Made by a program: the position numbers and the translations under genes | Part shown: piece by piece, positions 1 through 64,000 of the stretch | How positions within the stretch are numbered: position 1 is the stretch's first letter | How the letters are laid out: each line of letters opens with the position of its first letter | Virus record (IMG/VR): IMGVR_UViG_2695420662_000003 | Span: 32,001 to 96,000 of that record | DNA from: a virus | Taxonomy: Duplodnaviria > Caudoviricetes | Length of the DNA stretch: 64,000 bases | Direction: 5' to 3' (one strand) | The notes under the pieces: generated by a model | The model's database searches: none | What the model was told of the DNA's origin: nothing | Seen by the model: only the letters and a program-made list of their open reading frames with translations

Positions 1-282
1 ATAGACATCTCTAATAAAGTCATTAATCATATTTTTCTTTTCCCAGAAGTAAGGATCATAATTATACCCTGTATCAGTTATATCTATTAATAGTTTTCTT
101 CCTTTTTTATCCTTCTGTCCATCCCAATTATAAAAATTATAAGCCAAGTCTTTTACCGCTTTTGCATTATGACTAATAAGGCAACTTTTATTTATATCTT
201 CCAATTCTTTATATATGTACGTTGCCAAAGTGTCTTTCCCATGCCTTGCTTTTGAGTTAATTAAAATTATTCGTTTTTTCAT
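1..282 (-). CDS. Deoxynucleoside monophosphate kinase-like P-loop protein (runs off window edge)
   Basis: Read manually: ATG at 282, MKKRIILINSKARHGKDTLA...WDGQKDKKGRKLL, a phage dNMP kinase-type N-terminus. Confidence 0.75.
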   Translation of the reverse strand, partial: MKKRIILINSKARHGKDTLATYIYKELEDINKSCLISHNAKAVKDLAYNFYNWDGQKDKKGRKLLIDITDTGYNYDPYFWEKKNMINDFIRDVY

Positions 283-283
283 A

Positions 284-685
284 TTAATATACCTCCACTT
301 CAACCCCTCGCGCTCTTAATTTATCAACTACTTTATCCATTTCTTTTGTTTGTTTTATTATATTATAATCTAACGCAATATTGTTTAACTTATCTCTGTA
401 ACATTGATTATTTATCATTAGTTCACATTTTTTACAATCATATGTACATTTTTCTATTTTGTGACTACCTATTTTTTCAAATAAAATACATATTTCATCT
501 ATATATTTTGGCTTAGATTCTTCATATATCTCATATTCTGCATCTGTATTAAGGTCTACACCTTGCCTTCCTTGGCTAGATATAATCTTTCCGTCTACTT
601 TTTCTAAATATACTCCTGAAGGCATTTTAACATCTCTTATTTTTACACCTTCATCTAATAATTTTAATGCTTCAAAAATATTCAT
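284..685 (-). CDS. Hypothetical phage protein
   Basis: 133-aa ORF with GGAG RBS, co-oriented with operon. Confidence 0.7.
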   Translation of the reverse strand: MNIFEALKLLDEGVKIRDVKMPSGVYLEKVDGKIISSQGRQGVDLNTDAEYEIYEESKPKYIDEICILFEKIGSHKIEKCTYDCKKCELMINNQCYRDKLNNIALDYNIIKQTKEMDKVVDKLRARGVEVEVY

Positions 686-697
686 ATATTACTCCTC

Positions 698-952
698 CTA
701 TCTAAAAATTACTATATCTCTTATATCTTTATTAAAGTGTGCAGTAAGTTTTATCGCTCTCTCTACTAAATATTTATGCTCGTCTTTATAATAGCAATTT
801 AAAACTCCATCCTCTTCTATTATCACCATATCTCTATCCTTACATATTTTATCTAACTCATCTTTCGTTGATCCATCAATGCTTTTTATTATTTTACCAT
901 CTCTAACGTAAACTCTTGCTATTTCCATAAAAAATATATTATCTTTTCTCAT
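698..952 (-). CDS. Hypothetical phage protein
   Basis: 84-aa ORF, RBS, own sigmaA-like promoter upstream. Confidence 0.7.
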   Translation of the reverse strand: MRKDNIFFMEIARVYVRDGKIIKSIDGSTKDELDKICKDRDMVIIEEDGVLNCYYKDEHKYLVERAIKLTAHFNKDIRDIVIFR

Positions 953-1005
953 TATTCAATTCTCCCTCTCATATGTACTTAAGATTTGATTTATCTTATA
1001 CTTTA

Positions 1006-1034
1006 ATAATATATGAATTTATCATACCTGTCAA
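1006..1034 (-). promoter_or_regulatory. sigmaA-type promoter with TATGA-N5-TCATA operator in spacer
   Basis: Minus strand TTGACA-ggtatgataaattcata-TATTAT. Confidence 0.75.
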
Positions 1035-1042
1035 CAACTTTT

Positions 1043-4000
1043 TTAATTTATTTTTAAATAAGTTTCTAACCAAAATTCACAATCAGATAATTTTACCCAT
1101 TTACCATCTATTAATTTCTTCTTTGGTTTAGATACAATTTTTTCTATAATTACAGTATCGAATAATTCTAATTTATTTTCTCTAAATATAGGCTTGCTTA
1201 TCTTTAACGTAGATGTTTTTCCCGTTGCAATACAGTATAGGGTTACTTTAGGACTATATTTCGTATCAACATTAGTAACTACACATATACTCATATCAAC
1301 AGTATCATCCTTTAGTGTGCAATTACCCATATACTCCATATGTGCCTGTATTCTTTCACCTATAGGTATATCTTCGTCTTTTATAGACACCTCTATGTCA
1401 TTCATTATTTTATGATAATCTACCTCTTTTACTTGTTTTTCGCTCGCCTTTGCAGCATGAGGTAATATATAATCTATATATTCATTATCATATTTAAATG
1501 TCTTTTTTGTTGTTATAGTATTAAACGCATCAACTACCTTTATTAATTTGCTAGTTTTCCCAAACTCTTCAAAGAACCCTATTTTTATAAGTATATCTAA
1601 TTGTCTAGAGTTTATATGTCCTTTTATATCAAATAATAATTCCGAGAATGAATTATATTTATTTTCTCTAAGACTATATAAATAGTCTGCCACATCCGCA
1701 TTTAAGAATTTAATAGATTCTATTCCTTTGTATATAGAGTTTGTTTCTTTGTCCATAAAATATTCTGCTTTAGAATATCTGAATTTTGGATCTTTTATAT
1801 GTATTCCTATCTTACTATTATAAGCCTCTACATTTTGTATTTTATCTGGTTTATTTTTTCTAGTCCACACATTCAAAGAGGCTGTAGCAAATTCTAATTT
1901 ATAATAATGACGTAAGTATCCCGCTATATATCCAGTAAATGCATATGGTACGTTATGATTCTTAGAAAATCCATAATTACTTGCCGACTTAACTGTTTCT
2001 ATGAAGTCGTCTATTATATGTGCCGCCTGATCTTCATTTAAATTATATTTCTTAGGTGTATACCCTAAAAATCCCTCTCTAATTTCTTCTATATACTTTT
2101 CAGTACCTTCTTTTTTTCCTATTGCACGTCTTAAAATATCACTTCTCGCTTGAGAATATCCACAAAAGTCAACTAAGAATTGCATTATCTGCTCTTGGAG
2201 TAAACAGTATCCCAGAGTATCGCTTAACATATCATCTAAGTCTTTTATTCCACTCTCTCCACATATACCATTTGCAACTTCATTTCTTATATGTTCTCCA
2301 ACAGGTCTTATTGCTCCATTTATAAGCATAAACAAATCGAATTTTCTTATATTAGGATATCTCTTTTTAATTTTTTCTATTATATGTGGCCTCATGATAT
2401 CACCCAAATATGATTTAGCCATATCTGACTCAAATTGAAATATAGATGTAGTATCCTCTATTATACTATCCCATACGTCATCATCAAATATATCAACTGT
2501 ATCAGGTGTAATTCTTGGTATATTTGCAAGCTTACAAGTTTCATTTATTATAGATATTGTATCTAATCCTAGTATATCTAATTTTACAAACCCCAAAGAT
2601 TCAACCTCTTTCATATCTAATACAGATACAGGTCTACTATTATCCTTAAGCATACATGTTCCAATATTATTCTCCAATGGTATTGGAGATACGATAACCC
2701 CCGCTGGATGAGAACCTATACTTACTACTGTTCCATTTATTATATCTACATATTCAAACAATTCTGGATGCTGCTCTCTTGCTATATGCTCTTTATTTTC
2801 ATCTGTCATTTTTACTATTTCATCTATAACTGAAGAATTGTATCTATCCGGGTATTCTTTTATGAATACTCTACCCACATCCCTAATAGAACCTTTTAAT
2901 GCAATCGTATTAAATGTAATAATATCCGATATGTATAATCCTTCCATTTTGTATATATAATCTCTAACCCACTCTCTATCAATATCTGAATGATCGCCGT
3001 CTATATCGGCCATCGAAACCCTATCCGGATTCATAAAGCGATAGAAATTTAATCCATGTACTATTGCATCAACTTCAACTATGCCTAATATATATGCTAT
3101 GATTGATCCATTAACCGAACCTCTTCCATATCCAAATTCAACTCCACCTTTATCTTTTGCATCTGATGATATTTTTTCTTGTAGCAACATATAATTTATA
3201 GAATCTGTTTTTATATATGTATCCAACTCTTCTCTAATTCTAGGTATATATTCGGTTTCGTAATTATCATACTTATATATACCCCTTCTTATAACGCCCT
3301 CTTGTATTTTTTGTTTAAATATCTCTAATGGATTATCATATAATTGAGGATATTTAACAGAGTTATCTATCTCATACTCTTCAACCATATTTGCTATAAC
3401 ATTTGTATTTTCTATTGCCTCCAACACTACATCCATAGGTAGTCCGTTATTATGTGATTTATAACATTCAACTAATTCATTATAAGTTTTAAATGTCAAA
3501 TCCCACCCATCTTCATTATCAAAATGTATATTTTTGGACTGTTGTAATATATTTCTACCCTTTACATGTTTTTCATCTAGTGCATGCGTATCTGTTCCAG
3601 CACTTAGTCTTATATTGTACTTTTTACTAAGTTCATATAACTCATTATTGAATAAGTTTTGATCTATAACATTATGATGTTGTATCTCTAAAAAACATCT
3701 ATCTTTATTTTCACTCATAAACAATAGAAATTTCTCTTTTAGTTCTTTGCTGCCTCTATTAATAATATTCCCTAAACACGCAGATGTAATTATTATATTA
3801 TTACTTGTATTTAACAAGTCGTCAAATGTTATTCTAGGTGCATAATGAAAATTATTACTATTTCTATTATATGCATTTTTATCTGATAGTAAACTATTTA
3901 ACTCTAAATACCCATCGTAGTTTTTTGCATATAAGCAGCAATGATAGTTATCTCTAATTTTTTCATTAAGTGTTTCAGTTATATAGCATTCTACCCCATG

Positions 4001-4204
4001 TATATACTTTATTCCTAATTTCTTGCATAAGTTTCTTTTTTTAATATGATTAAATATATTACCGTGTTCAGTAAAAGCTATAGCTTTCATACCACATTCT
4101 TTGGCTTTATATATGTACTCTTCGTATTTTGTTACACTATCTATATTTGTAGTTGCATTTGATAGCATGCTATGTAAATGTAATACTGTATAATTCTTTT
4201 CCAT
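1043..4204 (-). CDS. dnaE: DNA polymerase III alpha subunit (phage DnaE)
   Basis: PHP domain (LHLHS, FTEHGN, GTDTH), GRGS, MADIDGD catalytic motif, KLDILGL, YGFSKNH. Confidence 0.97.
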   Translation of the reverse strand: MEKNYTVLHLHSMLSNATTNIDSVTKYEEYIYKAKECGMKAIAFTEHGNIFNHIKKRNLCKKLGIKYIHGVECYITETLNEKIRDNYHCCLYAKNYDGYLELNSLLSDKNAYNRNSNNFHYAPRITFDDLLNTSNNIIITSACLGNIINRGSKELKEKFLLFMSENKDRCFLEIQHHNVIDQNLFNNELYELSKKYNIRLSAGTDTHALDEKHVKGRNILQQSKNIHFDNEDGWDLTFKTYNELVECYKSHNNGLPMDVVLEAIENTNVIANMVEEYEIDNSVKYPQLYDNPLEIFKQKIQEGVIRRGIYKYDNYETEYIPRIREELDTYIKTDSINYMLLQEKISSDAKDKGGVEFGYGRGSVNGSIIAYILGIVEVDAIVHGLNFYRFMNPDRVSMADIDGDHSDIDREWVRDYIYKMEGLYISDIITFNTIALKGSIRDVGRVFIKEYPDRYNSSVIDEIVKMTDENKEHIAREQHPELFEYVDIINGTVVSIGSHPAGVIVSPIPLENNIGTCMLKDNSRPVSVLDMKEVESLGFVKLDILGLDTISIINETCKLANIPRITPDTVDIFDDDVWDSIIEDTTSIFQFESDMAKSYLGDIMRPHIIEKIKKRYPNIRKFDLFMLINGAIRPVGEHIRNEVANGICGESGIKDLDDMLSDTLGYCLLQEQIMQFLVDFCGYSQARSDILRRAIGKKEGTEKYIEEIREGFLGYTPKKYNLNEDQAAHIIDDFIETVKSASNYGFSKNHNVPYAFTGYIAGYLRHYYKLEFATASLNVWTRKNKPDKIQNVEAYNSKIGIHIKDPKFRYSKAEYFMDKETNSIYKGIESIKFLNADVADYLYSLRENKYNSFSELLFDIKGHINSRQLDILIKIGFFEEFGKTSKLIKVVDAFNTITTKKTFKYDNEYIDYILPHAAKASEKQVKEVDYHKIMNDIEVSIKDEDIPIGERIQAHMEYMGNCTLKDDTVDMSICVVTNVDTKYSPKVTLYCIATGKTSTLKISKPIFRENKLELFDTVIIEKIVSKPKKKLIDGKWVKLSDCEFWLETYLKIN

Positions 4205-4391
4205 ATTTAATCTCCCTATAATCTTAATTTACTTATCATTCATTCTATTATACTTACATAAAGTAAATATATGTTCTCCGTTATCTAGACATTTATATTT
4301 TGTTTCACTCACATACGATCTATAAGTTTCTCTTATTGATGCACCTATTATTTGAAGTCTTTTAGATGCACAATAAGGGCATTTTATTCTA

Positions 4392-4544
4392 TCATTCTCC
4401 ATGTTCTAATATCTCCTTCTCATTACAATCTTTACAATCTATAAAACTAACTAAGAAATTCCCCTCTTCATCAAATCTATGTACTATCTCAGCATTTATA
4501 CTCTCGCATCTCAAGCATTTTATCTCAAATTTCATAATTATCCT
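4392..4544 (-). CDS. Small zinc-ribbon protein
   Basis: CxxC...CxxC in ORF 4392..4601; the likely start is MKFEIKC just after an AGGAG RBS, so the start coordinate is approximate. Confidence 0.5.
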   Translation of the reverse strand, partial: RIIMKFEIKCLRCESINAEIVHRFDEEGNFLVSFIDCKDCNEKEILEHGE

Positions 4545-4555
4545 CTCCTTAATAA

Positions 4556-5563
4556 TTATTTCTTCTTCCAATGTTTGCAATGTTTCTTTGAGAATGCACA
4601 AAGATTCTTACAGTAAAACTCATTTATATTACATTCCCACTCATTTATATTCTTCACATCTGTATTTTCTATATTTTCAATTGTATTTAATATGTACTCC
4701 ATGCATTCATCTTTTACTTCTTGTGTAACATCATATTTACACACATATGTACTTATCGCCACCTGATTTCTTATTTTTTCAGGCAATATATCTATATTAT
4801 TTACTGCCCCACATTTTGCTAACATAGCATCTATCATTATAGATTCTATTCCTTCTTTTTTTAATAATGCCTTTAATTGAACTTTAGATTTTGAAACCCA
4901 TTCCCTTGCAGATACTATCTTAGGTTTATTACTACCTATTTGGATTTGGAAATATTTCGTCATCTCCCAAGCATTTTCAACTACCTCCAAGTTATATAAT
5001 TGCTCTAAGGCCATTTGATAAACACATAATTGTCTTCCGGCATCTATTATTTTTTTCTTGTCAAATTTTGAAGATGTCTTAAAATCAATAACCTTAACTT
5101 TATTATCATCTATTTTTTCTATAAGATCTATATACCCCGTCATATATTTTTTATCATCTAATTTAAATATAAACCCCATTTCTGATATACACTCATTTTC
5201 TCTTTTCTTATAGTATTTATAGAATTCGTCTATATCTTTTTTATAATTATTTTCTACGTTCTCACTCATGAATTTCACGCCAAATAATTTACTTTTCATC
5301 CATTCCTCATCAAAACATTTTCTTTCTAGAACATCCGTTTTACCTTCATAATATCTTTCTAGATCTGAATGTACCCCACTCCCTAACAATGAATAAATAT
5401 TATTATCTTGTTCTTTCTTTTTTATATATGTATAGTAATATGCACGTTTACAGTTATTAAAGTTATTTAATCTTGATATAGAGTAGAATTTTACATCTTC
5501 TCCATATATTGATTTTATTTTATTTATTTCATCCGACATTGTTTCCCTTGTAATTATTTTCAC
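4556..5563 (-). CDS. PD-(D/E)XK exonuclease, AddB/Cas4-like with Fe-S cysteines
   Basis: YSISRL..C..YYY, GYIDL, IDFKTS, QLxxY, C-terminal CxxxC...C. Confidence 0.88.
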   Translation of the reverse strand: MKIITRETMSDEINKIKSIYGEDVKFYSISRLNNFNNCKRAYYYTYIKKKEQDNNIYSLLGSGVHSDLERYYEGKTDVLERKCFDEEWMKSKLFGVKFMSENVENNYKKDIDEFYKYYKKRENECISEMGFIFKLDDKKYMTGYIDLIEKIDDNKVKVIDFKTSSKFDKKKIIDAGRQLCVYQMALEQLYNLEVVENAWEMTKYFQIQIGSNKPKIVSAREWVSKSKVQLKALLKKEGIESIMIDAMLAKCGAVNNIDILPEKIRNQVAISTYVCKYDVTQEVKDECMEYILNTIENIENTDVKNINEWECNINEFYCKNLCAFSKKHCKHWKKK

Positions 5564-6576
5564 TAAACCACCTCAATTAAGTATTCACTTAGTATTTTTT
5601 GTATCTCATCTATATTCATATCTAATAAAGATATTTTTTTCTCTTTTACATATTCATTATTCATATCAACTATCCAAACTTTGTTTTTTAAGAATGGATT
5701 ATCTATTAATACTTTCTTTGCCTCTTTTTTACAATGTTCTAAAGTTATTCCTTCATCTAATGCTAATATTACATTTGCAAATGTACTTTTTATTAACTTC
5801 GCCTGTCTTGGTTTTATACTGTTCCCGCCCAATGCAACCACATTATTTAAATTTATATCTCTACCTTTTAATACTGATTTTTCCGATTCACATATTATTA
5901 TTGTGTTAGTATTTAATATATTTTTATAATTTTGATAAAATCCATATAAGAATTTACCTTTTTCAAAGTTTAATACTGGTAAATATTTATAGTTAGTCTC
6001 TATTCCTGTTAAATCTCTTGCCATACGCCCCATTACACCAGCGAGTTTACCATCGTCTGACAACCAAGGAATCGTTATTCTATCTGTCCATATATCGTAA
6101 CCTATCAAGAAATCTTCTTGTGTCTTTCCAGATATTCCATCCTCCATAAATAATTTACATGCTGCAACTCCAAATTCATCCAAATTTGCTTTGGGATATG
6201 TTCTCAATGGTTTATCTTCTAATTCTCTAATTTTTGATATATTCTTATAGAATCCTCCGAATGGAGGTTTGACTTCAACCCTTTTGTAACTTTTATCTAT
6301 CCCTAACTCGTCTGCTAAATATCTAATTGCTTTACCTATGGATATATTTTTGATTTCAGATATAAGTGTTATAATATCCCCTTGCGTATCGTGTGAAAAG
6401 GAATTATAACCTAATGTGTCTATTCTAATTACATTCCCTGTTCCCGATCCTTCATCATCTCTCCCAAAACGTATCTGATTGCTATTTGGTTTTATATATG
6501 TACATCCTATTTTTCCAAGGATTTCAATTATCCTATCTTTATCATTTTTTAGACTATCTTTTATTTTTGTTATCAT
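5563..6576 (-). CDS. dnaG: DNA primase (TOPRIM)
   Basis: RITIPW, GR, KY, LYG, ICESEKS, VALGG, LALDEG; adjacent to helicase. Confidence 0.88.
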   Translation of the reverse strand: MITKIKDSLKNDKDRIIEILGKIGCTYIKPNSNQIRFGRDDEGSGTGNVIRIDTLGYNSFSHDTQGDIITLISEIKNISIGKAIRYLADELGIDKSYKRVEVKPPFGGFYKNISKIRELEDKPLRTYPKANLDEFGVAACKLFMEDGISGKTQEDFLIGYDIWTDRITIPWLSDDGKLAGVMGRMARDLTGIETNYKYLPVLNFEKGKFLYGFYQNYKNILNTNTIIICESEKSVLKGRDINLNNVVALGGNSIKPRQAKLIKSTFANVILALDEGITLEHCKKEAKKVLIDNPFLKNKVWIVDMNNEYVKEKKISLLDMNIDEIQKILSEYLIEVV

Positions 6577-6591
6577 GAGGATAAATCCTCC

Positions 6592-7701
6592 TTAATTCGT
6601 TATTCCATATTTCTCAAATAAATGCTTTTGTGGAGCAAATTCTTTGAAATACTTATTTTCGGCTTTCAACCTGGCAACTATAGCATCATTCTTATCTTTA
6701 TATGTGCCAAGTCTATATATTTTATTATTACATCGTATGTACGAACTCCATTTTTCACAATCTTTTCTATAACAGACGCCTGTAATTCCGCTAGTGTTAC
6801 TTTTTCTTAATCCAACGTTTTTGACATTATCACTCTGTTTTACTACTCTTAAATTCTCTTTTCTATTATCATACTTAACTCTATTTATATGGTCTATTAC
6901 GTAACCATCTTTTGTCTGCATTATAAGATTATGCATCTTTACCTTTTCGCCAAAACTTACAGATTCAACATATTCCTCTTTGTAGTGCCATGTATAATCT
7001 TTTATTTTATCGTAATCTTCTTTATCAAAGTAGAATGGTTGATTTTTATTAGTGTATCCGATTCCATATTCATTTGTTAGATCATATGTATTATTGTTAT
7101 TTCTTCTATCTATTTCCTTAAGTATGCATCCGCAAGATATAACTGATTTAGTTTTTAATCGATGCGAACTTACAACGCTATTCTCACCACATTCACATTT
7201 ACAATTCCAGTAATAATGTCCTTGATTATCTTTATGACTTAATCCAACTACTGTTAATCTATTTACTACTTTGCCTATAAAATCTTCAAATTCATTTTGA
7301 AGGCAACCACATGATTTCGAAGTTCCTTTATTTAAAGAGTTTAAATAATAACTCTTTATTTCACTACATTCACACCTACAAAGTAATTTTCTATGTTTTG
7401 TCGAACTATCATCCGCCTCTTTTATCACTGTAAGTCTTCCAAATTTTAAACCTATGTAATCCTCTATATTGAAAGGTTTAGATTTAAACCCTGTACAATC
7501 TGTACATAAAACCGAATTTCTTCTTTTGATATTATCCCAACTTCTACTCTCTATTATATTTCCACACCTACATATCCATTTATGAGGATGTCTTACGTTC
7601 AAATACATATCATCATACAGTTTTAAATTATATTCTGATAATAGCTTATTAACTTCTGTATTTGTCATGTTAGGTTTAATTTTTACATCTTTCAATTTCA
7701 A
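6592..7701 (-). CDS. Free-standing HNH homing endonuclease with AP2 domain
   Basis: Repeated FGRLTV..CxCxC..SCGC modules, DHINRVKYDNRKENLR, NTSGITGV...AP2; inserted between helicase and primase. Confidence 0.9.
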   Translation of the reverse strand: MKLKDVKIKPNMTNTEVNKLLSEYNLKLYDDMYLNVRHPHKWICRCGNIIESRSWDNIKRRNSVLCTDCTGFKSKPFNIEDYIGLKFGRLTVIKEADDSSTKHRKLLCRCECSEIKSYYLNSLNKGTSKSCGCLQNEFEDFIGKVVNRLTVVGLSHKDNQGHYYWNCKCECGENSVVSSHRLKTKSVISCGCILKEIDRRNNNNTYDLTNEYGIGYTNKNQPFYFDKEDYDKIKDYTWHYKEEYVESVSFGEKVKMHNLIMQTKDGYVIDHINRVKYDNRKENLRVVKQSDNVKNVGLRKSNTSGITGVCYRKDCEKWSSYIRCNNKIYRLGTYKDKNDAIVARLKAENKYFKEFAPQKHLFEKYGITN

Positions 7702-7703
7702 GA

Positions 7704-9137
7704 TTATTTTCCCCCAAATCCATCATACTGTATTGAAGTGAAACCTACTTCGTAATATTGATTAAAACTCATATTCTTCTCATAAACAAGTTGAACATTA
7801 CTCTCCCCAAATCTATTTTTTGCCACAAAAAGAACGATGTAATCTTTATCTTTGTCTAACTTTATTATTTCATTCTTGTTAGTAAGTTTTCCTGTATTTT
7901 CATCTCTTTTCTTTTTCCATACTTTTAAATTTTCCTTTTCCTGATCTTTAATATCTCTAAACATAAGTATCTGAGCTGCTACCTCTGCAATGGCCCTTGA
8001 TTTTCCTATACTATTTATATCTAAATATTTTTTACCATAACTATTCGTTGCTAACTGTGCCGTACATAACAATGCTACGTCACACTGCTTTGCCAACAAG
8101 AATAATTCTTTACTTGTCTCCGAGAACTCAGCCCAAGATTTATCAGATGTCTCATCTGTAGGTTTTAATGTATCAACTAACATTGTATTAAATCCTATTT
8201 TGCTATATTTTTTTATTATACGTCTTATATTATCTATATTATAATCTTTCATTTCAACAAATGTTAGGTTGCCAGAATACTGTTCTAACCACTTAGAACT
8301 CTCTCTTAATGCCTCTCTATCTTTTTCACTAAAGTTACCATATAGAAACTTCTGTCTATTCATTCCATAATATTTAATTCTATTAAACATTACTGTGGCT
8401 AACAACATTTGTCTCCACTCCATCTCGTCTTGTTCATTGGCCATTATAACCATTTTCTCCCCACTTTCAATTATAGGTAATACTGCCAAAGGTAATGCGA
8501 ATGAAGTTTTCCCGCCTCCAGAAAAAGCTAATAATAAATTCAATGTGCCTCTATGTAATCCGGCCAGAGTATAATTTATTATTGGAAATCCCAATTTATA
8601 ACCTATTGCATTACCAAGATTCCACTCTTCTATAGCTTTATCATATCCTGTGGTTAAATCTATCTCTTTTATTCTTCCACTTACACATTTCAGCATTGTA
8701 TTTGTTGCCTTATAAATTATGTAATCTTCAACTTGTATTGATGTCATTTGTGTAAGTTTATCAAATAGTTTGTCTGATTTAAGTATACCTTCCGTTTCAT
8801 AATATTTTATTAAATTCCATTTTCTCCAATCGTCAACTATCATATCTGCATTTCTTATGTCTACGATGCTCATTAATTCCTTTATTGTAGAATATCCACC
8901 CATTCTCTCATATGTATCATTTAAATTTAAATCATTTACCTCATTAATAAAACTTACCTCATCTACTACTTCTATTCCTTTTTCTAAGAGTCTATTAACT
9001 ATACCTACATAAAATAAAGCCTCAGGACTTAATAATTCTTTGTTTATATCATAATCTTGATATAATTCTGGTTTTTTTAATATTAATCCAGAAAGCAAAC
9101 CTTCTGATCTCATAAGTCTCTCTTGTAATCTATCCAT
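7704..9137 (-). CDS. dnaB: Replicative DnaB-like helicase
   Basis: Walker A AFSGGGKTS, ANEQ, VDTLK, AQL, KNRFG. Confidence 0.92.
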   Translation of the reverse strand: MDRLQERLMRSEGLLSGLILKKPELYQDYDINKELLSPEALFYVGIVNRLLEKGIEVVDEVSFINEVNDLNLNDTYERMGGYSTIKELMSIVDIRNADMIVDDWRKWNLIKYYETEGILKSDKLFDKLTQMTSIQVEDYIIYKATNTMLKCVSGRIKEIDLTTGYDKAIEEWNLGNAIGYKLGFPIINYTLAGLHRGTLNLLLAFSGGGKTSFALPLAVLPIIESGEKMVIMANEQDEMEWRQMLLATVMFNRIKYYGMNRQKFLYGNFSEKDREALRESSKWLEQYSGNLTFVEMKDYNIDNIRRIIKKYSKIGFNTMLVDTLKPTDETSDKSWAEFSETSKELFLLAKQCDVALLCTAQLATNSYGKKYLDINSIGKSRAIAEVAAQILMFRDIKDQEKENLKVWKKKRDENTGKLTNKNEIIKLDKDKDYIVLFVAKNRFGESNVQLVYEKNMSFNQYYEVGFTSIQYDGFGGK

Positions 9138-9146
9138 ATATACCCC

Positions 9147-9668
9147 CTAGTCTAAAAATTGCGATATATCGTTACTTTTTCTTTTTGTCGATATAGGCAT
9201 ATCATTCATTATATCTATATTAATCTCGTTATTTTCAACCTTATTAAACAATCTACTTATTTCTTCTAATTCTTTCATATGTACTTTTTTAATATCTTCT
9301 ATATTATTTAAAATTATTGCTAAAACATATCTAAATTTATTATATTCATTACTAAATTCTTTGTTATTCACAGCCCATCTAATATCCTCTTCTTTGGTCT
9401 TAAATGTTTTTGTTATTACTACATACTCATAATATTCTCTTACGGTTTTTAATTGTTTTATCATTCCCGGTGTTACCAAAGGTATATTTAAAATATCTTT
9501 TATAACTTCATAACACTTATCTCTTTGAATTATTTCGTCTTGTTGTTTATCATATTCTTCTTCGCTACAATAATATAAATTTACCCTTTTAGATTTCTGC
9601 TCTTTTACTATTTTATAAGCACTATCTCTTTCAATCTTACTCCCACATATTTTACATTTTACTTTCAT
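9147..9668 (-). CDS. Zn-binding replication-operon protein (possible helicase loader)
   Basis: N-terminal CxxC...YYCS, position directly upstream of helicase as in SPbeta-like phages. Confidence 0.6.
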   Translation of the reverse strand: MKVKCKICGSKIERDSAYKIVKEQKSKRVNLYYCSEEEYDKQQDEIIQRDKCYEVIKDILNIPLVTPGMIKQLKTVREYYEYVVITKTFKTKEEDIRWAVNNKEFSNEYNKFRYVLAIILNNIEDIKKVHMKELEEISRLFNKVENNEINIDIMNDMPISTKRKSNDISQFLD

Positions 9669-9724
9669 TTTTAATCTCCCTTAAAAGTTAAGGTGGAATA
9701 TTTCTACTCCACCCTCATATGTAA

Positions 9725-10837
9725 TTATATTAATTCTAATATTGCATCTAATGCTGCCATAGGTATAACTTCTACATTTGTAAAATCTGATATTTTATAT
9801 TCTGTAAGTATTTCTTGTAATTTTGCCATATCTAAATTAGCCATATTTGCCTTTATTTTATCTAGTTTTTCTTGTTTTTTCTCTGGATTATCCTCTTGTT
9901 TTTCTTTTTGTTCTATTACCTTATCTTCTAATTCTTTATTTTGTTTTTCTTTTTTACGCTCCAATTCCTCTACTGTAGATTCACCATGAAATATTTCAGA
10001 TTGTTTTCTTATAGCCTCTTCTAGCTCTTTTATTATTATATCTGAGTCTAATTCACATTTAGGAACTATATGCTTAAGATGGCTTTTAACATCTATTGCA
10101 TACTCTTCATCCCTAAATGTAACCATTCTTTTTTCTGACGCTATCTTCCCTATTTGTTTCATCTGTTTTGTAAATGCATCTTTTGCTGTTTTTAAATCCA
10201 CCATCTCTCTTTCCATATATGCGCACATTACTACGGCAACCTTATCTTTTATGGCATTATAATATTTGTTGTTTAGGTTCGAAGTTATTTGCTCATATTC
10301 TATATCTAATATTTGATCTGATTTATTTTTAGATTTTGTATGACCTATAAACCAAGGGCATATATTATAATCTCTTAATCTGAATAATGTACTTACAACC
10401 ATATCAACTACTTTATCTTCACCAGCTTGGTATCCTCCAAACGCTGATTTTATAGTGTCTGTTTTCTTATCCGGATACTTTCTATTATGTAATTCTATAA
10501 CTTTTCTTTCTGCAAGTCTAAAAACTTCATCCACCGAATCTATTCCTACTATTCTTAATTCGGGATAATCTTCATCTCTATAATCGCAAATAGTTTCTAT
10601 TATCTCTTCTAAATCATCCCAATCTACCGCTCTTTCATTGTATATTCCACCTATATGCTCTGGCTGTGGCTCTTGTCCTACTGTTATAAGTATATATCCT
10701 TCTGTTCCATATTTCTTCTTAGCTATTTCTGACACAGTTGTTGTCTTACCTATACCTCCAACTCCGTTTATTAAATATGAATAATTCGCTATATCTACTT
10801 TTACTTCTCTCATTTTTCCTATTCTTCTTCTAGTCAT
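9725..10837 (-). CDS. AAA_24/Sak4-like ATPase (recombinase)
   Basis: GVGGIGKTT, IDSVD, FIGH motifs. Confidence 0.82.
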   Translation of the reverse strand: MTRRRIGKMREVKVDIANYSYLINGVGGIGKTTTVSEIAKKKYGTEGYILITVGQEPQPEHIGGIYNERAVDWDDLEEIIETICDYRDEDYPELRIVGIDSVDEVFRLAERKVIELHNRKYPDKKTDTIKSAFGGYQAGEDKVVDMVVSTLFRLRDYNICPWFIGHTKSKNKSDQILDIEYEQITSNLNNKYYNAIKDKVAVVMCAYMEREMVDLKTAKDAFTKQMKQIGKIASEKRMVTFRDEEYAIDVKSHLKHIVPKCELDSDIIIKELEEAIRKQSEIFHGESTVEELERKKEKQNKELEDKVIEQKEKQEDNPEKKQEKLDKIKANMANLDMAKLQEILTEYKISDFTNVEVIPMAALDAILELI

Positions 10838-10964
10838 ATGTAATTCCTCCTATTTGCAAGCACGACCGCTTACTCCCTTTAAAATTATTTATTTTTTTAT
10901 CTTTATATGTACAGTTGAGGTTTTAGTGTGGTTATCCTCAAAACACATTCATATGTAATAAATC

Positions 10965-12200
10965 TTATCCGAATAACTTACTCATTAAATCTGCTTGATT
11001 ATTAACTTCTTGATTTGTTTCTTCTGTTTTGTCTTCTGTTGAATTATCTTCATCTTTAACATAATCAATCATTAAGTAGTCTTCTAATTCTTTTATAGGC
11101 ATAACCTCTTGTGAACCTTCTGGGTAAGCCTTTAAGTCAGGGCAAACAACTTTTAATTCCTGTATTCTATCACCGAATACCATACCTTTAGGTTTAAAGT
11201 CTTCCAACTTCTTCATATTTAACTTTATAGCCATTCTTTGACCATCAGTTAATTTACTTTCATCAAACTCTTCCATTTCTCTTCCGTTTATAACATTTAT
11301 ATCCATACCATTTTTATGTATATATTTTTTATTTGTTATCTTAAATGTTGATTTAACGAATTCTACTAACATTTGGTGATCTGCATTATCATCATCTGTT
11401 TTAGAATAATCAAATACTACTGTTAAAGGCATTAATTTATCTTCCTTTACCTTTGTATCTCTATTTTTAACTATATCCCATATGTACCCATTTACAAACA
11501 TTTTCTTACCTTTGGTATCATCATCTATACTATCTTTATCAAAGAATAAATCTATGTTTGCTTTTAATCCATTTTCAACTTCATCCTCAACAAACTCTAT
11601 GAAATTTGGTATGTATTGTAATGTAGTCTTTCCATTGTAGTAGTTAGGTTTTATTTGGCCTGAAACTCTAACTTTTTTACCTTCCATTAATTCTTTATTG
11701 TTTGCAAAGAAATCTATAACATCTTTTATATGTATGAACTCAAATCTATTTGTTGCTTGTTCTTTTATTTGTGCTGAATACTCAACTATCTTCTCTCTAT
11801 CTTCTTCTGTTTTTTCTTCTTCTTTCTTCATCTCATGATTTCTCTTTTTGAATACTAACTTAGTATATTCTTTCTTCTTTTCAAAATCAGTTTCAACGTC
11901 TACAACTATTTTTAAGAAATCTGCTGCATTACTCATTACATTCTCATCTGTTGTCATTGCATTCGGTATATCTGCTAATTCTCCGTCTTTAGTATATATC
12001 TTTACCGTATCAAATTGTTTTTCATGCATAAACTCTAAATTTAAGAATTGAGTATTTTGATTATCTTTAACTCCTACATTCGCTCTTGTTTTATACCACT
12101 TACCTTCACCTAATTGAGAAGTTGTCTTTATCTCTTTTCCAAAAGTTAAGTTTCCTACAAAGTTAAATCTTCCGTTTCTCGCCATTTTGTTGTTCGCCAT
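10965..12200 (-). CDS. Single-stranded DNA-binding protein-like (SPbeta YorF-type)
   Basis: Beta-rich OB-like segments, acidic C-terminal tail, position upstream of AAA ATPase. Confidence 0.6.
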   Translation of the reverse strand: MANNKMARNGRFNFVGNLTFGKEIKTTSQLGEGKWYKTRANVGVKDNQNTQFLNLEFMHEKQFDTVKIYTKDGELADIPNAMTTDENVMSNAADFLKIVVDVETDFEKKKEYTKLVFKKRNHEMKKEEEKTEEDREKIVEYSAQIKEQATNRFEFIHIKDVIDFFANNKELMEGKKVRVSGQIKPNYYNGKTTLQYIPNFIEFVEDEVENGLKANIDLFFDKDSIDDDTKGKKMFVNGYIWDIVKNRDTKVKEDKLMPLTVVFDYSKTDDDNADHQMLVEFVKSTFKITNKKYIHKNGMDINVINGREMEEFDESKLTDGQRMAIKLNMKKLEDFKPKGMVFGDRIQELKVVCPDLKAYPEGSQEVMPIKELEDYLMIDYVKDEDNSTEDKTEETNQEVNNQADLMSKLFG

Positions 12201-12635
12201 AAATTCATTTCTCCTTTATGTACCTCCAAGCACCGTAAGAGGTACTTGTTATCAACTCGATAACCACCCGTTCAATTATTTAATTTTTAAAAGTGCTTTT
12301 TAATTCATTCATATGTACTTTTATAAGTTTTACCTTACTCTTTTATAATATCATACTTTATCATACTTTTCAACTATTATTTTTCATTTGCTTTGACTTT
12401 TTTAAAGCATTCTTCGCTGCATATTCTTTGTTCTAAGTTTATTTCAAATAAGTCTGTCAACCTAGTACAATTATTACAAGGTTCTTTCAAGTTTGTTACT
12501 ATATATCTCATTTATACCTCCCAATATGTATTTAAGTTATTAACTAACTTACAATTTAATTATATATGATAAGTTCATACTAGTCAATACTTTTTATGAG
12601 ATTTTTATATTTTTAATCAACATGAAATTGACATT

Positions 12636-12824
12636 TTATTTACTTCTCAATTCTTTCAATCTATCTATTAATAAAATTAAATCATGCTTATGCAATTCTA
12701 TACTCCTATGAGTATAATGATTATTTTTATCTTCTTCCTCTATTGTGATTACTACAAAATCTTCATCCAAGTCTTCAGCATATAAAAATGTACCCATACC
12801 ATCTGATAACATAAACTTTTTCAT
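12636..12824 (-). CDS. Hypothetical phage protein
   Basis: 62-aa ORF with AAGGAG RBS. Confidence 0.65.
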   Translation of the reverse strand: MKKFMLSDGMGTFLYAEDLDEDFVVITIEEEDKNNHYTHRSIELHKHDLILLIDRLKELRSK

Positions 12825-12834
12825 ATAATTCTCC

Positions 12835-13176
12835 TTAATTTTCTACTAATAAGTCACATACTGGTTTATCTAATACAGCTTGTATTTCATCTTGTAAACT
12901 ATATGGCTTTAAATCACTTTTTCCAAGTCCATAAAGAGTATCTCTAAATTTTTGATCACTTATCATATCATATACAGTTAAAACTTCATCTATGAAATCC
13001 ATAGTTTCTTCTAATTCGGCTCTTTTACCTATCCAGTAACCTTTGCTCCACATTCCATGTTTACTTAATTTATCTTCATTTTCATATTCTTTTATTCTAG
13101 ATTCAATTCTCTTATGTCTACGATGTAATTCACTTTTTCTACTTCTTAATAAGTTTTCAACTTGATTTTCTAACAT
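12835..13176 (-). CDS. Hypothetical phage protein
   Basis: ORF track gives 12835..13257; GGGAG RBS supports ATG at 13176 (MLENQ). Confidence 0.65.
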   Translation of the reverse strand: MLENQVENLLRSRKSELHRRHKRIESRIKEYENEDKLSKHGMWSKGYWIGKRAELEETMDFIDEVLTVYDMISDQKFRDTLYGLGKSDLKPYSLQDEIQAVLDKPVCDLLVEN

Positions 13177-13461
13177 TATTAAATCTCCCTTTAAAACATT
13201 TATTTTATTAACTTTTATATTTCTACTAAATCCATAGTTTATGTTAATTACTTGCATATTTTGTCTATTTGTTCGTAAACTAATATCAATAGGTATATAA
13301 GTTTTATTAAATCAACTATCATTACAGCACCTCCTAATCATACTATGTAATATATCTACTTACATTGTATCTTAGTCCTGTAACATTCTTACTCGCTTGT
13401 ACTGTAATTAATCTATACCTAATATCCTAAACCCAGTTTTAAATAAAAGTTATTTTTCATC

Positions 13462-14562
13462 TTAAAAATTTCTATTATATACAAATATTACTATACAACA
13501 ACTTATTAATATTACACCCATAATTACTTTTGAAACTGTTCTAGTTTCTATTTGTATGTAATCAAAGTCTTTAAATTGCTTTCTGTCAAACTTCTTTTCT
13601 ATCATATCAGAAATATCATCCATTACTTTTTCAAAGTTATTTAAATTATCTTGAGACATAATATACTCTCTTACATCTGTTTTTAATATTTCTACATCTG
13701 TCCAACTGAAAGCATAACACCAGGTTGGTTTATTATTCTTATCTGTTCCATATGTAACTATAAAATCATTCTTTGCACCATTTTTCCAATGATCTTGCAA
13801 TGCATATCCATAATCCTCAGTTTTATCTCCAAAGTTAACAAGCATTAAATTAACCTGTTTATATGATTTAACTTTATCTTTATTATTAGGATTACTTGTA
13901 TCGTTAAGTCTAGTGTTAACTTCATCTAAATATTCATTAACTTTGTCTTTATTCTTGAAATTCCCTATCGCCCTATCTACTGTTAAATTATCATTCTCTT
14001 TAACTGGATAGTCTGGCATGTTCTCAAAATCATTTAAATCTATGTCTTTATGCTTAAATATAGAATATGAAGCCTTTAATTTATTTTCATATGTATGTAC
14101 TGAAGCAGTTGGTTTTCCTATAGGATAATACTTCTCCAATTCCTTATTTGAGTTAACAAAATCATCCGTAAATTCTTTTCCATCTAGCGTTTCATAAACT
14201 TCTTCCTTACCTTTATCAGTGGTTATTATATAGTTTTCTGCATCATGATGTTGCCAGTATCCAGGTATCACCCTTGTTTTAGTTACCGTTTTACCGTCCG
14301 AGGTTGTTTCTGTATATTCTTCAGTTCTAGGAGGTATCCATTCATCCCATTCCTCAATATGTTCAACCTCAGTTATCTTACCTGACCATATTTCGTAGTC
14401 TGTTGTTTGTATGCTATAATCTATACCTATTATCACACCATAAGATACGGCTATAACCAAAGCACATATACCAACTACTTTTATATCAATTTCTTTCTCA
14501 ATTAAATATACTATAGAACTAAATATACCTAGCGCTACAATCCCAAATATTACATAAGACAT
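13462..14562 (-). CDS. Membrane protein with large extracellular domain
   Basis: Two N-terminal and one C-terminal hydrophobic helices. Confidence 0.75.
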   Translation of the reverse strand: MSYVIFGIVALGIFSSIVYLIEKEIDIKVVGICALVIAVSYGVIIGIDYSIQTTDYEIWSGKITEVEHIEEWDEWIPPRTEEYTETTSDGKTVTKTRVIPGYWQHHDAENYIITTDKGKEEVYETLDGKEFTDDFVNSNKELEKYYPIGKPTASVHTYENKLKASYSIFKHKDIDLNDFENMPDYPVKENDNLTVDRAIGNFKNKDKVNEYLDEVNTRLNDTSNPNNKDKVKSYKQVNLMLVNFGDKTEDYGYALQDHWKNGAKNDFIVTYGTDKNNKPTWCYAFSWTDVEILKTDVREYIMSQDNLNNFEKVMDDISDMIEKKFDRKQFKDFDYIQIETRTVSKVIMGVILISCCIVIFVYNRNF

Positions 14563-14564
14563 AT

Positions 14565-15113
14565 TTATTCACCTCTTAGGTTTATTTCATCTGATATACC
14601 TGCCTCAAATGTTTTCTCTGTTGAATCCGATGTTACTATGAACTTATCTGCATTCATTGCTTTTCTGTTTGTTATTGCTGCCATTATGAATTTTTTCTTA
14701 ATATATGTATTATACTCCCTTATCTTATCCGATATCGTTGCTTGATTCTTGTCAAATGTTTTTCTATTTGCTGACAATTCTCTTTGAAGCGTTGTGTATA
14801 CCGTTGAATCTAAATTTGGATTTGACTCATGAATAACCTTAAATAATAAGTTTGTATCTTGATTTCTACCTGATATTAAATCTGTATATATTCTCTCGAA
14901 ATCATCTGCATACATATCAGTTACTTGCACCATTTCTTTTGCGCTTTTCACCATACTATCGTAATTTGATTTATTTGCTATGTATTGAGCCTGAATTGAC
15001 TCTTCTAATTCTACTGCTACATTTCTATGACTTAATAATGTAAATCCGCTTACTAATCCTGAGATCGTTAAAGTTCCTGCTAAAACCAATCCTATTAAAC
15101 ATCCTTTTTTCAT
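14565..15113 (-). CDS. LemA-like membrane-anchored helical protein
   Basis: N-terminal TM, coiled coil, ESNPNLD..Y..LQ..L...R pattern; coupled to membrane protein gene. Confidence 0.6.
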   Translation of the reverse strand: MKKGCLIGLVLAGTLTISGLVSGFTLLSHRNVAVELEESIQAQYIANKSNYDSMVKSAKEMVQVTDMYADDFERIYTDLISGRNQDTNLLFKVIHESNPNLDSTVYTTLQRELSANRKTFDKNQATISDKIREYNTYIKKKFIMAAITNRKAMNADKFIVTSDSTEKTFEAGISDEINLRGE

Positions 15114-15379
15114 AATATTCCTCCTATAAAATAATACTTTTATTTACTTTTAGTTATATTAAACATTATACTCATAAACTAATAATCTTTATCCTCTCTA
15201 TTTTCATATGAAATTCTCGCTATTTTAGATAAGCATTCCATGCATATAAAAATTTCACCATTGTAATCTTTATATACAGGTTTAAACCCTACGATAACTC
15301 TATCTATTTCTTCTTGATACTTCCCACACAAACTACATTTAAAAATATCATTTTTCATTTGATACCCCTTATAAAATTT

Positions 15380-15838
15380 TTATTTACTTACCCTAACACT
15401 TCCACCTGCATCTATATCACCAACTTGACCTCCTGCAACAACACAACTACCGCCACAGTCTATGTCTCCATTTACTTTACCTTCAACGGTGCAAGATCCT
15501 CCGCAATCTACTCCGCCTTCTACATCTCCATTAACTGTCATAGAACCTTCAGAATAAGCACCTTTGGATATATTGCCATTTATAGTAGCAGCACATTTAC
15601 AATCTAATTTATTTACGTCACCTTCTATAGTTATTGCAATCACTTCTTTATTTTCTAATTCTTTATCTTCGTACCTTTTACCATTTACATATAAAATTCC
15701 ATTATTTACTGATATATTTGCATTATTTGGTACTTTTATAGTTTTACCATTTATATTAACTTCTCCATTAGTCATAGATACTGAACTATTATTTCCCATT
15801 GATATGCAACTTCCAAAATTTACGTATTTACTAAACAT
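15380..15838 (-). CDS. Beta-helix (bactofilin/adhesin-like) repeat protein
   Basis: Repeats of V.G.V.G.(V/I)DCGGSC. Confidence 0.65.
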   Translation of the reverse strand: MFSKYVNFGSCISMGNNSSVSMTNGEVNINGKTIKVPNNANISVNNGILYVNGKRYEDKELENKEVIAITIEGDVNKLDCKCAATINGNISKGAYSEGSMTVNGDVEGGVDCGGSCTVEGKVNGDIDCGGSCVVAGGQVGDIDAGGSVRVSK

Positions 15839-16083
15839 AATTTAATCTCCTTTAATATTAATTTTTATATGTACTTACCACTTAAAAGTAAAATTTTATC
15901 CTATTCTAAATATTTATCTATATCTTTAAACATATCTTCATTCTTTGGAATTTCTTTAAACGTCGCTAAATATCTCTTATCTTCAAAATCCAATAATATT
16001 TTATTTCTATCGCAATAACTAGTACCACACCAAATATCTTGTAACATATTTAACATTCCACTTAACTTATGTACCATATTTAT

Positions 16084-16347
16084 CTATACCTCCATGTACT
16101 CTTCTATTGATATGAATGCTTGTTCAAATCCGTTATTATTTACTTCAACTTTTAAACACTCTACTTCAAAAGTTCTTGATACACAATAATCTTCATCTCC
16201 AAAGAATACATATGTATCATATTTATTCCCTTCTTTTAAATTAGTTAAGGTTCCAGTACTGTGAATATTTTTTATATTATATATTTCATTAAAGACTCTG
16301 TCCATTTCCCACATATTTTTGTTGTTAATCCAAGTTTTATATTTCAT
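16084..16347 (-). CDS. Hypothetical phage protein
   Basis: 87-aa ORF with RBS. Confidence 0.6.
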   Translation of the reverse strand: MKYKTWINNKNMWEMDRVFNEIYNIKNIHSTGTLTNLKEGNKYDTYVFFGDEDYCVSRTFEVECLKVEVNNNGFEQAFISIEEYMEV

Positions 16348-16599
16348 TTTGATTTCTCCTTTTATATGATAAAATTAAGATTTTATCTTGTTTCATCTAT
16401 AAGTTTATTTATTATTCTTTTATATGTTTCATTCTGCTGTGATAATATTTGTTTTACTTCATCCTTATCCCATAATGCCATTCTATTTATTAACTTCATA
16501 GTTTCTTTATTCAATTCATCTAACTTCTTATTTATAACGTGTTTTTCTAAATCGTTAATCATAAAAATACCTCCTTTTTAAAATTTTATTTAGTTTTTA

Positions 16600-16947
16600 C
16601 TATTCCATCAAAAATTCTTTATAGTTGGGAAGTTTTATATATCCTTCTTTTAAATTCTCATCTAGTAATCCACTCATTATTTCAAAAATTTTAATGTAAT
16701 TCAATGCATCTCTAATATTTCTCTTATATCCTTGAATTATTCCGACATTATAGTCTACTATGCAAAATATACTTCTTTTATTGCATTTAATCTCATATAT
16801 GCGATATATACCTTTGTCTGTAGCTATACCTTTTATAAACTTGCTTTTCACTTTATGCTTTTCAAGCTTTAAATCTTCTAATCTTATATTATACTCCGTA
16901 ACTCTTTGGAATTTCTTGTTTAAAAGCTCTCTATCTTTCTTATCCAT
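16600..16947 (-). CDS. Hypothetical phage protein
   Basis: RBS AGGAG supports ATG at 16947 (MDKKD) within ORF 16600..17010. Confidence 0.6.
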   Translation of the reverse strand: MDKKDRELLNKKFQRVTEYNIRLEDLKLEKHKVKSKFIKGIATDKGIYRIYEIKCNKRSIFCIVDYNVGIIQGYKRNIRDALNYIKIFEIMSGLLDENLKEGYIKLPNYKEFLME

Positions 16948-17134
16948 TTTATACTCTCCTTTTAAAATTTTCATTTTATTTATATTATTTTCTTGTTCTT
17001 GTTTTTCCACATTTAGTGCATTTAAATCTTAAATATCCATTTCCTCGTTCAAGTAATACCCATCTATGAGAACAAAATAAACCCATACTATTCTCTCCTT
17101 CTATTTTCTTTTAAAATCTGTATTCTATCTGCTT

Positions 17135-17491
17135 TTAAAAATCACTTTTTACTATCCTCTCTATTTCATCCCAACTCGGAATATGATCTAATTCCTCATA
17201 TATTTTCGTAACTGGAGTTCCATACTTCCACCAATAAACTATCATTGCATAACTTTTCGGATGCTCCATTACTGAAAAGCTAATCCTCTTATTATCTATA
17301 TTTCTTATCCTAAAATCCCAAGTTGACAAATAAACATCTTCAATTTTATCATCTATTAAATAATGTCCTCTTCTAAATCCATGTCGCTCCATATATGGCA
17401 ATTTATACTTCTTATCTTGTTCTAATTGATGTTTATATCTAAAGTTTTCTATATAGTTGTCATATATGTGCATATCTTTTGCATAAATCAT
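17135..17491 (-). CDS. Hypothetical phage protein
   Basis: 118-aa ORF with GAGG RBS. Confidence 0.65.
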   Translation of the reverse strand: MIYAKDMHIYDNYIENFRYKHQLEQDKKYKLPYMERHGFRRGHYLIDDKIEDVYLSTWDFRIRNIDNKRISFSVMEHPKSYAMIVYWWKYGTPVTKIYEELDHIPSWDEIERIVKSDF

Positions 17492-18395
17492 TCTTTACCT
17501 CTTAAACTTTCAATATGATTAATTATAGATTCTACCAATCCTATTTCTGTCTGTTTTACTATCGCATCCTCTACATCATCTATGTAGGTTTCTTCTATTT
17601 CGCTTTTTAAACTGTATAAATAATCAAGTACTTCGTTTATCATAATTCCCTCCAGATCCCAATAAAAGAACGATTTTATTCAATTTTTATTTTATATGTA
17701 CTTTACTACCAATTATTAACCCCCATCAATGCCACTATAATCCATGCTATTTGTGTAAATATTGACAATCCACCCATGCATGTTTTTATTATAGTTAAAG
17801 CACCCAATATATACATAATTATTTTCAATATTTTTAGTATATCTAATTTCATATGTACTTATTCTCCTTTATCAAATTCATATTTCATACCTGTATTTCC
17901 ACAACGCTTGTTCTGACAAATACATAAACTCTGATCTTCTCTAACTTTATCTTCAAATACTTTTACATTATTTGATTTGCATTTTCTACATCTAACCATT
18001 ACTTAACCCACCTAAATGTTGTTCTACCACACTTCTTACAAACATACAGACTATTCCCATAATGTAATTCTAAATCTTCTTCTGGGCATCCAAATAAATG
18101 AATCATCCAATAAACAAAACTCTTTAATTCTCTCATATGTACTCTACCTTTCAAATCTCTTTAATCTTTGAGTTTTAGACTTCCTATACTCAATAAAAAT
18201 CTCCTGTTCTTTTCTTGCTTTTGCAATCCTATCTTTCTTTTGTTTCTCCATAAAAGCGTTTACAAATTCATCTTTAGAAACTACTATATTCATTTTTTAT
18301 CCCCTTTTTCATATGTACTTAAGATTTAATTCATCTTATACTTATATTGTATGATAAGTTCATACCATTGTCAATCATTATTTTTAAAATTTTTA

Positions 18396-18614
18396 TTAAA
18401 TTGTTGATGCCTTTATTTTTAGTTCACACTCTTTACATTCTCTATTTAGATTCTCTAATATTTTATCGATCATGTCAGTAGTGCCCCTAAATAGTTTATG
18501 TGTTGGTTTTTCTAAATCATTCGCCACAAACACAGATATAAGCCTACATTCCTCATATTCTCTAATTTGTCCTTTAATCTGTTTTAACTTGATTTCTAAT
18601 TCTTTTATATTCAT
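18396..18614 (-). CDS. Hypothetical coiled-coil protein
   Basis: 72-aa ORF with GGGAG RBS, downstream of structured leader. Confidence 0.6.
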   Translation of the reverse strand: MNIKELEIKLKQIKGQIREYEECRLISVFVANDLEKPTHKLFRGTTDMIDKILENLNRECKECELKIKASTI

Positions 18615-18640
18615 TTTTAATCTCCCTCATATGTACTAAT

Positions 18641-18770
18641 TTAGAGTTCAGAAAACTCTATACTACCACCCATTTACATGAGTAGCAGCAACAACCTTCT
18701 GAACTTGTTGATAACCCGTAGTTATTCATTCAAGAGGATTGTAAGATTTTGTATGAGTATATCTTACATT
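18641..18770 (-). ncRNA. Candidate structured RNA or 5' leader
   Basis: Five consecutive hairpins incl. cUACGg and GUAA tetraloops, plus GUUCAGAA/UUCUGAAC long-range complementarity; promoter-like TTGATA upstream. Confidence 0.5.
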
Positions 18771-18822
18771 TATATTATATGATTTTACTTTCTAAATATC
18801 AACTAATTTTTAAATATTTTGC

Positions 18823-19635
18823 TTATTTTTTCTTTGGATATGGATTGCCGCAGCACATATCTCCTTCTGGGCATTTACCAAATTGACATGATGCACCTAG
18901 CATTCTACTTAATAATGGAGATATCTCTTCTATTAAATCAACCATTCCCCATGCTAAATCATGAATTTCGCCCTGCGCCCTACGACAACATCTATGTTTG
19001 CAGAAGTTTATAAGAGTTCTAAGGTTCATAGTGCATATTATTTTAGTCTCACAGGCATTAGGTAATACTGATCTAGCATCCTCTATTGCCATTTTAATAA
19101 ATGATCTATATTTATCTTTGTATTTATCTTTCATAACATCTTCTAAAAGTTCTATAGGTGTATCTGGCGAATATATCTCTTTTTCTTCTACTAAATAATC
19201 ATATATAAAAAATTCTAATAATTCTCTCGATATACGTACGTAACTCTCGAAAGCATTATTCATCGCCTTCTCAAATTTTTGTTTAATATATTTTACTCCA
19301 CCTATTCTTTTAGGTACTACATACTCAAATGATTTATCTAAATTTACATAACGCTGCGATTGTTGCGAATATGATGCTATTCTATGTCTTACCAATTGAT
19401 GTGTAAGCGACCTAGACACTCCTTCTATTGCAAATGTAAATGAAACATGTTCTAATGGGCTTTCATGCCCCATTGATACTAACATATTTACAAATTTTTC
19501 TATTGCCTCTGGAGTCTGTTTTTCCATTAAATCCTTTATACTAGATGGCGAATAACATAACTTTCCCGCAACTGAGATTATTAATTCTGGATTCATTGTG
19601 TGACTTAATAATTTTATATTTAATTTAGTTTCCAT
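18823..19635 (-). CDS. thyX: FAD-dependent thymidylate synthase
   Basis: GHESPLEH, RHRIASYSQQSQRY signature, ARSVLPNA, AQGEI. Confidence 0.97.
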   Translation of the reverse strand: METKLNIKLLSHTMNPELIISVAGKLCYSPSSIKDLMEKQTPEAIEKFVNMLVSMGHESPLEHVSFTFAIEGVSRSLTHQLVRHRIASYSQQSQRYVNLDKSFEYVVPKRIGGVKYIKQKFEKAMNNAFESYVRISRELLEFFIYDYLVEEKEIYSPDTPIELLEDVMKDKYKDKYRSFIKMAIEDARSVLPNACETKIICTMNLRTLINFCKHRCCRRAQGEIHDLAWGMVDLIEEISPLLSRMLGASCQFGKCPEGDMCCGNPYPKKK

Positions 19636-19654
19636 ATGTACTTATTCCCCTTTA

Positions 19655-20566
19655 TTATATATTATTTCTTTCTGCTATTTCTATTGTTTGTTCTATTAAA
19701 CTTAATACAGTCATTTGTCCAATTCCTCCTGGAACTGGCGTAATGGAACAATTCTTCTCAACCAATCTATCATAATCTGATTTAGATACATCCCCACACA
19801 TCTTACCATTTTCATCAAAGTTAATAGATATATCTATTATAGTTGTTCCAGGTTTAAAATCCTTTGATTTAAAGAAATTAGGTTTACCTATTGCAGTAAC
19901 TACAATATCCGAATTCCATACCTTATTCATTAAATCGTTTGTTTTACTATGTGCTATTGTAGGCGTAGCATCATTTTGTAACATAAGCATACTCAGTGGT
20001 TTACCTACGATATTACTTCTGTTTATGATTAATACATCCTTACCTTTAACGTCTATATTATTCTCTTTTAACAGTGTCATCACACCTTTTGGCGTACATG
20101 CTATATTACCATCTTGCCCAAGTATTAATTTCCCCATATTTTCACTTGTAAAGCCATCTACATCTTTTTTAGGATCTATTAAAGATGTTAAATAATCCTC
20201 GTCTAAGTGTTTAGGTAGTGGTAATTGCAGCAATATAGCAGTAACCCATGCATTATCATTTAATACTTTTATTTTATGTGCTATTTCCGATTGAGATATA
20301 TCTTCTCTTAGATGTATAATTTCTGATTCAATTCCAACTTCTTTACATTTATTTATCTTATTTGCAACATATTTACCTGATGCAAAATCATTTCCAACTC
20401 TAAGTATTACTAATTTCGGTTTTTTATTTAACTTACTAACTCTAACTTTTAACTCTTCTATTTTATCTTTTACTAATTCTTTCGCCTCTAATATCTTCCC
20501 TCTATTCATCACTGTCTCCTTATTTATATGTGCTGCTATATAATCTGTTGTTTGTATTTTCTTCAT
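19655..20566 (-). CDS. folD: Methylenetetrahydrofolate dehydrogenase/cyclohydrolase
   Basis: LLQLPLP, KDVDG, CTPKG, RSNIVGKP, ITPVPGGIG. Confidence 0.96.
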   Translation of the reverse strand: MKKIQTTDYIAAHINKETVMNRGKILEAKELVKDKIEELKVRVSKLNKKPKLVILRVGNDFASGKYVANKINKCKEVGIESEIIHLREDISQSEIAHKIKVLNDNAWVTAILLQLPLPKHLDEDYLTSLIDPKKDVDGFTSENMGKLILGQDGNIACTPKGVMTLLKENNIDVKGKDVLIINRSNIVGKPLSMLMLQNDATPTIAHSKTNDLMNKVWNSDIVVTAIGKPNFFKSKDFKPGTTIIDISINFDENGKMCGDVSKSDYDRLVEKNCSITPVPGGIGQMTVLSLIEQTIEIAERNNI

Positions 20567-20588
20567 ATATAATCCTTACCGTTAAAAC

Positions 20589-23500
20589 CTATATTTTATT
20601 TACTTTTAAATCATCCTTTATTAAAAACTCCCTTATTTCATTGCAAGTTCCATAATAATCTTTCCCTGCTATCATTGCTCCATGAAGTGTATCATTTGGT
20701 CTAAAAGGTTCTTTTATTCTTGTTTTTAACTCATCTATTAATTCTATTAAATCCCAATTTTGATAATCATATCCTTCTACGTATTGACGTCTCATATTTT
20801 AACCCCTCCATATGTACATAAAATTTATTTTTTATCATATTTATCTTCAAATTCTATAACCGAAAGTAAACAAGATATTTTACCTTTGGCACTATGTAAA
20901 CTTTTAATGGAATTTTCCCCTGAACACCATACGTCATTTAAATCACTCATTATCGACTGTAATATACATTTAACTGAATTTTCATTTACTCTCATTTTTT
21001 CTCCTGTTTTCACCAATAAAAAGATTATTTTATTTATTGTTATGATTTATTTATTTTGTCTTAATATAGTTCTATATTTTAAACATTTTTTAAGAAGTCT
21101 ATCAAAATTTTTACCTTTTCCTATACAAGAACACCCTTCTTGTTGTTTTTTATCTATTACAAACGATAACTCCTCCTCTGCTAATAAAACACTTATCATT
21201 TTTTGACCATTTATTTCTTTTATTCTATCCATAATATTACCTCTGCTTTTTTATTTTTTCTTCTTCATATTTAAACTGTTCTAAATACTCTTTGCTTAAA
21301 GGCTTCTTCATAATTTAACTCCTTTCGATAAAAATTATATTTTATTACCTGGTAAAACTTTTAAAATCTTTACATGACTCAGAAAAATAATCCATATGAG
21401 AATTACATTTATTACACCATTCGGCCTGGTAATTATCACAAGTTCCACAGATAGCACTTTCATCATAAACCTTAGATTCTTTTATTTCTAAGATATATAT
21501 TTCTCCTATTATATTGTCATTTATCCACTCATATAACTCTTCTTCTGAATTAAGTTCAACTTCAAATTCTTCTGAACCTCCCATAAACTCATATTTCCTA
21601 TATTTTAATGTAAATAGTGTCTTATAATGCTTAAAATACTTTAATTCATCTTTTTTAAATCTCATATTTACCTCCTTTCTAAATAAATACTATCTTTTAT
21701 GATTGTTCTAAATATTGATTATAAATCCTATTCTCACATTCTTGACATAGTCCTTGATGTAAAAGATAGTAGCGATAATCTAATTCTTCTCCGCAAATAT
21801 CACAATATTTCATTTCTTTCATTTTTATATCCTCCTATTGAATGAATTCCAATTTTCATCTAATTCATACTCTGGACAAAAATTCTCATTTTCTTTTATT
21901 ATATCATCGGCTCTTTGGGGTAAAGTAAAACCATGACATATTATTAATCCTGTAGATGTCATATATCTTCCATTTTTACAATTATAACATTTTTGATTAT
22001 ACATAACTCCTCCTATTAGTAAATGAAAGTTCTATTTTATTTAAAATACTTTTCATAATCCTTTGTTGTTGCGTCTATATTATTTATATCTAAATCATCA
22101 TCCCATTCAAATTCTACAGTCTCACTATTACCAACGTGATATATGCAATCTGTACGATCTGCTAAATAGTTTATAAAACTATCGACTGTCTCAAATTGAT
22201 TATTATAATCCACTATATACAACTCTATTTTATGTAATTTTTCCATATGTACCTCCGCTTAAATATATTACCTTTTATACATCCATCTTTTCTATGCTAA
22301 TTATTCTATCTATATTTAACACTATCTCGCTATTGTCTTGATCTCCAGTTAACACAATGAATTTATTTCCTATATATATTTTTTTTAATAAATTCATCAA
22401 CAGTTTTATAATTTCCTATATGAACTGCTGTTACACCATCCGTAAGCGCTATTTTTAATTTCATGTTACTTCCTCCTTGAATTATTTTTTAATTTTATAC
22501 TTATACTTTAAATTTTCCAATATATAATCAAATATTACTTCTTCCATGTATCTTCTTCTATCGTCTTCACTCATATCTTCAAATTCATTATCATCTATTT
22601 TCATTTTAAATTTTTTGAATTCTCCAACTGAATACCCCATACAATTTATAGTGAATTCTATATTCATATTAGTCCTCCTTATAAAATCATCATTTTATCC
22701 TTATATATTCTCTGTATTATCGCATTTGTTGCACATAACGTAATATCCATTTGTAGTAAGATATTCATCTTCTCCGTCCCAACCCCAATCAAAGTCTTCT
22801 TTAACACTTACATCTCTACTTCCACAATTTAAACATTCTATTTTGAAATTCTCCAATACAATTACCTCCAACTTGAAAATACTATTTTATCTAAGTTTCT
22901 TACCACACATTGGGCAAAAATTTATCATCTTACCATACAAACTGTCATCTTCCCCACCTCTTTTATTTTCCTCCAAGTAACTACAAGTGTTTATTTTTAT
23001 CATGTGATTATTTTTTATTCCGTATAACAGTGGTTTTCTTTCTGTCCATCTCCCATTACAATATTTGCAACCGTCATAGTCTAGATTTTTTAAATATATT
23101 ATAAGATCTTTCATATACTTAATTCTGTCTCCAAAGTTTTCATTAAATTTCTTTATATTAACACTTTTACTCCTTTTTATATTTAATCTCCCTAATTCAT
23201 CTTCCAATAAGGCTATCATAAAGTTTACCTGTTCCCTATTCATATTTCACCCCTTATTTATTCCCTATAAGTATCATATATTTCTATAATCTTAGTTATA
23301 TCTTTATCCAGTTCATAATTTATATGATCTAACTCACAAGTTATATTTTCTATTACCAAACGACCCACCGCATCACTTAATCTGTCTAACTCTTCAACAT
23401 TTCTAATTTCTATTATCGACAATACATGTTCCTCATCATAATAGTCTTTTACGTGTATATATAACATATTGAAATCCGATAACTCATTTTTATATTCTCT

Positions 23501-23765
23501 TATATCTTTGTTATAAGTTCTCTTTAATAAATACCTCATGTTATCCTCCTAATTAGAATATTAGATGCCATAATGCTCTTAATGTTCTTTTCCATTCGCC
23601 GTTTTTATTTAACTCAAATCCATCTATAAAAACTTTTCCATTTATTGTAGTGATAGAAACCCCTTTCATGCCCTTAACCCAAGGATATTCTATACCGTTT
23701 ATTGCAGTAATTCTTCTATTACTATTTGTAACCACTGAAACTTCATTACTCTTTTGATCGTTCAT
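20589..23765 (-). other. Run of very small co-oriented hypothetical genes (20589..20795, 20825..21016, 21047..21232, 21345..21665, 22037..22246, 22482..22667, 22887..23243, 23258..23539, 23553..23765 and shorter ones)
   Basis: ORF track plus RBSs; many Cys-rich zinc-finger-like peptides; separated by the 18-bp sites. Confidence 0.7.
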
Positions 23766-23786
23766 AAAATCCTCCTAATAAAAATG

Positions 23787-24305
23787 TTATTTTATTGACC
23801 ATCTAGATTTTGGTTTTAATGGTGGTAAATTCAAATGTCTCCACACTCTATTCGTAACTAACTGGGAAACAAATGATGGGTTAACATTATATTCCTCAGC
23901 TATATCTTTATATCTCATTTTTCCTTCTTTGCATTTATTATAAATTTCCATAACAATATCTTCATCAAGTTTACTCATATAACAACTTTCTCCGGATCTT
24001 TTCTTTAGTCTCTTTGCTTCATGTTGTTGATTTTCTTTCTTAGTTACCCATTCTAAATTATCAACTCTATTATTAGTTTTATCTCCGTCTATATGATTTA
24101 CCTCTGGTTTATTCTCTGGATTAGGTATAAATACTGTGGCTACTATCCTATGAAGCCCTCTAATTATCCCAAGATTTCCACCATTTATCATTGTAGTAAC
24201 ATACCCACTTTTTGATGGTTTTGTACTTAAATATTCTCCTTTTTTATTTATAACCTTTCCATAATTAGAAACTTTATAGCCATTAATTTCTCTCCATTCT
24301 TCCAA
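23787..24305 (-). CDS. NUMOD4-HNH homing endonuclease
   Basis: EEWR..YKVSNYG, LHRIVA..F, VNHIDGDKTNNRVDNLEW. Confidence 0.92.
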   Translation of the reverse strand: MEEWREINGYKVSNYGKVINKKGEYLSTKPSKSGYVTTMINGGNLGIIRGLHRIVATVFIPNPENKPEVNHIDGDKTNNRVDNLEWVTKKENQQHEAKRLKKRSGESCYMSKLDEDIVMEIYNKCKEGKMRYKDIAEEYNVNPSFVSQLVTNRVWRHLNLPPLKPKSRWSIK

Positions 24306-24350
24306 TTTTATTTACCTCCTTAAATTCGTACTTAAAATTCTAATTTTATT

Positions 24351-24629
24351 CTAATATATTTCAAATTCTTCGCCACAATCTAAGCATCTACCATATTTTT
24401 GACCACCATGATAGTATTTTTCATAGTTTAAACACTCACATCCAACTTCCTCTACACTCTCTTTAATAAAACTACCCTTTCCACCTATTACCTTTGCACA
24501 AAAAGTTTTTTCTATATTATCTGATATTTCATCTTCCACTTGATTTAAAAAACTGCTCCAACTATCAACTATAACATCTTCGTTTACTAATATTTTTGTA
24601 GTTATCTCCAATCCAACTATCTTTTTCAT
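24351..24629 (-). CDS. Hypothetical protein with C-terminal Cys motif
   Basis: 92-aa ORF with GGAGG RBS. Confidence 0.6.
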   Translation of the reverse strand: MKKIVGLEITTKILVNEDVIVDSWSSFLNQVEDEISDNIEKTFCAKVIGGKGSFIKESVEEVGCECLNYEKYYHGGQKYGRCLDCGEEFEIY

Positions 24630-24792
24630 GCTATTTATCCTCCAATATATCTTTTATTAAATTATCACAATCTTTTATGAATTTTTCTTTTGCTTTATGA
24701 GTATATACATCCACATAATTATCAAGTCTTAGCCCATCTCTTTTTATTTTCTCTATTCTATCTATAAGTTCTCGTTTATACATATTTTCCAC

Positions 24793-25005
24793 CTACCAAC
24801 TATAATCATATTTTATTTTTGCTGCTTTAAAAACATATATTATTTTATTTTCCTCTTTTAAAATTTGCATACATTTACAATGTGTTTTATTATTTAATAT
24901 TATTTCATCGCCAGGTTCATATTCGTAGTTCTTTCTCGTTCTCATATCCTCTACTTCTCCAGGTGTTATTATTCTTATATATTTTTCCATATTATTTCTC
25001 TCCAT
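24793..25005 (-). CDS. Hypothetical phage protein
   Basis: 70-aa ORF. Confidence 0.55.
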   Translation of the reverse strand: MERNNMEKYIRIITPGEVEDMRTRKNYEYEPGDEIILNNKTHCKCMQILKEENKIIYVFKAAKIKYDYSW

Positions 25006-25224
25006 ACACTTTTTACATTTTTATTTTATTTTATTTTTAAATTTCTCTCTTCCTGGTAAATATTTATTAAAACCTTTCACCTCATCAAATTCACAATTTA
25101 ATACTGCAAATCCAAGCCTAACTACTTCTCCATTGTAGAATACACACTTGCTGCCACTCATAGTTATTAAAGCGTGTGGTATTTGTGATTCATAATCTGT
25201 ACCCCAATAAAATTTATCTTTTAT

Positions 25225-25686
25225 CTACATTTCTCTCAACAATTTATTTAATTCTTTTACTACCGCTCTATGTTTTTTGTTTGCATCTCTTATTGCTGCT
25301 TTTGCTTTTATAACATCTTGTTTCTTAAGGCATAAATCTAAACCATAATCCAAATTAAAAATATCTTCATCTAAACATACCGATCTAACCTTTTTACCTT
25401 TTTCAATTAATTCTATCGTTTTTCCATTTGTTCTATATGCAAACGTCCTGTTCTCATAATTAGGATCATTTAAGTGTCTTTTCCATTCGCCCCAAACCAA
25501 AGGTTTCTCTTCTACTTTTTCAAAGTATTTTTCAAACTCATCATATGACATTATTCCAGTTCCATAATTTGATGATATTGTAATAGTACCTAATTCATTC
25601 ACTCCTGTTATTTCAAATATATCTCCTATTTTATCAAAACCTCCTATAGCTTTTATTAATTTTATCTTATCTCCCTTTATTAACAT
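25225..25686 (-). CDS. Hypothetical phage protein
   Basis: 153-aa ORF overlapping the stop of the PcfJ-like gene. Confidence 0.7.
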   Translation of the reverse strand: MLIKGDKIKLIKAIGGFDKIGDIFEITGVNELGTITISSNYGTGIMSYDEFEKYFEKVEEKPLVWGEWKRHLNDPNYENRTFAYRTNGKTIELIEKGKKVRSVCLDEDIFNLDYGLDLCLKKQDVIKAKAAIRDANKKHRAVVKELNKLLREM

Positions 25687-26831
25687 ACCTTCTTCATCCT
25701 TTCTAATCTATTATTATATTTATCTATTGCTTCTTGTTCTTCATCTGTTAAACTTCTATTAAATTTACCTAACGCCTGAACTACCTTTCCACCTTTAACT
25801 TCAACCGTAACCAGACTTTTCTCTTTACTATCTTTTCTTCTTAAAAATAATATGTGGCACTCCCCGTCTATAACTTTTTGTATATACGATGCCACGCAGT
25901 TATTTTGTTGTACTGCTTCATCTTTTATTTCATTTGTATTTTCTGGGTACATTAATACATATTTTTTGTATGTATATTCCATAGTTTTATCTATTCTTCT
26001 TTTAAAAGCATCTTCTTTAAATTTAGTTCTTAACCTTATGTAATTCCTAGATGCTATTCTATGTGTAGTTAAAAAGTTCTTAGGATATTTTTCATATTTA
26101 TCACTGATGGAACTCATCATATTAACATAGTCATGTACTTCTACTATCAATCTTTTAAACCCTTCGATGGCCTCATAAGTCATCAAATTATCTAAATATG
26201 TAAGTAATGCTTGTGGTTTATAATTATGGTTATCAACCAATCTGAAGAAGCATCTTTTATAGTTGTCTTCCCACCTTTTATCCTGATCATATGTAAGTAT
26301 ATCTAAAATATCTCTGCGATTTAATGTATTAAATTCTATCTCTAGTAATCTAAACATATTTGGTCTGGTCATAAACGCTTTTATCATTCTATTTTCTAGT
26401 TTTATATTCTGTTCTCTGCAAAATTTTATTAAGCCTTTAGGGATATCTTTGAACTCAGAATGTATAGGGTAATCTACCTTTGTTAATCCAGATGAAAATA
26501 ATTGTTCATATTTAGAATATTCATTTATTCTTTTTAAGAAAGTTCCTATATTTTTAACCTTTTCTACTCTTCTGTTTCCATATCCATATCTTTGGTCTGT
26601 GCTTCTATTGACACAGCCATCTACAAATTCTAAAAAAAATCTATATTTTATATCCTGAAATGAATTTATTACATCTAATAGATTATATCCTCTAAGTTGT
26701 GTACATACATCTTTTACTGGCCTTCCGAGTTTTCCGATACATTCATGTGTTGCTAAATTGTATTTTACATTTTTACCATCTTCAAATTCAAATACTAAGA
26801 ATTGTTTTTCTTTATATGCTTTCATATTCAA
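25680..26831 (-). CDS. PcfJ-like domain protein
   Basis: C-terminal EA.QQNNCVASY..V..G.C.ILFLR...SLVTVEV....QALG..NR. Confidence 0.85.
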   Translation of the reverse strand: MNMKAYKEKQFLVFEFEDGKNVKYNLATHECIGKLGRPVKDVCTQLRGYNLLDVINSFQDIKYRFFLEFVDGCVNRSTDQRYGYGNRRVEKVKNIGTFLKRINEYSKYEQLFSSGLTKVDYPIHSEFKDIPKGLIKFCREQNIKLENRMIKAFMTRPNMFRLLEIEFNTLNRRDILDILTYDQDKRWEDNYKRCFFRLVDNHNYKPQALLTYLDNLMTYEAIEGFKRLIVEVHDYVNMMSSISDKYEKYPKNFLTTHRIASRNYIRLRTKFKEDAFKRRIDKTMEYTYKKYVLMYPENTNEIKDEAVQQNNCVASYIQKVIDGECHILFLRRKDSKEKSLVTVEVKGGKVVQALGKFNRSLTDEEQEAIDKYNNRLERMKKVC

Positions 26832-26860
26832 TTTTAATCTCTCCCATATGTACTTATTTA

Positions 26861-28676
26861 TTATATTATTGCATCTAGCAGTTGCTCTGAGTTCTCTTTA
26901 AAACAATTTATACCATCTGCTAACAACATTAATTCTCTACTTGCCTCAAGATCTAACTTATTTATTTTCTCAATATCTTCATCAACTAAATTTAGTTTAC
27001 TCAGCTCTATGATACCTTTTGTTAGGTCGTTACAAGCATTATATATCTTGTTATATATTGGTAATATTTCGCTCATTCTAGTTTCTTCTAATCTCATTAT
27101 TCAATTCTCCTTCATATGTACTTGATAACTAACTTGTTATCTTAATTTAATTATATTATATGTATATTTCAATGTCAATACTTTTATATGAACTTATCAT
27201 ATTTTTTATTTTTCTAAATCTTTTATTTTAGAACATATCAATTCTGCATTATGAATATCCTCTAGATATGTTTCAAAATATTCTACTATCTCACTAACAT
27301 CTTTTTCTTCTTGTAATACAACTGTCATATTTATATTAAAATTCTTCATTTTCCAAATTATCTCCTTTTTATTTTATTAAAGTAACAATGAAAATCTTAT
27401 TTTATTGCTTTCTTTTATATTTTCCTTTTTAATTCTTTATATGTGCATTTGGAGTAATCAAACACTTATATCCCTCCCTAGTTCTCTCAATCCTTCCCAG
27501 ACTATTGAATTATATTCTTCAAAATCCTCTTTTCTCTGTTGTTCTAATTCATCCATTAAATCTTTTTCACACTTTAAACACATTCCGTCAATATTAATTA
27601 ACTCCTTAATTTCTCCACAAAATATACATTTACACTTCATAACTATACCTTTCTAATTCAAAGCCTTTAAATCCTTAAAATATTCATTTGTAATATTATT
27701 TGCTAATAAATCCAAAATCTTAACAAAATCATATTCTTTAAGTTTTCGCATAGCTAAATCTTTCGGGGCAAGCCAATATTCCGAACAATAACCATTGAAT
27801 TTCAATCTTAATCTTATGTCAATTGTTCCAAAATCACTATGATCAATCATTTCTAAATGTTTGTATTTATTACTAAATTCTCTTAAGGCACTTATATTAT
27901 CTAATAAAAACATTTAAGCCTCCTTTTAATATTTAATTATATCACTAACCCACATTTTACCTTCTACACTATGTGTATCCCAATTAAAATCTCCAATACT
28001 CCATTTACACACAAATTCTGCTATGTTTATATCTGTTATTCTATCTTTCAATATGTATCTTTTAAAATCATCCTCATATGTACATTCTATCCATTTATTG
28101 CTGCTATTAAGCAAGTCTATCGTTTGTTCTATATCCATAGACTTATCATAACCTTCTATACAGTATAACAAATCTTTTATTTTATCTTCTACTACTGTTA
28201 TTTCTTTATTAATAAACTCTTTCATAAGTGACATCATTCTTCTATCACCTCGATTTCAGCATCAGTTACACCAAGTTCATCAAGATACCGAAGACCTTGA
28301 TCTAAGCAGTGTAACTGATTTATTCCATTTACAATTATATAATTGTTTTTATCTTCTAATATGTACACAATCTTACATTTCATAATGTAAATCGCCCCTT
28401 TTATTTAAATCTAGCGTTTATCCTTTTTAATTGTTCTTCTACTGTAATTCCTGTATCTTCTTCTTTTTTCATATATCTTAAGAATTCTAATACTTTATCC
28501 AAATTCACTGTTGCTAAAACTTTTTCACTACTTCCTGACTTTGATTTTACAAGTTTTCCATTTATTTTAGATGGTAAAGAAATTAACATGGCTTTATTAG
28601 TATCGTCCTCTGATTTTATTGCATAACGTTTGCCATTGTCTAATTCATAGAACTTTATTGTTTTTTCTGTTTTCAT
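26861..28676 (-). other. Cluster of small hypothetical genes (26861..27097, 27458..27640, 27653..27913, 27926..28237, 28401..28676)
   Basis: ORF track and RBSs. Confidence 0.6.
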
Positions 28677-29046
28677 TTTTTACACTCCCTGTATATGTAA
28701 GTTTATTATAACTAAATAATATCATACTTTCTCATATATATCAAGTGTTTATCAAAATATTTTTTATCTTTTGTATATTTAATTTTAATCATATGTACTA
28801 ATAATTTATTTTCTAATTTCAATTACTTTATCATTCTCTAACTTAACCAATATTCTTCTTCCTGCTAATGTTATTGCAGTCCATACATTTTTATACTGGC
28901 GCTCTAACAATCTACACATTCCCATATTTTCAATCTCGCTTGTTAAGATCCTCATATCACTCATATTCAATTCTCCCTAACATAAATTTTAAAGGTGTGA
29001 ATATAAGTTTATGCCGTAGATCCACACCATAATTACCATAAGAATA

Positions 29047-29697
29047 CTATTTTCGTTTATCTATCTTCTTAATTAATCTATCTATTCTCTTCTGACAATC
29101 GTCATTCCACCCTTCTTCTAATGCCTTTTGAGTTAATTCTAATGCTTTATCATATTCTTTTCTTTTTTCATATATTATCGCTAATTGCTTATATCCTGTA
29201 TGCGAAGGTAGTTCTTTAAAATATTTACATTTTTCAAATGCTATTTTACTTTGATTAGATATATTTATTTGTTTCTCACAGTATTCTATCGCTCTATCTA
29301 GTGCATCTGTATAATTGTCTCTATTTTTATATAAAACTCTTATACAATTCAAATAAAAGAAATGCACGTCTAATATATCTTTTGTTTCTTTTATATTATC
29401 TTCTCCAAGTTGTATAATCTTTAATGCTATATTATATCTATCTACATCTTTAAACCAACCCACTAATCCACCTATAAATGCTAGTTTTGATGCGGATGTA
29501 TAACTTATACTCCCCTTATCAATTATTATATCTTCTCCAGATGATGTAATTGGAGTATATGTTTCTCTAATAATTCTTCTTTCATTATCATTTAATTCCT
29601 TGAGCCACCAATCCTCAAGATTATAATACTTAATCCATCCTCCAACTTTTATTTTCTCATTCCCTTGGTAAATACCCTTTGAAAATATCTTACTCAC
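29047..29697 (-). CDS. TPR-like helical repeat protein
   Basis: AIEYCEKQI, GYKQLAIIYEK..EYDKAL helical repeats. Confidence 0.7.
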   Translation of the reverse strand: MSKIFSKGIYQGNEKIKVGGWIKYYNLEDWWLKELNDNERRIIRETYTPITSSGEDIIIDKGSISYTSASKLAFIGGLVGWFKDVDRYNIALKIIQLGEDNIKETKDILDVHFFYLNCIRVLYKNRDNYTDALDRAIEYCEKQINISNQSKIAFEKCKYFKELPSHTGYKQLAIIYEKRKEYDKALELTQKALEEGWNDDCQKRIDRLIKKIDKRK

Positions 29698-29722
29698 CCC
29701 TTAAAACTATTCTTTTATTTGA

Positions 29723-29953
29723 TTAATTTAAAGTGGTCATTTCTTTTAATTTATTTTCAACTTTTATAACCTTAACTTTTAATTTATTTATTTCATTAGC
29801 ATTGCTCTCACTTAATATCTCTAATGTTTCAAATCCGTCATTCATTTTGTATTCCATTTTATTTAATCTTTTATTTATATCTTTTACTTCTGATTGAACT
29901 TCCTTTAAATCCTTTTGCATATCTAAAAGTATTTCTAATATTTTATTGTCCAT
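29723..29953 (-). CDS. Small coiled-coil protein
   Basis: Heptad pattern, AGGAGG RBS. Confidence 0.65.
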   Translation of the reverse strand: MDNKILEILLDMQKDLKEVQSEVKDINKRLNKMEYKMNDGFETLEILSESNANEINKLKVKVIKVENKLKEMTTLN

Positions 29954-30036
29954 ATTCTAACCTCCTAAAGTTATTATCTAACTATTATAACATAACTTAA
30001 TTGCTGTTGGTGTTAAAATCGTGATTTCATGTACCA

Positions 30037-30252
30037 TTATACCTTTTCTACTATTACATCAACTCTACATCCATGTTTATTTGCAGCAATATGATTAAAC
30101 AGTACTACATGATTAATCTTTATAACTTTATATTCCTTGTTTAAAACCATTATACACTCTTCAACTCTTGGTATAAAATCTGATTCATATTGAGTCAGAA
30201 AACTATCTCCTTTTGAATTACGTAAAAAAACTTTAATCACTTTCAATCTCAC
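30037..30252 (-). CDS. Hypothetical phage protein
   Basis: 71-aa ORF with upstream promoter and operator. Confidence 0.55.
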   Translation of the reverse strand: MRLKVIKVFLRNSKGDSFLTQYESDFIPRVEECIMVLNKEYKVIKINHVVLFNHIAANKHGCRVDVIVEKV

Positions 30253-30527
30253 CTCTATTTTTAATTTATTGCCTCTTTACACTAATTATTATATGATAAG
30301 TTCATATATTTGTAAACTTATTTTTGAAGTTTTTTATATAAAGTTTTCGACAAAATATAAATAAAATCACACTTTCATGTATTAAAATAAACCTGGACTA
30401 TCAATTCTTACAAATTAATGCAAGAATAATGAAGTAGATAATCCAGGTTTATTTATTATGTTATTCACAACTTGAGAGATTCTCATTATAATTTTAATAT
30501 ATTTCTATATTGTATGTCAATTTATAT

Positions 30528-31292
30528 TTATTTATTAAAGAATTTTCCTGTTTCAGCACTGAAGTATATAGCCTTCTTGTTCCCACCATAACTATAAATT
30601 TGATTACAGATTAAACTTAAATATTCCTTAGATGTAGCACATTGCTTTAATTGAAAACTATTTGTTTCTAATTTACTTTCCATAATTTTTTGATCATAAT
30701 CAGATCTAGTGTATAGTTTTAAGAATGCAGATATAAAATTGGATTTTTTATAATGCTTGCTAAACTCTCCAATATTGAATTTTTCTAATGCTAATAAGAA
30801 TTTTACAACTTTCTCTTTTTCATCTAAAACAAAGTTTCCATTTCTGAAATTCTTTTTAAATATTGATGTTTTTTCACCTTGTAGAGTACAGAAAATTTTC
30901 ATCATTTCACTCACTGCGATTCCATATACTTGACACATATTTCTAAAATCTACGTAATCTTCATTCCCCAATTCAACGTGTTGTATTAGGAAGTCTTCAT
31001 TTGTCCATTTTTTACTTCCGTTCGTATTTGCTAATAAAACCTGGTTTATTCCATAATCTTCTTGCATTATATAATATATTGGCAATCCTAATTCTTTTGC
31101 AGCAGTGTATCTGTGTTGTCCATCAACGATTCCGCAAGAAGAATTGACAACTATAGGAATGACAAGTTGTTCCTTTTGCATACTTTCTTTTATTTTATCT
31201 ACATTCGCCCTATCTATTTCTCTATTTCCACGTAAAAAACTGAATAAATCATAATCTTTTGTTGCTAATACATCACATATTTTCTTAGCCAT
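30528..31292 (-). CDS. ParB/Srx N-terminal domain protein
   Basis: GNR.ID, PIVVN...IVDGQHRYTAAKELG. Confidence 0.8.
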   Translation of the reverse strand: MAKKICDVLATKDYDLFSFLRGNREIDRANVDKIKESMQKEQLVIPIVVNSSCGIVDGQHRYTAAKELGLPIYYIMQEDYGINQVLLANTNGSKKWTNEDFLIQHVELGNEDYVDFRNMCQVYGIAVSEMMKIFCTLQGEKTSIFKKNFRNGNFVLDEKEKVVKFLLALEKFNIGEFSKHYKKSNFISAFLKLYTRSDYDQKIMESKLETNSFQLKQCATSKEYLSLICNQIYSYGGNKKAIYFSAETGKFFNK

Positions 31293-31297
31293 AGTCT

Positions 31298-31762
31298 CTA
31301 TTCTCCTTTATTTTTATTTTCTATATAATAATTTCGGTTACATTCCTTGCACCAAGATTGACCTTTGCTAAATTCAGTTATAGGTTTTTCTTTTCCACAC
31401 TTCGGACATGTTTTTAATTCAATTATCTTTTCCGGAGATTTTCTTTTGTGCTTCTTTTGGCATTCAATACAATTACTTGCTAACCCATCAGGTTTAGTTT
31501 TATTTTTGTAAAATAGTGATTTATGTAAGATACTATCACATTTTTTGCAATATTTATGTGTTTCTGGAATTTTGCTTTCGTCCACCCATGTAGCCCCAAT
31601 TTGTCGTGCTTTATTTGTTACTTGATTTCTTGTAAACCCCAATATATCTGCAAGTTCATTTATCGTGTACTCATGTGTCTTATAAACTTGCTTTAACATT
31701 GCTATTTTTTCGTCCGTCCATTTTGACAATCGTATCACTCCTCTAGTTCTTATCATTTTCAA
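31298..31762 (-). CDS. HTH plus zinc-finger protein
   Basis: WT.E.I..L...INELADILG HTH; two CxxC...F..CxxC repeats. Confidence 0.65.
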   Translation of the reverse strand: MKMIRTRGVIRLSKWTDEKIAMLKQVYKTHEYTINELADILGFTRNQVTNKARQIGATWVDESKIPETHKYCKKCDSILHKSLFYKNKTKPDGLASNCIECQKKHKRKSPEKIIELKTCPKCGKEKPITEFSKGQSWCKECNRNYYIENKNKGE

Positions 31763-32017
31763 TTTTGTTTGAAATATGTATTCGAGATTTTTTATTTTCG
31801 GTCACAAAATCTTGAGTGAATAAATCTTATGGTTTGATTATACAAAATTGATTTTTAAGTGTCAATAGTTTTTATTTTGGTTTTATTTTTAAAAAAGGAC
31901 AGAACAGGACAGTATATCTTTTCTTGTCTTTCCTGTATTTAAAAGAAAAGTATTTAAAAGCATTTAAAAGCATTTAGGACATATTGTGATTAGGTGATTG
32001 CAATGGATTCAGCGATT

Positions 32018-32175
32018 CAAATGCGACAAATCGGGAATCAAATGCGACAAATCAGGAATTATCGGAGACAAATCGGGAATTTATCGGCGACAATTTAGGA
32101 ACGAAAAGAGACAAATCGGGAATAAAAAGAGACAATTTGGGAATCATTTTTATTCAAATGCGACAAATCAGGAAT
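32018..32175 (+). repeat. Iteron array (plasmid-type origin)
   Basis: 7 copies of G(C/A)GACAA(A/T)T(C/T)(G/A)GGAA at 32023,32044,32065,32087,32108,32129,32160; 21-22 bp period for first six; directly upstream of rep. Confidence 0.92.
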
Positions 32176-32227
32176 GTATTTATGGTATAATATTTTTAAT
32201 AAATTTTATTTTTGGAGAGGGTAAAAT

Positions 32228-33325
32228 ATGAATAAAATTAAAAAAGTAGAAAATAATAAAGATGAAATTTTACTAAAACATAATAGTCTAATAACAGCAA
32301 GATATAATTTAACTGTTGAAGAAAGCAGAATTTTTATATACATGTTGTATAAAATTCAACGAAATTTATATACAGATGGAACAATATGTAGAATATCCCA
32401 CGAAGAATTTAAAAAATTAGTACCCAATAAAAATAAAAATTCAATTACAGGATTGAAGAAAATTTTAAATTCACTCTTTGATAATAGAATTTATTTAAAA
32501 GATGAAAAAGACGATCCTTATGGAAAATATCATTTTCTATCTGGATTCGAAGAATATAAAGATGAAAATGGAAAGGTTTCTGGATTTATAGTTGAATGCT
32601 CAAAAAGAGTTTATAGCATACTTATGAATCATAATTACAAGGATGATGGCTATTATACTCCTATAAACTTGATTATATGGTTACAACTCAAAAATCAAAA
32701 CACTCAAAGAATGTATGATTTTATGCGATTATGGACTAACTCACAATCAGTTATAACTTATGAAATAAATGAGTTAAAAGAATTAATGATGTTAGAGGAT
32801 AAATATTCAAAATATAGCGATTTTAAAAAGAGAATTTTAAATCCATCTATTGAAGAACTTAATAAAACAGGCTATTTCAAGATAGATATGAAAGAGAATA
32901 AAAAGAATAAAAAAGTAAGTTCTATTGACTTTATAGTTGAAGATTTAGATAAGAGAGTTTACTTTAAAGAAAAGGCGACAGAAAAGGAAATTTTAGAGAC
33001 AGTTGTTAATATAACAGGAAGTAAATGCGACAAATCAGGAATTGAAAAAGGGAATAAGTTTTATATTCCGGACAAAAAAGTGTTTACCGTTGGAACTCTA
33101 AGATCATTTAAAATTGACTTTGAAGATATTGATTTTAAAAATGAATATATGCTAGAAGCATTCAATGATTCAATAGCAATAACATTTGAAAAAGATGATG
33201 TTGAAAAGATTAAAGTTGCTAATTATAAATTATTTAAGAATACATTAATTAACAAAATTGAGGAATATAAGGAACGTGAGAGTAAGGATTTGCAACATAA
33301 AGAAGAAATGGCGAAATATTGGTAG
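32228..33325 (+). CDS. repA: Rep_3 family plasmid replication initiator
   Basis: KHNSLITARYNLT..E, RMYD, ELKELM, Y.KYSDFKKRILNPSIEELN; upstream iterons. Confidence 0.92.
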   Translation: MNKIKKVENNKDEILLKHNSLITARYNLTVEESRIFIYMLYKIQRNLYTDGTICRISHEEFKKLVPNKNKNSITGLKKILNSLFDNRIYLKDEKDDPYGKYHFLSGFEEYKDENGKVSGFIVECSKRVYSILMNHNYKDDGYYTPINLIIWLQLKNQNTQRMYDFMRLWTNSQSVITYEINELKELMMLEDKYSKYSDFKKRILNPSIEELNKTGYFKIDMKENKKNKKVSSIDFIVEDLDKRVYFKEKATEKEILETVVNITGSKCDKSGIEKGNKFYIPDKKVFTVGTLRSFKIDFEDIDFKNEYMLEAFNDSIAITFEKDDVEKIKVANYKLFKNTLINKIEEYKERESKDLQHKEEMAKYW

Positions 33326-33498
33326 AAATTACCTGTAGTATTTTTAATTCTCAACGTGTTATCATATGAGAGTAAATTTTATCTTACATTTTTCCAGTTA
33401 AGATAATATTTATATTCCAAATTGGTCAAGCGTGTGCATCTCCCAATGCATGCGCTGACTTATTTGAGAAGTGCATATAACTATTTAAGCATATTTAA

Positions 33499-33537
33499 AA
33501 GAGTAGGATAAAATGATAAATCCTACTCTTATTTTTT
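33499..33537. terminator. Bidirectional intrinsic terminator
   Basis: AAGAGTAGGAT...ATCCTACTCTT stem flanked by A/T tracts between convergent genes. Confidence 0.7.
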
Positions 33538-33796
33538 ATACAGATTTAATTTTGTCTATAAATAAACTACCATTTTCAATTCCACAGTCAAAATAATATT
33601 TTCCAGCCATATATCTAGTTTTAAGATTGTTTTTGTCAGATATATTTATTTCTATTAAATCATCAATATTCAATTTTTTATCATATGTAAGCAATTCTTT
33701 TCCTCTTAATGTTATAGCATATTGAAACCTTTCTACTATATCATTAATTTCATAATTTAACTTTTGATCATTACTTAATATTTGTTTTATATTCAT
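33536..33796 (-). CDS. Hypothetical protein
   Basis: 86-aa ORF with GAGG RBS. Confidence 0.6.
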   Translation of the reverse strand: MNIKQILSNDQKLNYEINDIVERFQYAITLRGKELLTYDKKLNIDDLIEINISDKNNLKTRYMAGKYYFDCGIENGSLFIDKIKSV

Positions 33797-33880
33797 ATGT
33801 ACGCACCTCTAAAATTTCTCTAAATGTTATATTATTATAATGTCCAAAATATGTAAGATTATACCTTTATATTCAATATT

Positions 33881-34852
33881 TTATATTATTTCTTGATTTG
33901 AGAATATTATTCTTTTTTCTCTAGTATCAACTTTATGATATTTGTATTTATTCCTATTCTGTTTCAGTATTATCTTTTTCATACTATTACTAGGATAATC
34001 AAATATTATCTTATTGTTCTCCTCTATTTCCTTTTCGATTTTATCTTCTGATTGAGTTATATCAGCAACTATCAACTTTTCAGGCTTGTTACATTCAGTT
34101 TCAAATTCAATTTTTGTAGGTTTTCTATATTTATTTGCACCTAACCTATTAAAAAAACAGATAGTTTTATTTTTATAATCGTCAACGTAGTTTTCATAAT
34201 CTTTTTCATATGTACTTATTATCTTCTTCTTATCTTTTTCATCAGTATAGCGAACATCTTTATGACTTAAAATTCCCATTTCATAAGCATTTAACTCAAA
34301 ATTTAAATTCATATTGGCATATTTTTTAAGTTTTTGATTATTTTCTAAACTATCTAGAGTTGGTATTATTTCAGAAAAACCTTTCATTTGAACTTTTGCA
34401 TATCTTCTTTCTTTTTCATTTTCTGCCAGTGCTTCATATATATTATTTTTAAATATTAATTCCTCTTCAAAACTATCATATGTATTGTTATCTGCTGCTT
34501 CTATCATATGTAAATATGTACTTCTTCTTTTTCCGTAAACTTCCATCATCGTATTATAATATTCATGTTCTCTTTTTAATTTTGATACATTTTCAAGTAT
34601 TTGTTCGACTAGTTTTCTACAATCTTCACCTTTAACTTTTTCTTTTCTTTTTGTGTATGTAACAAACTCCTGATCATCAACAATCTTGATTAACTCAACC
34701 TTAAAAGCATCAACTTTTAGTTTCGATTTTAATTCTCCATATAATTCCAAACTAGATTTATACCCTTTATCTTCAGTATAAGAATTAACAACTCTTAAAT
34801 CATCATATGTAACACGAACCATATAACTCTTTTCTTTATATTCTTTTTTCAT
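33881..34852 (-). CDS. Hypothetical coiled-coil protein
   Basis: 323-aa ORF with GGGGAG RBS and promoter cassette. Confidence 0.75.
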   Translation of the reverse strand: MKKEYKEKSYMVRVTYDDLRVVNSYTEDKGYKSSLELYGELKSKLKVDAFKVELIKIVDDQEFVTYTKRKEKVKGEDCRKLVEQILENVSKLKREHEYYNTMMEVYGKRRSTYLHMIEAADNNTYDSFEEELIFKNNIYEALAENEKERRYAKVQMKGFSEIIPTLDSLENNQKLKKYANMNLNFELNAYEMGILSHKDVRYTDEKDKKKIISTYEKDYENYVDDYKNKTICFFNRLGANKYRKPTKIEFETECNKPEKLIVADITQSEDKIEKEIEENNKIIFDYPSNSMKKIILKQNRNKYKYHKVDTREKRIIFSNQEII

Positions 34853-34933
34853 TTTAAAATCTCCCCTTAACCATATGTACTTGATAACTAACTTGTTATC
34901 TTAATTAAATTATATATGAACTTATCGTATATG

Positions 34934-35902
34934 TCAATAAAAAAAAGAAAAAGATAGGAATTTTATTTCTCCTATCTTAATCTGGAATGTGGTATGAACA
35001 TTGAACGTCAGTATCTTTAATCCATATATAGTTTTTAGTTTCTCACGGACTATAAATAAATCGTTTCCATATTCATTAACTATTATATCACATATTCTTT
35101 TAAATTCTTCATAACTTACAGGATTATCACTAATAGTCAACTCATACCCCATACCTTTTTGACTTATTAAATATATATTTACTGCCATATTACAAACCTC
35201 CTTATATTTAATTCTAAATTAAACTTTTCAGAAAATTATTTATCTATAATTTTATTTATTATTAACAATACCGATATAGCTATAATTAAGTTTGGTATTG
35301 TAATTAAATTTATGACAGGTAAACAAAAGCTATACCAATTTAAGGCCATTGTAGGATTAGCGTATATAAAAATACCCAATAACCCTATAAGGCCACATAA
35401 ACCTTCTTTTGATACTTCTACACTTTTACTTTCCGTTTTAATTTTTGGTAATTTTATATTCAAATCTTGTGTTTTATACTTAGAATATTTATCTTCAACT
35501 ATAATTGATTGATCTGTTATAATATCCTTTAAAACTCTTCTATCATCCATAGCAATATTTGCAGTCTTTTTCATAAAAATATTACCTCCTGATTTAAATT
35601 TTCATAATATTATTTTAGTTTTAATTTAAACTTTTCAAAGTCTTAAATACATCTATCAATATACATAAGAATAAGATTAATACACTATTCGATATTATAC
35701 TTGAGATACCTAACATACTTATCATAGAACCTATTATCGTCATAAATATTGTACTTATCAATGTAAATTGATTTTGATTTAAACTTTTCACAAATTCATT
35801 TTCATAAACTATTTTCTCTGTATGTTTTACTAATCCTATATTTTTATATTTTGCATATTTATCAACGTAATTATTTTTATTTATTTTCACTAATGCTGTC
35901 AT
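34934..35902 (-). other. Three small genes (34934..35188, 35236..35574, 35621..35902), two with C-terminal TM helices
   Basis: ORF track, RBSs, hydrophobic segments. Confidence 0.6.
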
Positions 35903-35988
35903 AATTCATATCTCCTTTTGAATTAAATTTTTATTAATTGTTTATACTGTAATATATGTATTTTATATATGAACTGTTCATATATTTT

Positions 35989-36151
35989 AAGAAAATTTTA
36001 ATTATTATACTAAACATTTGAAATAATTTTAATTTTTTGATAAAGAAATAATAATCCAAAATGAATTAATATTAAAATTAAAAATAAATTTCTTAGGCCG
36101 ACAGGATTTAAAATAATTTAAAAAATTTAGTATAATAATTAAAATTTTCTT
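35989..36151. repeat. Perfect 26-bp inverted repeat
   Basis: aagaaaattttaattattatactaaa (35989-36014) and its reverse complement (36126-36151). Confidence 0.85.
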
Positions 36152-36661
36152 TGATATATCTAAATTGTTTTTAAACTTTCCATGATATCGCAAGTATTTT
36201 AGTTTTGAAATAAACTTTTGATATACTTTTAACCTTATAGGATGGATTCTAAGAGGTTTTATAACCATATGTTATACTTTTATACCTAATAATATTTAAG
36301 AACGATTTAAACTTTTCACAAGCTTTGATTTAGATTTAATTTTTTCAATAAATTTTCAATAAAAAAGAAGTGCATTTAGCACTCCTGATTTATCATTCTT
36401 ACTACGTCATCTAAATATTTATTTTGTCTTTTTATATAATCATCTTCTGGGCTACCTCCAACAGATCCAGTCCGAGATTCGTTGTCTTATATCTGCTATG
36501 ACATTAGTTAATATTTGCTCTTGATTTAAAATTTTCATAAAAATACCCTCCGTTATATTAATCTTTTAAATAAATTTTCGATTATTTTGTTATAGATATT
36601 TAATTTTATTTTAAACTTTTCTCTACTTTCATATGTACAATAGCGATAAAATAAATTATCA

Positions 36662-37597
36662 CTATAAAATATTATCATAAACATCATTTTCTTTTGTTGC
36701 GGCATGCCCTTTTACTATATAAATTTGTTGAGTTATACTTGAGTTTGCATGACCTACAATATCACAAACCTCGTCAATACTTTTCTTTCCGCTCAGTATT
36801 GCATTAGTACAAAAACTATGTCTAAGTTTATGAGCGTGAACATGCCCAATATTTAATTCCTTTTCCGCTTGTTTTAATCTATCCTGGATACCTCTTCTAC
36901 CAACTTTTTTGTGTGTTAACGCTGAAATCCATAAATACAACTCATCACCTATATTTTTAATATCAATTTTAGATCTAATATCTTTTATATACTCTTGAAG
37001 TAATGCAGCAACTCCAGGAGGCATTTTTACATGCCTTGAAACTTCTCCATTATACCCTTTCCCTCTAACTGCTAATATATTAAAATCTGCACCTTTTACG
37101 TCATTAAGTCTTATTTCTGTTAATTCCTCAAGTCTTAAACCTAAAGTAATCATCATTAAAACCATAATATATTCCCTTTTTGCGTTTAAATAATCAACTT
37201 TACGGTGTGTATTAGGGTTTTCTATTTTATTTTTGAAATAATTCATAAGTTTTTTTATGTCTTCTTCTGGAAAATAGTCAACTTGTTTTTTATCAACTCT
37301 TACATTTTTGTATGCTAATAAAGGGCTAGTTTTTATATAACCTTCAGTTATTAAAAACCTTGAAAAGCACTTAACAGCACTCATCTTAGCATTTATTGTA
37401 TTAGGTTTATATTTATCCCTTAATTCGTCTGTATAGTCTTTTATGAATTGCGGATCTTCTAATAAATTAAAGTTTTCAGGATCTATATTATAATCTTTAA
37501 AAAACATCTCTAAAGATTGCATATAGTCAATTATTGTTTTTTCGCTTAAATTTTGCTTTTGCATGTATTTTATTAAGTCGTTTAATAGTTTAAACAT
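36662..37597 (-). CDS. Tyrosine recombinase (XerC/D-like)
   Basis: SAM-like N-domain, TLGLRLEEL (R), GKG (K), HAHKLRH (HxxR), VGH, TQQIY (Y). Confidence 0.95.
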   Translation of the reverse strand: MFKLLNDLIKYMQKQNLSEKTIIDYMQSLEMFFKDYNIDPENFNLLEDPQFIKDYTDELRDKYKPNTINAKMSAVKCFSRFLITEGYIKTSPLLAYKNVRVDKKQVDYFPEEDIKKLMNYFKNKIENPNTHRKVDYLNAKREYIMVLMMITLGLRLEELTEIRLNDVKGADFNILAVRGKGYNGEVSRHVKMPPGVAALLQEYIKDIRSKIDIKNIGDELYLWISALTHKKVGRRGIQDRLKQAEKELNIGHVHAHKLRHSFCTNAILSGKKSIDEVCDIVGHANSSITQQIYIVKGHAATKENDVYDNIL

Positions 37598-37699
37598 AGT
37601 TATAGCCCTCCAAATATAGTTTTTTTTAGAAGGGAATAAAAATTATAACTCCCTTCATACATTAATTATCTATTCAATTATTTTATCATATGTACAATT

Positions 37700-39397
37700 T
37701 TATTCTAATAAATGTTTTATATTGTCATAGTATTTCGTTATTCTACTTTGTGTTATCTTTTTATTTCTATCATATTTTTCATGATAAAAACATTCGTCAA
37801 AGTATCTAAGAACGTATATATTACCTTTTTTAAACAGTATATAATCTTCGGTTTCTTTTAAAACCTCTTTACAATCAATTTTAATAGCGTTATTGTATGT
37901 TTTTTCATTGGCCAATAATTGTAAATTCATATCTAAACTATCATTTTGAAGTGATGAAATAGTTATTTTATCTGTATATAATACATAGTATTGTAAATTG
38001 TTATTAGAGTCCTTAAAAGCTATTTTAACGGCCTCTGGTGTACTATCTGATACAATATAATAACACTTTTTAAAGTCTATTTTATTATATTGAACCTTTT
38101 CGCCTTGCAATTGTAATAATTTACTTATAATATAACCGTTAGCTGGTACACAGTTTAATAATGGTGTTTCTTTTTTACGTTTGTTTACATATCTTTTAAG
38201 TGAATTAAGTTGTTTTATAACTTCATCTTGTGTATTTAATTTATTATTCCATTTTTCTATTTGAGGATCTTGTTTTACTCCTGCTGTTATTATTGTTTCT
38301 TCACCTGGATTATTATAACAACTAACGAAATTATTCATATCTTCAAACACTTCTACATACCCAAACTTTTTAAGATGTTTAATATATGCCTTTTGATCTC
38401 TATGTCCGTAATCTTTTATTAAGTCTTTTGGATCGTTTATTTTCCAAACTTCATCGCCTATTATTTCTTTTGTTGTAACTGTAGTACCTTCTATAACTTT
38501 AAAGTCTTTATTTCCTGGAGTTGTGTCTTTAAAATATTTTATAGTGTTTTTTGGTTCTTCTGTATTGTTTATAGTTACATTTTCAATTAAACCCATTTCG
38601 TCGCCTTCTTCTATCCAGTCAAGAAGGAATAAAAATAAATTTTCTTTTGGTGCTCTTTTATCATATTTTATATTGTTTTCATCGAATAATATAAATAATT
38701 CTTCTTTACTATAATCTTTACAAAGTTTACCGTTTATAGGTCTTTCTATTATAGAATAATAATCTTCAGTATTAAATATTTCTCTTAATTTATCATTATA
38801 ATTCATGCTTTCATCTTCCATACTCTTATTATTTAATTCTTCCGTTGTTGCTACTTCTGTATCTTCTTTGGGAAGTAAACTATTTGCAAAATTTAAAGTA
38901 TCTTCTGATTGTTTAGCATACCAACATTTATTATATTTTGACCATCTAAACCCGTTTGCTTTTAAATTGTTTCTAACTTCTTCACTCGGTTTATTAGAAA
39001 AATATATTTCTACCCCGTTTTTATCTTCATTTAATTCAACTTTAACATCTTCTAATATTTCAATCTCTTTTGATTCTTTTTGATCTTCATTTAATTCAAT
39101 ATATAAATTGAAAGAACTATTTGAATGTATATGACAATAAAATTTTAATTTGTTATCTACTATACGAACGGAACAAAATCCTACGCTTGATTTTCTAACG
39201 TCTTCGCATGATTCTGTAAAATCTCCTTTTAATCCTTTACTCTCAGACACTCCAAACATATCATCATAAGAATAAGAATCCATATAATCGAATAATTGTT
39301 CTTGTGCCATTTTTACTAAAACGTCTCTTCTTAAAGTAACACTTTTACCATTGTTCTTTTCTACTCTTTTAACTAAATTCTCTATTCTCTTATTCAT
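37700..39397 (-). CDS. Multidomain hypothetical protein
   Basis: 565 aa; contains NGVEIYF..KPSEEVR..LK.NGFRWS...CWYAK module common in mobile-element proteins. Confidence 0.75.
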   Translation of the reverse strand: MNKRIENLVKRVEKNNGKSVTLRRDVLVKMAQEQLFDYMDSYSYDDMFGVSESKGLKGDFTESCEDVRKSSVGFCSVRIVDNKLKFYCHIHSNSSFNLYIELNEDQKESKEIEILEDVKVELNEDKNGVEIYFSNKPSEEVRNNLKANGFRWSKYNKCWYAKQSEDTLNFANSLLPKEDTEVATTEELNNKSMEDESMNYNDKLREIFNTEDYYSIIERPINGKLCKDYSKEELFILFDENNIKYDKRAPKENLFLFLLDWIEEGDEMGLIENVTINNTEEPKNTIKYFKDTTPGNKDFKVIEGTTVTTKEIIGDEVWKINDPKDLIKDYGHRDQKAYIKHLKKFGYVEVFEDMNNFVSCYNNPGEETIITAGVKQDPQIEKWNNKLNTQDEVIKQLNSLKRYVNKRKKETPLLNCVPANGYIISKLLQLQGEKVQYNKIDFKKCYYIVSDSTPEAVKIAFKDSNNNLQYYVLYTDKITISSLQNDSLDMNLQLLANEKTYNNAIKIDCKEVLKETEDYILFKKGNIYVLRYFDECFYHEKYDRNKKITQSRITKYYDNIKHLLE

Positions 39398-39557
39398 AAC
39401 TTAAAATCTCCTTTTTATTTATAATATTTTTATTTCTAGTTTTGATCTAAGGACTAGTTTTAACCTTTTTCATATGTACTGTTTAATCTTTATATTTTAA
39501 TTATATGCGTTATAGTCTAAAATGTCAACGCTTTTTATGAATTTATCATATATTTTT

Positions 39558-40301
39558 TTAGAAACTATATTCATTATATACATTTAATACCTTATCAAGT
39601 GCTTGTTTTAGATCTCCATTATCTAAATCGTCTCTATAATAGTGTTTAATACCTTCTGCGATATATTCGTTTATATCTTCATAATAGTAATCGCTGCCAA
39701 AATAGAATTCCTTATCATTAAAAGACTTTTGTATTTGATCTTCTTCATGTAAAGCCCAAACCTTAACAAGTGCGTGGCCTATTTCATGTAATAATGCATG
39801 TTCTACTTGATCGTATTCAACAACTATTTTATTTTTATTTTCGTTATTATATGTAATAAATTCACCTGCTACGTCTATCTTTTTACCAAATACAACGCTA
39901 TCTTCTATCTTATTAACTGCACTTATTTCTAAGTTATAGTTATACTTAAGATCTGATAATACATTTTCAGGAAGTTTATTTAATTCCTTTTTCATATTCT
40001 CAAATGCCTTTATTTTATCTATGTCAGAGTTATTTATTTTACCTATTGAATTGTCTATTTTTAAATATGTACTATTTATTAATTTGAATTCTTTTACATC
40101 GTAGAATATATTTAAATATTCGCTTGATCCATCATTAAAAGTTATTTGTATATCTCCGTCATCTGCCAACTGATAGCATTCAATTTGTTTTTCTGGTTTA
40201 ATATCCTCTTTATTATCAAGACTAAAAACGTTTAAATTTGTATTTGTTACTAATATAGTAACCATTAAAACTAATGCTAAATTTTCTATTATTTTTCTCA
40301 T
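39558..40301 (-). CDS. Secreted zinc metallopeptidase (ATLF/PPEP-like zincin)
   Basis: Signal-peptide-like N-terminus, LP..V...L, AGEF, LLHEIGHAL, EYIAEG. Confidence 0.75.
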   Translation of the reverse strand: MRKIIENLALVLMVTILVTNTNLNVFSLDNKEDIKPEKQIECYQLADDGDIQITFNDGSSEYLNIFYDVKEFKLINSTYLKIDNSIGKINNSDIDKIKAFENMKKELNKLPENVLSDLKYNYNLEISAVNKIEDSVVFGKKIDVAGEFITYNNENKNKIVVEYDQVEHALLHEIGHALVKVWALHEEDQIQKSFNDKEFYFGSDYYYEDINEYIAEGIKHYYRDDLDNGDLKQALDKVLNVYNEYSF

Positions 40302-40489
40302 ATGTACTAATCCCCTTTGTTTTTTTATTATTTATACTTTAATTATATGCGCTATTGTATTATTTGTCAATAAAAACATTAAAAATAATGAAAAAATTTT
40401 TTAAAATAGGTTGTTAAGTATGATAAATTCATATACAATTAAAGTATAAATAATAAATATTAATTATACATATAAAGGAGAATTTAAAA

Positions 40490-40843
40490 ATGAAAAGAGA
40501 AATATTAAGAGGTCAAATATACTACGCAGATCTAGGAGCGGCATTCAACAGCGAACAAAGTGGAGTTCGCCCAGTTCTTATAATACAAAATAACGTTGGT
40601 AATAAATACAGTCCAACAACAATTATTGCTGCTATTACATCATCTCAAAGTAAAGCAAAATTACCTACTCATATTGAATTAAAAGCAAGTGACGTTGAAG
40701 GTCTTAATAAAGATTCTATTGTTTTATGTGAGCAAATAAGAACTATTGATAAAAAGCGTTTAAAAGAGTTCAGAGGTCAATTAGATGATTATACAATGAT
40801 GGAAGTTTCGGCAGCAATCCAAACTTCTTTTGGTATGTTCTAA
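40490..40843 (+). CDS. mazF: PemK/MazF endoribonuclease (NdoA/EndoA-like), no adjacent antitoxin
   Basis: RGQIYYADL...SEQSGVRPVLIIQNNVGNKYSPT.I.AAITS...LPTH...DSIVLCEQIRTIDK.RL. Confidence 0.95.
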   Translation: MKREILRGQIYYADLGAAFNSEQSGVRPVLIIQNNVGNKYSPTTIIAAITSSQSKAKLPTHIELKASDVEGLNKDSIVLCEQIRTIDKKRLKEFRGQLDDYTMMEVSAAIQTSFGMF

Positions 40844-41117
40844 GGATATCTTTACGTCTTATATTATGATATCCTTAGATTTACACTTGTGTTGTTCTAT
40901 ATTTAGTTTTAATTACATATGTACCTATTTACTTAACCCTTTTAGTTTACCGTCATGAATTATAAAACTTATATTCATATTTTCAAATATGCTTTTTGCA
41001 TCCTCTAAAGTTATATTTTTTATATCTTTAATAAACATTAACATGTACCTCCAGGAAAATTTTATATATTTAGTTGTGTTTAATATGTACTTAATAGTAT
41101 TGCGGGATACTATTTAT

Positions 41118-41309
41118 TTACTTAAATACTTTGTCTATTCTAACGCCTAAGATGTCACATAGTTTTTTAAGTTTTGTTGCTGCAGGATCTACTTTATAAT
41201 TTACCCATCTACTATAAGTAGACTTGTTTATATCTAGTTTTTCACATATCTGAATCACTGTAAATCCTTGTTTTTCTCTAAGTGATTCTATTAATTCAAA
41301 ATTAATCAT
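41118..41309 (-). CDS. XRE-family HTH regulator
   Basis: LREKQGFT..QICEKLDINKSTYSRW....P....LKKLCDILGV. Confidence 0.88.
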   Translation of the reverse strand: MINFELIESLREKQGFTVIQICEKLDINKSTYSRWVNYKVDPAATKLKKLCDILGVRIDKVFK

Positions 41310-41327
41310 TTAAACCCTCCTAAGAAT

Positions 41328-41413
41328 AATTGCATATTTGCAACCTTGATATTAGTTATTTAACATTAACTATTTATACTATAAGTATAGCATCTTAATT
41401 GCATATTTGCAAC
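41328..41413. promoter_or_regulatory. Two identical palindromic operators AATTGCATATTTGCAAC upstream of XRE gene
   Basis: Copies at 41328-41344 and 41397-41413; TTGCA-N4-TGCAA dyad. Confidence 0.7.
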
Positions 41414-41487
41414 TAATTTTAGTAAATTTTATAATAAATATTTTTATATGTACTGGTAATAGCGCTTAAAGGCCGCTATCAAACCTG

Positions 41488-42801
41488 ATAAAATCTACAA
41501 TTTATTGGGTTTATATAACCCATTTATAGTCATTAGTAGTTAATCACTATTGGATGTAAATCTACACCCTTTATTCCATTTGCAAAAGCATTTGGAAATA
41601 CTTTCTTTATTATTTGATAAGATCCATTTGCATCAGCATTAATACTAATCCCTTTATTTGATATAAACAACCCTCTATATTTACGTCTTGATTTATTATA
41701 GTTTTCCTTTATAGGTAATTCGTTATCTATAAAACTTGTTCCTGAAGTGTAGCTTTCTTCTGTTGTTATCAACTTAATACCATTTTCTTTGCATTTATAT
41801 TCTAACTTCTTTATAAAGTTATCATATGGTATTTGAATAAAATTTTGAGTATTACTACCTATTCTACACTCTTGTTTCCATTCTTTGTTAATTCCTATAA
41901 CTATCGTATTAATATTCATCCTTATACAATAATCAATTACTATTCTGCTAGCGCAGTGCATAAAATATTCTAACTTGTTATATCTCTTCATATTAATTCT
42001 ATCTAATCTTTTAGTCCAATCTAAATTATTATTAGTCTTTGCCAATCCTCTGTATTTAGATAACTGCTTATTATAGTATTGATTTATAGACTTTAACCCT
42101 TTGCCATTAATAACAATAGGCTTATATCCTATGTTATTTGTCATAGTTACAAAGTTATTTATTCCTAAATCAATTCCCATAATCCTATTATTAAATTCTC
42201 TTTCTTTGACATCTTTAGTTTGATAAACTATTTCAAGTATATAGCAGCCACCTTTAGGTATGATTCTAGTTTGCATATGTTTACCTTTTATTTTTGTTCT
42301 AATCAAATAATTATATGGCTTAAAAGGTTTGAATGCAAAATATAGATATCCTTCTTTAATTTGTGACTGCATATTAGTTAATATACACATATATCGCCCG
42401 TTTTTCTCTTTGTATCCTGGCAATTTTGGCTTACCTAAGTATTTGCTTGGCGTTTTATAATAGTCTTTAATTGATATTAAAAATGATTTCCAGGCCTTAT
42501 CCAGCATCTTTAATGTATGTTGTCCTGAGTTAGATCCTATTTCTTTGAATACCTCTGTGGTTTTTAGTCGCCTTGTTAGCTCGCTATACTTCTCTACTTT
42601 CTTTGTATAAATAAAAACTTGTCTTAATTCATAATTTGCATAATTGTATAAATTCTTAGATTTAAAACAATATTCATCGCATATATTCCACATTTTATGA
42701 TTTCTATTTATTATATGTCTTTCTACTCTATCTATGGATATTCCCTCCTTTGCATTAATATTTGAGAATTCAAAGTTAACCAAATGAAATTATACTTTTA
42801 T
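41488..42801 (-). mobile_element. TnpB-only element bounded by two 18-bp junction sites
   Basis: Sites ATAAAA-tctaca-ATTTAT (41488) and ATGAAA-ttatac-TTTTAT (42784) flank tnpB; no tnpA. Confidence 0.65.
41533..42783 (-). CDS. tnpB: TnpB RNA-guided nuclease (IS200/IS605/IS607 family)
   Basis: SKNLYNYANY, GIDLGINN (RuvC-I), IVIG.N..WKQ / EESYTS, RGLF..INADANG (RuvC-III); RBS points to codon at 42735. Confidence 0.93.
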   Translation of the reverse strand: MVNFEFSNINAKEGISIDRVERHIINRNHKMWNICDEYCFKSKNLYNYANYELRQVFIYTKKVEKYSELTRRLKTTEVFKEIGSNSGQHTLKMLDKAWKSFLISIKDYYKTPSKYLGKPKLPGYKEKNGRYMCILTNMQSQIKEGYLYFAFKPFKPYNYLIRTKIKGKHMQTRIIPKGGCYILEIVYQTKDVKEREFNNRIMGIDLGINNFVTMTNNIGYKPIVINGKGLKSINQYYNKQLSKYRGLAKTNNNLDWTKRLDRINMKRYNKLEYFMHCASRIVIDYCIRMNINTIVIGINKEWKQECRIGSNTQNFIQIPYDNFIKKLEYKCKENGIKLITTEESYTSGTSFIDNELPIKENYNKSRRKYRGLFISNKGISINADANGSYQIIKKVFPNAFANGIKGVDLHPIVINY

Positions 42802-43103
42802 TGTACTTTGTTATAAAGATCCATTAATTTATCAATTATATTTACAAGTTTATCTTTATGAATAGAGCCCTTTTTCTCTTCTATTTCCCTTTGAGTCTCT
42901 AATGAGTATACTATCATTCCTATTTCTGATTTACTTAATTTAACATCTATTGTATTTTTCATATCCTCTACACCATCCTTTTATAATATTTTTATATCCT
43001 AATAAAAGTTGAATTTTATTACCTTTAATACTGTTATAATAGGCGTTTTCGGTACGCCTCAACCGTTTATATTCATTTCTATTTATCATATGTACAATTT
43101 ATT

Positions 43104-43704
43104 TTATCTTCTTTTACTTATTAAGCAATCTTTATGGCCAACTAGATCATTGCATTCATACCTAGTATAACTATATTCGTTATTTATAGGATTCAAGTAC
43201 TTCTTTTCCTCTATTTGATGATGTATTTCAGAAACTTCTTTTCCGCAAACCTCACATACTCCATATTTTCTAGAACTTTCATTCCAATTTGTTATTGTAT
43301 ATCTATATTCATTTCTCATATTTACACCCTCCAATTTTTATTATTTAATTATTTCATCATATGTACATTTAAAACTATCTTAATCCAAATATCTTTTCGT
43401 TGTTCGCTGCTATTTCTGTTAATGCTAAGTTTATTCTGTTTATTACCTTGTTTCTATCCTTTAGTTGTGAAAAGTCAAGTTTATCATTTTCAGTTATTAT
43501 ATTATAACCATTGCTATAATCTGTATATAATTTTAATTGCTTAGGTTGATTATTTAATAACCATCTCTTAAATTGACATCTTATATATGCAAGATCCGTT
43601 CTATCATTTAAGTTTATTTGCTTGTCGTTACCTTTGTTGAATTCTCTGTAATCTTTTCTAGTATCTATTTTTAAGAAATCCTTTAATATATTTTCTGCTT
43701 TCAT
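43104..43704 (-). other. Two small hypothetical genes (43104..43334, 43375..43704)
   Basis: ORF track, GGAGG RBSs, upstream promoter with operator at 43762. Confidence 0.6.
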
Positions 43705-44098
43705 GTCTACATCCTCCTAAATTTTATTTGATATCTGCGGGTTGTTATCTTAATTTAATTATATGATAAGTTCATACTACTGTCAATAACTTTTATAAAT
43801 TATTTTTAATTATATTCGTTATTGTGCGTTGTGTTCTTATCTTTTAATCTTTATATTTTAAGTATATGATAAGTTCATATAAAATGCAACCATTATTTTA
43901 AAATTTATTAAATTATTTTTATTTTATATATTAGGATTTATTAACTAAAAAGTATATGTATAATAGTATTTCCAATAGATTTAATAAAAATGATATAAAA
44001 TTACTTACATTATATTGTAATATATGATTTTATATGATATAATTAAGTTAATGAATAGTTAATACTATTCAAGTACATATTGAAGGAGATAATTAAAT

Positions 44099-44680
44099 AT
44101 GAAAAAGAGTGAGTTAAGAATGTATTTAAGAAGTAAATTACATTTATATTGGAGACCAGTAGTGATTAAAGATTGCTGCGAACACTGCGGATCTAAAGAG
44201 AATTTAGAATTACATCATAAATCAGATAGGTTTAAAGATATAATATCTAATGTTTTAAACGAGTTCGGATACGATGACGATACAAAATTAAAAGATATTC
44301 ATAATATTGAGTTGATAGTAGATGTTATTTTGGGAAGACATCTTTACATTAAGCATATTACACTATGTTCGGATTGTCATATTAAGGAGCATCAGAGGTT
44401 AAGTAATAAACATAATAGGAGACTATTTGAAGATGTAGAGTTCCCAAAGGAATTTTTAGATATACCATTAACTACAAGAGAAAAAGATTTAATAGTTAAA
44501 TATTATGATTTATATAATGAAAAAGGTAGACAGTATAAATGGAGAGGGATAAAAGCATTTTTAATCAATAGTAATACATATCAGGTGATCTCAAAGTCAA
44601 TAAGAATTCCAGGAAATACACATCCAATAAAATGCGATATAGTAAGTAGATTTAATAAAAATTTAAAAGGAGGTAAATAA
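44099..44680 (+). CDS. HNH-like nuclease domain protein
   Basis: CEHCGSKENLELHH...TLCSDCHIKEH. Confidence 0.7.
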   Translation: MKKSELRMYLRSKLHLYWRPVVIKDCCEHCGSKENLELHHKSDRFKDIISNVLNEFGYDDDTKLKDIHNIELIVDVILGRHLYIKHITLCSDCHIKEHQRLSNKHNRRLFEDVEFPKEFLDIPLTTREKDLIVKYYDLYNEKGRQYKWRGIKAFLINSNTYQVISKSIRIPGNTHPIKCDIVSRFNKNLKGGK

Positions 44681-44682
44681 TT

Positions 44683-45903
44683 ATGAATAAAGAAATAATG
44701 ATAGTAGATGCTATATGTGGCGCAGGGAAAACAACTTTTGCTATACAGAAAATGAAAGAGGATGATAAACTATATATTTATGTAACTCCTTATTTATCGG
44801 AAATAGAAAGAATAATAACGGCAACTGACGGTGATTTTAAGCAACCAAATAATAAAAATGAAAAGGGTAGTAAGTTGGAGTCTTTAAAATGGTTAGTAAC
44901 AAGAGGGGAAAATATAGTTTGCACACATGAACTATTTAAATTATGTGACTTAGAAATGTTAAATTTAATTAAAGATATGGGATATAACTTAATATTAGAT
45001 GAGGTATTAAATGTAATTAACCCCGTAAAGATATCTAAGAAGGATATACACATGTTAGAAGTATCTAAAACAATACATATTGATAAAGAAAAAGGAATAA
45101 TAAAGTGGTTAGACGATGAATACAAAGGTAAATTTGAAGAACTAAAACATCTATCAAAGAATGATAACTTATTTTTATTTAGAGATACTTTTGTATTTTG
45201 GACGCTGCATCATAAAGCGTTTGAATGTTTTAAGGATGTTTATATCTTAACTTATTTATTTGATGGATCAATTCAACGTTACTATTATGATTTACATGGA
45301 TTTAAATATAAAAAGTATTCAGTAATAAAAGATAACGATAGATATAGATTAATTGATTATGATAGTAAATTAGATAATAGAGAACGTTTAAAAGAGTTAA
45401 TTAATATCTATGAAGATAAAGGAAGATCTAAATTAAATAGTAATTATTGTAAAAAACCAACAGACAATATGTTTTCGTCTACATGGTTGAGTAAGTGTGA
45501 TAATAAAACATTAGAAGTTATAAATCAAAACTTATTTAACTTTTTTAAAACAACAAATACTCCTGTTTCTAAATTATACTGGACTACAATAAAAGATTTC
45601 AAAACTAAATTTATCAATAAGAAAACAAAGAATAAGAATTTTATAAGTGTAAATGTTAGAGCAACCAATGACTACATGAATTGTACGTCCTGTGCGTTTA
45701 TATATAATAGATACATGAATCCTATTGAACGTGCATTCTTTGAGTATCATAATGTTGAAGTTGACGAAGATACTTTAGCATGTGGTGATTTAATTCAATA
45801 TATCTTTAGATCGTGTATAAGGATAGGTAAACCAATTAATGTTTATATACCATCTCAGAGAATGAGAAAACTTTTATATAAATATCTTAATTATGAAATA
45901 TAA
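44683..45903 (+). CDS. SF2 helicase-like / origin-binding-like protein (SPbeta YonV-type)
   Basis: DAICGAGKTT, VTPYLSE, THELF, LILDE, RATN, LIQYIFRSCIR.G. Confidence 0.8.
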   Translation: MNKEIMIVDAICGAGKTTFAIQKMKEDDKLYIYVTPYLSEIERIITATDGDFKQPNNKNEKGSKLESLKWLVTRGENIVCTHELFKLCDLEMLNLIKDMGYNLILDEVLNVINPVKISKKDIHMLEVSKTIHIDKEKGIIKWLDDEYKGKFEELKHLSKNDNLFLFRDTFVFWTLHHKAFECFKDVYILTYLFDGSIQRYYYDLHGFKYKKYSVIKDNDRYRLIDYDSKLDNRERLKELINIYEDKGRSKLNSNYCKKPTDNMFSSTWLSKCDNKTLEVINQNLFNFFKTTNTPVSKLYWTTIKDFKTKFINKKTKNKNFISVNVRATNDYMNCTSCAFIYNRYMNPIERAFFEYHNVEVDEDTLACGDLIQYIFRSCIRIGKPINVYIPSQRMRKLLYKYLNYEI

Positions 45904-46299
45904 AAAAATAATATTAAATTAAAACGAAATTAAAATGTTTAATATATAAAGTTCAAAATTAGGAACTTTGTTATTTTCAAATATAGTATTTCCAACACTT
46001 TCAGACACTAATCCTTATAAGTAAAAAGTAATACATATAGAAGAGTAAGTATAGACTTACCTTTATTATTTTATAATTACATACCATTATATAAATAAAT
46101 TTAAATCATATTCAAAGTAATACTAATATATAATAGTTAACCATTGTACATATAACATATAACTTAATACATACCTTCTAGAGTAGACGATAAAACGTGT
46201 CTACTCTTATTCGTTCATAACTAAAGTTATTCACTCATATAACAATCTTATTTATGGTAATGATTACCTTAGAGGATGTCTAGTATATAGATGTCCTTT

Positions 46300-46690
46300 T
46301 ATTATGTGTAGTATTAGTTAGTGTATGTATAGTATGTATACTTAGTTAATCATTGTATAGTGTATAGTATGTTATAGTATAAGTGTATTGTATTAATAGT
46401 AAGTATTATGTATGTGTGATGTAGTAGTTGTTAGTGTGATAGAGTTGTAAGACATAAGGAAGAGTTAAGAAGGATAGAGGACTCACAGGGTTAGTTGATT
46501 GTTGGTTAGTAGTTATATTCTATTATAGATAGTATTAGTTGCTGCTATTATATTATTATAAGTTGTATTATTGGATAGTATCATTATATCTTTATCGTTG
46601 TTATCATTCCCTTATTATCGTTAAAATATTTTATTATTATATTGTTGTTACTATTGTTAGTTATGTCATTTGTCATTGTTAAGTGTTCAC
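46300..46690. other. Non-coding low-complexity G/T-skewed tract
   Basis: tagtgtatgtatagtatgt... and ttatc/ttgtt microrepeats, few C on plus strand, no ORF. Confidence 0.7.
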
Positions 46691-47160
46691 CATATATAAG
46701 AGAAGGTTAACCTAATAATTTTAATATTAGAGGGTATAAATTTTCTATTAATATACTTTTAAATTATCTCATTTTGAGACTATATAGAGCCAATAAAAAC
46801 CACCCTAAAGAATAGCGTACACAATTAAAGTTATATACGTTATACCCCTACTTTCATAAAAAAGAGGCGTTTTTGAGTAGCTGAGGTGGGTTAGTAGTTT
46901 ACAACATACACCATGAAAATTTTACCGTATAACCGTTGGTATAACTTAATCCTAGAAATATTCATTTTAATAATCACACTTAAAATAAGTATAAAATCAC
47001 CCTTAAATTAACCAACTTATATTAAAATGAAATTAAAATTATTTATCATTAAAATTAAAATGTTTTATCTAATTATTAAAACGAAATTAAAATGTAAAAA
47101 TAGAGGTTTAAGCTAAAATGCTTATTTTTATACGGTAAATGGGTACGGAAACACCGTATA

Positions 47161-47320
47161 AAATCCCCATATATCGCAATTTTAGAGGGTATAAAAATGG
47201 GCATAAAAAAGAGAGTTACTAAGAAAAATCCTTAAATAACTCCCATATATCGCAACTTTACCGTATAGGCCTACCGTATGCAATTTTTATAAAATAAAAT
47301 CCCCATATATCGCAATTTTA
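47161..47320 (+). repeat. Direct repeats CCCATATATCGCAA
   Basis: aaatccccatatatcgcaatttta at 47161 and 47297; variant at 47241; interspersed ACCGTA/TACGG motifs. Confidence 0.8.
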
Positions 47321-48058
47321 AAATAACTCCGTATCGCACTTACACGGTGAAATTTGGTTCAATCGCAATATTTCTTCCTGTTTTTCAGGTGATAATTCTA
47401 TGAAACCATTAGTTTGATCTAAGAAATCTTTTATAAAATTCATTAAATTACTCATGCATAATTTAATTCTAATATATTCCGTATTCTTGAGATAGAATTT
47501 TACTTTCCTGTCTGTACATATAATAATTGTTGGTAAGATATATCCTCGTTGTTCTAATGCATAATATTTATCGCAGTTGAAATATTTATTATTTTCTAAC
47601 TCTAACAAATATTCATATTCGACATCTTGATACTTGATTAAGATATATACATCTGGCTTAACTCTAAAATCATCAACTTCAATTAAATACTTACAGTTAA
47701 ACTCTAATATCTCAAAATTAAATATCTTAGATTGCTCAAGTAATTTTATATAGAATTCATTTATTAATATTTCGTGAATAATATTTTTAGGTTTTCTATT
47801 TAAATAATAATAGTTTTCGTTTTTCAATAAATCTGTATGTCTATTATTTACGAATATATTTTCCATTGGATCATATCTAACCTTTTTTAAATTAGGTATA
47901 CATTCTATAAGTTTATTTAATCTTTGATGTTGTATAGTAGTAGACATATTAAATATTCTTTGAATTTGTGAACTTGTAATTAATGAGTGGTTGTCTAAAA
48001 AGGATAATATGTTCTTATCTCTATCTGTCAATCTAACTCTCATACTGAATACCCCCAT
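47318..48058 (-). CDS. Replication-relaxation (Replic_Relax)-like protein
   Basis: RLTDRDK.IL..L...S.ITSSQI winged-helix start, HEILI, VKPD.Y...YLLELE PD-(D/E)XK-like core. Confidence 0.75.
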   Translation of the reverse strand: MGVFSMRVRLTDRDKNILSFLDNHSLITSSQIQRIFNMSTTIQHQRLNKLIECIPNLKKVRYDPMENIFVNNRHTDLLKNENYYYLNRKPKNIIHEILINEFYIKLLEQSKIFNFEILEFNCKYLIEVDDFRVKPDVYILIKYQDVEYEYLLELENNKYFNCDKYYALEQRGYILPTIIICTDRKVKFYLKNTEYIRIKLCMSNLMNFIKDFLDQTNGFIELSPEKQEEILRLNQISPCKCDTELF

Positions 48059-48380
48059 ATTTTATAGTATGTTATATGTATATGTTCATTGCTTTAAAAA
48101 TGTTAATATTTTCTATGTGTAAAGAAAGATGGTATAAAATTTCCATATTTTAGGACAGGCATTTTAGATTTAAATAAATAGCGGGATAGTTTTGGAAAAC
48201 CACCAAAAGAGAGGTGGACAAGTAATAAGGAATATAGGTATACCAATGGTTGTAAGGGTATTTACCTCCTATATCCTATTTAGGACTTTTGTTTAGGAGT
48301 TTTTATTTATTTTCTATTCACAATACACACTTAATCTACATATACTGTACTATAACTGCAGATAAAAAGGAGAAGATCAA

Positions 48381-48872
48381 ATGAATAGTAAAGCATATAT
48401 AAAAGATGTATATAAATTAATTCAATCAGATTCAGAAGAAATATGTAAAGGTAGAAAATTTAAAATTCATAAACTTACTCTAAAAGATAAGCTTAAATCT
48501 AAAAGAGAAGTTGAAATATTGTTATCTGATGGAATTAATTATTACAATTCAGTAGAAAATGTAAATCTTAAGAATTGTAAAATGGTAATAAAGTTAGATG
48601 GTGAAGTTAAGTATGAAAGTGATAAAGGTGTTTTTAAGAATACTAAAATATCATATAAGTCAGCAGGTAAATTCAGTTTTAAAGAATTTATAAAACTTAA
48701 TACACCAGATCCAATAGAGGTAAACCTAAAAAGTATAGATTTTAGTAGAGATTATCATAGAAATCAATATCATACTTTTAGAAAACTTATTGCATGTCAA
48801 ATAAAATTAGATAATGCATTAAGAAATTTTATAGAATCAAATACTTTTAGAATTAATAAAGAGATAAGTTAG
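48381..48872 (+). CDS. Hypothetical protein
   Basis: 163-aa ORF with AAGGAG RBS. Confidence 0.7.
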   Translation: MNSKAYIKDVYKLIQSDSEEICKGRKFKIHKLTLKDKLKSKREVEILLSDGINYYNSVENVNLKNCKMVIKLDGEVKYESDKGVFKNTKISYKSAGKFSFKEFIKLNTPDPIEVNLKSIDFSRDYHRNQYHTFRKLIACQIKLDNALRNFIESNTFRINKEIS

Positions 48873-49290
48873 ATATTCGTTTAATATAGTTTGTAATTAT
48901 GCAATCTTTTATAGGTAATTCATCTTATAATCCCCATTGGTGTGCGATAAAAGATCGACTTTACATTATAAAGATTGTATAGTGACATTTTATATTAAAT
49001 GAATATACGGACTTATTCAAATATTAATCCTAAAAGTAAAGATTTAATAGAAATTATAATACCCAGGATTAACTTAAGTTAAATTGATTTATTTAACTTA
49101 ATGATATTATTACCCAATACTCTAATTATATACTGTAAAGATTAACCATTTATCAATGGAGCGTTATGAGTTAATATAGGGACTTTATAAAGGCGAGAAG
49201 TTGATAAATAATCCTATATCTAAATACACTTAATAAAAAATAGTAAGTATATTTACTTGCAGTAAGCGTAAAATATACTATTTATGCTTA
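48873..49290. ncRNA. Candidate structured non-coding RNA
   Basis: Nested long stems ATATTCGTTTAATAT/ATATTAAATGAATAT and TATGCAATCTTT/AAAGATTGTATA plus further hairpins; no ORF. Confidence 0.4.
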
Positions 49291-49367
49291 GAATTGCAAA
49301 AGATACATGTTATAACATAAATACACAATCAATATATCAAAATAAATAACAAAGGAGAATATTCACT

Positions 49368-49505
49368 ATGAACATATTAGATTTACTAAAGCTATTAACT
49401 CAACCAATAGAAAATAGTAAGGCGTTTTTTGTTATATCGCCCATGTTAGTTTTTATATCAGTATCATTGCTTTATAAGGGCTACAGACTTGTCAAAACTA
49501 AATAA
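49368..49505 (+). CDS. 45-aa membrane peptide (type I toxin-like)
   Basis: AAAGGAG RBS; MNILDLLKLLTQPIENSKAFFVISPMLVFISVSLLYKGYRLVKTK, one TM plus basic tail. Confidence 0.6.
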   Translation: MNILDLLKLLTQPIENSKAFFVISPMLVFISVSLLYKGYRLVKTK

Positions 49506-49591
49506 TTATATTAAAACCGTATAATATCAAGATTTGTTAAGTGTGTAGCGGGGCGCATTTAAAAATCAAGATAATATACGGTTACTTAGCG

Positions 49592-50089
49592 TTAAATTAA
49601 TTTTATAAAATCATTAACTATATTCCAAAGGCCATACATGATCATAATTAAAAGTAAAAATAGAACAAACATAAACATATTATCTATGGCACTCCATTTG
49701 TATGCAATAACCTCTCTATCAAGATTTGGGGCTGTTGCAGGATCTATAACGGGTCTTATATTTTTCCACACCTTCCAATCTTCAAGATGCTGATTGGGTA
49801 TAAAGTAAAGTCTACTACCTTTGTGTACTTGATTGAATTCTGGTTGGAAATATTGAATTAATTGTTTCTCTATATAATTAATATCTACGTCTTCATCTAT
49901 CTCTTTAAAATCTATTCTAGCAACATTATCAAGACATATCTGTGGTAAATGTCCATTTTTACCAAAATGACTACTCATACGGTTGCTAATTGAATTTGTT
50001 TGTCCAATATATAAAATTTTCCCAACATCATCTATAAATCTATATACGTAATTCATATAAATATCATCTCCAAATAAAATAAAGTGCAA
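49592..50089 (-). CDS. GIY-YIG nuclease with C-terminal TM helix
   Basis: YVYRF......ILYIGQT..I..R...H, E..LI....PEFN; hydrophobic C-terminus. Confidence 0.8.
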   Translation of the reverse strand: MHFILFGDDIYMNYVYRFIDDVGKILYIGQTNSISNRMSSHFGKNGHLPQICLDNVARIDFKEIDEDVDINYIEKQLIQYFQPEFNQVHKGSRLYFIPNQHLEDWKVWKNIRPVIDPATAPNLDREVIAYKWSAIDNMFMFVLFLLLIMIMYGLWNIVNDFIKLI

Positions 50090-50123
50090 CCATAGTATTT
50101 ACAGTTACACTTTGAGTTATTCA

Positions 50124-51716
50124 TTATTTATTAAACTCGCAATATTTATTTAAATAATCTTCCATATCTTTATCGGAAAGATAAAATCCTTTAAATTCAA
50201 CTTTACCATTTTCACACTCATCATTAAATAATATACCATGTCCTTTACCATTTAATTTAGATAAGCAAGTGTCATCGCATATTATTTTAGAATTAGATCC
50301 ATTTACAGCCTTAAATCCTATTACATTAGTTAAACTTGCTTTAAAATCAGGAGACATTAACTTAGCAGATGGTCTTTGTATATTACATAAAACAGTTATT
50401 CCAGCACTTCTACACAAGAACCCTAACTCTGCTAAATCTTTTTGAAGATTTCCATTACTAATTAGTCTAACTGCATCATCTATTGCTAAAACTATTCTAT
50501 TCAACTGTTTATCTTTAGATACTCTTTTATTATAATCTGAAAGATTTTTTGCATTAACCTTTTCAAACAAATCACTTCTTCTGTCACATTCTTGTATTAA
50601 CTCTTTTATGAAATCCCATGCCTCATCTTTATCTTTTGTATACTTAACAACACTTTTACATTTCTTATACATTCCAAATTCAGTTCTTTTTAAATCTATT
50701 AGGTAAAATTTAATATCCTTACGTCTACAAAGAAGTTGAGTAAGGATTAGATTTGTACAAACCGATTTCCCAGACCCAGTACATCCTGCTATTAATAGAT
50801 TCGGATTTGTATCTAGATTCAAATAAACTGTTTCTCCCCTTTTATCTAAACCTATTTCTATAATCAATTCATCTAAGAACTTATTAATATCTAATGAATA
50901 TGGTGCATTTTCTGGAAGTTCCTTTGTAAGAACATCTATATATAAATATCCATCTTTAATTTTAAAAGATATATCATCGTGGCCTATAAATTCCTTTATG
51001 GCAACATCTATATTTTTTAGGTGATATGTTGATAATCCTATAGTTGATTTGAATTTATAGATATACCCATATTTTGTTTCCTTTATATCTATTAATTCTG
51101 GATACTCTCCACCTCTACTTTTAATATCTGAATACTCCCAAAAGTCCATCCAATCCTTCTGTTGTTGTGATAAAGTAGATATGTTCAAATATAATTTATT
51201 ATCTTTTATATTTATTTTCATATTATCAACTTCTAACATTTCTTTTATACGATCAGAAATCTTCTCTATATCCGATTTATATATTCCAAATGGTAATTCA
51301 AACATTATAGTTCTTTTCAGACCATCTAGTATGTCATATGCAAACTTAGGACATGTGTCGTTGCATGTAATTTTATTATTTGACCAAAATAATTCCCATA
51401 TTTCACAATTATATTTATAATTCTCTTTTTGAATTCTTTTATCTTTAGTGAGAACTCTATATATACCGTATATACCACCTGCTGCACCTACTCCGCATAA
51501 AGCTACTGGAGCACCTATAGATAGTATAGGTAATGCTATTGAAGATACAACACTAGGATATGCTGCACCTAATGCTAAACCTGAGCCTAAAATCCCTAAT
51601 CCTATATCTATATTATTTATTTCACCCATATAACTACCCCCATTTTCATTTATAATATAGTGTATGAAAAATATTAAGAAAAGTTCATATATTTTTATAT
51701 TTTTTATTGACACCAC
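50124..51716 (-). CDS. FtsK/SpoIIIE-family ATPase
   Basis: N-terminal TMs (likely start MGEIN), LIAGCTGSGKS, IDLK, IDD, RSAGI, QRP, GKGHG. Confidence 0.9.
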   Translation of the reverse strand: MVSIKNIKIYELFLIFFIHYIINENGGSYMGEINNIDIGLGILGSGLALGAAYPSVVSSIALPILSIGAPVALCGVGAAGGIYGIYRVLTKDKRIQKENYKYNCEIWELFWSNNKITCNDTCPKFAYDILDGLKRTIMFELPFGIYKSDIEKISDRIKEMLEVDNMKINIKDNKLYLNISTLSQQQKDWMDFWEYSDIKSRGGEYPELIDIKETKYGYIYKFKSTIGLSTYHLKNIDVAIKEFIGHDDISFKIKDGYLYIDVLTKELPENAPYSLDINKFLDELIIEIGLDKRGETVYLNLDTNPNLLIAGCTGSGKSVCTNLILTQLLCRRKDIKFYLIDLKRTEFGMYKKCKSVVKYTKDKDEAWDFIKELIQECDRRSDLFEKVNAKNLSDYNKRVSKDKQLNRIVLAIDDAVRLISNGNLQKDLAELGFLCRSAGITVLCNIQRPSAKLMSPDFKASLTNVIGFKAVNGSNSKIICDDTCLSKLNGKGHGILFNDECENGKVEFKGFYLSDKDMEDYLNKYCEFNK

Positions 51717-51780
51717 TATACTTAATATATATAATTAAAGTGTAAGGTAAATTCTTACAAAGTACATATGAAGAGGAGAA

Positions 51781-52542
51781 TTGAATATGAAAATAAAGAG
51801 TAGAGATGTTAAGTTATTTCTAACAGGGGGAATAATATCTTGGGCAATCACAAGTGGTCTTGTGGTGTTTCCATTAGATCAAGAAAACAGAGATTTGAAA
51901 TTGAAAAATGAACAACGTACTCAAATTAATAATGATTTAATGAGCAAAAACAAGGAACTTATTGGTAAAAATAGTAAAAAATCTAAGAAATTAATAGAAA
52001 AAGATAAAAAAATTGAGCAATTAGAAGAAAAAATAAAGGATTTTGAGTTTAAATCGGTAAATTTTAATCCAAATGATATAACTCAACCCACCAATATCAA
52101 AGCGAAACAATTAGAAATATTATTTAAGAGCAACAGTACATATGAGAATTTGATAGGATTAGAAAAGGCTTTTGTGGATGCAGAAGAAAAGTATGGAGTA
52201 AATGCGATATTTTTATTAAGTTTGGTATCGCAAGAGTCTAATTATGCGAAAAGCAGTAGGGCAATTAACAACAATAACCTAACGGGTTACGCTGTATATT
52301 CTAATGACAGTGAGGGTAGATCATTTAATAGTAAGTATGATTCTATACTATCTACCGCAAGGTTACTAAGGGAAGATTATTTAAATGAGAATGGAAAATA
52401 TTTTAAAGGGTTAGATATTTATAGTGTGAATAGCAGTTACTGTGTTACTGAGGATAAATACTCATGGTCTAGGAATATAATAAGTATAGCAAGTACATAT
52501 ATTGAAAAACTTAATGCGATTAATAGCCAATTTAACGCATAA
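51781..52542 (+). CDS. Membrane-anchored glucosaminidase (GH73-like peptidoglycan hydrolase)
   Basis: TM, coiled coil, AEEKYGVNAIFL.....QES, NNLTG, YC.....W. Confidence 0.85.
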   Translation: MNMKIKSRDVKLFLTGGIISWAITSGLVVFPLDQENRDLKLKNEQRTQINNDLMSKNKELIGKNSKKSKKLIEKDKKIEQLEEKIKDFEFKSVNFNPNDITQPTNIKAKQLEILFKSNSTYENLIGLEKAFVDAEEKYGVNAIFLLSLVSQESNYAKSSRAINNNNLTGYAVYSNDSEGRSFNSKYDSILSTARLLREDYLNENGKYFKGLDIYSVNSSYCVTEDKYSWSRNIISIASTYIEKLNAINSQFNA

Positions 52543-52635
52543 TGTTTAATTATAGGATAAATAAGTTTAGTACATAATTAAAACCTCTTAGAATGGCTAT
52601 AAATAGATAATTTAATACATTGGAAGGATGATTAA

Positions 52636-53574
52636 ATGGATAAACTCACGCAACATAAAGTAGGAGTTGTATATGATGAATACGGAGAAATACTAAAAAC
52701 TATAATAATTAAAGATGATGAAGATATTGAAATTATTAATAAAAAACGGAGATTACAAGAGTCTCAACTAAACTATATTAATAATAAAAACGAACTACAT
52801 AAACAAAGTTGTTTATTAGGAGGTTATGTACATATGGCATACGTAAAAAATGAATTACTATTCAATAATATAGGTATAGATAGGGCTAATATAAGCAGAT
52901 TAATATACCTATCTACTTATATAGATTATAATAATAGACAAGAAAATCTACTTATTAAATATACCCAGAACAACAAGGTGAAGCCATTATCAAAATATGA
53001 GATTAAGAAACTATTGAAGTTGAATGATACCGCATTTAAATCATTTATGGCGGATGTGATAAAACACAATCTTATAATTGAAGAAGACGGGTTTTTCTAT
53101 ATAAGTAATGATTATTTTTCAAAAGGGTTGATAGATAAATCTAAACTTAACAATAAAGAGTACACCAGGATTTTCATAGATACTACAAGAATGTTATTTG
53201 AGAATTGCACAAGTAGGCAACATAAACAACTTAGTTATATATATCAACTAATTCCATTTATGAATTTTGAGTTAAATGTAATATGTAGCAACCCACATGA
53301 AACTGATTTTTATGAATTAGATAAATTAAGTCTTATTCAGATATGTAAATTATTAGGAACTAGCACGGTCAAATCATCTATGAATAAACTTGAAAATAAT
53401 TTATTGAAATTTCATATAAAAATTGATGGTAAAAAATATTATTTATTCAAAAGAGTTATCGTAAAGGGTGGAAATGGAAAATTTGATTATTTTATTATTA
53501 ATCCTTATGTTATATGGGGTGGAAAAGATACAGATAAGGTAAAAGATACACTACAGACTTTATTATTTAAATAG
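52636..53574 (+). CDS. Rep-like winged-helix protein
   Basis: RLIYLSTY, LIPF....N..C.NP, FIINP..I.GG; followed by direct repeats. Confidence 0.6.
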   Translation: MDKLTQHKVGVVYDEYGEILKTIIIKDDEDIEIINKKRRLQESQLNYINNKNELHKQSCLLGGYVHMAYVKNELLFNNIGIDRANISRLIYLSTYIDYNNRQENLLIKYTQNNKVKPLSKYEIKKLLKLNDTAFKSFMADVIKHNLIIEEDGFFYISNDYFSKGLIDKSKLNNKEYTRIFIDTTRMLFENCTSRQHKQLSYIYQLIPFMNFELNVICSNPHETDFYELDKLSLIQICKLLGTSTVKSSMNKLENNLLKFHIKIDGKKYYLFKRVIVKGGNGKFDYFIINPYVIWGGKDTDKVKDTLQTLLFK

Positions 53575-53662
53575 TAAGTTCTATTTCTGCGACCAAAAAC
53601 ACCGTAGTAAGTTCTATTTCTGCGACCACTGGTTTTTACGGATAAACGTTGAAATATCAACG
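53572..53662 (+). repeat. 24-bp direct repeat x2 plus palindrome (origin-like)
   Basis: tagtaagttctatttctgcgacca at 53572 and 53605; CGTTGA-aata-TCAACG at 53647. Confidence 0.8.
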
Positions 53663-53921
53663 ATTTTTATTAAAAAAAAGATGTTCAACTCTTATATATT
53701 ATATAAACTTAAATTGTCACACTAAGTAAATAAAATACATATAAAGAAAAAATAATTCTCTGGGCAAAACACGTTCTATCGTTTTGAACAGATGAGACAC
53801 AACTTGTTTGTGGCGAACATATTAAGTTATACGTTACATATACACTTCACGAAAACAAGTTTCGCTCGTGTTCTGATCAAATTAAAAATCAAATTTGCTC
53901 AGAGAAAATTTAAAATATCTA

Positions 53922-54000
53922 TTGACAAGTATGATAAGTTCATATACAATTAAATTAAGATAACAAGTTAGTTATCAAGTACATATGAAGGAGAATTGAA
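53922..54000 (+). promoter_or_regulatory. Promoter-operator-leader cassette
   Basis: TTGACA-agtatgataagttcata-TACAAT, hairpin GATAAC-N6-GTTATC, AGTACATATG, AAGGAG; near-identical leader in inverted orientation at about 27100 and 34872. Confidence 0.8.
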
Positions 54001-54287
54001 TATGGTTTTTATAATATTAATATTGATGATTGCATATTCTATAAATAGAGGTGTAAATTCAAAATCTGAATCGGGATTAAATATGTGGTCAAAAGTATTT
54101 TACATAATTATCACTATGTATATAATATATTCGCTATATACAATTATTAATATATTGTTATTATAGGCTGTAAGAGCCACGGTGAGAAGATTTAATACGT
54201 AGTAGGATTAATTATATTAATAATGATTTAAAATTGAATATAATGGGTTTAAATGGTTTAGAATAATTATATTAGGAGGATAATAGA

Positions 54288-54518
54288 GTGAATTTTAATA
54301 AGGTGAGATTAGAAATATTAGAAAGGTTAAACGAAAGATACGAGGACGGAGTATATCATTTAAACATAGAAGATATAGAAGATTGTGTTGGAGATATAAT
54401 GAGTACATATGGGATTGAATTAGAAGATATTGAAAATATGATAGTTTATGAAGAAAATTATCATGCTAAACTAGATGCATTAAATCATGATGGGACGCAT
54501 CTAGAGGAAGAGAATTAA
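54288..54518 (+). CDS. Acidic hypothetical protein
   Basis: 76-aa ORF, AGGAGG RBS. Confidence 0.6.
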   Translation: MNFNKVRLEILERLNERYEDGVYHLNIEDIEDCVGDIMSTYGIELEDIENMIVYEENYHAKLDALNHDGTHLEEEN

Positions 54519-54540
54519 TAAAAAGAATGGGAGAGTCAGA

Positions 54541-54756
54541 ATGAGTGGATTGAATGTATTAAATAATGAAGTAGCGATGATAAGCTTAGAGGTTGTAGAT
54601 CTTATAAATAAGTTTAGGGTAGAAGAAGGAAATAGAAAAGAATTACTACATAAAAACTTTATGGCTAGCATAAAAAGTGAGATTGAGGCACTTAAAAAAG
54701 CTGGTATTAGAGCCGGGCTAAATTTTCAGCCGGGAAAATGGTTTAAAAGGAGATAA
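54541..54756 (+). pseudogene. Truncated Rha-like antirepressor N-terminus
   Basis: MISLEVVDLIN..R...ELLHKNF...I..E...L......NFQ then early stop immediately before an HNH gene. Confidence 0.55.
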
Positions 54757-54757
54757 G

Positions 54758-55468
54758 TTGATTATGAACGAATTAAAAATATGTAGCAAGTGTGGGAAAA
54801 CTAAAGATATAGAATGCTTCGAACTACATTCTGTTAATAAAGAAACTGGTAAAATTAATTTAAGAGGACAATGCAAAGAATGTAGAAAAAATATAAGAGA
54901 TAATAAGAAGGATTTAAGAATTGATTATGACAAGGCTAAATATAAAGAGAATAGGGATAAAATATTAGAAAGAAAGAAAGAGTATTACAGGGAAAACAGA
55001 GAAAAGATATTAGAATATAAATCTAGATATTATATTGAAAATATAGATAAAATTAAAGAATATTCAAAGTTATATCGATCTAATTGTGGAGAAGTAAGAA
55101 GGGTGGCGGAATATAAAAGAAGAAGTTTGATTAAAGGGTATAAATACACAAATGAAGAATGGGAAAAATGTCTTGAATTTTTTAATAATAGATGTGCATA
55201 TACTGGGGTTGAATTAACTAAGGAGAATACACATAGAGATCATATTATCCCTCTGTCAAAGGGTGGATTGAACGTGATAAGAAATATAGTGCCAGCTTTG
55301 AGTAGTGCAAATATATCTAAAAGAGATAAAGATATGGAAACATGGTTTAGAAGTAAGGACTTCTTCGACGAAGGTAGGTTAAATAGAATAATTGAATGGA
55401 TGAAATTTAATGATGTTCACGCTTTAATAGATAGTATAGAAACTTTAGAGGATATATTTGATATATAG
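54758..55468 (+). CDS. HNH endonuclease
   Basis: CSKCG..K, CKEC, F.NRCAYTG....HRDHIIPLSKGG.N...NIVP.....N.SK. Confidence 0.9.
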   Translation: MIMNELKICSKCGKTKDIECFELHSVNKETGKINLRGQCKECRKNIRDNKKDLRIDYDKAKYKENRDKILERKKEYYRENREKILEYKSRYYIENIDKIKEYSKLYRSNCGEVRRVAEYKRRSLIKGYKYTNEEWEKCLEFFNNRCAYTGVELTKENTHRDHIIPLSKGGLNVIRNIVPALSSANISKRDKDMETWFRSKDFFDEGRLNRIIEWMKFNDVHALIDSIETLEDIFDI

Positions 55469-56927
55469 GGGGAAATTAAATATGACGTTTACAAATAATA
55501 ATTTTAGAGGAAGAATAGATGGTAAAGATTTATATTATTATACAAATAATTTAGATTACAAAATACAGGATACAGAAAATAGAATAAAATATATAGAAGA
55601 TAGATTAGGATCGAAATTAATAGGATATAAAAAATTAGATAGGCATAATTGTACATATGATATGAAGGTTCAAGCAAATGATAAATATTGGGAAGAAATC
55701 TTTATACAAACATCGGATATTGCTTTAGATAAAGATGGTTTATATCAGGTCGAAGATGAAGGGAAAATTAAATTAGTAAGTTATAGCGAGTACATATCAT
55801 GGTGTGAATTAAACAATAAAGATGCATTAGAGTACGCTGATATAAATAATCCATTTAAAGCCATCCCTTACGAAAATATTCATGAAGAGGATGAAATATA
55901 CGATGATGTAAAGATAGAACGTGGAGAGTGGAAATATACAGGTCAGAACACATCTAAAATTAAATTGGTTCTTAATAAGTCGGATGATTTATATTCAACA
56001 TCAAATATAGCAAAAGGATTAGAAAAATTAGGTAGTTATATATTGAATGCGCCAGTACATATTAAAGACGGTAAAGAGATTCCAAAAAAAGAAAATTTAA
56101 AATATAAGATATATAATAGTAGAGAATTGTTTAATAGGGCATGCCAAGAATATAATACAATAAACAGATTCTTGAGAGCAAATGGAATTACAGATAAATC
56201 AGAAGATTTAGAAGGTGAAGCAATACCGATGTTTCAACCTCATAAGCAAAACTTTAATAAGGTTAAAACTGTAAGATATATGGGATATGGAGATATTAAA
56301 AAATATCCTATGCTTAAATCATATGTTGAGTTACACGATAAACTAAAATATGAATTAAAAAAACCAAATAGTAAATTAGATAAGAAGAAACTTCCGTATA
56401 TAATGAAAGGATTAAAGGATGATTTAGATTTAGTTAAACAATCATCACTAAAACCTATAATATTTAAAGCACCATTAACTCCAACTCCAAAATCTATATA
56501 TGAAGACATAGTAATCCCTTATAAAAAGGAATTATATGGAATGCTGCAATCAAAAGTTGAAGATTTAAGAGATTTAGATATGATGTGTTGCCATATAGAT
56601 TTAATGAATATAATGAAAAAATGCAAATTCACAGAAAGACAAAAAGAAATACTTGATTTATGGTCAAGAGATTATTCTACAACAGAAATAGGTGAGATAT
56701 TAGATGTAAGTAGACAAGAAATAGAAAGGTCTATGAGTGTAATTATAAATATGATAATAAGAAAATATAAAGATCAATATGAGGATTGGATAGGATTTAA
56801 TTATAAAAAATCAGAATGGAAACAATGCAGTAAATGCAATGAGGTTAAATTAATAAAGAGATTTAATAAAAATGGAAAATATATAATGTCTCTATGCAAA
56901 GATTGTGATTTGAATAGAAAGAAATAA
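55458..56927 (+). CDS. Putative late transcription regulator with sigma-region-4/LuxR-like HTH
   Basis: FTERQKEILDL....YS..EIGEILDVSRQ; C-terminal CSKC...CKDC; precedes packaging genes. Confidence 0.65.
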   Translation: MIYRGKLNMTFTNNNFRGRIDGKDLYYYTNNLDYKIQDTENRIKYIEDRLGSKLIGYKKLDRHNCTYDMKVQANDKYWEEIFIQTSDIALDKDGLYQVEDEGKIKLVSYSEYISWCELNNKDALEYADINNPFKAIPYENIHEEDEIYDDVKIERGEWKYTGQNTSKIKLVLNKSDDLYSTSNIAKGLEKLGSYILNAPVHIKDGKEIPKKENLKYKIYNSRELFNRACQEYNTINRFLRANGITDKSEDLEGEAIPMFQPHKQNFNKVKTVRYMGYGDIKKYPMLKSYVELHDKLKYELKKPNSKLDKKKLPYIMKGLKDDLDLVKQSSLKPIIFKAPLTPTPKSIYEDIVIPYKKELYGMLQSKVEDLRDLDMMCCHIDLMNIMKKCKFTERQKEILDLWSRDYSTTEIGEILDVSRQEIERSMSVIINMIIRKYKDQYEDWIGFNYKKSEWKQCSKCNEVKLIKRFNKNGKYIMSLCKDCDLNRKK

Positions 56928-57059
56928 TATTGTGGAAAAATAGTTGCGATATATCGCAGTTATAGGGTATATATATTGTAAGGGGTATTAAATAATGCCC
57001 ATATATCGAAGTTTTAGTACATATGATTAGAAACTCTACTCAAACGAGAGGGTATTTAA

Positions 57060-57585
57060 TAAAATTATCAGGTAAACCTTATATAAAGCGTAGCTAACTT
57101 TATATTAAGTTCTGATTATACCTATGATGTAATAGGCTTTGCTTGCGAGTGTATTACGGAGGTATTTTTTCAAGGTTTATGAGTTAGCCTTGTGCAAGCT
57201 ATATCTTTAAGATAATAAAACTCACCTATAATGTAATTCAAAGTTTAATAACTGATGGATTAAGTGTGGTATTCGGAATGTTCATGTATGATATTTTGAA
57301 TATAACCTTTACCCTTTGAGGGTTATCAAAGTACAATGGTAGAAGACTTTTAGTTTTTTGCCGTGACTACCGAAATGGTGTTTAAAATAGGGAGTGAAAT
57401 CCCAGTAAAGATAAATAGAGAGTGAAATCTCATGGGATCGCATTGTGTCGGTCGAACAGTTTTATCTCTTCTGTAAAAAGAGAAGTTATATATCCTACCT
57501 ATATTCTAGATGATAGGTAAATAAGGAGTATAGCCCAAATACCTAATTATCCATTGTATATTAGGAGGCTTCCTACTCCTGAACT
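57060..57585 (+). ncRNA. Candidate large structured ncRNA (ROOL/GOLLD-like context)
   Basis: About 520 nt without ORF, more than 10 hairpins, GGGAGTGAAATCCC and GAGAGTGAAATCTC, potential pseudoknot. Confidence 0.55.
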
Positions 57586-57770
57586 ACAACATTAAAACAT
57601 AATTCTTAATACTAGAATTTCATTTTAATCCTCCCCAATGATTTGACGCAACTCGTTAAGAGTTGTGTTTTAATGTTGTAATAAACATTATACTCATAAT
57701 CTCCCTTGAAAGCCCTGATGTTCGTTGTCAGGGTTATTTTCTTTTTTGAGGGATAAAGATACAAAAGGAT

Positions 57771-58055
57771 GTGATAGAGTTGAAATCAACGGACTTTGTA
57801 TCAGAGTTATTTAAAAAATTAAAAGATAATGATATTAAACTATCGAGAGATGAGTTGAATATTGTAATTACAGAATTTGTATCTCTGATACATGATGTAG
57901 TTCTGTATGAAGAAGAGGAAGTAAAAATTAATAACTTTGCAGTATTCTTTTTAGGAAAGAAAGCACCTAGGAAATTACCTAATGGTGAAGATGTTCCTCC
58001 TGGAGAGATAATGCGAGTTAGATTAAGCGAAAAGTTCAAGAATAAACAAGATTAA
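57771..58055 (+). CDS. HU/IHF-like DNA-binding protein
   Basis: V.INNFAVF.....APRK..NGE......I.R..LSEKFK. Confidence 0.75.
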   Translation: MIELKSTDFVSELFKKLKDNDIKLSRDELNIVITEFVSLIHDVVLYEEEEVKINNFAVFFLGKKAPRKLPNGEDVPPGEIMRVRLSEKFKNKQD

Positions 58056-58147
58056 ATTTGACGGTAGTTTTCGGTTAATATAGATTTTTTATTCCTCCTT
58101 TACTATAAAAACTGAACTACTCGTCATCTTATAAAGGAGATGATATT

Positions 58148-58996
58148 ATGGAATATCAATGTTCATGTTGTGGTGGCATCTCCAAAACTAAATTTTACAA
58201 GTCATACTCAGTTTTAAATAAATACAGGATGGTGCAAGCCATTTGTAAGGATTGCTTAATAGAAATCTATAAAGATTTAGTTAATGAGTATAAAAGCGAA
58301 GATAAGGCTTTATATAGGTTATGCATGCTTTTAGATGTCTATTATGATGAAAAGATGGTTGTTACTTGTAAAGAAAAATCAAAGGAGAGCGGAAAAGACT
58401 TACCATTGGAATATATGCCTAAGCTAAGTCTAAAACAATATGCAAATAAAAGTTTTATTGATTCTAATAAAATGGAATTAAATGAAAAGAAAATAGTTGG
58501 GAATGAAGATGTAAAAAAAGAGGAAAAGTCAACTAAGAAGAATAAGAAATCTGTTGTTACTCCGGAAATGATACAAAGATGGGGTGATAACTTAGAGGAA
58601 AATGATTATCTATTCTTAGAAGAAAGATTTAAAATGATGTGCGATACATATGACAATAAGAATATAGCGAATATATGGCAATATCAAGAAATAGCATTAA
58701 ATTACTTACAGATTCAGAAGTTAAGAGCGTTAGATGACGAAAAATCAACTGCTACTGCAATAAAACTAATGGATAGTACAAGTAAAATGATGAATGACTG
58801 TAAAATGAAATCTACTCAATTGGACGGTTCTGGAGATTTAGATGTTAATCTACCTGGAATATGGGCAAAAAGAATTCAAAATGAAGATCCCATTCCTCAA
58901 GCAGAAGGGGTGTTTGCCGATGTAGATAGAATACAGGAATTGTTTGATAATCAATTTGTAAAGCCAATGAGACGTGTTTTAGGAGTAGGTGATTAA
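58148..58996 (+). CDS. Putative terminase small subunit
   Basis: CSCCG...FYKS...ICKDC, WG..L...DY.FLEE; directly upstream of terL as in SPbeta-like phages. Confidence 0.65.
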   Translation: MEYQCSCCGGISKTKFYKSYSVLNKYRMVQAICKDCLIEIYKDLVNEYKSEDKALYRLCMLLDVYYDEKMVVTCKEKSKESGKDLPLEYMPKLSLKQYANKSFIDSNKMELNEKKIVGNEDVKKEEKSTKKNKKSVVTPEMIQRWGDNLEENDYLFLEERFKMMCDTYDNKNIANIWQYQEIALNYLQIQKLRALDDEKSTATAIKLMDSTSKMMNDCKMKSTQLDGSGDLDVNLPGIWAKRIQNEDPIPQAEGVFADVDRIQELFDNQFVKPMRRVLGVGD

Positions 58997-59300
58997 TATG
59001 ATTACTAAAACTAAAGAACGTGAAAGTAAGTATATAAGACCTATTGAGCGAATGGAAGAAGGGATGAAGATATGGCTTTCTTATTGGAGGGCTAATCCTC
59101 ACCGTATGGCTATGGACTATTTAGCATGTCCATTAAAACCATTCCAATGCATATTATTGTATTTGATGGAAAAATATGATTTCTTCATGTTTGTAGCTAG
59201 TAGAGGTCTAGGTAAGTCATATTTAGTTGCGGTTTATTGTTGTGTAAAATGCATACTTTTCCCAGGAATTAAAATAATAGTGGCGGCAAAAGATAAAGGG
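58989..59300 (+). CDS. terL: Terminase large subunit, exon 1
   Basis: WRANPHR, LKPFQ, ASRGLGKS Walker A, ends IIVAAKDKG. Confidence 0.9.
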
Positions 59301-61038
59301 TAATATAATAAAGGTAGAAGGGTGGTGTTATAATATGTTATTAGATAAATCGTTAAATATAAAATGGAATAATGCAACAAAGGATTATTACATATCAAAA
59401 GGTTATAATTATACAAAAAAGAATGATATATTTACGATAGATATCGAAGATATGATTACAACATCAACTATAAGAGTGAACGTTAAATGTGATTATTGTG
59501 GTGATATTCATAAAAAAGAATATAGAGGATATATAAAAGGTAGGGAATATATAGATAAAGATTGTTGTAGTAATACAATATGTAGAAATAGAAAACTACA
59601 AGATGTTAACTTAAAATTATATGGTGTAAAAAATGCAGGACAAAGGGATGATGTAAAGGCGAAATTAAGTAAAATAAAAAGAATGCCTTTTAATCAGGTT
59701 AAATCTATGTTTGATAAAAAAGAATTAGATTTAATAAGCAGAGAAAGTGATTATATAAATGGAAAAAGCAAATTGAAATTTATATGTAATTACCATAAAG
59801 AAAAGGGTATTCAGACTACAACATTAGATAGTCTTAGAAGTAGCAAACACTGTTGTAATTTTGGGGCAATAGAACATGTTTCCAATATTAGAAGATTTGA
59901 TATAGAGAAAGTTAAATCTTTATTTGTAGAAAAGGGATATATTCCTAAGTTTGATACATATGAAAATAATCAAATACCTATACCTTTTATGTGCGAAAAA
60001 CATATGAATGCAGGTATTCAATATGTGAGTTATGCTAACCTGCAACAAGGTCAAAGAGGTTGTAAGGTTTGTTCAATAGAATCGGTAAAAGATAAGCATA
60101 GAGAAGATAAAAATATTGTTTATGCCCTATTTCATGAGAAAGGTCTAAGTGTGTTAGATGGCGAAGAATATCTTAACAAAGATACTCACATGAAATTTAC
60201 ATGTAACAAACATCCAAATATAATTCAGAGTACGACATATGCAGGGTTGAAGCGAACTGATAATCCTTGTTATGCATGTAGAAATGAATTAAGTTACTCT
60301 AAATTAAATAAGAGATTAAGAAGTAGTATCGGTAAATGGAGAAGAAAGACTGAGATTAAATGTAAATCAAAATGCGTATTAACTTCAAGTGAAGTATATG
60401 ATATTCATCATTTGCATCAATACAATGCTATAGTTGTAGAGGCGGTAACATCTTTAAAATTAGACGTTAATAATATAAATGGTGTGGATTTTGAAAACTT
60501 AAAAAATAAAGTCATAGAACTTCATGAGACATATGGTGAAGGTGTTTGTATTCATCCCGAACTACATCAATTACTACACATGAAATTTGGAAAAGATACC
60601 ACAATAGAAGATTATTATAAATTTAAAGAAAACTACCTTAACGGAGTTTACGATAATGAAATAAAAATAAGTAAACTTACGCCCCGTACATGAAGAAATT
60701 CATGTAGGACACAACCTTAAAACCAGTAATTCCTAAAGCTCAACAACTACAATAAGAGATAAAATCATAAACTCTTATGAACGTGAGGAAACTCAGAAAC
60801 AATGGTTGAGATGGCATATGGTGAGAACCTAAGTGTCGTAAACAATGGATGTTTGGTCGCCAAGCCTAGAAATAGGAAGGTCAAACGACTAGTCGAAAAA
60901 GACGTACACTTAAGCGAGTGGAAACGGGTTGCCCTTAGCACGTAATGGTGAAGGTGAAGAAATAGTCTACTCTCATGTGAAAGCATGAGGCTCAAAGTTG
61001 AGCATTGCAAGTGTAGCGACTTGTAATAAATATTTATG
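59300..61038 (+). mobile_element. Group I intron with homing endonuclease in terL
   Basis: P7 pair AACGACTAG (about 60885) / GAAATAGTCT (about 60959), P9 CTCATGTGAAAGCATGAG, td-like 3' end ...TAGCGACTTGTAATAAATATTTATG; removal restores KDKG-QAKL. Confidence 0.9.
59335..60693 (+). CDS. Intron-encoded homing endonuclease (HNH-like, repeated Zn-binding modules)
   Basis: Repeated Y.N....(L/M).F.C..H modules, C-terminal CVLT...DIHH...CIHPELHQLLH..FG. Confidence 0.85.
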   Translation: MLLDKSLNIKWNNATKDYYISKGYNYTKKNDIFTIDIEDMITTSTIRVNVKCDYCGDIHKKEYRGYIKGREYIDKDCCSNTICRNRKLQDVNLKLYGVKNAGQRDDVKAKLSKIKRMPFNQVKSMFDKKELDLISRESDYINGKSKLKFICNYHKEKGIQTTTLDSLRSSKHCCNFGAIEHVSNIRRFDIEKVKSLFVEKGYIPKFDTYENNQIPIPFMCEKHMNAGIQYVSYANLQQGQRGCKVCSIESVKDKHREDKNIVYALFHEKGLSVLDGEEYLNKDTHMKFTCNKHPNIIQSTTYAGLKRTDNPCYACRNELSYSKLNKRLRSSIGKWRRKTEIKCKSKCVLTSSEVYDIHHLHQYNAIVVEAVTSLKLDVNNINGVDFENLKNKVIELHETYGEGVCIHPELHQLLHMKFGKDTTIEDYYKFKENYLNGVYDNEIKISKLTPRT

Positions 61039-62485
61039 GCAAGCAAAGTTGATGATAACACAGAAGATAGAAAAAGAGTTAATGAACTACGAAGGTTCTA
61101 TGTTGCGATTTGAATTGAAGCCCGGTAGAGAAGGTATACAGACCGGAGCAAATGATGCGAAGGTAATATTCAAAAACGGAAGTACAATAGAATGTACAAC
61201 AAGCGGTGAAAGTGCCAGAGGTTATAGAGGTAATATACTTATAGTCGATGAATTTAGACTTGTACCGAAAGATGTTTTAGATAAAATACTAAGACCTTTC
61301 TTAACTGTAGTTTATAACCCACCTTTTTATAAAAAAGATAAATATAAGGATTATCCGAAGTTTGAAAACAAGGAAATATATATGTCTTCCGCATGGTTAA
61401 AAGCGCACGATTCATATATAAAGTTTAAATCATATATAAACTCTATGCTAAAAGGTGAAAATTACGCTTGTGTAGATTTACCTTATACAGTTGCTAGAGA
61501 TGAAGGCTTTTTAACACAAGCCAGAATAGATGCCATAAGGAACGAGGATGATATGTCTGAAATGTCCTGGCAAATGGAAATGCAAGGTATGTGGTTTGGA
61601 GAATCTGAATCGGCATTTTATAAATTAGGAGAGATTGAACCTAATAGAAATATAAAAAAAGCGTGGATTCCTCCTACAAAAGAATTGTACATATTAGAAA
61701 AGGATAAACGTAAAAAATCATATCATTTACCTAAGCAAGAGGGTGAGAAAAGGTTAATCGGAGTAGATATAGCCTTGATGCAAGGTAGTACAAACGATAA
61801 CACTATATTCACTATGATGAGATTAATACCTAATGGTGAAAATTATGATCGTTATATAGTTAATATAGAATCTTATGAAGGAGTTCATTCAGAATCTCAA
61901 GCGATAAGAATCAAACAATTATTTGATGATTTTCAAGCAGATTATATCGTATGTGATACCGCAGGTAATGGACTTGGAGTATATGATGCAATGGCAAAAG
62001 TTCAATACGACTCAGATAGAGATATTGAATATCCACCATTTATAGCATTCAATGATGAGAGGATGTCATCTAGAAGTTTAAATAAAAATGGAATACCTTG
62101 TGTGTATTCAATGAAAGTAACTCAAGCGGAAACGAACCATCAAATATGTACATGGTTGAAGGATGATTTGCAAAATAATAGATTGAAATTATTAATAAAT
62201 GATATAGAAGCAAAGTCTTATCTTAGTGATAATCATAGTTTCGATATAAAAACAGTAGAAGAACAAGTAAGCATGTTAAAACCATATTTGCAAACTTCCG
62301 CATTAGTTAATGAAATGGTTAACCTTGAATGGAAAACAATAGGTATTTATATAAAGGTTTTCGAGATAGGAAGAAATAGAAAAGACCGATATTCATCATT
62401 AGCATATTGTAATTATTATGCGAGAATATTAGAGAAGCAATTAAAAAAACCAAAGAAAAAAGGTGGCTTTGTGGCGCTTTGGTAA
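61039..62485 (+). CDS. terL: Terminase large subunit, exon 2
   Basis: ARGYRGNILIVDEFR Walker B, YMSSAW, IGVDIA, KDRYSSLAY nuclease motifs. Confidence 0.93.
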
Positions 62486-62516
62486 TATATAAAAAACTCC
62501 AGAAAGGAGGAGTTAA

Positions 62517-63947
62517 ATGAGTGAACAGGAAACAAATCTTGAACAAAAGAAGTTTCAACAACATAAAAGATTTGCCAGTGACAGTGTAAGTGGAAATGTC
62601 AATACTTATTATAAGAGTAAATCACATGATTTAGATAGGATAAGTAAGGCTTTAGAAGATCCAGTTAAAAATCAAAAAACACTACAAGAAGTTTCAGAAT
62701 ACATATATCATGTGGGCGGTGTATATCAAAGAATAATAATGGATACTGCATTTATGCCTGAATATGATTCTATGCTTACTCCTAAGGGTGTAAATAAAGT
62801 TAAACCTGAGACAAGAAAGAGAACTTATCTTGAAGCAGCAATGATTATAGATAAGATAAATCCGAAACATACTCTTAAGAGATTTGGGTTGAAACTTCTT
62901 AGATTTGGTGAATTGTACATATATGAAATAGAAGATGAAGATACGATAGTATATAAAGAAATGCCAGTTGATATATGTAAAATAACATCTATCGAAAATG
63001 GTTTATGTAAGTATGCTATTAACTTAGATAGTTTAAAAAATAAAAATCTATTGGCGACCATGCCAAAAGAGATAAAAAAGATATATGAAAAATATCAAAA
63101 TAAGACTATTAGAGAAGATAAGCTTATAGATAAAAAATGGTATGAATTAGATAAAAATGCTTTTGCTTTTAATTTTATAGATCCATTTTTACCTAAAGGG
63201 TATCCACCATTAAGTTACTTATTTAAAGGCGTATCGGCATTAGATAGAATGACAAATAAATTACTATCTGATGAAGAAATTGAAATGCTTAAGATAATTC
63301 ATAATAAAATACCTTTGGATGATGATGGTGAATTTTTAATAGATCCTGAAATAGTGTCTAAATATCATTATTCAACGAAAGAAAATTTACCAGAGAATGT
63401 AACTATAACAACTAATCCATTTGAGATGAAAATGCATTCTTTCCAGGGTAATAATAAACAAACGAATTATAGACAAGAGGCGTTAGATAATGTATATCAA
63501 ACCGCAGGTTTTTCAAAAGAAAAATTTAGTGGAGAGAGAAATTCTAATCAAGCGATAAAAGTTAGTACAATGGCAGACGAAATGGTTGCACTTCAATTAG
63601 TTAGAATATTTGAACCTTATTTAAATTACAAGTTAAGACAAAATAAAAAAGCATCTAATTGGAGAGTAAAGATACTAGACAATACATATTACAATAAGTC
63701 AGATTATTTTAGAGACTGTAAAGAGGCGGCAAGTAGTGGTAGTTCAAGATTTAAATTTATGGCTAGTTGTGGCTTGTCACCATATGAGGCGGTTATGCTA
63801 AGACAAGTCGAAGAAGAAATCGGGATAGATGAATTAATGACACCATTATTGAACGGGCAAAACAGTAGTGCTAAATTAATTGAAGATAAAAAGAACGGTA
63901 GACCTAGTGCTGAAGAAAGCGGGGATGTACCGGAAAGTGAGGAGTAA
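62517..63947 (+). CDS. Portal protein (SPbeta-like)
   Basis: 476 aa directly after terL; S.Y.Y...GVYQRII, G.PP, KII...IP, L.P...(S/Q)..S, GRP motifs. Confidence 0.8.
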   Translation: MSEQETNLEQKKFQQHKRFASDSVSGNVNTYYKSKSHDLDRISKALEDPVKNQKTLQEVSEYIYHVGGVYQRIIMDTAFMPEYDSMLTPKGVNKVKPETRKRTYLEAAMIIDKINPKHTLKRFGLKLLRFGELYIYEIEDEDTIVYKEMPVDICKITSIENGLCKYAINLDSLKNKNLLATMPKEIKKIYEKYQNKTIREDKLIDKKWYELDKNAFAFNFIDPFLPKGYPPLSYLFKGVSALDRMTNKLLSDEEIEMLKIIHNKIPLDDDGEFLIDPEIVSKYHYSTKENLPENVTITTNPFEMKMHSFQGNNKQTNYRQEALDNVYQTAGFSKEKFSGERNSNQAIKVSTMADEMVALQLVRIFEPYLNYKLRQNKKASNWRVKILDNTYYNKSDYFRDCKEAASSGSSRFKFMASCGLSPYEAVMLRQVEEEIGIDELMTPLLNGQNSSAKLIEDKKNGRPSAEESGDVPESEE

Positions 63948-64000
63948 ATGTTAGTTTATACTTTTGATAAGGATAAAAGAGATGAACTAATTAACCTTGA

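Follow-up and report, generated by a model that had tools for sequence, protein, structure and literature searches.

Bacteriophage T4 encodes RegB, an RNase with sequence specificity whose cuts in the ribosome-binding regions of T4 messages belong to the expression programme of the phage. The RNase III sites of bacteriophage T7 are intercistronic cis-elements of polycistronic messages at which a single RNase generates defined ends, and the upstream product retains a hairpin. For E. coli, Vesper and co-workers reportedly described in 2011 that MazF cuts just 5' of AUG codons and gives rise to leaderless messages. According to a preprint, the majority of the roles suggested for E. coli MazF, ribosomal reorganization listed among them, have been strongly contested. 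U/ACAUA is given in the literature as the strict hexamer of B. subtilis MazF/EndoA, as the only sequence cut by the L. monocytogenes enzyme and as the one cut best by S. aureus MazF. The transcripts of the phages phi3T and SPbeta are reported in a preprint to be enriched in MazF sites (bioRxiv 10.1101/2023.04.27.537455), and according to a second study (PMC10769878) an active host MazF favours lysogeny of the phage, possibly via the cutting of lytic transcripts.

The DNA investigated here stems from a large phage of gut clostridia with a record of 130,836 bp; the window, i.e. the whole stretch that was analysed, comprises 64,000 nucleotides. Its resemblance to the system of host MazEF and phi3T/SPbeta in Bacillus subtilis consists in a large temperate Bacillota phage with an excess of MazF sites on its message strands, which amounts for phi3T to 80 sense copies of UACAUA (27.1 expected) compared with 28 antisense copies (25.2 expected) in our own count. 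However, MazF is owned by the host together with MazE in the case of phi3T/SPbeta, and the phage encodes inhibitors, whereas here mazF belongs to the phage and lacks an antitoxin. The excess in phi3T is about threefold, concerns the bare hexamer without flank preference and lies mostly inside genes; the word of the phage studied here, in contrast, comprises 8-9 nt and is enriched about 25-fold, and one in three copies is found in a translation initiation region. T4 RegB, an unrelated protein, recognizes GGAG within the Shine-Dalgarno sequence (SD) and cuts early messages only, whereas the enzyme here is a MazF and the site is found beside or after the SD, in early and late genes as well as in coding regions. 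The E. coli MazF model invokes a 3-nt ACA site in host genes without a built-in motif, whereas the word of 8-9 nt sets the AUG exactly 4 nt past the predicted cut in 17 phage genes. Finally, the T7 sites are double-stranded structures recognized by the host RNase III, whereas the present word is single-stranded and accompanied by hairpins only in a promoter-proximal subset.

The earlier note on this DNA had described a recurrent strand-oriented word, and our counts confirm it: GTACATAT occurs 55 times in the window, compared with an expectation of 3.95 +/- 1.99, and none of 100 shuffles got to this number.

213-62922, both strands (39 + 16 copies, split near 44 kb): the 55 window copies of GTACATAT, aligned with the genes of two divergent lytic arms

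Left of 44 kb all 39 copies, up to position 43359, are located on the minus strand, and from 44073 rightwards 15 copies are on the plus strand and a single one (62144) on the minus strand. The shorter TACAT is found 348 times in the window (261 expected). The whole record of 130,836 bp contains 112 copies of GTACATAT and 70 of GTACATATG but none of the reversed control word, and 110 of the 112 copies are in sense with the called genes (our own heuristic calls; 184 genes, 86% coding). The word is compact, (A/T)GTACATAT(G), its flanks are not conserved, and it reads G-UACAUA-UG, with the exact MazF hexamer on the transcribed strand. The selected core on the message strands is UACAUAU. Within the 120,596 nt of lytic-arm sense strand, GTACATAT is present 107 times (4.2 expected) and [A/C/T]TACATAT 81 times (22.9 expected); NTACATA[A/C/G] and every antisense class in these arms are close to expectation. 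The U at position 7 is required, as UACAUA followed by A, C or G remains at about onefold, and a preceding G lifts the enrichment of the core from about 3.5-fold to 25-fold. The remaining sense copies of UACAUA (about 59) show neither avoidance nor enrichment. The selected word extends beyond the hexamer and is longer than the known MazF sites. Copies within coding sequences are spread over the three frames (27/14/9) and outnumber those found upon synonymous-codon shuffling (47 vs 12.6 +/- 2.8), which is indicative of selection on nucleotides and not on peptides.

The spacing of the word is Poisson-like (CV 0.98), with a density of about one per 1.14 kb, and the flip of its orientation coincides with the GC-skew minimum near 44 kb. 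Both observations would suit a polar DNA signal (Chi-like, KOPS-like or a priming site) that is arranged by replication arm, with the transcript orientation being secondary to the co-direction of genes and replication, and the phage indeed encodes an FtsK-like protein, its own primase and its own helicase. The genes running against their arm bear on this explanation.

32228-33325, plus strand: replication initiator of the Rep3 type; maintenance gene on the opposite strand, free of sense UACAUA
50124-51629, minus strand: FtsK/SpoIIIE-like gene, opposite-strand, with no sense UACAUA

Ten opposite-strand plasmid-maintenance genes (6,294 nt) lack UACAUA in sense, and the lytic arms contain 247 sense and 82 antisense copies. 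One exact copy of the word is present in the opposite-strand regions (6.3 kb), where about five are expected from the genome density. The copy at 47514 obeys the arm and lies antisense inside the opposite-strand gene 47318-48043, but this gene and mazF, likewise on the opposite strand, bear TACATAT in their own orientation just 5' of the start. The earlier note had treated orientation by arm or by transcript as decisive; in this small sample the 7-mer of two genes follows the transcript and one exact 8-mer follows the arm. Near start codons (within about 30 nt) the word is moreover several-fold denser than in the remaining sequence, and its placement is thus not indifferent to gene starts. An excess of the 9-mer was found in none of 205 genomes (201 of the family of a Peptostreptococcaceae MAG and four others), a set outside of which the host of the phage may lie and in which the highest count per genome was 29, compared with 9 for the control word. 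Pfam reports no FtsK gamma domain for the FtsK-like protein. We give a polar DNA signal very little credence.

With respect to the heuristic gene calls, 60 of the 112 copies lie between genes or at a gene edge, 50 lie in sense within coding sequences and two are antisense to them. The earlier note needs correction in that the word is restricted neither to leaders nor to early genes, since the 50 copies are inside genes and the late structural arm also bears the word (replication arm 74 copies, right arm 36). Its most frequent positions are the start codon (16 copies) and the interval 20-28 nt 5' of it (15 copies). At 17 of the 184 called genes, among them thyX and several structural genes, the ATG of the word is the start codon and stands behind a good SD. 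The location between SD and start had been noticed previously and was recovered at seven sites; site 10837 bears the variant TTACATATG.

17850-17858, minus strand: word (17851) between SD and start, ATG being the start codon
18134-18142, minus strand: the same arrangement (18135)
19633-19641, minus strand: the same arrangement (19634) at thyX (Pfam Thy1)
22244-22252, minus strand: the same arrangement (22245)
33794-33802, minus strand: the same arrangement (33795)
40299-40307, minus strand: the same arrangement (40300)
52828-52836, plus strand: the same arrangement (52828)

The 7-mer is present at most 35 nt upstream of the start in a further 21 of the 184 called genes, mostly abutting the SD, and the SD begins 2-6 nt 3' of the word at about 15 sites. 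The ribosome footprint accordingly holds the word at 38 of the 184 called gene starts.

A second arrangement is the leader module, in which a sigmaA-like -35, a spacer of 17-18 nt, the -10, a hairpin, the word and the SD follow each other, with the word 26-29 nt from the end of the -10.

971-1037, minus strand: promoter, hairpin, word and SD upstream of gene 698-952
12311-12373, minus strand: promoter (TTGAAA-17-TATTAT), hairpin and word
18311-18374, minus strand: promoter (TTGACA-17-TACAAT), hairpin, word and SD upstream of gene 18144-18293
27114-27178, minus strand: promoter (TTGACA-17-TATAAT), hairpin GATAAC/GTTATC, word and SD upstream of gene 26861-27097
34873-34937, minus strand: promoter, hairpin GATAAC/GTTATC, word and SD upstream of gene 33881-34852
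44015-44080, plus strand: opening module of the right arm, ahead of gene 44099-44680, with the word followed by T and not by G
51707-51769, plus strand: promoter (TTGACA-17-TATAAT), hairpin, word and SD upstream of the endolysin-like gene 51787-52542
53922-53986, plus strand: promoter (spacer AGTATGATAAGTTCATA), hairpin, word and SD heading the operon with the phage sigma factor gene

This architecture had been proposed for ten coordinates and was retrieved at eight of them (971, 12311, 18311, 27114, 34873, 44073, 51762 and 53979); site 39472 has a promoter and no hairpin (0.0 kcal), and site 18629 has a hairpin and no visible promoter. Upstream hairpins are not general: on average, the 45 nt preceding the word fold with an energy of -3.99 at the 60 intergenic sites, compared with -3.68 at 300 random intergenic positions. 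A directly upstream hairpin is a feature of the promoter-proximal subset. The predicted accessibility of the sites only slightly exceeds that of words of the same composition (0.50 vs 0.45, p = 0.002) but not that of random positions (0.50 vs 0.49, p = 0.14).

The recurrence of the word upstream of many genes, its compactness without an upstream partner and its absence from the maintenance genes would also be expected of a promoter or start-site element, read by the host RNA polymerase together with a phage sigma factor as a compact middle or late promoter comparable to the T4 TATAAATA. T4 late promoters also occur inside upstream genes, as the word does here, and the phage encodes a candidate reader.

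55482-56927, plus strand: phage sigma factor (phrog_5767), 38% identical to its phiCD211 homologue

However, the proximity of the SD at about 15 sites and the use of the word's ATG as start codon at 17 genes leave no space there in which transcription could start and a leader could follow: if it began 6-7 nt past a -10-like element, the start would be located in the SD or behind it. The TAnnnT form of a -10 is not present in the word, and the occurrence of the word in the early and the late arm is not limited to one temporal class. In phiCD211, which has the homologous sigma factor, the 45-nt upstream regions are enriched only in SD-like words, and a phage RNA polymerase was not found among 40 distinct ORFs scanned. 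A promoter function of the word is hence highly unlikely.

The phage gene for a MazF toxin and its leader are located in the left part of the window.

40490-40843, plus strand, opposite to its arm: mazF, 117 aa (Pfam PemK_toxin, 7.6e-34)
40411-40489, plus strand: promoter and leader of mazF, with -35 TTGTTA (40411-40416), a 17-nt spacer AGTATGATAAATTCATA and -10 TACAAT (40434-40439)

The protein is a full-length member of the PemK/MazF family (PF02452; its residues 7-114 cover profile positions 2-109 of 109). Its best PDB matches, 7BXY, 4HKE, 2MF2, 4MZM, 4MDX and 1NE8 (3e-34 to 2e-33), are the MazF/EndoA proteins of Bacillus and S. aureus, and other MazF clades score 1e-11 or weaker. The segments GVRPV, AAIT, KLPTH and EQIRTIDK are kept in the alignments, and GVRPV and AAIT, which reportedly hold the catalytic Arg and Thr in the B. 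subtilis structure, are identical. The phage MazF is placed in the UACAU(A)-cutting clade of Bacillota, and its cleavage specificity is predicted from this position. Beside mazF there is neither a MazE-type gene nor any same-strand ORF of at least 20 aa with a family match, and the two antitoxin families searched across the whole record, PF04014 and PF01402, remained without a MazE-type match. The coding sequence of mazF is free of UACAUA in sense. The TACAT that had been noticed before its SD is a TACATAT at 40467-40473, which is situated 27 nt past the -10 and followed by the SD AGGAG. This layout equals that of the lytic modules, but the hairpin is missing and the first G is replaced by A. 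The mazF promoter is of the lytic type, which makes a role in established lysogeny a poorer fit.

Relatives of the phage were identified via PolIIIalpha, and their sense and antisense copies of UACAUA were counted against expectation. One relative (L034) has no sense copy, compared with 14.1 expected, the lowest value among 60 hexamers of the same composition; its antisense copies (17 vs 16.1 expected) as well as TACATG and TACA are unaffected. Sense copies are likewise absent from L054 (8.5 expected), L038 (6.1) and L032 (5.6) and scarce in L063 (3 vs 12.0), and they are enriched in L039 (18 vs 7.2). The related phages are thus under sense-strand selection on exactly UACAUA, which is purged in some and enriched in others. 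The extended word is absent from the relatives of this phage and, in all that was searched, restricted to its lineage. The suggested co-occurrence of mazF and the motif was not borne out, as UACAUA is not in excess on the sense strand of 20 viral loci that encode a homologue of MazF (29-61% identity), the pooled ratio of observed to expected copies being 1.21 in sense (71/58.6) and 1.77 in antisense (113/63.7).

A private word is expected of a co-evolving pair and would suit an RNA element for another phage-specific factor, e.g. a translational repressor of the T4 RegA type or a different RNase such as the phage's own beta-CASP/RMMBL protein, with the hexamer being coincidental. The 8-9 nt of the word exceed any MazF site, it lies within ribosome footprints, and a beta-CASP protein resembling RNase J is among the phage gene products (genome 7319-8791). 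However, a given hexamer is found inside a 9-mer by chance in only about 4 of 4096 cases, the selection in the relatives is on exactly UACAUA, and the maintenance genes lack the hexamer itself and not merely the long word. A candidate word-binding protein was not identified, and beta-CASP enzymes are not known to be sequence-specific. We consider such a factor unlikely.

Our preferred reading, towards which we lean with some reserve, is that the words are MazF-cleavable elements in lytic messages. Words on the message strand that contain the MazF site, often at the ribosome-binding site or the start codon, suggest that the phage probably uses the toxin for the control of its own genes. The word would represent a cis-acting RNA element of the lytic-gene messages, with its core U/ACAUAU as the cleavage site of an endoribonuclease of the MazF type, in the simplest case the MazF that the phage itself encodes without an antitoxin; RNA containing GUACAUAUG is accordingly a putative substrate, which may also be cut by a host enzyme from this MazF clade. 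A single cut would be most effective between SD and AUG, or directly 5' of the SD behind a 5'-terminal hairpin. The position of the sites at initiation regions leads to the proposal that MazF activity selectively inactivates or re-formats lytic messages. The site-free maintenance messages (those of par, rep and the ftsK-like gene, together with the coding part of mazF) would be spared, and the site in its leader may limit the level of mazF itself. The earlier note had envisaged a phage or host MazF as a programmed switch acting on early mRNAs. The hexamer within the word, the clade of the enzyme, the lack of a detectable MazE, the message-strand orientation, the hexamer-free maintenance genes and the selection in the relatives speak for this reading; the restriction to early mRNAs did not survive, and the length of the word does not favour it. 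If this MazF cuts at the word and thereby controls the lytic programme, the effect may be a switch-off, a re-formatting or another one, and the outcome could be, by analogy, a brake favouring lysogeny as with host MazF and phi3T, or a timed switch as with T4 RegB.

A special form of re-formatting deserves mention, even if we regard it as quite unlikely. MazF would cut G-U/ACAUAUG, and host 5' trimming by 4 nt would let the message begin at A-U-G. In B. subtilis, such trimming is reported to leave 5'-monophosphate ends 2 and 4 nt 3' of the EndoA cut at hexamers with U or C as the next nucleotide (PMC11780869). Such a conversion would explain why position 7 is U and why G is preferred at position 9. 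Since 17 genes have this AUG as their start codon, MazF would turn SD-led messages into leaderless ones instead of destroying them. If true, the phage would own a switch from SD-dependent to leaderless translation, operating while the messages of the host and the other messages of the phage are cut.

The earlier note had described a recurrent word oriented with transcription, and our counts support this description in a stronger form than it was stated. The window contains 55 copies of GTACATAT versus 3.95 expected, and the whole record has 112 copies of this 8-mer and 70 of the 9-mer GTACATATG, with none of a reversed control word. According to our heuristic annotation, 110 of the 112 copies are co-oriented with the genes. 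Single-base variants showed that the core TACATAT is strict; the base before it is predominantly G (70 vs. 12 A, 4 C, and 16 T), and the base after it is G in 70, A in 23, T in 18, and C in one case. The 40 nt flanking each side carry almost zero information, which identifies the motif as a short word rather than part of a repeat.

Of the 112 copies, 60 are intergenic or located at gene edges, within about 13.5% of the DNA. The ATG of the word and that of the start codon are identical in 16 copies, and a further 15 begin 20–28 nt ahead of the start codon. For the 7-mer core, its own ATG is the start codon in 17 of the 184 called genes, and in another 21 it lies at most 35 nt upstream, mostly touching the Shine-Dalgarno sequence (SD). 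The 50 sense copies within coding sequences represent all three frames, and the 47 coding copies compared with 12.6 ± 2.8 after synonymous-codon shuffling document selection on the nucleotide word. In the lytic arms, GTACATAT was observed 107 times on the sense strands (4.2 expected) and [A/C/T]TACATAT 81 times (22.9 expected); TACATA with A, C, or G as the next base remains at about 1x expectation, as do all word classes on the antisense strands. The selected unit is thus longer than a MazF site and comprises this site plus additional letters. Predicted site accessibility is at best slightly raised. Regular spacing of the Okazaki-priming type was ruled out (CV 0.98), and so was mini-ORF coupling from the AUG of the word, with a stop near the true start in 6/12 cases in frame 0 and 6/12 in the control frame.

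At least 13 sites share a common layout, namely, a TTGACA-like -35 element, a 17-nt spacer, a TATAAT-like -10 element, a hairpin, the word, the SD, and the start codon. The hairpin begins approximately at the expected transcription start, and the word is located 26–29 nt past the -10 element. The stem sequences differ among the modules, which points to a role of the hairpins as structure rather than as a shared operator. The hairpin that the earlier note had placed ahead of the word is accordingly a feature of these promoter-proximal modules; as a general partner of the word it was ruled out, since the sequence ahead of the 60 intergenic sites folds with an energy resembling that of random intergenic sequence. 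Inside the 17-nt spacers of many of the sigmaA-like promoters there is either GTATGA-N4-5-TCATA or a directly repeated GTATGA, with nine distinct inverted-repeat and two direct-repeat places in the record.

GTATGA spacer elements (window coordinates; others elsewhere in the genome; the mazF promoter is included)
1008–1037
18346–18374
34909–34937
40411–40439
53922–53950

The arrangement of this element recalls SPBRE/MrpR of SPbeta, an arbitrium phage of Bacillus subtilis, and it is operator-like, possibly the site of the prophage master repressor. An operator of the SPBRE/MrpR type was also considered for the word itself and rejected because the word is far too frequent; the GTATGA element fits better.

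The nuclease gene is located on the strand opposite to its arm.

40490–40843, strand opposite to its arm: mazF, full-length PemK/MazF protein

The best solved relatives of the phage MazF are the MazF/EndoA enzymes of Bacillus and S. aureus (~1e-34), with identical active-site segments in the alignments, and the nearest named homologues (62–65% identity) originate from Peptostreptococcaceae (Paraclostridium, Romboutsia, Intestinibacter). No antitoxin-like ORF was found beside mazF and no MazE-type domain in the whole record. The mazF promoter is of the lytic type, and a TACATAT located 27 nt past the -10 element touches the SD of mazF; this leader would make the gene self-limiting. About 700 bp from mazF lies an IS605-type OrfB/TnpB gene (41533–42783, minus strand; Pfam OrfB_IS605, Cas12f1-like TNB domain), with a small HTH gene (41118–41309) between them. 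Mobile DNA may have brought in the toxin gene.

End mapping in B. subtilis assigned the strict hexamer U/ACAUA to this enzyme clade (PMC11780869), and in reporter assays U/ACAUA was the only site cut by the enzymes of B. subtilis and L. monocytogenes and the one cut most strongly by that of S. aureus (bioRxiv 10.64898/2026.08.06.743204). The phage word G-UACAUA-UG, GUACAUAUG in RNA form, contains this hexamer. The requirement for U7 and the strong preference for G ahead of the core are outside the published MazF specificity consulted. The MazF switch proposed in the earlier note for UACAU motifs in the 5' leaders of early mRNAs is partly supported: the embedded hexamer, the clade of the enzyme, and the placement at initiation regions speak for it, and the extra letters exceed what the published specificity explains. 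An alternative is that another RNA-binding factor or RNase reads the word and that the hexamer is a coincidence, which we consider unlikely. Among the literature matches listed, no phage motif corresponded to the 9-mer by title or abstract, and those on phage-encoded, orphan, or solitary MazF and on phiCD211 contained no such system.

Ten genes on the opposite strand (6,294 nt), comprising three partition-region genes and one neighbour, the Rep3 pair, mazF, the FtsK-like pair, and gene 47318–48043, contain no sense UACAUA, and the lytic arms contain 247 sense and 82 antisense copies. These maintenance genes also bear on the question whether the word is a polar DNA signal that follows the arm instead of the transcript. 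The few informative cases are divided: one exact 8-mer follows the arm, and two 7-mers have the orientation of the opposite-strand genes at whose start regions they lie. Furthermore, the opposite-strand regions are nearly empty, with one exact copy in 6.3 kb versus about five expected, and we give hardly any credence to a polar signal. A host-wide Chi-like word is not supported by the 205 genomes searched, 201 of them from the family of a Peptostreptococcaceae MAG, in which no excess appeared.

A hexamer census was conducted in 41 loci of related phages retrieved via PolIIIalpha, several of which are duplicates of one phage. Exactly UACAUA is often depleted from their sense strand, with a smaller effect or none on words that closely resemble it. 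The hexamer is depleted in L034, L032/L033, L038, L054, and L063 and enriched in L039, L025, and L027.

Sense-strand UACAUA in loci of related phages (observed vs. expected)
L034: 0 vs. 14.1, lowest among 60 same-composition hexamers
L034, controls: antisense UACAUA 17 vs. 16.1; TACATG 8 vs. 6.5; TACA 104 vs. 104.2
L054: 0 vs. 8.5
L038: 0 vs. 6.1
L032: 0 vs. 5.6
L063: 3 vs. 12.0
L039: 18 vs. 7.2, enriched

Such purging or enrichment of message strands suggests that cleavage of the MazF type exerts general selection on the large phages of low-GC Clostridia. Co-occurrence of mazF with the motif, a test suggested in the earlier note, was not seen: 20 viral loci with more distant MazF genes lack a sense hexamer excess, a comparison with a rough first-order expectation in which same-composition permutations reach a pooled O/E of up to 1.9. 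In 84.5 kb of phi3T, another arbitrium phage of B. subtilis, sense UACAUA was counted 80 times versus 27.1 expected and antisense UACAUA 28 times versus 25.2; a flank preference is absent. The lysis-lysogeny choice of phi3T has been shown to run through host MazF (PMC10769878; bioRxiv 10.1101/2023.04.27.537455), and the former source calls the mechanism by which arbitrium phages use it uncharacterised.

The extended word was carried by none of the relatives searched. Two exact-pattern scans of viral contigs retrieved eight chance matches without enrichment and none, respectively, and a word excess is absent in the PolIIIalpha relatives (13 viral, 28 metagenome, and one genome locus; all at most 57% identical). 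GTACATAT occurs nine times in the 131.7 kb of the C. difficile phage phiCD211 and four times in a 43-kb part of pCD1602_4. A motif common to phiCD211 via the shared sigma factor was looked for and not found. We give very little credence to the word as a sigma-dependent promoter, because its geometry relative to the SD and start codon is unfavourable and phiCD211 possesses the homologous sigma factor without such a word.

The viral record of 130,836 bp, whose bases 32001–96000 form the window, has direct terminal repeats and a G+C content of about 27%, and its two divergent gene arms meet near 44 kb of the window at the minimum of the cumulative GC skew. It encodes PolIIIalpha, a DnaB-like helicase, a primase, topoisomerase II subunits, NrdD, and ThyX, as well as a Rep3 initiator, an FtsK-like protein, a tyrosine recombinase, TnpB, several HNH endonucleases, a phage sigma factor, and a structural module. 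Among named phages, large C. difficile phages (the phiCD211/phiCDIF1296T group) are the closest, but still distant (sigma factor 38%, PolIIIalpha 32–51% identity); tblastn against phiCD211 matched only 40 of the 184 called proteins. For a phage of this group a large extrachromosomal circular genome has been described (PMC5786514). Contigs of four DNA runs aligned to 15001–35000 represent fragmentary relatives (80–99% likeness, 678 differences), and among RNA runs none was listed as containing this DNA. Megablast of 30000–50000 against phage records and a sigma-factor scan of viral contigs gave zero matches and zero relatives, respectively; Rfam detected zero families in the whole window, and a tRNA search found none.

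Several features were observed besides the word. The large terminase gene is apparently split (58998–62485), and the insert could be an intron or another invasive element. At least three HNH/homing-type endonuclease genes are present in the window (54764–55468, 6592–7701, 59335–60693), one of them directly 5' of the sigma factor gene. Two stretches of 1.2–1.4 kb (45904–47317, 56928–58147) lack a called ORF of at least 60 aa on the strand of the arm; each contains one word copy (46146 and 57017, respectively), and Rfam gave nothing there. The former, which adjoins the strand switch and the GC-skew minimum, may harbor the replication origin.

Terminase region and beta-CASP gene
58998–59303: ORF matching the N-terminal part of the phiCD211 terminase
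59335–60693: 452-aa ORF with homing-endonuclease PHROG matches, inside the ~1.8-kb gap between the terminase ORFs
61100–62485: ORF matching the rest of the phiCD211 terminase
Genome 7319–8791 (-), outside the window: 490-aa beta-CASP protein with metallo-beta-lactamase/beta-CASP and RMMBL RNA-specificity domains, RNase J/CPSF-like; matches phrog_36352 (function unknown), zero match in phiCD211

On balance, the word is probably a MazF-cleavable element built into the lytic messages. The phage MazF would cut at U/A of the word, and a cut between SD and AUG, or one immediately 5' of the SD and behind a 5' hairpin, would disable or re-format the message. The net effect would be control of the lytic programme, with maintenance functions spared. 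The lytic-type promoter of mazF would favour synthesis soon after infection or induction, and the leader of the gene would provide feedback. T4 RegB is a timed switch, and the phage MazF could act likewise; it could also be a brake favouring the plasmid-prophage state, as host MazF is for phi3T. In B. subtilis, EndoA products of sites followed by U or C are reported to undergo trimming that leaves 5'-monophosphate ends at positions 2 and 4 nt past the cut (PMC11780869). In the phage word, the position 4 nt past the cut is exactly A-U-G, so that the messages of 17 genes could become leaderless; this conversion would fit the unexplained letters, and we consider it unlikely.

Temperate phages rich in MazF sites are known; what sets the present one apart is that it carries an orphan mazF of its own, that the word is extended and in about 25-fold excess, and that this word is placed at translation initiation regions. 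Most discussion of MazF toxins treats them as factors of host stress or defence. If the proposed reading is true, this phage would make a MazF-based lysis-lysogeny mechanism readable from sequence, given its own nuclease, more than 100 oriented sites at the ribosome-binding regions of lytic messages, and site-free maintenance messages. Two questions could then be tested directly in this system: whether gene-specific post-transcriptional regulation is within the reach of a type II toxin, and whether MazF can generate translatable leaderless messages, an idea that is contested.

Follow-up and report, generated by a model that had tools for sequence, protein, structure and literature searches.

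Many dispersed operators are known on plasmids and plasmid prophages, such as those of C1 in P1 and of KorB in RK2, and the target of Tn916 has the form of a T-tract followed by an A-tract. The dyad studied here consists of two A/T arms separated by six bases. In this genome, the Tn916 order of tracts was found 4 times vs 30 for the order of the dyad; of the Tn916/Tn1549-type integrase geometry invoked by a sequence-only reading of this DNA, the fixed 6-base gap was retained; the tract order is not enriched. In Bacillus phage SPbeta, the master repressor is described as recognizing a different and longer box, present at about 10 promoters (PMC10516654; bioRxiv 10.1101/2025.11.27.690993); identity of the dyad with this SPbeta repressor box was rejected. 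Identity with a PeSL was also rejected.

The window, i.e. the whole stretch of 64,000 nucleotides that was analyzed, is part of a 131-kb phiCD211-like phage, which is probably a plasmid prophage and carries the plasmid-type genes Rep3, a ParB-like protein and Xer-like recombinases. The dyads were found on the minus strand, which is the gene strand, in the gaps that separate a stop codon from the following ribosome-binding site (RBS), as the sequence-only reading had described. They directly follow or overlap the stop codon, and most of them are followed, 3–26 nt further on, by a start codon that has a GGAGG-type RBS. The sites, with cores given in gene sense, are as follows.

12622-30378, minus: array of small co-directional genes punctuated by dyads; 22 sites by the WTRAAA-N6-TTTYAT pattern, 16 by the strict core
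12622-12639, minus: variant, right arm TTTCAT; contains the upstream gene's stop, then a sigma-70-like promoter; a relative's homology begins at its edge
13191-13208, minus: strict dyad, core TAAATG; start codon 14 nt further
13443-13460, minus: variant, left arm ATGAAA; directly after the stop of gene 13462-14562
15126-15143, minus: strict dyad, core GTATTA; abuts AGGAGG; core common to phiCD211, LIBA2945 and ES-S-0107-01
15882-15899, minus: strict dyad, core TTTTAC; block of homology to a relative stops 3 nt inside
16369-16386, minus: strict dyad, core TCTTAA; core also in phiCD211, ES-S-0107-01 and pCD1602_4, with unrelated flanks
16962-16979, minus: strict dyad preceding an RBS; 27-nt island matching a relative's contig
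17135-17152, minus: strict 16-base core at 17136-17151; spans the stop of gene 17135-17491
17662-17679, minus: strict dyad, core TCGTTC; 18 nt ahead of a start codon
20582-20599, minus: strict dyad preceding a FolD-like gene; a relative's homology block stops 3 nt inside
20818-20835, minus: strict dyad; a relative's contig diverges within the core, at 20828
21016-21033, minus: strict dyad; start codon 20 nt further
21328-21345, minus: strict dyad; start codon 16 nt further
22023-22040, minus: variant (TTTCAT); stop codon on one side, RBS on the other
22681-22698, minus: strict dyad; abuts AAGGAGG
22873-22890, minus: variant (TTTCAA); stop codon on one side, RBS on the other
23778-23795, minus: strict dyad; core contains the HNH gene's stop codon
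24332-24349, minus: strict dyad upstream of the HNH gene
25207-25224, minus: strict dyad; directly after the stop of gene 25225-25686
27388-27405, minus: variant (TTTCAT); start codon 39 nt further
29701-29718, minus: strict dyad immediately upstream of the TPR gene; in a relative, 29702 is joined to 29031
30013-30030, minus: variant, left arm ATGAAA, of doubtful membership; promoter-rich gap; a relative's homology stops at its edge
30361-30378, minus: variant, left arm ATGAAA, of doubtful membership; flanked by two sigma-70-like promoters
39401-39418, minus: strict dyad outside 12622-30378; RBS within the core, 3 nt before a start codon
42784-42801, minus: variant adjoining the start of TnpB-like gene 41533-42783
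43002-43019, minus: strict dyad, core TTCAAC; core also in phiCD211, ES-S-0107-01 and pCD1602_4

The pattern WTRAAA-N6-TTTYAT gave 46 strand matches in the window, corresponding to 28 distinct sites, compared with 3.0 ± 2.3 expected from dinucleotide shuffles (largest value 13; 0/100 shuffles reached 46). Twenty-two of the 28 lie within 12622-30378, so that the recurrence reported in this region was verified but with fewer copies than the "about 26" announced. The strict core TAAAA-N6-TTTTA, without mismatch, has 19 occurrences in the window, of which 16 fall in the same region. When only the intergenic parts of the complete 130,836-bp genome were considered, 24 sites were counted vs 0.5 (mononucleotide shuffles) to 1.25 (context-keeping swaps). 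The gap is fixed, as proposed: TAAAA-Nk-TTTTA was counted 30 times in this genome at k=6 and 1–8 times at each other k between 0 and 14, with the same sharp peak in phiCD211 (24) and LIBA2945 (15), while almost every core is different. These counts confirm that the dyads form a real, non-random, junction-specific family of sites. The arms often read ATAAAAT and TTTTAT or TTTTAA.

The sites are unevenly distributed. The late genes of the window (44–64 kb) have no dyad, in line with the absence from packaging genes noted earlier, but the replication genes (1–12.6 kb), also thought to be free of them, carry one at 481, and 8 further dyads are present upstream of the window, some of them among nucleotide-metabolism and replication genes. 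The dyads 23778 and 24332 do flank the HNH gene (23787-24305). The exact bracketing also attributed to the TPR gene did not hold, since only 29701 is a site; the other proposed boundary, 29038, matches neither WTRAAA-N6-TTTYAT nor the 16-base core with one mismatch.

Counts in other phages indicated that the dyad is present in three phage lineages, including five big Clostridioides phages with 12–24 copies in the stretches compared. The pattern WTAAAA-N6-TTTTAW was found 25 times in phiCD211 (2 for the reversed control) and 18 in LIBA2945 (control 0), and the 16-base core 34 times in SPbeta (control 2), 23 in ES-S-0107-01, 21 in pCD1602_4 and 12 in ES-S-0173-01. By pattern counts against the control, four further phages, large ones or from C. 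difficile, do not have the dyad; WTAAAA-N6-TTTTAW gave 2 vs 1 in Lactococcus 949, 0 vs 1 in Brevibacillus phage Sundance, 1 vs 2 in TR-TP1, 1 vs 1 in phiCD38-2, 3 vs 0 in phiCD6356 and zero in phiC2 and phiCD27.

Homology breakpoints were then scored in all ordered pairs of five Clostridioides phages, each cell being a junction by a partner, on home-made gene calls in which some small genes are missed or mis-started. Only one side was conserved in 83/125 informative cells at dyad junctions vs 432/1073 without a dyad. With matched junctions (gap of 18–70 nt, at most 3 kb from a dyad), the figures were 63/96 vs 129/272 (odds ratio 2.1, P 0.003), and counted per junction 35/40 vs 69/110, although these five-genome figures include orthologous junctions and several partners and are for that reason not independent. 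In this family, homology thus breaks at dyad junctions about twice as frequently as at matched ones, in agreement with the expectation that replacement boundaries of related phages fall at the sites. A first test on a single pair was not significant (6/10 vs 22/53, P 0.32; 5/9 vs 16/53, P 0.25), and under the tightest control ES-S-0107-01 went in the opposite direction (11/21 with dyad vs 29/49 without). About 47% of the cells at matched junctions without dyad are breakpoints as well, so that the dyad is neither necessary nor unique, and since it fills the entire gap between stop codon and RBS, any selected whole-gene replacement would break at its edges. Of the 83 transition cells, 50 retained the downstream gene and 33 the upstream gene, with both kinds at eight junctions, indicating that the dyad is not permanently attached to one gene, whether as its 5' or as its 3' part.

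For the window's own lineage, breakpoint evidence comes from contig pieces of relatives, and these mosaic relatives break at dyads too. A 28.5-kb contig matches the window in pieces ending at 12640, 15896 and 20596, other contigs diverge at 20828 and 30013, and in one 29702 is directly followed by 29031, the TPR gene being missing.

Identical 16-base dyads were shared by genome pairs 59 times, compared with 8.9 ± 2.9 by chance (largest value 18). Both adjoining genes were homologous in 11 cases, just one of them in 27 and none in 21, so that identical dyads hold their order and place while one or both neighbours are replaced. The centre TGTCAG was found with two contexts upstream and three downstream, in four combinations that switch exactly at the dyad edges, and one downstream gene stands behind dyad GTATTA in one phage and behind TAAATA in another. 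The centres GTATTA, TCTTAA and TTCAAC of the window phage recur in the Clostridioides family without a change of order; the chain score of shared centres was 6.0 with phiCD211 vs 2.84 ± 0.83 (P 0.004), and P was 0.010 with ES-S-0107-01. In this order-chain test, no sharing was detected for three of five relatives, and with one mismatch permitted the number of centres shared with phiCD211 was not above chance (12 vs 11.4).

The explanation that we favour, and regard as an even bet, is that the dyads are fixed recombination joints for the exchange of gene modules between phages. They would be recognized at the DNA level, each with two invariant arms (TAAAA, TTTTA) 6 bases apart around a centre of its own. 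Related phages meeting in one cell would swap the genes that flank a joint, which would itself stay while the adjoining genes change, and a gene could also come to stand behind a joint with a different centre. Crossing-over would occur in or at the dyad, and a protein would bind both arms; short inverted arms at a fixed distance of 6 bases would suit a DNA-binding protein of two subunits, e.g. a tyrosine recombinase. The exchange may be site-specific, by a recombinase acting on sites with equal centres, similar to cassette exchange with heterospecific lox sites or to dif modules, or may proceed by short-homology recombination at a conserved linker, similar to that proposed for PeSLs.

It is rather unlikely that the dyad is instead an intercistronic expression signal, read on the mRNA or during transcription as a translational operator 5' of the RBS, a processing site or an insulator keeping the RBS open, with breakpoints at dyads only because expression units move whole. 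Such a role would agree with a position 0–5 nt after, or overlapping, the stop codon and mostly 12–22 nt before the start (window phage and phiCD211), with the restriction to the early small-gene arm and near absence from late operons, and with the gene-sense asymmetry of the arms (left ATAAAA in 28/29 sites, right TTTTAT in 20 and TTTTAA in 9). However, the eight dyads folded as RNA all gave weak hairpins (-1.3 to -4.7 kcal/mol, z-scores -2.1 to +0.3), and TTTCAT or TTTCAA stands opposite ATAAAA at six junction sites, which would create stem-breaking A-C mismatches; a stable RNA hairpin is ruled out on these grounds. Covariation between arms was never seen, which together with the weak hairpins argues for a DNA rather than an RNA element. 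A strict 6-base gap with unconserved centres would also be unusual for an RNA hairpin family, some dyads lie upstream of a promoter or past a terminator and not by an RBS (12622; SPbeta aimR and yorE), and this role accords poorly with a dyad that keeps now with one neighbour, now with the other, or with centres surviving replacement of both.

We consider it distinctly doubtful that the dyads are sites of a DNA-binding protein with another task (transcription roadblock, global regulator of the plasmid state, nucleoid or partition protein, DNA bend), mosaic boundaries being a by-product of conserved islands among fast-changing genes. Two short inverted half-sites at a fixed one-turn spacing resemble operators of dimeric repressors, and the plasmid-type genes and the P1 and RK2 precedents point the same way. 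Against this, a different palindrome, TATGA-N5-TCATA, is found at early promoters (11 vs 0.36 expected), between the -35 and -10 boxes in at least three, and is a better candidate for the repressor operator. No recognisable promoter overlaps the dyads (upstream 40 nt by eye; TG or -35 absent in counts), the SPbeta master repressor is described as using its own box, and an unread spacer should drift, yet centres are kept between phages with unrelated flanks.

The strict integron-like version, in which dyads within the phage would gain and lose single-gene cassettes by the action of the recombinase at 36662-37597, appears very improbable. Phage_integrase and SAM-like domains were recognized in this protein, which can be aligned with XerA and XerC across the Arg, His-x-x-Arg and Tyr motifs and looks catalytically intact from its sequence; the site geometry suits tyrosine recombinases and the HNH gene does lie between two dyads. 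The suggestion that it drives shuffling was nevertheless not borne out, since phiCD211 and LIBA2945, both with the same dyads, gave no homologue of it at E<1e-4, and it shows no similarity to SPbeta YopR or YopP. It is located 6 kb off the array, with other genes between. The conserved XerD-like recombinase of the family has a homologue in Sundance, a phage without dyads, and no recombinase co-occurs with the dyad among the phages compared. Conserved arms span just 5–7 bp, and because centres differ between sites, classical tyrosine recombination between different sites would be blocked; frequent excision would moreover be harmful at dyads among nucleotide-metabolism and replication genes. The comparison with an integron fails, as there is neither an attC-type folded site nor a neighbouring integrase accompanied by attI and Pc. 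Neither an attI-like site nor a promoter for cassettes was seen, and the region has about 8 promoters of its own.

A chance meeting of A-rich ends after stops and T-rich ends before RBSs deserves practically no credence: arms are 0–1 bases apart at a few junctions (15358-15380, 16562-16600) and the 16-base core with one mismatch is near noise (62 vs 45 expected), but the peak at gap 6 alone contradicts it, as do the intergenic shuffles, the reversed control (0–2 in every phage tested) and the AT-rich relatives without the dyad.

If the reading of the dyads as joints is true, they would represent built-in places for exchanging genes.

The dyad TAAAA-N6-TTTTA is a two-armed site found at gene junctions. 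Scanning both strands of the window with the degenerate form of the sequence-only reading, WTRAAA-N6-TTTYAT, led to 46 matches corresponding to 28 distinct sites, 22 of which lie inside the array at 12622-30378. Dinucleotide shuffles of the window gave 3.0 ± 2.3 (largest value 13) and, on an intergenic-only background, 24 dyads were seen for 0.5 to 1.25 in shuffles, so that the recurrence described by that reading was confirmed. The same holds for the fixed 6-bp spacing it described: TAAAA-Nk-TTTTA was found 30 times at k=6, the sole peak, and 1 to 8 times at every other gap length from 0 to 14, while the reversed and T-then-A control patterns showed no gap-length peak in the same scan. Extension of the site list by allowing one mismatch was dropped, being noisy (62 matches for 45 expected).

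Read in the sense of the genes, the dyad has the form ATAAAA(T)-N-TTTTA(T/A). The pattern WTAAAA-N6-TTTTAW occurs 29 times genome-wide, with ATAAAA as left end in 28 of 29 sites and TTTTAT (20) or TTTTAA (9) as right end. Conservation is confined to site positions 1-7 and 12-18, the flanks being unconserved, and 10 to 13 bases are common to the copies over a site length of 16-18 bp. With gene boundaries taken throughout from our own simple gene caller, 22 of these 29 sites are fully outside called CDS, 3 overlap a gene end by 1-8 bases and 4 are fully within a called gene. A stop codon precedes or overlaps the dyads and, in most cases, a GGAGG-type ribosome-binding site follows 0-10 nt downstream, in agreement with the junction position reported earlier. 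The units between dyads contain one to several genes, all on the minus strand from 12.6 to 31.7 kb. At two junctions (15358-15380 and 16562-16600) the arms are only 0-1 bases apart (ATAAAAATTTTAT and ATAAAATTTTAA), like dyads devoid of a centre.

The whole virus record is 130,836 bp long with 97-bp terminal repeats, the window being its bases 32001-96000, and the minus strand carries all genes from position 1 of the window to about 31.7 kb. Its genes include a replication-type set (DNA polymerase, primase, exonuclease, topoisomerase II), anaerobic-type nucleotide metabolism, ThyX-like, FolD-like and PcfJ-like genes, several HNH endonucleases, a Rep3 initiator, ParB-like and TnpB-like genes, a sigma-like factor, and portal and tail genes. 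The best relatives of the portal (30-32% identity) belong to phiCD211, phiCDIF1296T and LIBA2945, phages of Clostridioides difficile with genomes of 130 kb which have been described as large siphophages of plasmid type (PMC5786514). Identity with the PcfJ-like protein of these phages reaches 61-62%, and a few proteins also match SPbeta, at 24-41% identity. As the closest relatives known for it are plasmid prophages, this phage is probably one as well.

Individual genes referred to in the text (window coordinates unless stated)
30528-31292, ParB-like gene, plasmid-type (weak match)
32228-33325, plus strand, Rep3 initiator gene, plasmid-type
36662-37597, Xer-like tyrosine recombinase gene
41533-42783, TnpB-like gene (OrfB_IS605 and Cas12f-like TNB domain), no adjacent transposase gene
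55458-56927, gene for a 489-aa sigma-like protein (phrog_5767, E 1e-56)
129338-130276 of the genome, second Xer-like tyrosine recombinase gene

A dyad variant (42784) adjoins the start of the TnpB-like gene, and a match with one mismatch (41489) lies just beyond its stop. The 489-aa sigma-like protein is 29% identical to a LIBA2945 protein annotated as LuxR-family and is a candidate late-gene regulator. A distinct repeated element, GTACATAT, is present in 55 copies between 213 and 62922 of the window for 3.95 expected, frequently directly ahead of, or over, a start codon. Its orientation tracks the gene strand: 39 copies lie on the minus strand up to 43.4 kb, 15 lie on the plus strand from 44 kb onwards, and only the copy at 62144 departs from this.

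Dyads were also counted in other phages together with a reversed control.

Dyads in phage genomes, counted as WTAAAA-N6-TTTTAW for most phages and as the 16-base core for SPbeta and the five-genome set
phiCD211: 25 dyads, control 2
phiCD211, part of genome, 16-base core: 24 dyads
LIBA2945: 18 dyads, control 0
LIBA2945, part of genome, 16-base core: 15 dyads
ES-S-0107-01, 16-base core: 23 dyads
pCD1602_4, 16-base core: 21 dyads
ES-S-0173-01, 16-base core: 12 dyads
Bacillus phage SPbeta, 16-base core: 34 dyads, control 2
Lactococcus phage 949: 2 dyads, control 1
Brevibacillus phage Sundance: 0 dyads, control 1
Thomasclavelia phage TR-TP1: 1 dyad, control 2
phiC2: 0 dyads, control 0
phiCD27: 0 dyads, control 0
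phiCD38-2: 1 dyad, control 1
phiCD6356: 3 dyads, control 0

Because counts are high in some phages and around control level in others, the dyad is a trait of particular phage lineages, neither of AT-rich phages generally nor of the phages of one host. In phiCD211 and SPbeta the dyads are placed as here, past or over the stop codon and mostly 12-25 nt ahead of the next start. SPbeta and this phage share the arms, the 6-base gap, the junction position and tens of copies per genome; they differ in that the latter is a phiCD211-like clostridial phage, and in the arm ends, with a right arm that is often TTTTAA and a left arm ATAAAA or TTAAAA. Closer relatives were sought in several collections. Megablast of 12-31 kb against a phage collection found no relative, scans of viral contigs seeded with the PcfJ-like, ThyX-like and 152-aa proteins gave none or distant loci only, and a scan of genome contigs yielded no close relative. 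A metagenome scan with the FolD-like protein recovered 80 loci, sharing nucleotide-metabolism genes only; eight of the 10 nearest are without dyad, one (L023) has one and one (L029) has 3-4.

Gene replacement at the dyads was analyzed in the Clostridioides family, i.e. the five genomes phiCD211, LIBA2945, ES-S-0107-01, pCD1602_4 and ES-S-0173-01 compared in ten pairs. Between phiCD211 and LIBA2945, 6 of 49 block ends fall at a dyad, for 0.36 under a uniform null and 1.5 under a gene-terminus null (P 0.015). The junction-level control for this pair was not significant (6/10 with dyad vs 22/53, P 0.32), and significance was reached only with five genomes. In that comparison, where pairwise coverage was 13-54%, we scored as transitions the junctions with only one side conserved in the partner genome, each junction-partner combination being one cell. 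Over all co-directional junctions, transitions represent 83/125 cells with a dyad vs 432/1073 without (odds ratio 2.9). Restricting the analysis to gaps of 18-70 nt at most 3 kb from a dyad gave 63/96 cells vs 129/272 (odds ratio 2.1, P 0.003) and, per junction, 35/40 vs 69/110 (odds ratio 4.2, P 0.005), counts which are not independent as related junctions are counted more than once; under this tightest control, one of the five genomes shows the opposite direction. With that limit, the excess agrees with the expectation of the sequence-only reading that breakpoints of gene replacement would fall at the sites.

The 83 transitions are two-sided, the conserved gene being downstream in 50 and upstream in 33, with both kinds at eight junctions. 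As for the dyad itself, the conserved block contains it fully in 51 transitions and partly in 10, and excludes it in 22. Sequence identity between relatives begins or ends 0-2 nt from the dyad. The centres differ among sites yet persist between phages: the ten genome pairs have 59 shared dyads with all 16 bases identical, where shuffling of the centres gave 8.9 ± 2.9 (largest 18). Homology of the adjacent genes extends to both sides for 11 of the 59, to one side for 27 and to neither for 21. Centres keep their map order while their neighbours are replaced. Centres such as TGTCAG, TAAATA, TGATAC and TCTTAA occur in the same order in phiCD211, ES-S-0107-01 and pCD1602_4, the DNA between them varying in content and length. 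Centre TGTCAG is found in four combinations of two upstream and three downstream contexts and, conversely, one downstream gene stands behind two different dyads (GTATTA in ES-S-0107-01, TAAATA in pCD1602_4). In LIBA2945, a 1.5-kb insertion separates the centre from the right arm of one dyad. In phiCD211, tandem dyads 6 nt apart (86140-86181, locus L021) bound a 3.4-kb DNA polymerase segment at its upstream edge; at the equivalent place, LIBA2945 lacks this segment and has one dyad.

For the lineage of the phage itself, the comparison relied on contig pieces of mosaic relatives recovered from four DNA runs. A 28.5-kb contig matches the window at 12000-12640, 15379-15896, 17849-18873, 19633-20596, 21997-22256 and 26825-27127, and three of its match ends (12640, 15896, 20596) are at the upstream edge of a dyad or 3 nt inside it. 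Other contigs part from the window at 20828, within a dyad centre, and at 30013. In a relative from one of the runs (X3), 29702 is fused to 29031 through 8 foreign letters and the TPR gene (29047-29697) is missing. Match ends are also located at dyad-less junctions (15379, 17849/17860, 19633, 21997, 22256, 26825 twice and 30529) and within genes (18873, 23563, 26988). Two 'islands' of 21-27 nt (16956-16982 and 17656-17676) were discounted as possible chance matches between dyads, about three being expected by our estimate. These contig ends are suggestive of dyads acting as exchange boundaries, without being countable. Three centres are identical to those of the Clostridioides family, in the same order and with unrelated flanks: GTATTA (15126), TCTTAA (16369) and TTCAAC (43002). 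Exact centre sharing amounts to 3 for 0.69 expected (P 0.02), with no excess when one mismatch is allowed (12 vs 11.4). The collinear chain score with phiCD211 is 6.0 for 2.84 ± 0.83 (P 0.004), ES-S-0107-01 gives P 0.010, and three of the five relatives show no signal. The shared ordered centres are a lead that may tie this phage to the Clostridioides family, the evidence for this phage itself being weak.

The fixed one-turn geometry, the invariant arms, the persisting centres and the two-sided breakpoint excess point to a DNA site that would be read by a two-subunit protein, with a centre that matters. A recombination joint is the explanation which fits most of the observations: exchange between phages would be located at the dyad or inside it, and would be in register for sites with equal centres; either an enzyme or short homology combined with selection would carry it out. 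We consider this reading evenly balanced between right and wrong, because selection for whole genes could also place breaks at the dyad edges, the dyad occupying the entire gap from stop codon to ribosome-binding site. As the chief rival reading, an expression signal at the junction accounts for the position of the dyad and leaves its symmetric behaviour and kept centres unaccounted for.

Promoter, stable-RNA and terminator readings of the dyad were rejected. For a promoter, base counts around the 29 sites revealed no -35 or TG signals, and the ribosome-binding site often begins 0-2 nt past the dyad. About eight strong sigma-70-like promoters are located in larger gaps, away from dyads (31865, 30520, 30316, 28744, 27178, 18802, 18374 and 12587). 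At least three of them contain a separate palindrome, TATGA-N5-TCATA, present in 11 copies for 0.36 expected; owing to this location inside promoters, it appears a better candidate than the dyad for a repressor operator.

Copies of TATGA-N5-TCATA in the window
1012-1026
12565-12579
18350-18364
27187-27201
30292-30306
35968-35982
39536-39550
40419-40433
43762-43776
43865-43879
53930-53944

A stable RNA structure was discarded on weak folds (8/8 dyads at -1.3 to -4.7 kcal/mol, z-scores -2.1 to +0.3) and on arms in which covariation was never seen: six well-placed junction sites have TTTCAT or TTTCAA opposite ATAAAA, which breaks an RNA stem yet is only one change in a single DNA half-site. The same weak folds, and a sequence scan of 12000-31900 which found no terminator-like site, dismiss a terminator. 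An Rfam search accepting E values up to 0.1 gave no family match within 10-44 kb. Next to the ThyX-like gene, an intergenic gap of 208 nt (18615-18822) contains a promoter and a G+C-richer, structured-looking stretch, with no Rfam family.

Several known systems resemble the array in part. The pdif sites of dif modules on Acinetobacter plasmids, served by XerC/XerD, are short inverted-arm sites around a 6-bp centre which flank gene modules, and dif-module genes occur in different contexts on related replicons. Like them, the dyad has an inverted arm on either side of a centre within the 6-8 bp range of Xer/dif-type sites, its own gap being fixed at 6. However, pdif arms are 11 bp long and match the XerC and XerD binding sites of dif, whereas the dyad is conserved over 5-7 bp per arm only and does not resemble the arms of the dif consensus. 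Integron attC sites are 57-141 bp long, fold as single strands with extrahelical bases and act with an adjacent IntI, attI and Pc. From the integron-like array put forward by the sequence-only reading, we retain the small co-directional, mostly single-gene units, parted by palindromes that are imperfect, conserved at their ends and variable in the middle. The remaining integron features were not recovered: dyads are 16-18 bp long with folds of -1.3 to -4.7 kcal/mol, not of attC type, and the array has about eight predicted promoters of its own and no adjacent IntI-type integrase with attI and cassette promoter.

PeSL (promoter-early stem-loop) cassettes of T4-type phages are described as a strong sigma-70-like promoter with a terminator stem-loop, their exchange being attributed to homologous recombination between copies and mini-circles having been demonstrated (Arbiol et al. 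2010, PMC2839356; Comeau et al. 2014, PMC4122927). The dyad is likewise a short conserved repeat among small non-essential genes in plastic regions of a large phage, at which insertions, deletions and replacements of relatives terminate. Unlike PeSLs, it is 16-18 bp long, has neither promoter boxes (the strong promoters being elsewhere) nor a stable stem, appears to lack a terminating stem-loop (no terminator-like site predicted, weak folds) and has only 10-13 bases common to its copies.

SPbeta carries another repeated intergenic element, SPBRE (SPbeta repeated element), whose 15-bp motif sits within a box of 24-26 bp and is found at about 10 promoters. It is the operator of the master repressor MrpR (YopR/SroF), a protein with a tyrosine-recombinase fold, monomers of which read it base by base (PMC10516654; bioRxiv 10.1101/2025.11.27.690993). 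Among the eight target genes in the part of SPbeta examined, only two (aimR and yorE) have a dyad upstream, the SPbeta dyads numbering 34. Identity of the dyad with SPBRE was rejected on this ground and on the published description of the box. No description of the dyad was found in the literature searched, mostly outside subscription journals.

By sequence comparison, no recombinase tracks the dyad among the phages compared. The XerA/XerC-like tyrosine recombinase at 36662-37597 looks active and is the nearest to the array, yet 6 kb off; it had been tentatively proposed as the driver, a role that now seems very unlikely as dyad-bearing phiCD211 and LIBA2945 have no homologue at E<1e-4. The conserved XerD-like protein shares 71% identity with its LIBA2945 counterpart and a weak similarity with SPbeta YopP (E 4e-13); it was rejected as a co-occurring reader of the dyad, a 34.6% identical homologue being present in Sundance, which has no dyads. 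The PcfJ-like protein was set aside, its kind being common across large phages that are unrelated, and a scan of 10 large proteins turned up no YonO-like RNA polymerase.

A broader and rather improbable proposal is that of a natural cassette-exchange system common to large temperate Firmicutes phages (SPbeta, the phiCD211 group and this phage). In it, a single putative recombinase-like protein, itself conserved, would recognise the arms, and the 6-base centre of each slot would serve as its address, so that co-resident phages may swap genes slot for slot in register, comparable to engineered heterospecific lox sites.

Why phage mosaics break at gene boundaries is an old question, which opposes recombination at special linkers to random illegitimate events followed by selection. 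A site of 16-18 bp marks many such boundaries, in SPbeta as well as in the large plasmid prophages of C. difficile, and the presence of a defined site in the model phage SPbeta makes the origin of mosaics testable in a tractable system. If the dyads are active joints, they would explain the free movement of accessory genes among these phages and might provide a small natural tool for modular DNA exchange.

Follow-up and report, generated by a model that had tools for sequence, protein, structure and literature searches.

A tnpA-less phage TnpB locus with its right end predicted to lie inside an intercistronic dyad

Cas12 descends from TnpB, whose genes are among the most abundant known. In the homing of ISDra2 and GstTnpB, a target-adjacent motif (TAM) in the left flank and a guide lying past the right end lead to cleavage of the empty site, which is then repaired from the filled copy. 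IS607 TnpBs have G-rich TAMs (PMC11061315, PMC10690162, PMC13565253), and for CboTnpB a TAM of TGGG stands against a scaffold end of UCGG (PMC10690162). Some RuvC-II-rearranged (RIIr) branches of TnpB are virus-specific (Altae-Tran et al. 2023, PMC10691335). In T4-type phages, the PeSL cassettes show a repeated intergenic motif bordering small genes, at which modules are gained, lost or replaced (PMC2839356, PMC4122927). Free-standing homing endonucleases of phages (SegF/SegB, intronless homing; PMC13565253) are nuclease genes seated between phage genes, and they spread by cutting the element-free allele of co-infecting relatives.

The tnpB locus described here lies in a 64,000-nucleotide window (the whole stretch of phage DNA analysed, to which all coordinates refer) and shares features with each of these systems. 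It would follow the logic of ISDra2 and GstTnpB homing by analogy, and its predicted TAM is likewise AT-rich. It differs from IS200/IS605 TnpBs in lacking a Y1 transposase, its relatives being linked to serine recombinases, and in its predicted target, which is no tetra- or pentanucleotide but a repeated signal of the phage. As in CboIStron and ISFba1, the tnpB of relatives lies directly downstream of an IS607-type serine transposase, and the fold is the same (8iaz was among the Foldseek matches). The scaffold end resembles the predicted TAM, as in CboTnpB (PMC10690162), and here differs from it by one letter. In contrast to IS607 TnpBs, however, it resides in a phage without tnpA, its RuvC-II glutamate has moved and its zinc finger is lost. 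No RAGATH-18 RNA, as in reRNA-guided IS607 TnpBs, was found by Rfam, the scaffold overlaps the ORF, and the element's predicted right end is AT-rich and inside a phage dyad rather than at GG; the predicted AT-rich TAM is unusual for IS607 relatives. With the RIIr branches it shares Gly for the RuvC-II Glu, a conserved alternative Glu and the NADxN motif, and the rearranged RuvC-II site is already known from that work (PMC10691335); the ends, predicted target and start-codon usage given here are not described in the available part of that paper. PeSLs are promoter and terminator units of tens of bases (PMC2839356, PMC4122927), whereas the signal here is an 18-bp AT-rich dyad between stop codon and ribosome-binding site. 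Spread through cutting of the element-free allele, as by SegF and SegB, is proposed here by analogy, but those enzymes read polymorphisms by protein, whereas here a guide RNA is predicted to direct recognition, and a single letter at the TAM position would protect the element itself.

The record is a 130,836-bp (130.8 kb) AT-rich phage with a single TnpB gene. This gene is intact on the minus strand and spans 41533–42783 if read from a TTG (416 aa) or 41533–42735 if read from an ATA (400 aa plus stop). Profile searches matched the ORF to OrfB_IS605 (E 2.3e-16) and Cas12f1-like_TNB (E 3.3e-09), and its Pfam and NCBIfam scores were above cut-off (PF01385, 60.5 bits, cut-off 30.5; PF07282, 37.2, cut-off 26.3; guided_TnpB NF040570, 167, cut-off 100). 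The sequence-only reading from which this work started had described RuvC-II as rearranged and this was borne out. Between D189 of RuvC-I and D368 of RuvC-III (within NADxN), G281 in IVIG occupies the canonical glutamate position and E327 in EESYTS is the alternative glutamate; the D, G, E and D positions were each kept in 122/123 distinct homologues. A C4 zinc finger between RuvC-II and RuvC-III is usual in TnpB, though not universal. Here its cysteines are absent, the positions reading GTSF, and Cys was found there in only 4/123 homologues. An AF2 model (pLDDT 89) gave Cas12f, ISDra2 TnpB, ISFba1 TnpB and Fanzor2 as its best PDB folds in Foldseek (E 1e-15 to 8h1j, 3e-14 to 8iaz and 8e-17 to AsCas12f). 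By sequence the solved TnpBs are very weakly similar, with 8j1j the sole match in the PDB (E 5e-4). Judged by sequence and model, the product is a TnpB with the TnpB/Cas12f fold and a predicted RuvC D-E-D triad that is kept. Membership of the TldR group was rejected since the RuvC catalytic residues are retained, unlike in nuclease-dead TldR. Membership of IS200/IS605 was rejected since PF01797 (Y1 HUH tnpA) had no match in the record.

The absence of tnpA, also claimed from the sequence, was upheld, as neither a Resolvase nor a Y1_Tnp (PF01797) profile match occurred anywhere in the 130,836-bp record; as CheckV estimated the record to be 71% complete, this absence is not absolute for the phage. 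Homologues gave a different picture. A serine recombinase lies upstream of tnpB in 16 homologous loci, and the one example tested (L023) matched Pfam Resolvase and scored 192 bits against the NCBIfam IS607 transposase model (cut-off 110). Given that relatives carry IS607 serine transposases, the window element appears to be a phage-adapted, tnpA-less offshoot, and the RuvC-II-rearranged, zinc-finger-less clade is predicted to descend from IS607-type elements with serine transposases. 

Translation appears to begin at an unusual codon. A strong Shine-Dalgarno sequence (AAGGAGGG, 42743–42750, minus strand), which is also a candidate left boundary given its likeness to the Shine-Dalgarno-like TAMs of IS607 elements, precedes by 7 nt an ATA (42733–42735, minus strand) where an ATG would be expected, as had been noticed. 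This ATA is a probable near-cognate start: relatives carry ATG at this position, and the first residues of homologues align at 42735–42733. The TTG further upstream (42783) lacks a Shine-Dalgarno sequence, and homologues do not share the 16 aa that it would add. Across 102 distinct homologous 5′ regions, 56 had a canonical start, 38 had near-cognate codons only (a class that comprises just ATA, ATT, ATC, ACG and GTA at Shine-Dalgarno spacing) and 8 were unclear, in a count within which L033, which has ATG, is misfiled. Relatives with a near-cognate start behind a strong Shine-Dalgarno sequence keep intact frames. The frequency of ATA, ATT, ATC and ACG starts points to a selected low level of nuclease translation, and the occurrence of near-cognate starts in 38/102 regions fits the attenuated expression suggested from the sequence; in the window copy, a recent mutation to ATA could have disabled the gene. 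The limited collection of literature searched held no account of tnpB genes with natural near-cognate starts. Such starts matter to anyone expressing compact TnpB enzymes as editors.

The 3′ end of tnpB has the features of an omegaRNA. RNAalifold of 46 related right ends returned 17 pairs, with compensatory changes at 13, and single-sequence folding of the region gave a z of -2.88. The predicted scaffold (41506–41600, minus strand) takes in about the last 100 nt of tnpB and 30 nt past its stop, with four helices, one of which spans the stop codon. These four covarying helices are, on sequence grounds, the predicted omegaRNA scaffold. Both hairpins described earlier are present. The one at 41506–41522 (TGGGTT/AACCCA) is the last scaffold helix, and the GC-richer one (ATAGCG/CGCTAT, 41459–41479) lies in the flank just past the predicted guide, with no T-run after it on either strand. 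A permissive Rfam scan of 41000–43200 gave nothing above threshold (best of any family, E 0.24), hence no RAGATH-18 RNA was found downstream of tnpB.

Three 18-bp sites, at 41488, 42784 and 43002, had been reported around the gene and all three were confirmed. Read on the tnpB strand, these are the right dyad (ATAAATTGTAGATTTTAT, 41505 to 41488) downstream of the tnpB stop, the left dyad (ATAAAAGTATAATTTCAT, 42784–42801, minus strand) upstream of tnpB, which is the candidate TAM and left junction, and a perfect generic dyad (ATAAAATTCAACTTTTAT, 43002–43019; 43019 to 43002 on the tnpB strand). The last two enclose a 54-aa ORF (42798–42962, minus strand; the generic dyad is on its upstream side) with a weak, below-cut-off match to the BhlA holin, so that the third site does bracket a small neighbouring gene. 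The perfect first half of the left dyad, ATAAAA (42796–42801), overlaps the stop codon of this ORF. Its spacer contains a TATAAT hexamer; a consensus promoter scan was not above shuffles (18 hits versus 16.2), and the sole terminator-like hit came from the opposite strand of the tnpB hairpin. A dyad half-site as the origin of the tnpB start codon was considered and dropped as an over-reading of AT-rich sequence.

These dyads belong to a much larger set. The degenerate site pattern used earlier gave 30 strand-matches in the window (shuffle mean 2.16, maximum 10, n = 100). Sites within one mismatch of ATAAAA-N6-TTTTAT numbered 46 in the whole record, compared to a mean of 13.6 in shuffles (maximum 20, n = 20) and 6 in a reversed-sequence control. 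A Shine-Dalgarno sequence, start codon and ORF followed the dyad in 19/46 cases (random positions, 5.6%) and an ORF stop preceded it in 20/46 (random positions, 3.3%). ATAAAA-N6-TTTTAT recurs throughout the phage as a signal that lies after a stop codon and ahead of the following ribosome-binding site. Since most small genes in the same part of the phage are also flanked by dyads, such flanking is not peculiar to tnpB, and the notion that the sites package this gene gave way to that of a genome-wide intercistronic signal. The compensatory form ATGAAA-N6-TTTCAT precedes ribosome-binding sites in other phages. This A/T to G/C covariation would fit an mRNA hairpin and a palindromic protein site equally. 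Among the proteins of the phage is a sigma-factor-like one, encoded at 55458–56927. No enrichment over the reversed control was seen in five bacterial genomes, with the exception of one phage-like contig (G004:C93); as the genomes equalled that control, a host-wide signal was dropped. In related phages, gene blocks have been gained or lost exactly at dyads, including beside a tnpB element (L030/L039, L026/L137).

To locate the right end, we compared 13 pairs of elements whose ORFs shared 88% identity or more and whose downstream flanks were non-homologous, alongside 7 pairs with homologous flanks. In the 13 pairs, the first half of the dyad was 100% identical and the second half 88%, but the spacer between them only 33% and the 12 nt that follow 45%; spacer identity in the 7 homologous-flank pairs was 86%. 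The 6-nt spacer follows the flank and not the element, because its identity is 33% in one set versus 86% in the other. With the first half 100% and the spacer 33% identical, the element should end inside the dyad that it occupies, which would put the start of the guide in the spacer. This boundary is consistent with the earlier claim that the guide reads through the site into the flank, the 13 pairs placing the inherited end within the site itself. The 18-bp site at 41488–41505 is predicted to be a hybrid, with spacer and second half-site derived from the phage. A hybrid is also seen in L030 and L039, where the right-end dyad of L030 is a hybrid that has the spacer, second half and ribosome-binding site of the downstream gene's own generic dyad in L039, the generic counterpart lying 4.5 kb away. 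The spacer was kept despite differing sequence beyond it in L074/L076 and L090/L152, and 5/6 of its letters were shared between the window and L063.

The first half that travels with the element is a variant. In the window it is ATAAAT (41500–41505, minus strand), which forms the final 6 nt of the inherited unit and is one letter off the generic ATAAAA. The 46 right-end first halves comprised ATAAAT (16), ATGAAT (14), ATAGAA (13), TTAAAT (2) and ATAGAT (1), with a generic ATAAAA or ATGAAA in 0/46, whereas 41/45 other dyads of the phage have one of these two. In the window copy, the first half of the left dyad and the second half of the right dyad are perfect, and these outer halves together make a consensus dyad. 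The flank of the right dyad has no ribosome-binding site, which makes the occupied junction atypical. The predicted guide-encoding stretch (41480–41499, minus strand) takes in the spacer (41494–41499), TTTTAT (41488–41493) and 8 nt of flank, its length of 20 nt being an assumption. The boundary rule is carried over to the window from relatives, the best of which is 66% identical; with no copy above that value, the window's ends are not readable from near-identical copies. Within the limited collection of literature searched, we found no report of TnpB ends within phage gene-junction dyads.

The left end behaved differently from the right. When homologous loci were checked for flanking sites, the right end held (46 relatives) and the left failed in most, as a left-side dyad occurred in few relatives only (L085, L002 and perhaps L033). 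In related pairs, left homology ended around the Shine-Dalgarno sequence or the initial codons, DNA similarity of the window tnpB to its homologues started at 42751–42724, and comparison of left ends of related elements gave no common boundary. Homology ending near the Shine-Dalgarno sequence fits the G-rich, Shine-Dalgarno-like TAMs of IS607 TnpBs (PMC11061315, PMC13565253). Searches for an empty-site allele found no match to a 22-letter stretch of the right flank in viral contigs, and the 35 stretches matching the predicted empty-site 18-mer, about chance level, all lacked the flanks of the locus. Neighbouring proteins (406 aa and 565 aa) led to no related phage and megablast of 40400–44100 against GenBank phages returned nothing. 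The closest tnpB copies came from viral contigs (66% identical), followed by metagenome contigs (64%) and genome contigs (55%), so that none exceeded 66%. As these searches yielded no empty-site allele, both homing and movement via the sites are what we infer rather than observe.

Taken together, we think it probable that the locus is a tnpA-less TnpB/omegaRNA element of about 1.25–1.3 kb, seated in an occupied dyad of a ~131-kb AT-rich phage and maintained by homing. Its guide would start at the spacer (41499 downwards) and run through the second half-site into the flank, with the generic first half (about ATAAAA) acting as TAM. The ATAAAT carried by the element would shield the occupied locus from self-cleavage. 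TnpB would then cut element-free copies of this gene junction, whether these occur in co-infecting relatives or arise by loss, and recombinational repair would copy the element back into the cut junction. Translation from ATA behind the strong Shine-Dalgarno sequence may keep nuclease levels low. Transfer to new junctions would probably involve recombination at dyads, or a serine TnpA acting in trans. 

The same junctions might instead be the work of recombination, with the dyads serving as recombination sites like attC or PeSLs, the tnpB unit being moved, circularised and re-inserted, and nuclease and guide being secondary. The attC sites are much longer than these 18-bp dyads. Indels and replacements do have a dyad at their start or end (in L030/L039, two dyads delimit a 4.5-kb block; also L026/L137 and L074/L075), and the right-end half-site joined to the left-side start is dyad-like in the window, L085 and L002, but most relatives lack a left-side dyad and the Resolvase and Y1_Tnp profile searches of the record gave no recombinase. 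Moreover, the right-end first half is a fixed variant travelling with the element, whereas free dyad exchange would homogenise it, and microhomology-driven illegitimate recombination would give the same junctions without a site-specific system. Despite the precedent of PeSL cassettes and mini-circles in T4-type phages (PMC2839356), we regard this explanation as unlikely. The cassette idea of the sequence-only reading thus survives in part: the right end is a dyad and modules are exchanged at dyads, while the sites are generic and the ancestry is of IS607 type. A classical IS607 end would include the whole dyad and stop at GG (41484), with the guide starting from 41483, a G-rich, Shine-Dalgarno-like TAM and a left end at the Shine-Dalgarno sequence; the element would then mimic a dyad, and expression of the downstream gene would thereby be maintained. 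IS607 elements end in and insert at GG, with TAMs such as TGGG, AGGAG and GAGGG (PMC10690162, PMC11061315, PMC13565253), the 21 nt before the guide of ISFba1 are dispensable (PMC11061315), and the left homology of relatives stops at the Shine-Dalgarno sequence. GG also lies 0–2 nt past the dyad in 25/67 listed ends, but generic dyads are followed by a ribosome-binding site, which would itself produce it. The spacer was not inherited with the element in 12/13 unrelated-flank pairs, L070/L071 and similar pairs diverge ahead of the GG, and the hybrid dyad of L030/L039 likewise argues against this end, which we consider quite unlikely.

Lastly, the ATA could mark a silenced relic, or TnpB could be kept as a weapon against competitors or as a TldR-like RNA-guided regulator. 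A single-copy tnpB with no transposase and a non-ATG start, with MazF-family toxin and HTH genes adjoining it and MazF near tnpB in L060, L004 and L033, would suit decay or domestication. However, the frame stays open over 400 codons with its catalytic residues retained, the scaffold covaries and 38/102 relatives have near-cognate starts behind a strong Shine-Dalgarno sequence, making such a fate very improbable.

More broadly, and tentatively, the homing element proposed above may represent a whole tnpA-less TnpB clade specialised on a group of large AT-rich phages. The dyad would be its landing pad, and the guide would cover the spacer, the second half-site and the beginning of the leader of the following gene. 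Members of the clade would be RNA-guided homing cassettes for one junction each, breaks at dyads would help drive the cassette-like gene shuffling among these phages, and near-cognate starts would act as a selected throttle. A link between TnpB and a repeated module-exchange signal could explain part of phage mosaicism. For the persistence of transposase-less TnpB, especially in viruses, the locus and its approximately 46 relatives offer a concrete and testable answer, with a defined scaffold end, a predicted guide, a predicted TAM and a one-letter rule for self and non-self.

The gene neighbourhood was also compared. Adjoining tnpB are an HTH gene and one for a MazF-family toxin. When 10 neighbouring ORFs were compared with other tnpB loci, MazF alone was matched, its homologues lying near tnpB in the three relatives L060, L004 and L033.

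Follow-up of the minus-strand tnpB (41533–42735) confirmed what a sequence-only reading had observed at this locus and supported its interpretation in part. New here are a right end fused into a gene-junction dyad of the phage, recurrent near-cognate start codons and, by implication, a putative AT-rich TAM and guide, which together define a directly testable variant of TnpB. The ORF matched Pfam OrfB_IS605 and Cas12f1-like_TNB and NCBIfam guided_TnpB, and its AlphaFold model (57 input sequences, pLDDT 89) was closest in fold to Cas12f, ISDra2 TnpB (8h1j, 8exa), ISFba1 TnpB (8iaz) and Fanzor2. It was the only TnpB in the whole record (130,836 bp with direct terminal repeats, GC ~25–30%), of which the window covers bases 32001–96000, and no serine or Y1 transposase was found anywhere in those 130,836 bp, in keeping with the earlier remark that this tnpB lacks a tnpA. 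A rearranged RuvC-II had also been proposed, and this held across the family: aspartate in RuvC-I, glycine in place of the canonical RuvC-II glutamate, the glutamate of EESYTS and the RuvC-III aspartate (NADxN) were each found in 122/123 distinct homologues. Zinc-finger cysteines were absent. TnpB branches with rearranged catalytic sites are already known from phages. PMC10691335 describes large clades, some virus-specific, with a RuvC-II glutamate-to-glycine change and a compensating glutamate, and PMC13565253 a likewise relocated glutamate in Fanzors.

Homologous loci numbered 65 in viral contigs, at least 80 in metagenomes and at least 80 in genomes, all with a TnpB no more than 66% identical to that of the window. 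At 16 loci the gene immediately upstream of tnpB fell into one cluster, and the one example tested carried a Resolvase domain and matched an IS607 transposase model (192 bits). Elements of this tnpA-linked subfamily had sharp boundaries and ended in ATAACCT. A second subfamily, which includes the window copy, lacks tnpA, has a different right end and lies mostly on large viral contigs. Approximately 30 of the homologues (40–45% identity, genome contigs) came from Asgard archaeal MAGs (Promethearchaeota and related), whose right ends shared a conserved hairpin followed by GGTCT. One locus (L062:4926–5262) carried a deletion derivative, an in-frame fusion of the IS607 transposase N-terminus with the last ~110 residues of TnpB.

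The dyad, ATAAAA-N6-TTTTAT, was a phage-wide feature of gene junctions. The pattern as first described gave 30 strand-matches in the window (2.2 expected), and 46 sites within one mismatch occurred in the whole record compared to 13.6 in shuffles. Twenty of the 46 lay within a few bases after an ORF stop (random positions, 3.3%), the TAA within the dyad often being that stop, and 19 were followed by a Shine-Dalgarno sequence, start codon and ORF (random positions, 5.6%). Sites do flank tnpB, at 41488–41505 and 42784–42801; this is not special, since dyads recur between genes throughout the phage. The same arrangement was found in other phage loci bearing these TnpBs, some of which used the compensatory form ATGAAA-N6-TTTCAT. 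The dyad could equally be an RNA hairpin or a palindromic protein site, as the A/T to G/C covariation seen is expected of either. Five bacterial genomes showed no excess over a reversed control, save on one 126-kb phage-like contig, and from this distribution we read the dyad as a lineage-specific phage signal. That contig (G004:C93, which holds homologous locus L153) belongs to a Clostridium MAG otherwise at control level, has 14 of the exact dyads listed, and is probably the same kind of phage binned into the MAG.

Throughout the tnpA-less subfamily, a hairpin came after the stop codon, with an 18-nt dyad-like motif behind it. RNAalifold of 46 distinct right ends recovered four helices, one across the stop codon and the last corresponding to the TGGGTT/AACCCA hairpin of the window, with compensatory changes in 13/17 pairs. 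Such a fold is what would be expected of an omegaRNA scaffold overlapping the tnpB 3′ end. The first half-sites of these 46 ends were ATAAAT (16), ATGAAT (14), ATAGAA (13), TTAAAT (2) and ATAGAT (1), never the generic ATAAAA or ATGAAA; 41/45 other dyads of the phage had a generic first half. We then compared right ends between elements with ORFs at least 88% identical. Among 13 pairs with unrelated downstream DNA, identity was 100% in the first half, 33% in the spacer (about random), 88% in the second half and 45% over the next 12 nt, while spacer identity reached 86% in 7 pairs with homologous downstream DNA. At one homologous locus (L039), a gene lying 4.5 kb downstream comes with a generic dyad of its own; at another (L030), that gene directly follows the tnpB element at a hybrid dyad, in which ATAGAA comes from the element and the spacer, second half and ribosome-binding site from the gene. 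These identities and the hybrid place the end of the inherited unit at the variant first half-site, and the remainder of the site is phage DNA. In the window, 41500–41505 would thus be the last six bases of the element and 41488–41499 the rest of the occupied dyad.

TnpB guides are read from the stretch directly after the scaffold, and the TAM stands ahead of that stretch at an empty site. The guide here would therefore start at 41499 and, as had been supposed, run through TTTTAT into the flank; the generic first half-site would serve as the TAM, and the one-letter variant in the element's own half-site would prevent self-cleavage. CboTnpB offers a likeness, with TAM TGGG against scaffold end UCGG (PMC10690162). 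In the window the first half of the left dyad and the second half of the right dyad are perfect, so that the outer halves make a consensus dyad, which weakly suggests insertion into a single dyad. The first bases after the left half-site at homologous locus L085 resemble those of the window. Most relatives had no dyad on the left. No empty allele or near-identical copy was found in the collections searched. Between related elements in different contexts, homology on the left gave out around the Shine-Dalgarno sequence or within the first codons. This would suit a classical IS607-type end, kept here as a rival reading, as the IS607 TnpBs characterised to date have G-rich, Shine-Dalgarno-like TAMs and end in GG (PMC11061315, PMC10690162, PMC13565253). 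A GG did lie 0–2 nt past the dyad in 25 of the 67 ends listed, but GG is also expected from the ribosome-binding site that normally comes after a dyad.

In related phages, replacements or insertions of gene blocks had the right-end dyad as their exact starting point (L074/L075, L026/L137, L070/L071 and L030/L039, all tnpB loci), and in two cases homology resumed inside another dyad. PMC2839356 describes the same pattern for PeSL motifs of T4-type phages: these repeated regulatory motifs recombine with one another, which shuffles small genes and yields mini-circles. Microhomology would yield the same exchanges. These swaps support the junction-site picture of the sequence-only reading, but neither a dedicated recombinase nor movement of tnpB by that route. 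In the L074/L075 phage group (4240–4640), genes share a ~30-nt conserved leader ending TAGGAGG in place of the AT dyad, and the tnpB right end adjoins that leader.

The ATA at 42735, earlier noted in place of ATG behind a strong ribosome-binding site, aligned with the start codons of homologues and had AAGGAGGG upstream at 7-nt spacing. Among 102 distinct 5′ regions, 56 had ATG/GTG/TTG at Shine-Dalgarno spacing, 38 only ATA/ATT/ATC/ACG/GTA, and 8 were unclear (locus L033 misfiled). Because near-cognate cases span both subfamilies with intact frames, a selected weak start appears more likely than decay. A limited literature search found no published report of natural near-cognate tnpB starts.

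Also present in the window are genes for DNA polymerase, primase and helicase, for HNH and other homing endonucleases, and for a sigma-factor-like and a portal protein. Mobile-nuclease candidates (6592–7701 (−), 59335–60693 (+) and 44099–44680 (+)) were an HNH endonuclease gene between the primase and helicase genes, a homing-endonuclease-like gene near the portal gene, and a 193-aa ORF with CxxC and HH motifs and no PHROG match. The 489-aa protein at 55458–56927 (+) matched a phage sigma-factor PHROG (E 1e-56) and is a candidate reader of phage-specific motifs. The octamer GTACATAT occurred 55 times in the window (e.g. 43088–43095, 41446–41453, 40300–40307) versus 4 expected, on the coding strand of its region in 54/55 copies (minus up to 43.4 kb, plus from 44 kb; exception at 62144). 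G followed 70 of the 112 copies in the whole record; in several the resulting ATG was a start codon right behind a ribosome-binding site, other copies stood ahead of one, and the octamer is probably a phage-specific expression signal. Immediately past the tnpB right end lie a toxin gene of the MazF/PemK family (40490–40843 (+), E 7.6e-34) and, in divergent orientation, an HTH_3 gene (41118–41309 (−)); MazF homologues also occurred a few kb from tnpB at three homologous loci (L060, L004 and L033). Two exact copies of an 18-nt direct repeat, TAATTGCATATTTGCAAC, stand 69 nt apart (41327–41344 and 41396–41413) upstream of the HTH gene and look like an operator pair.
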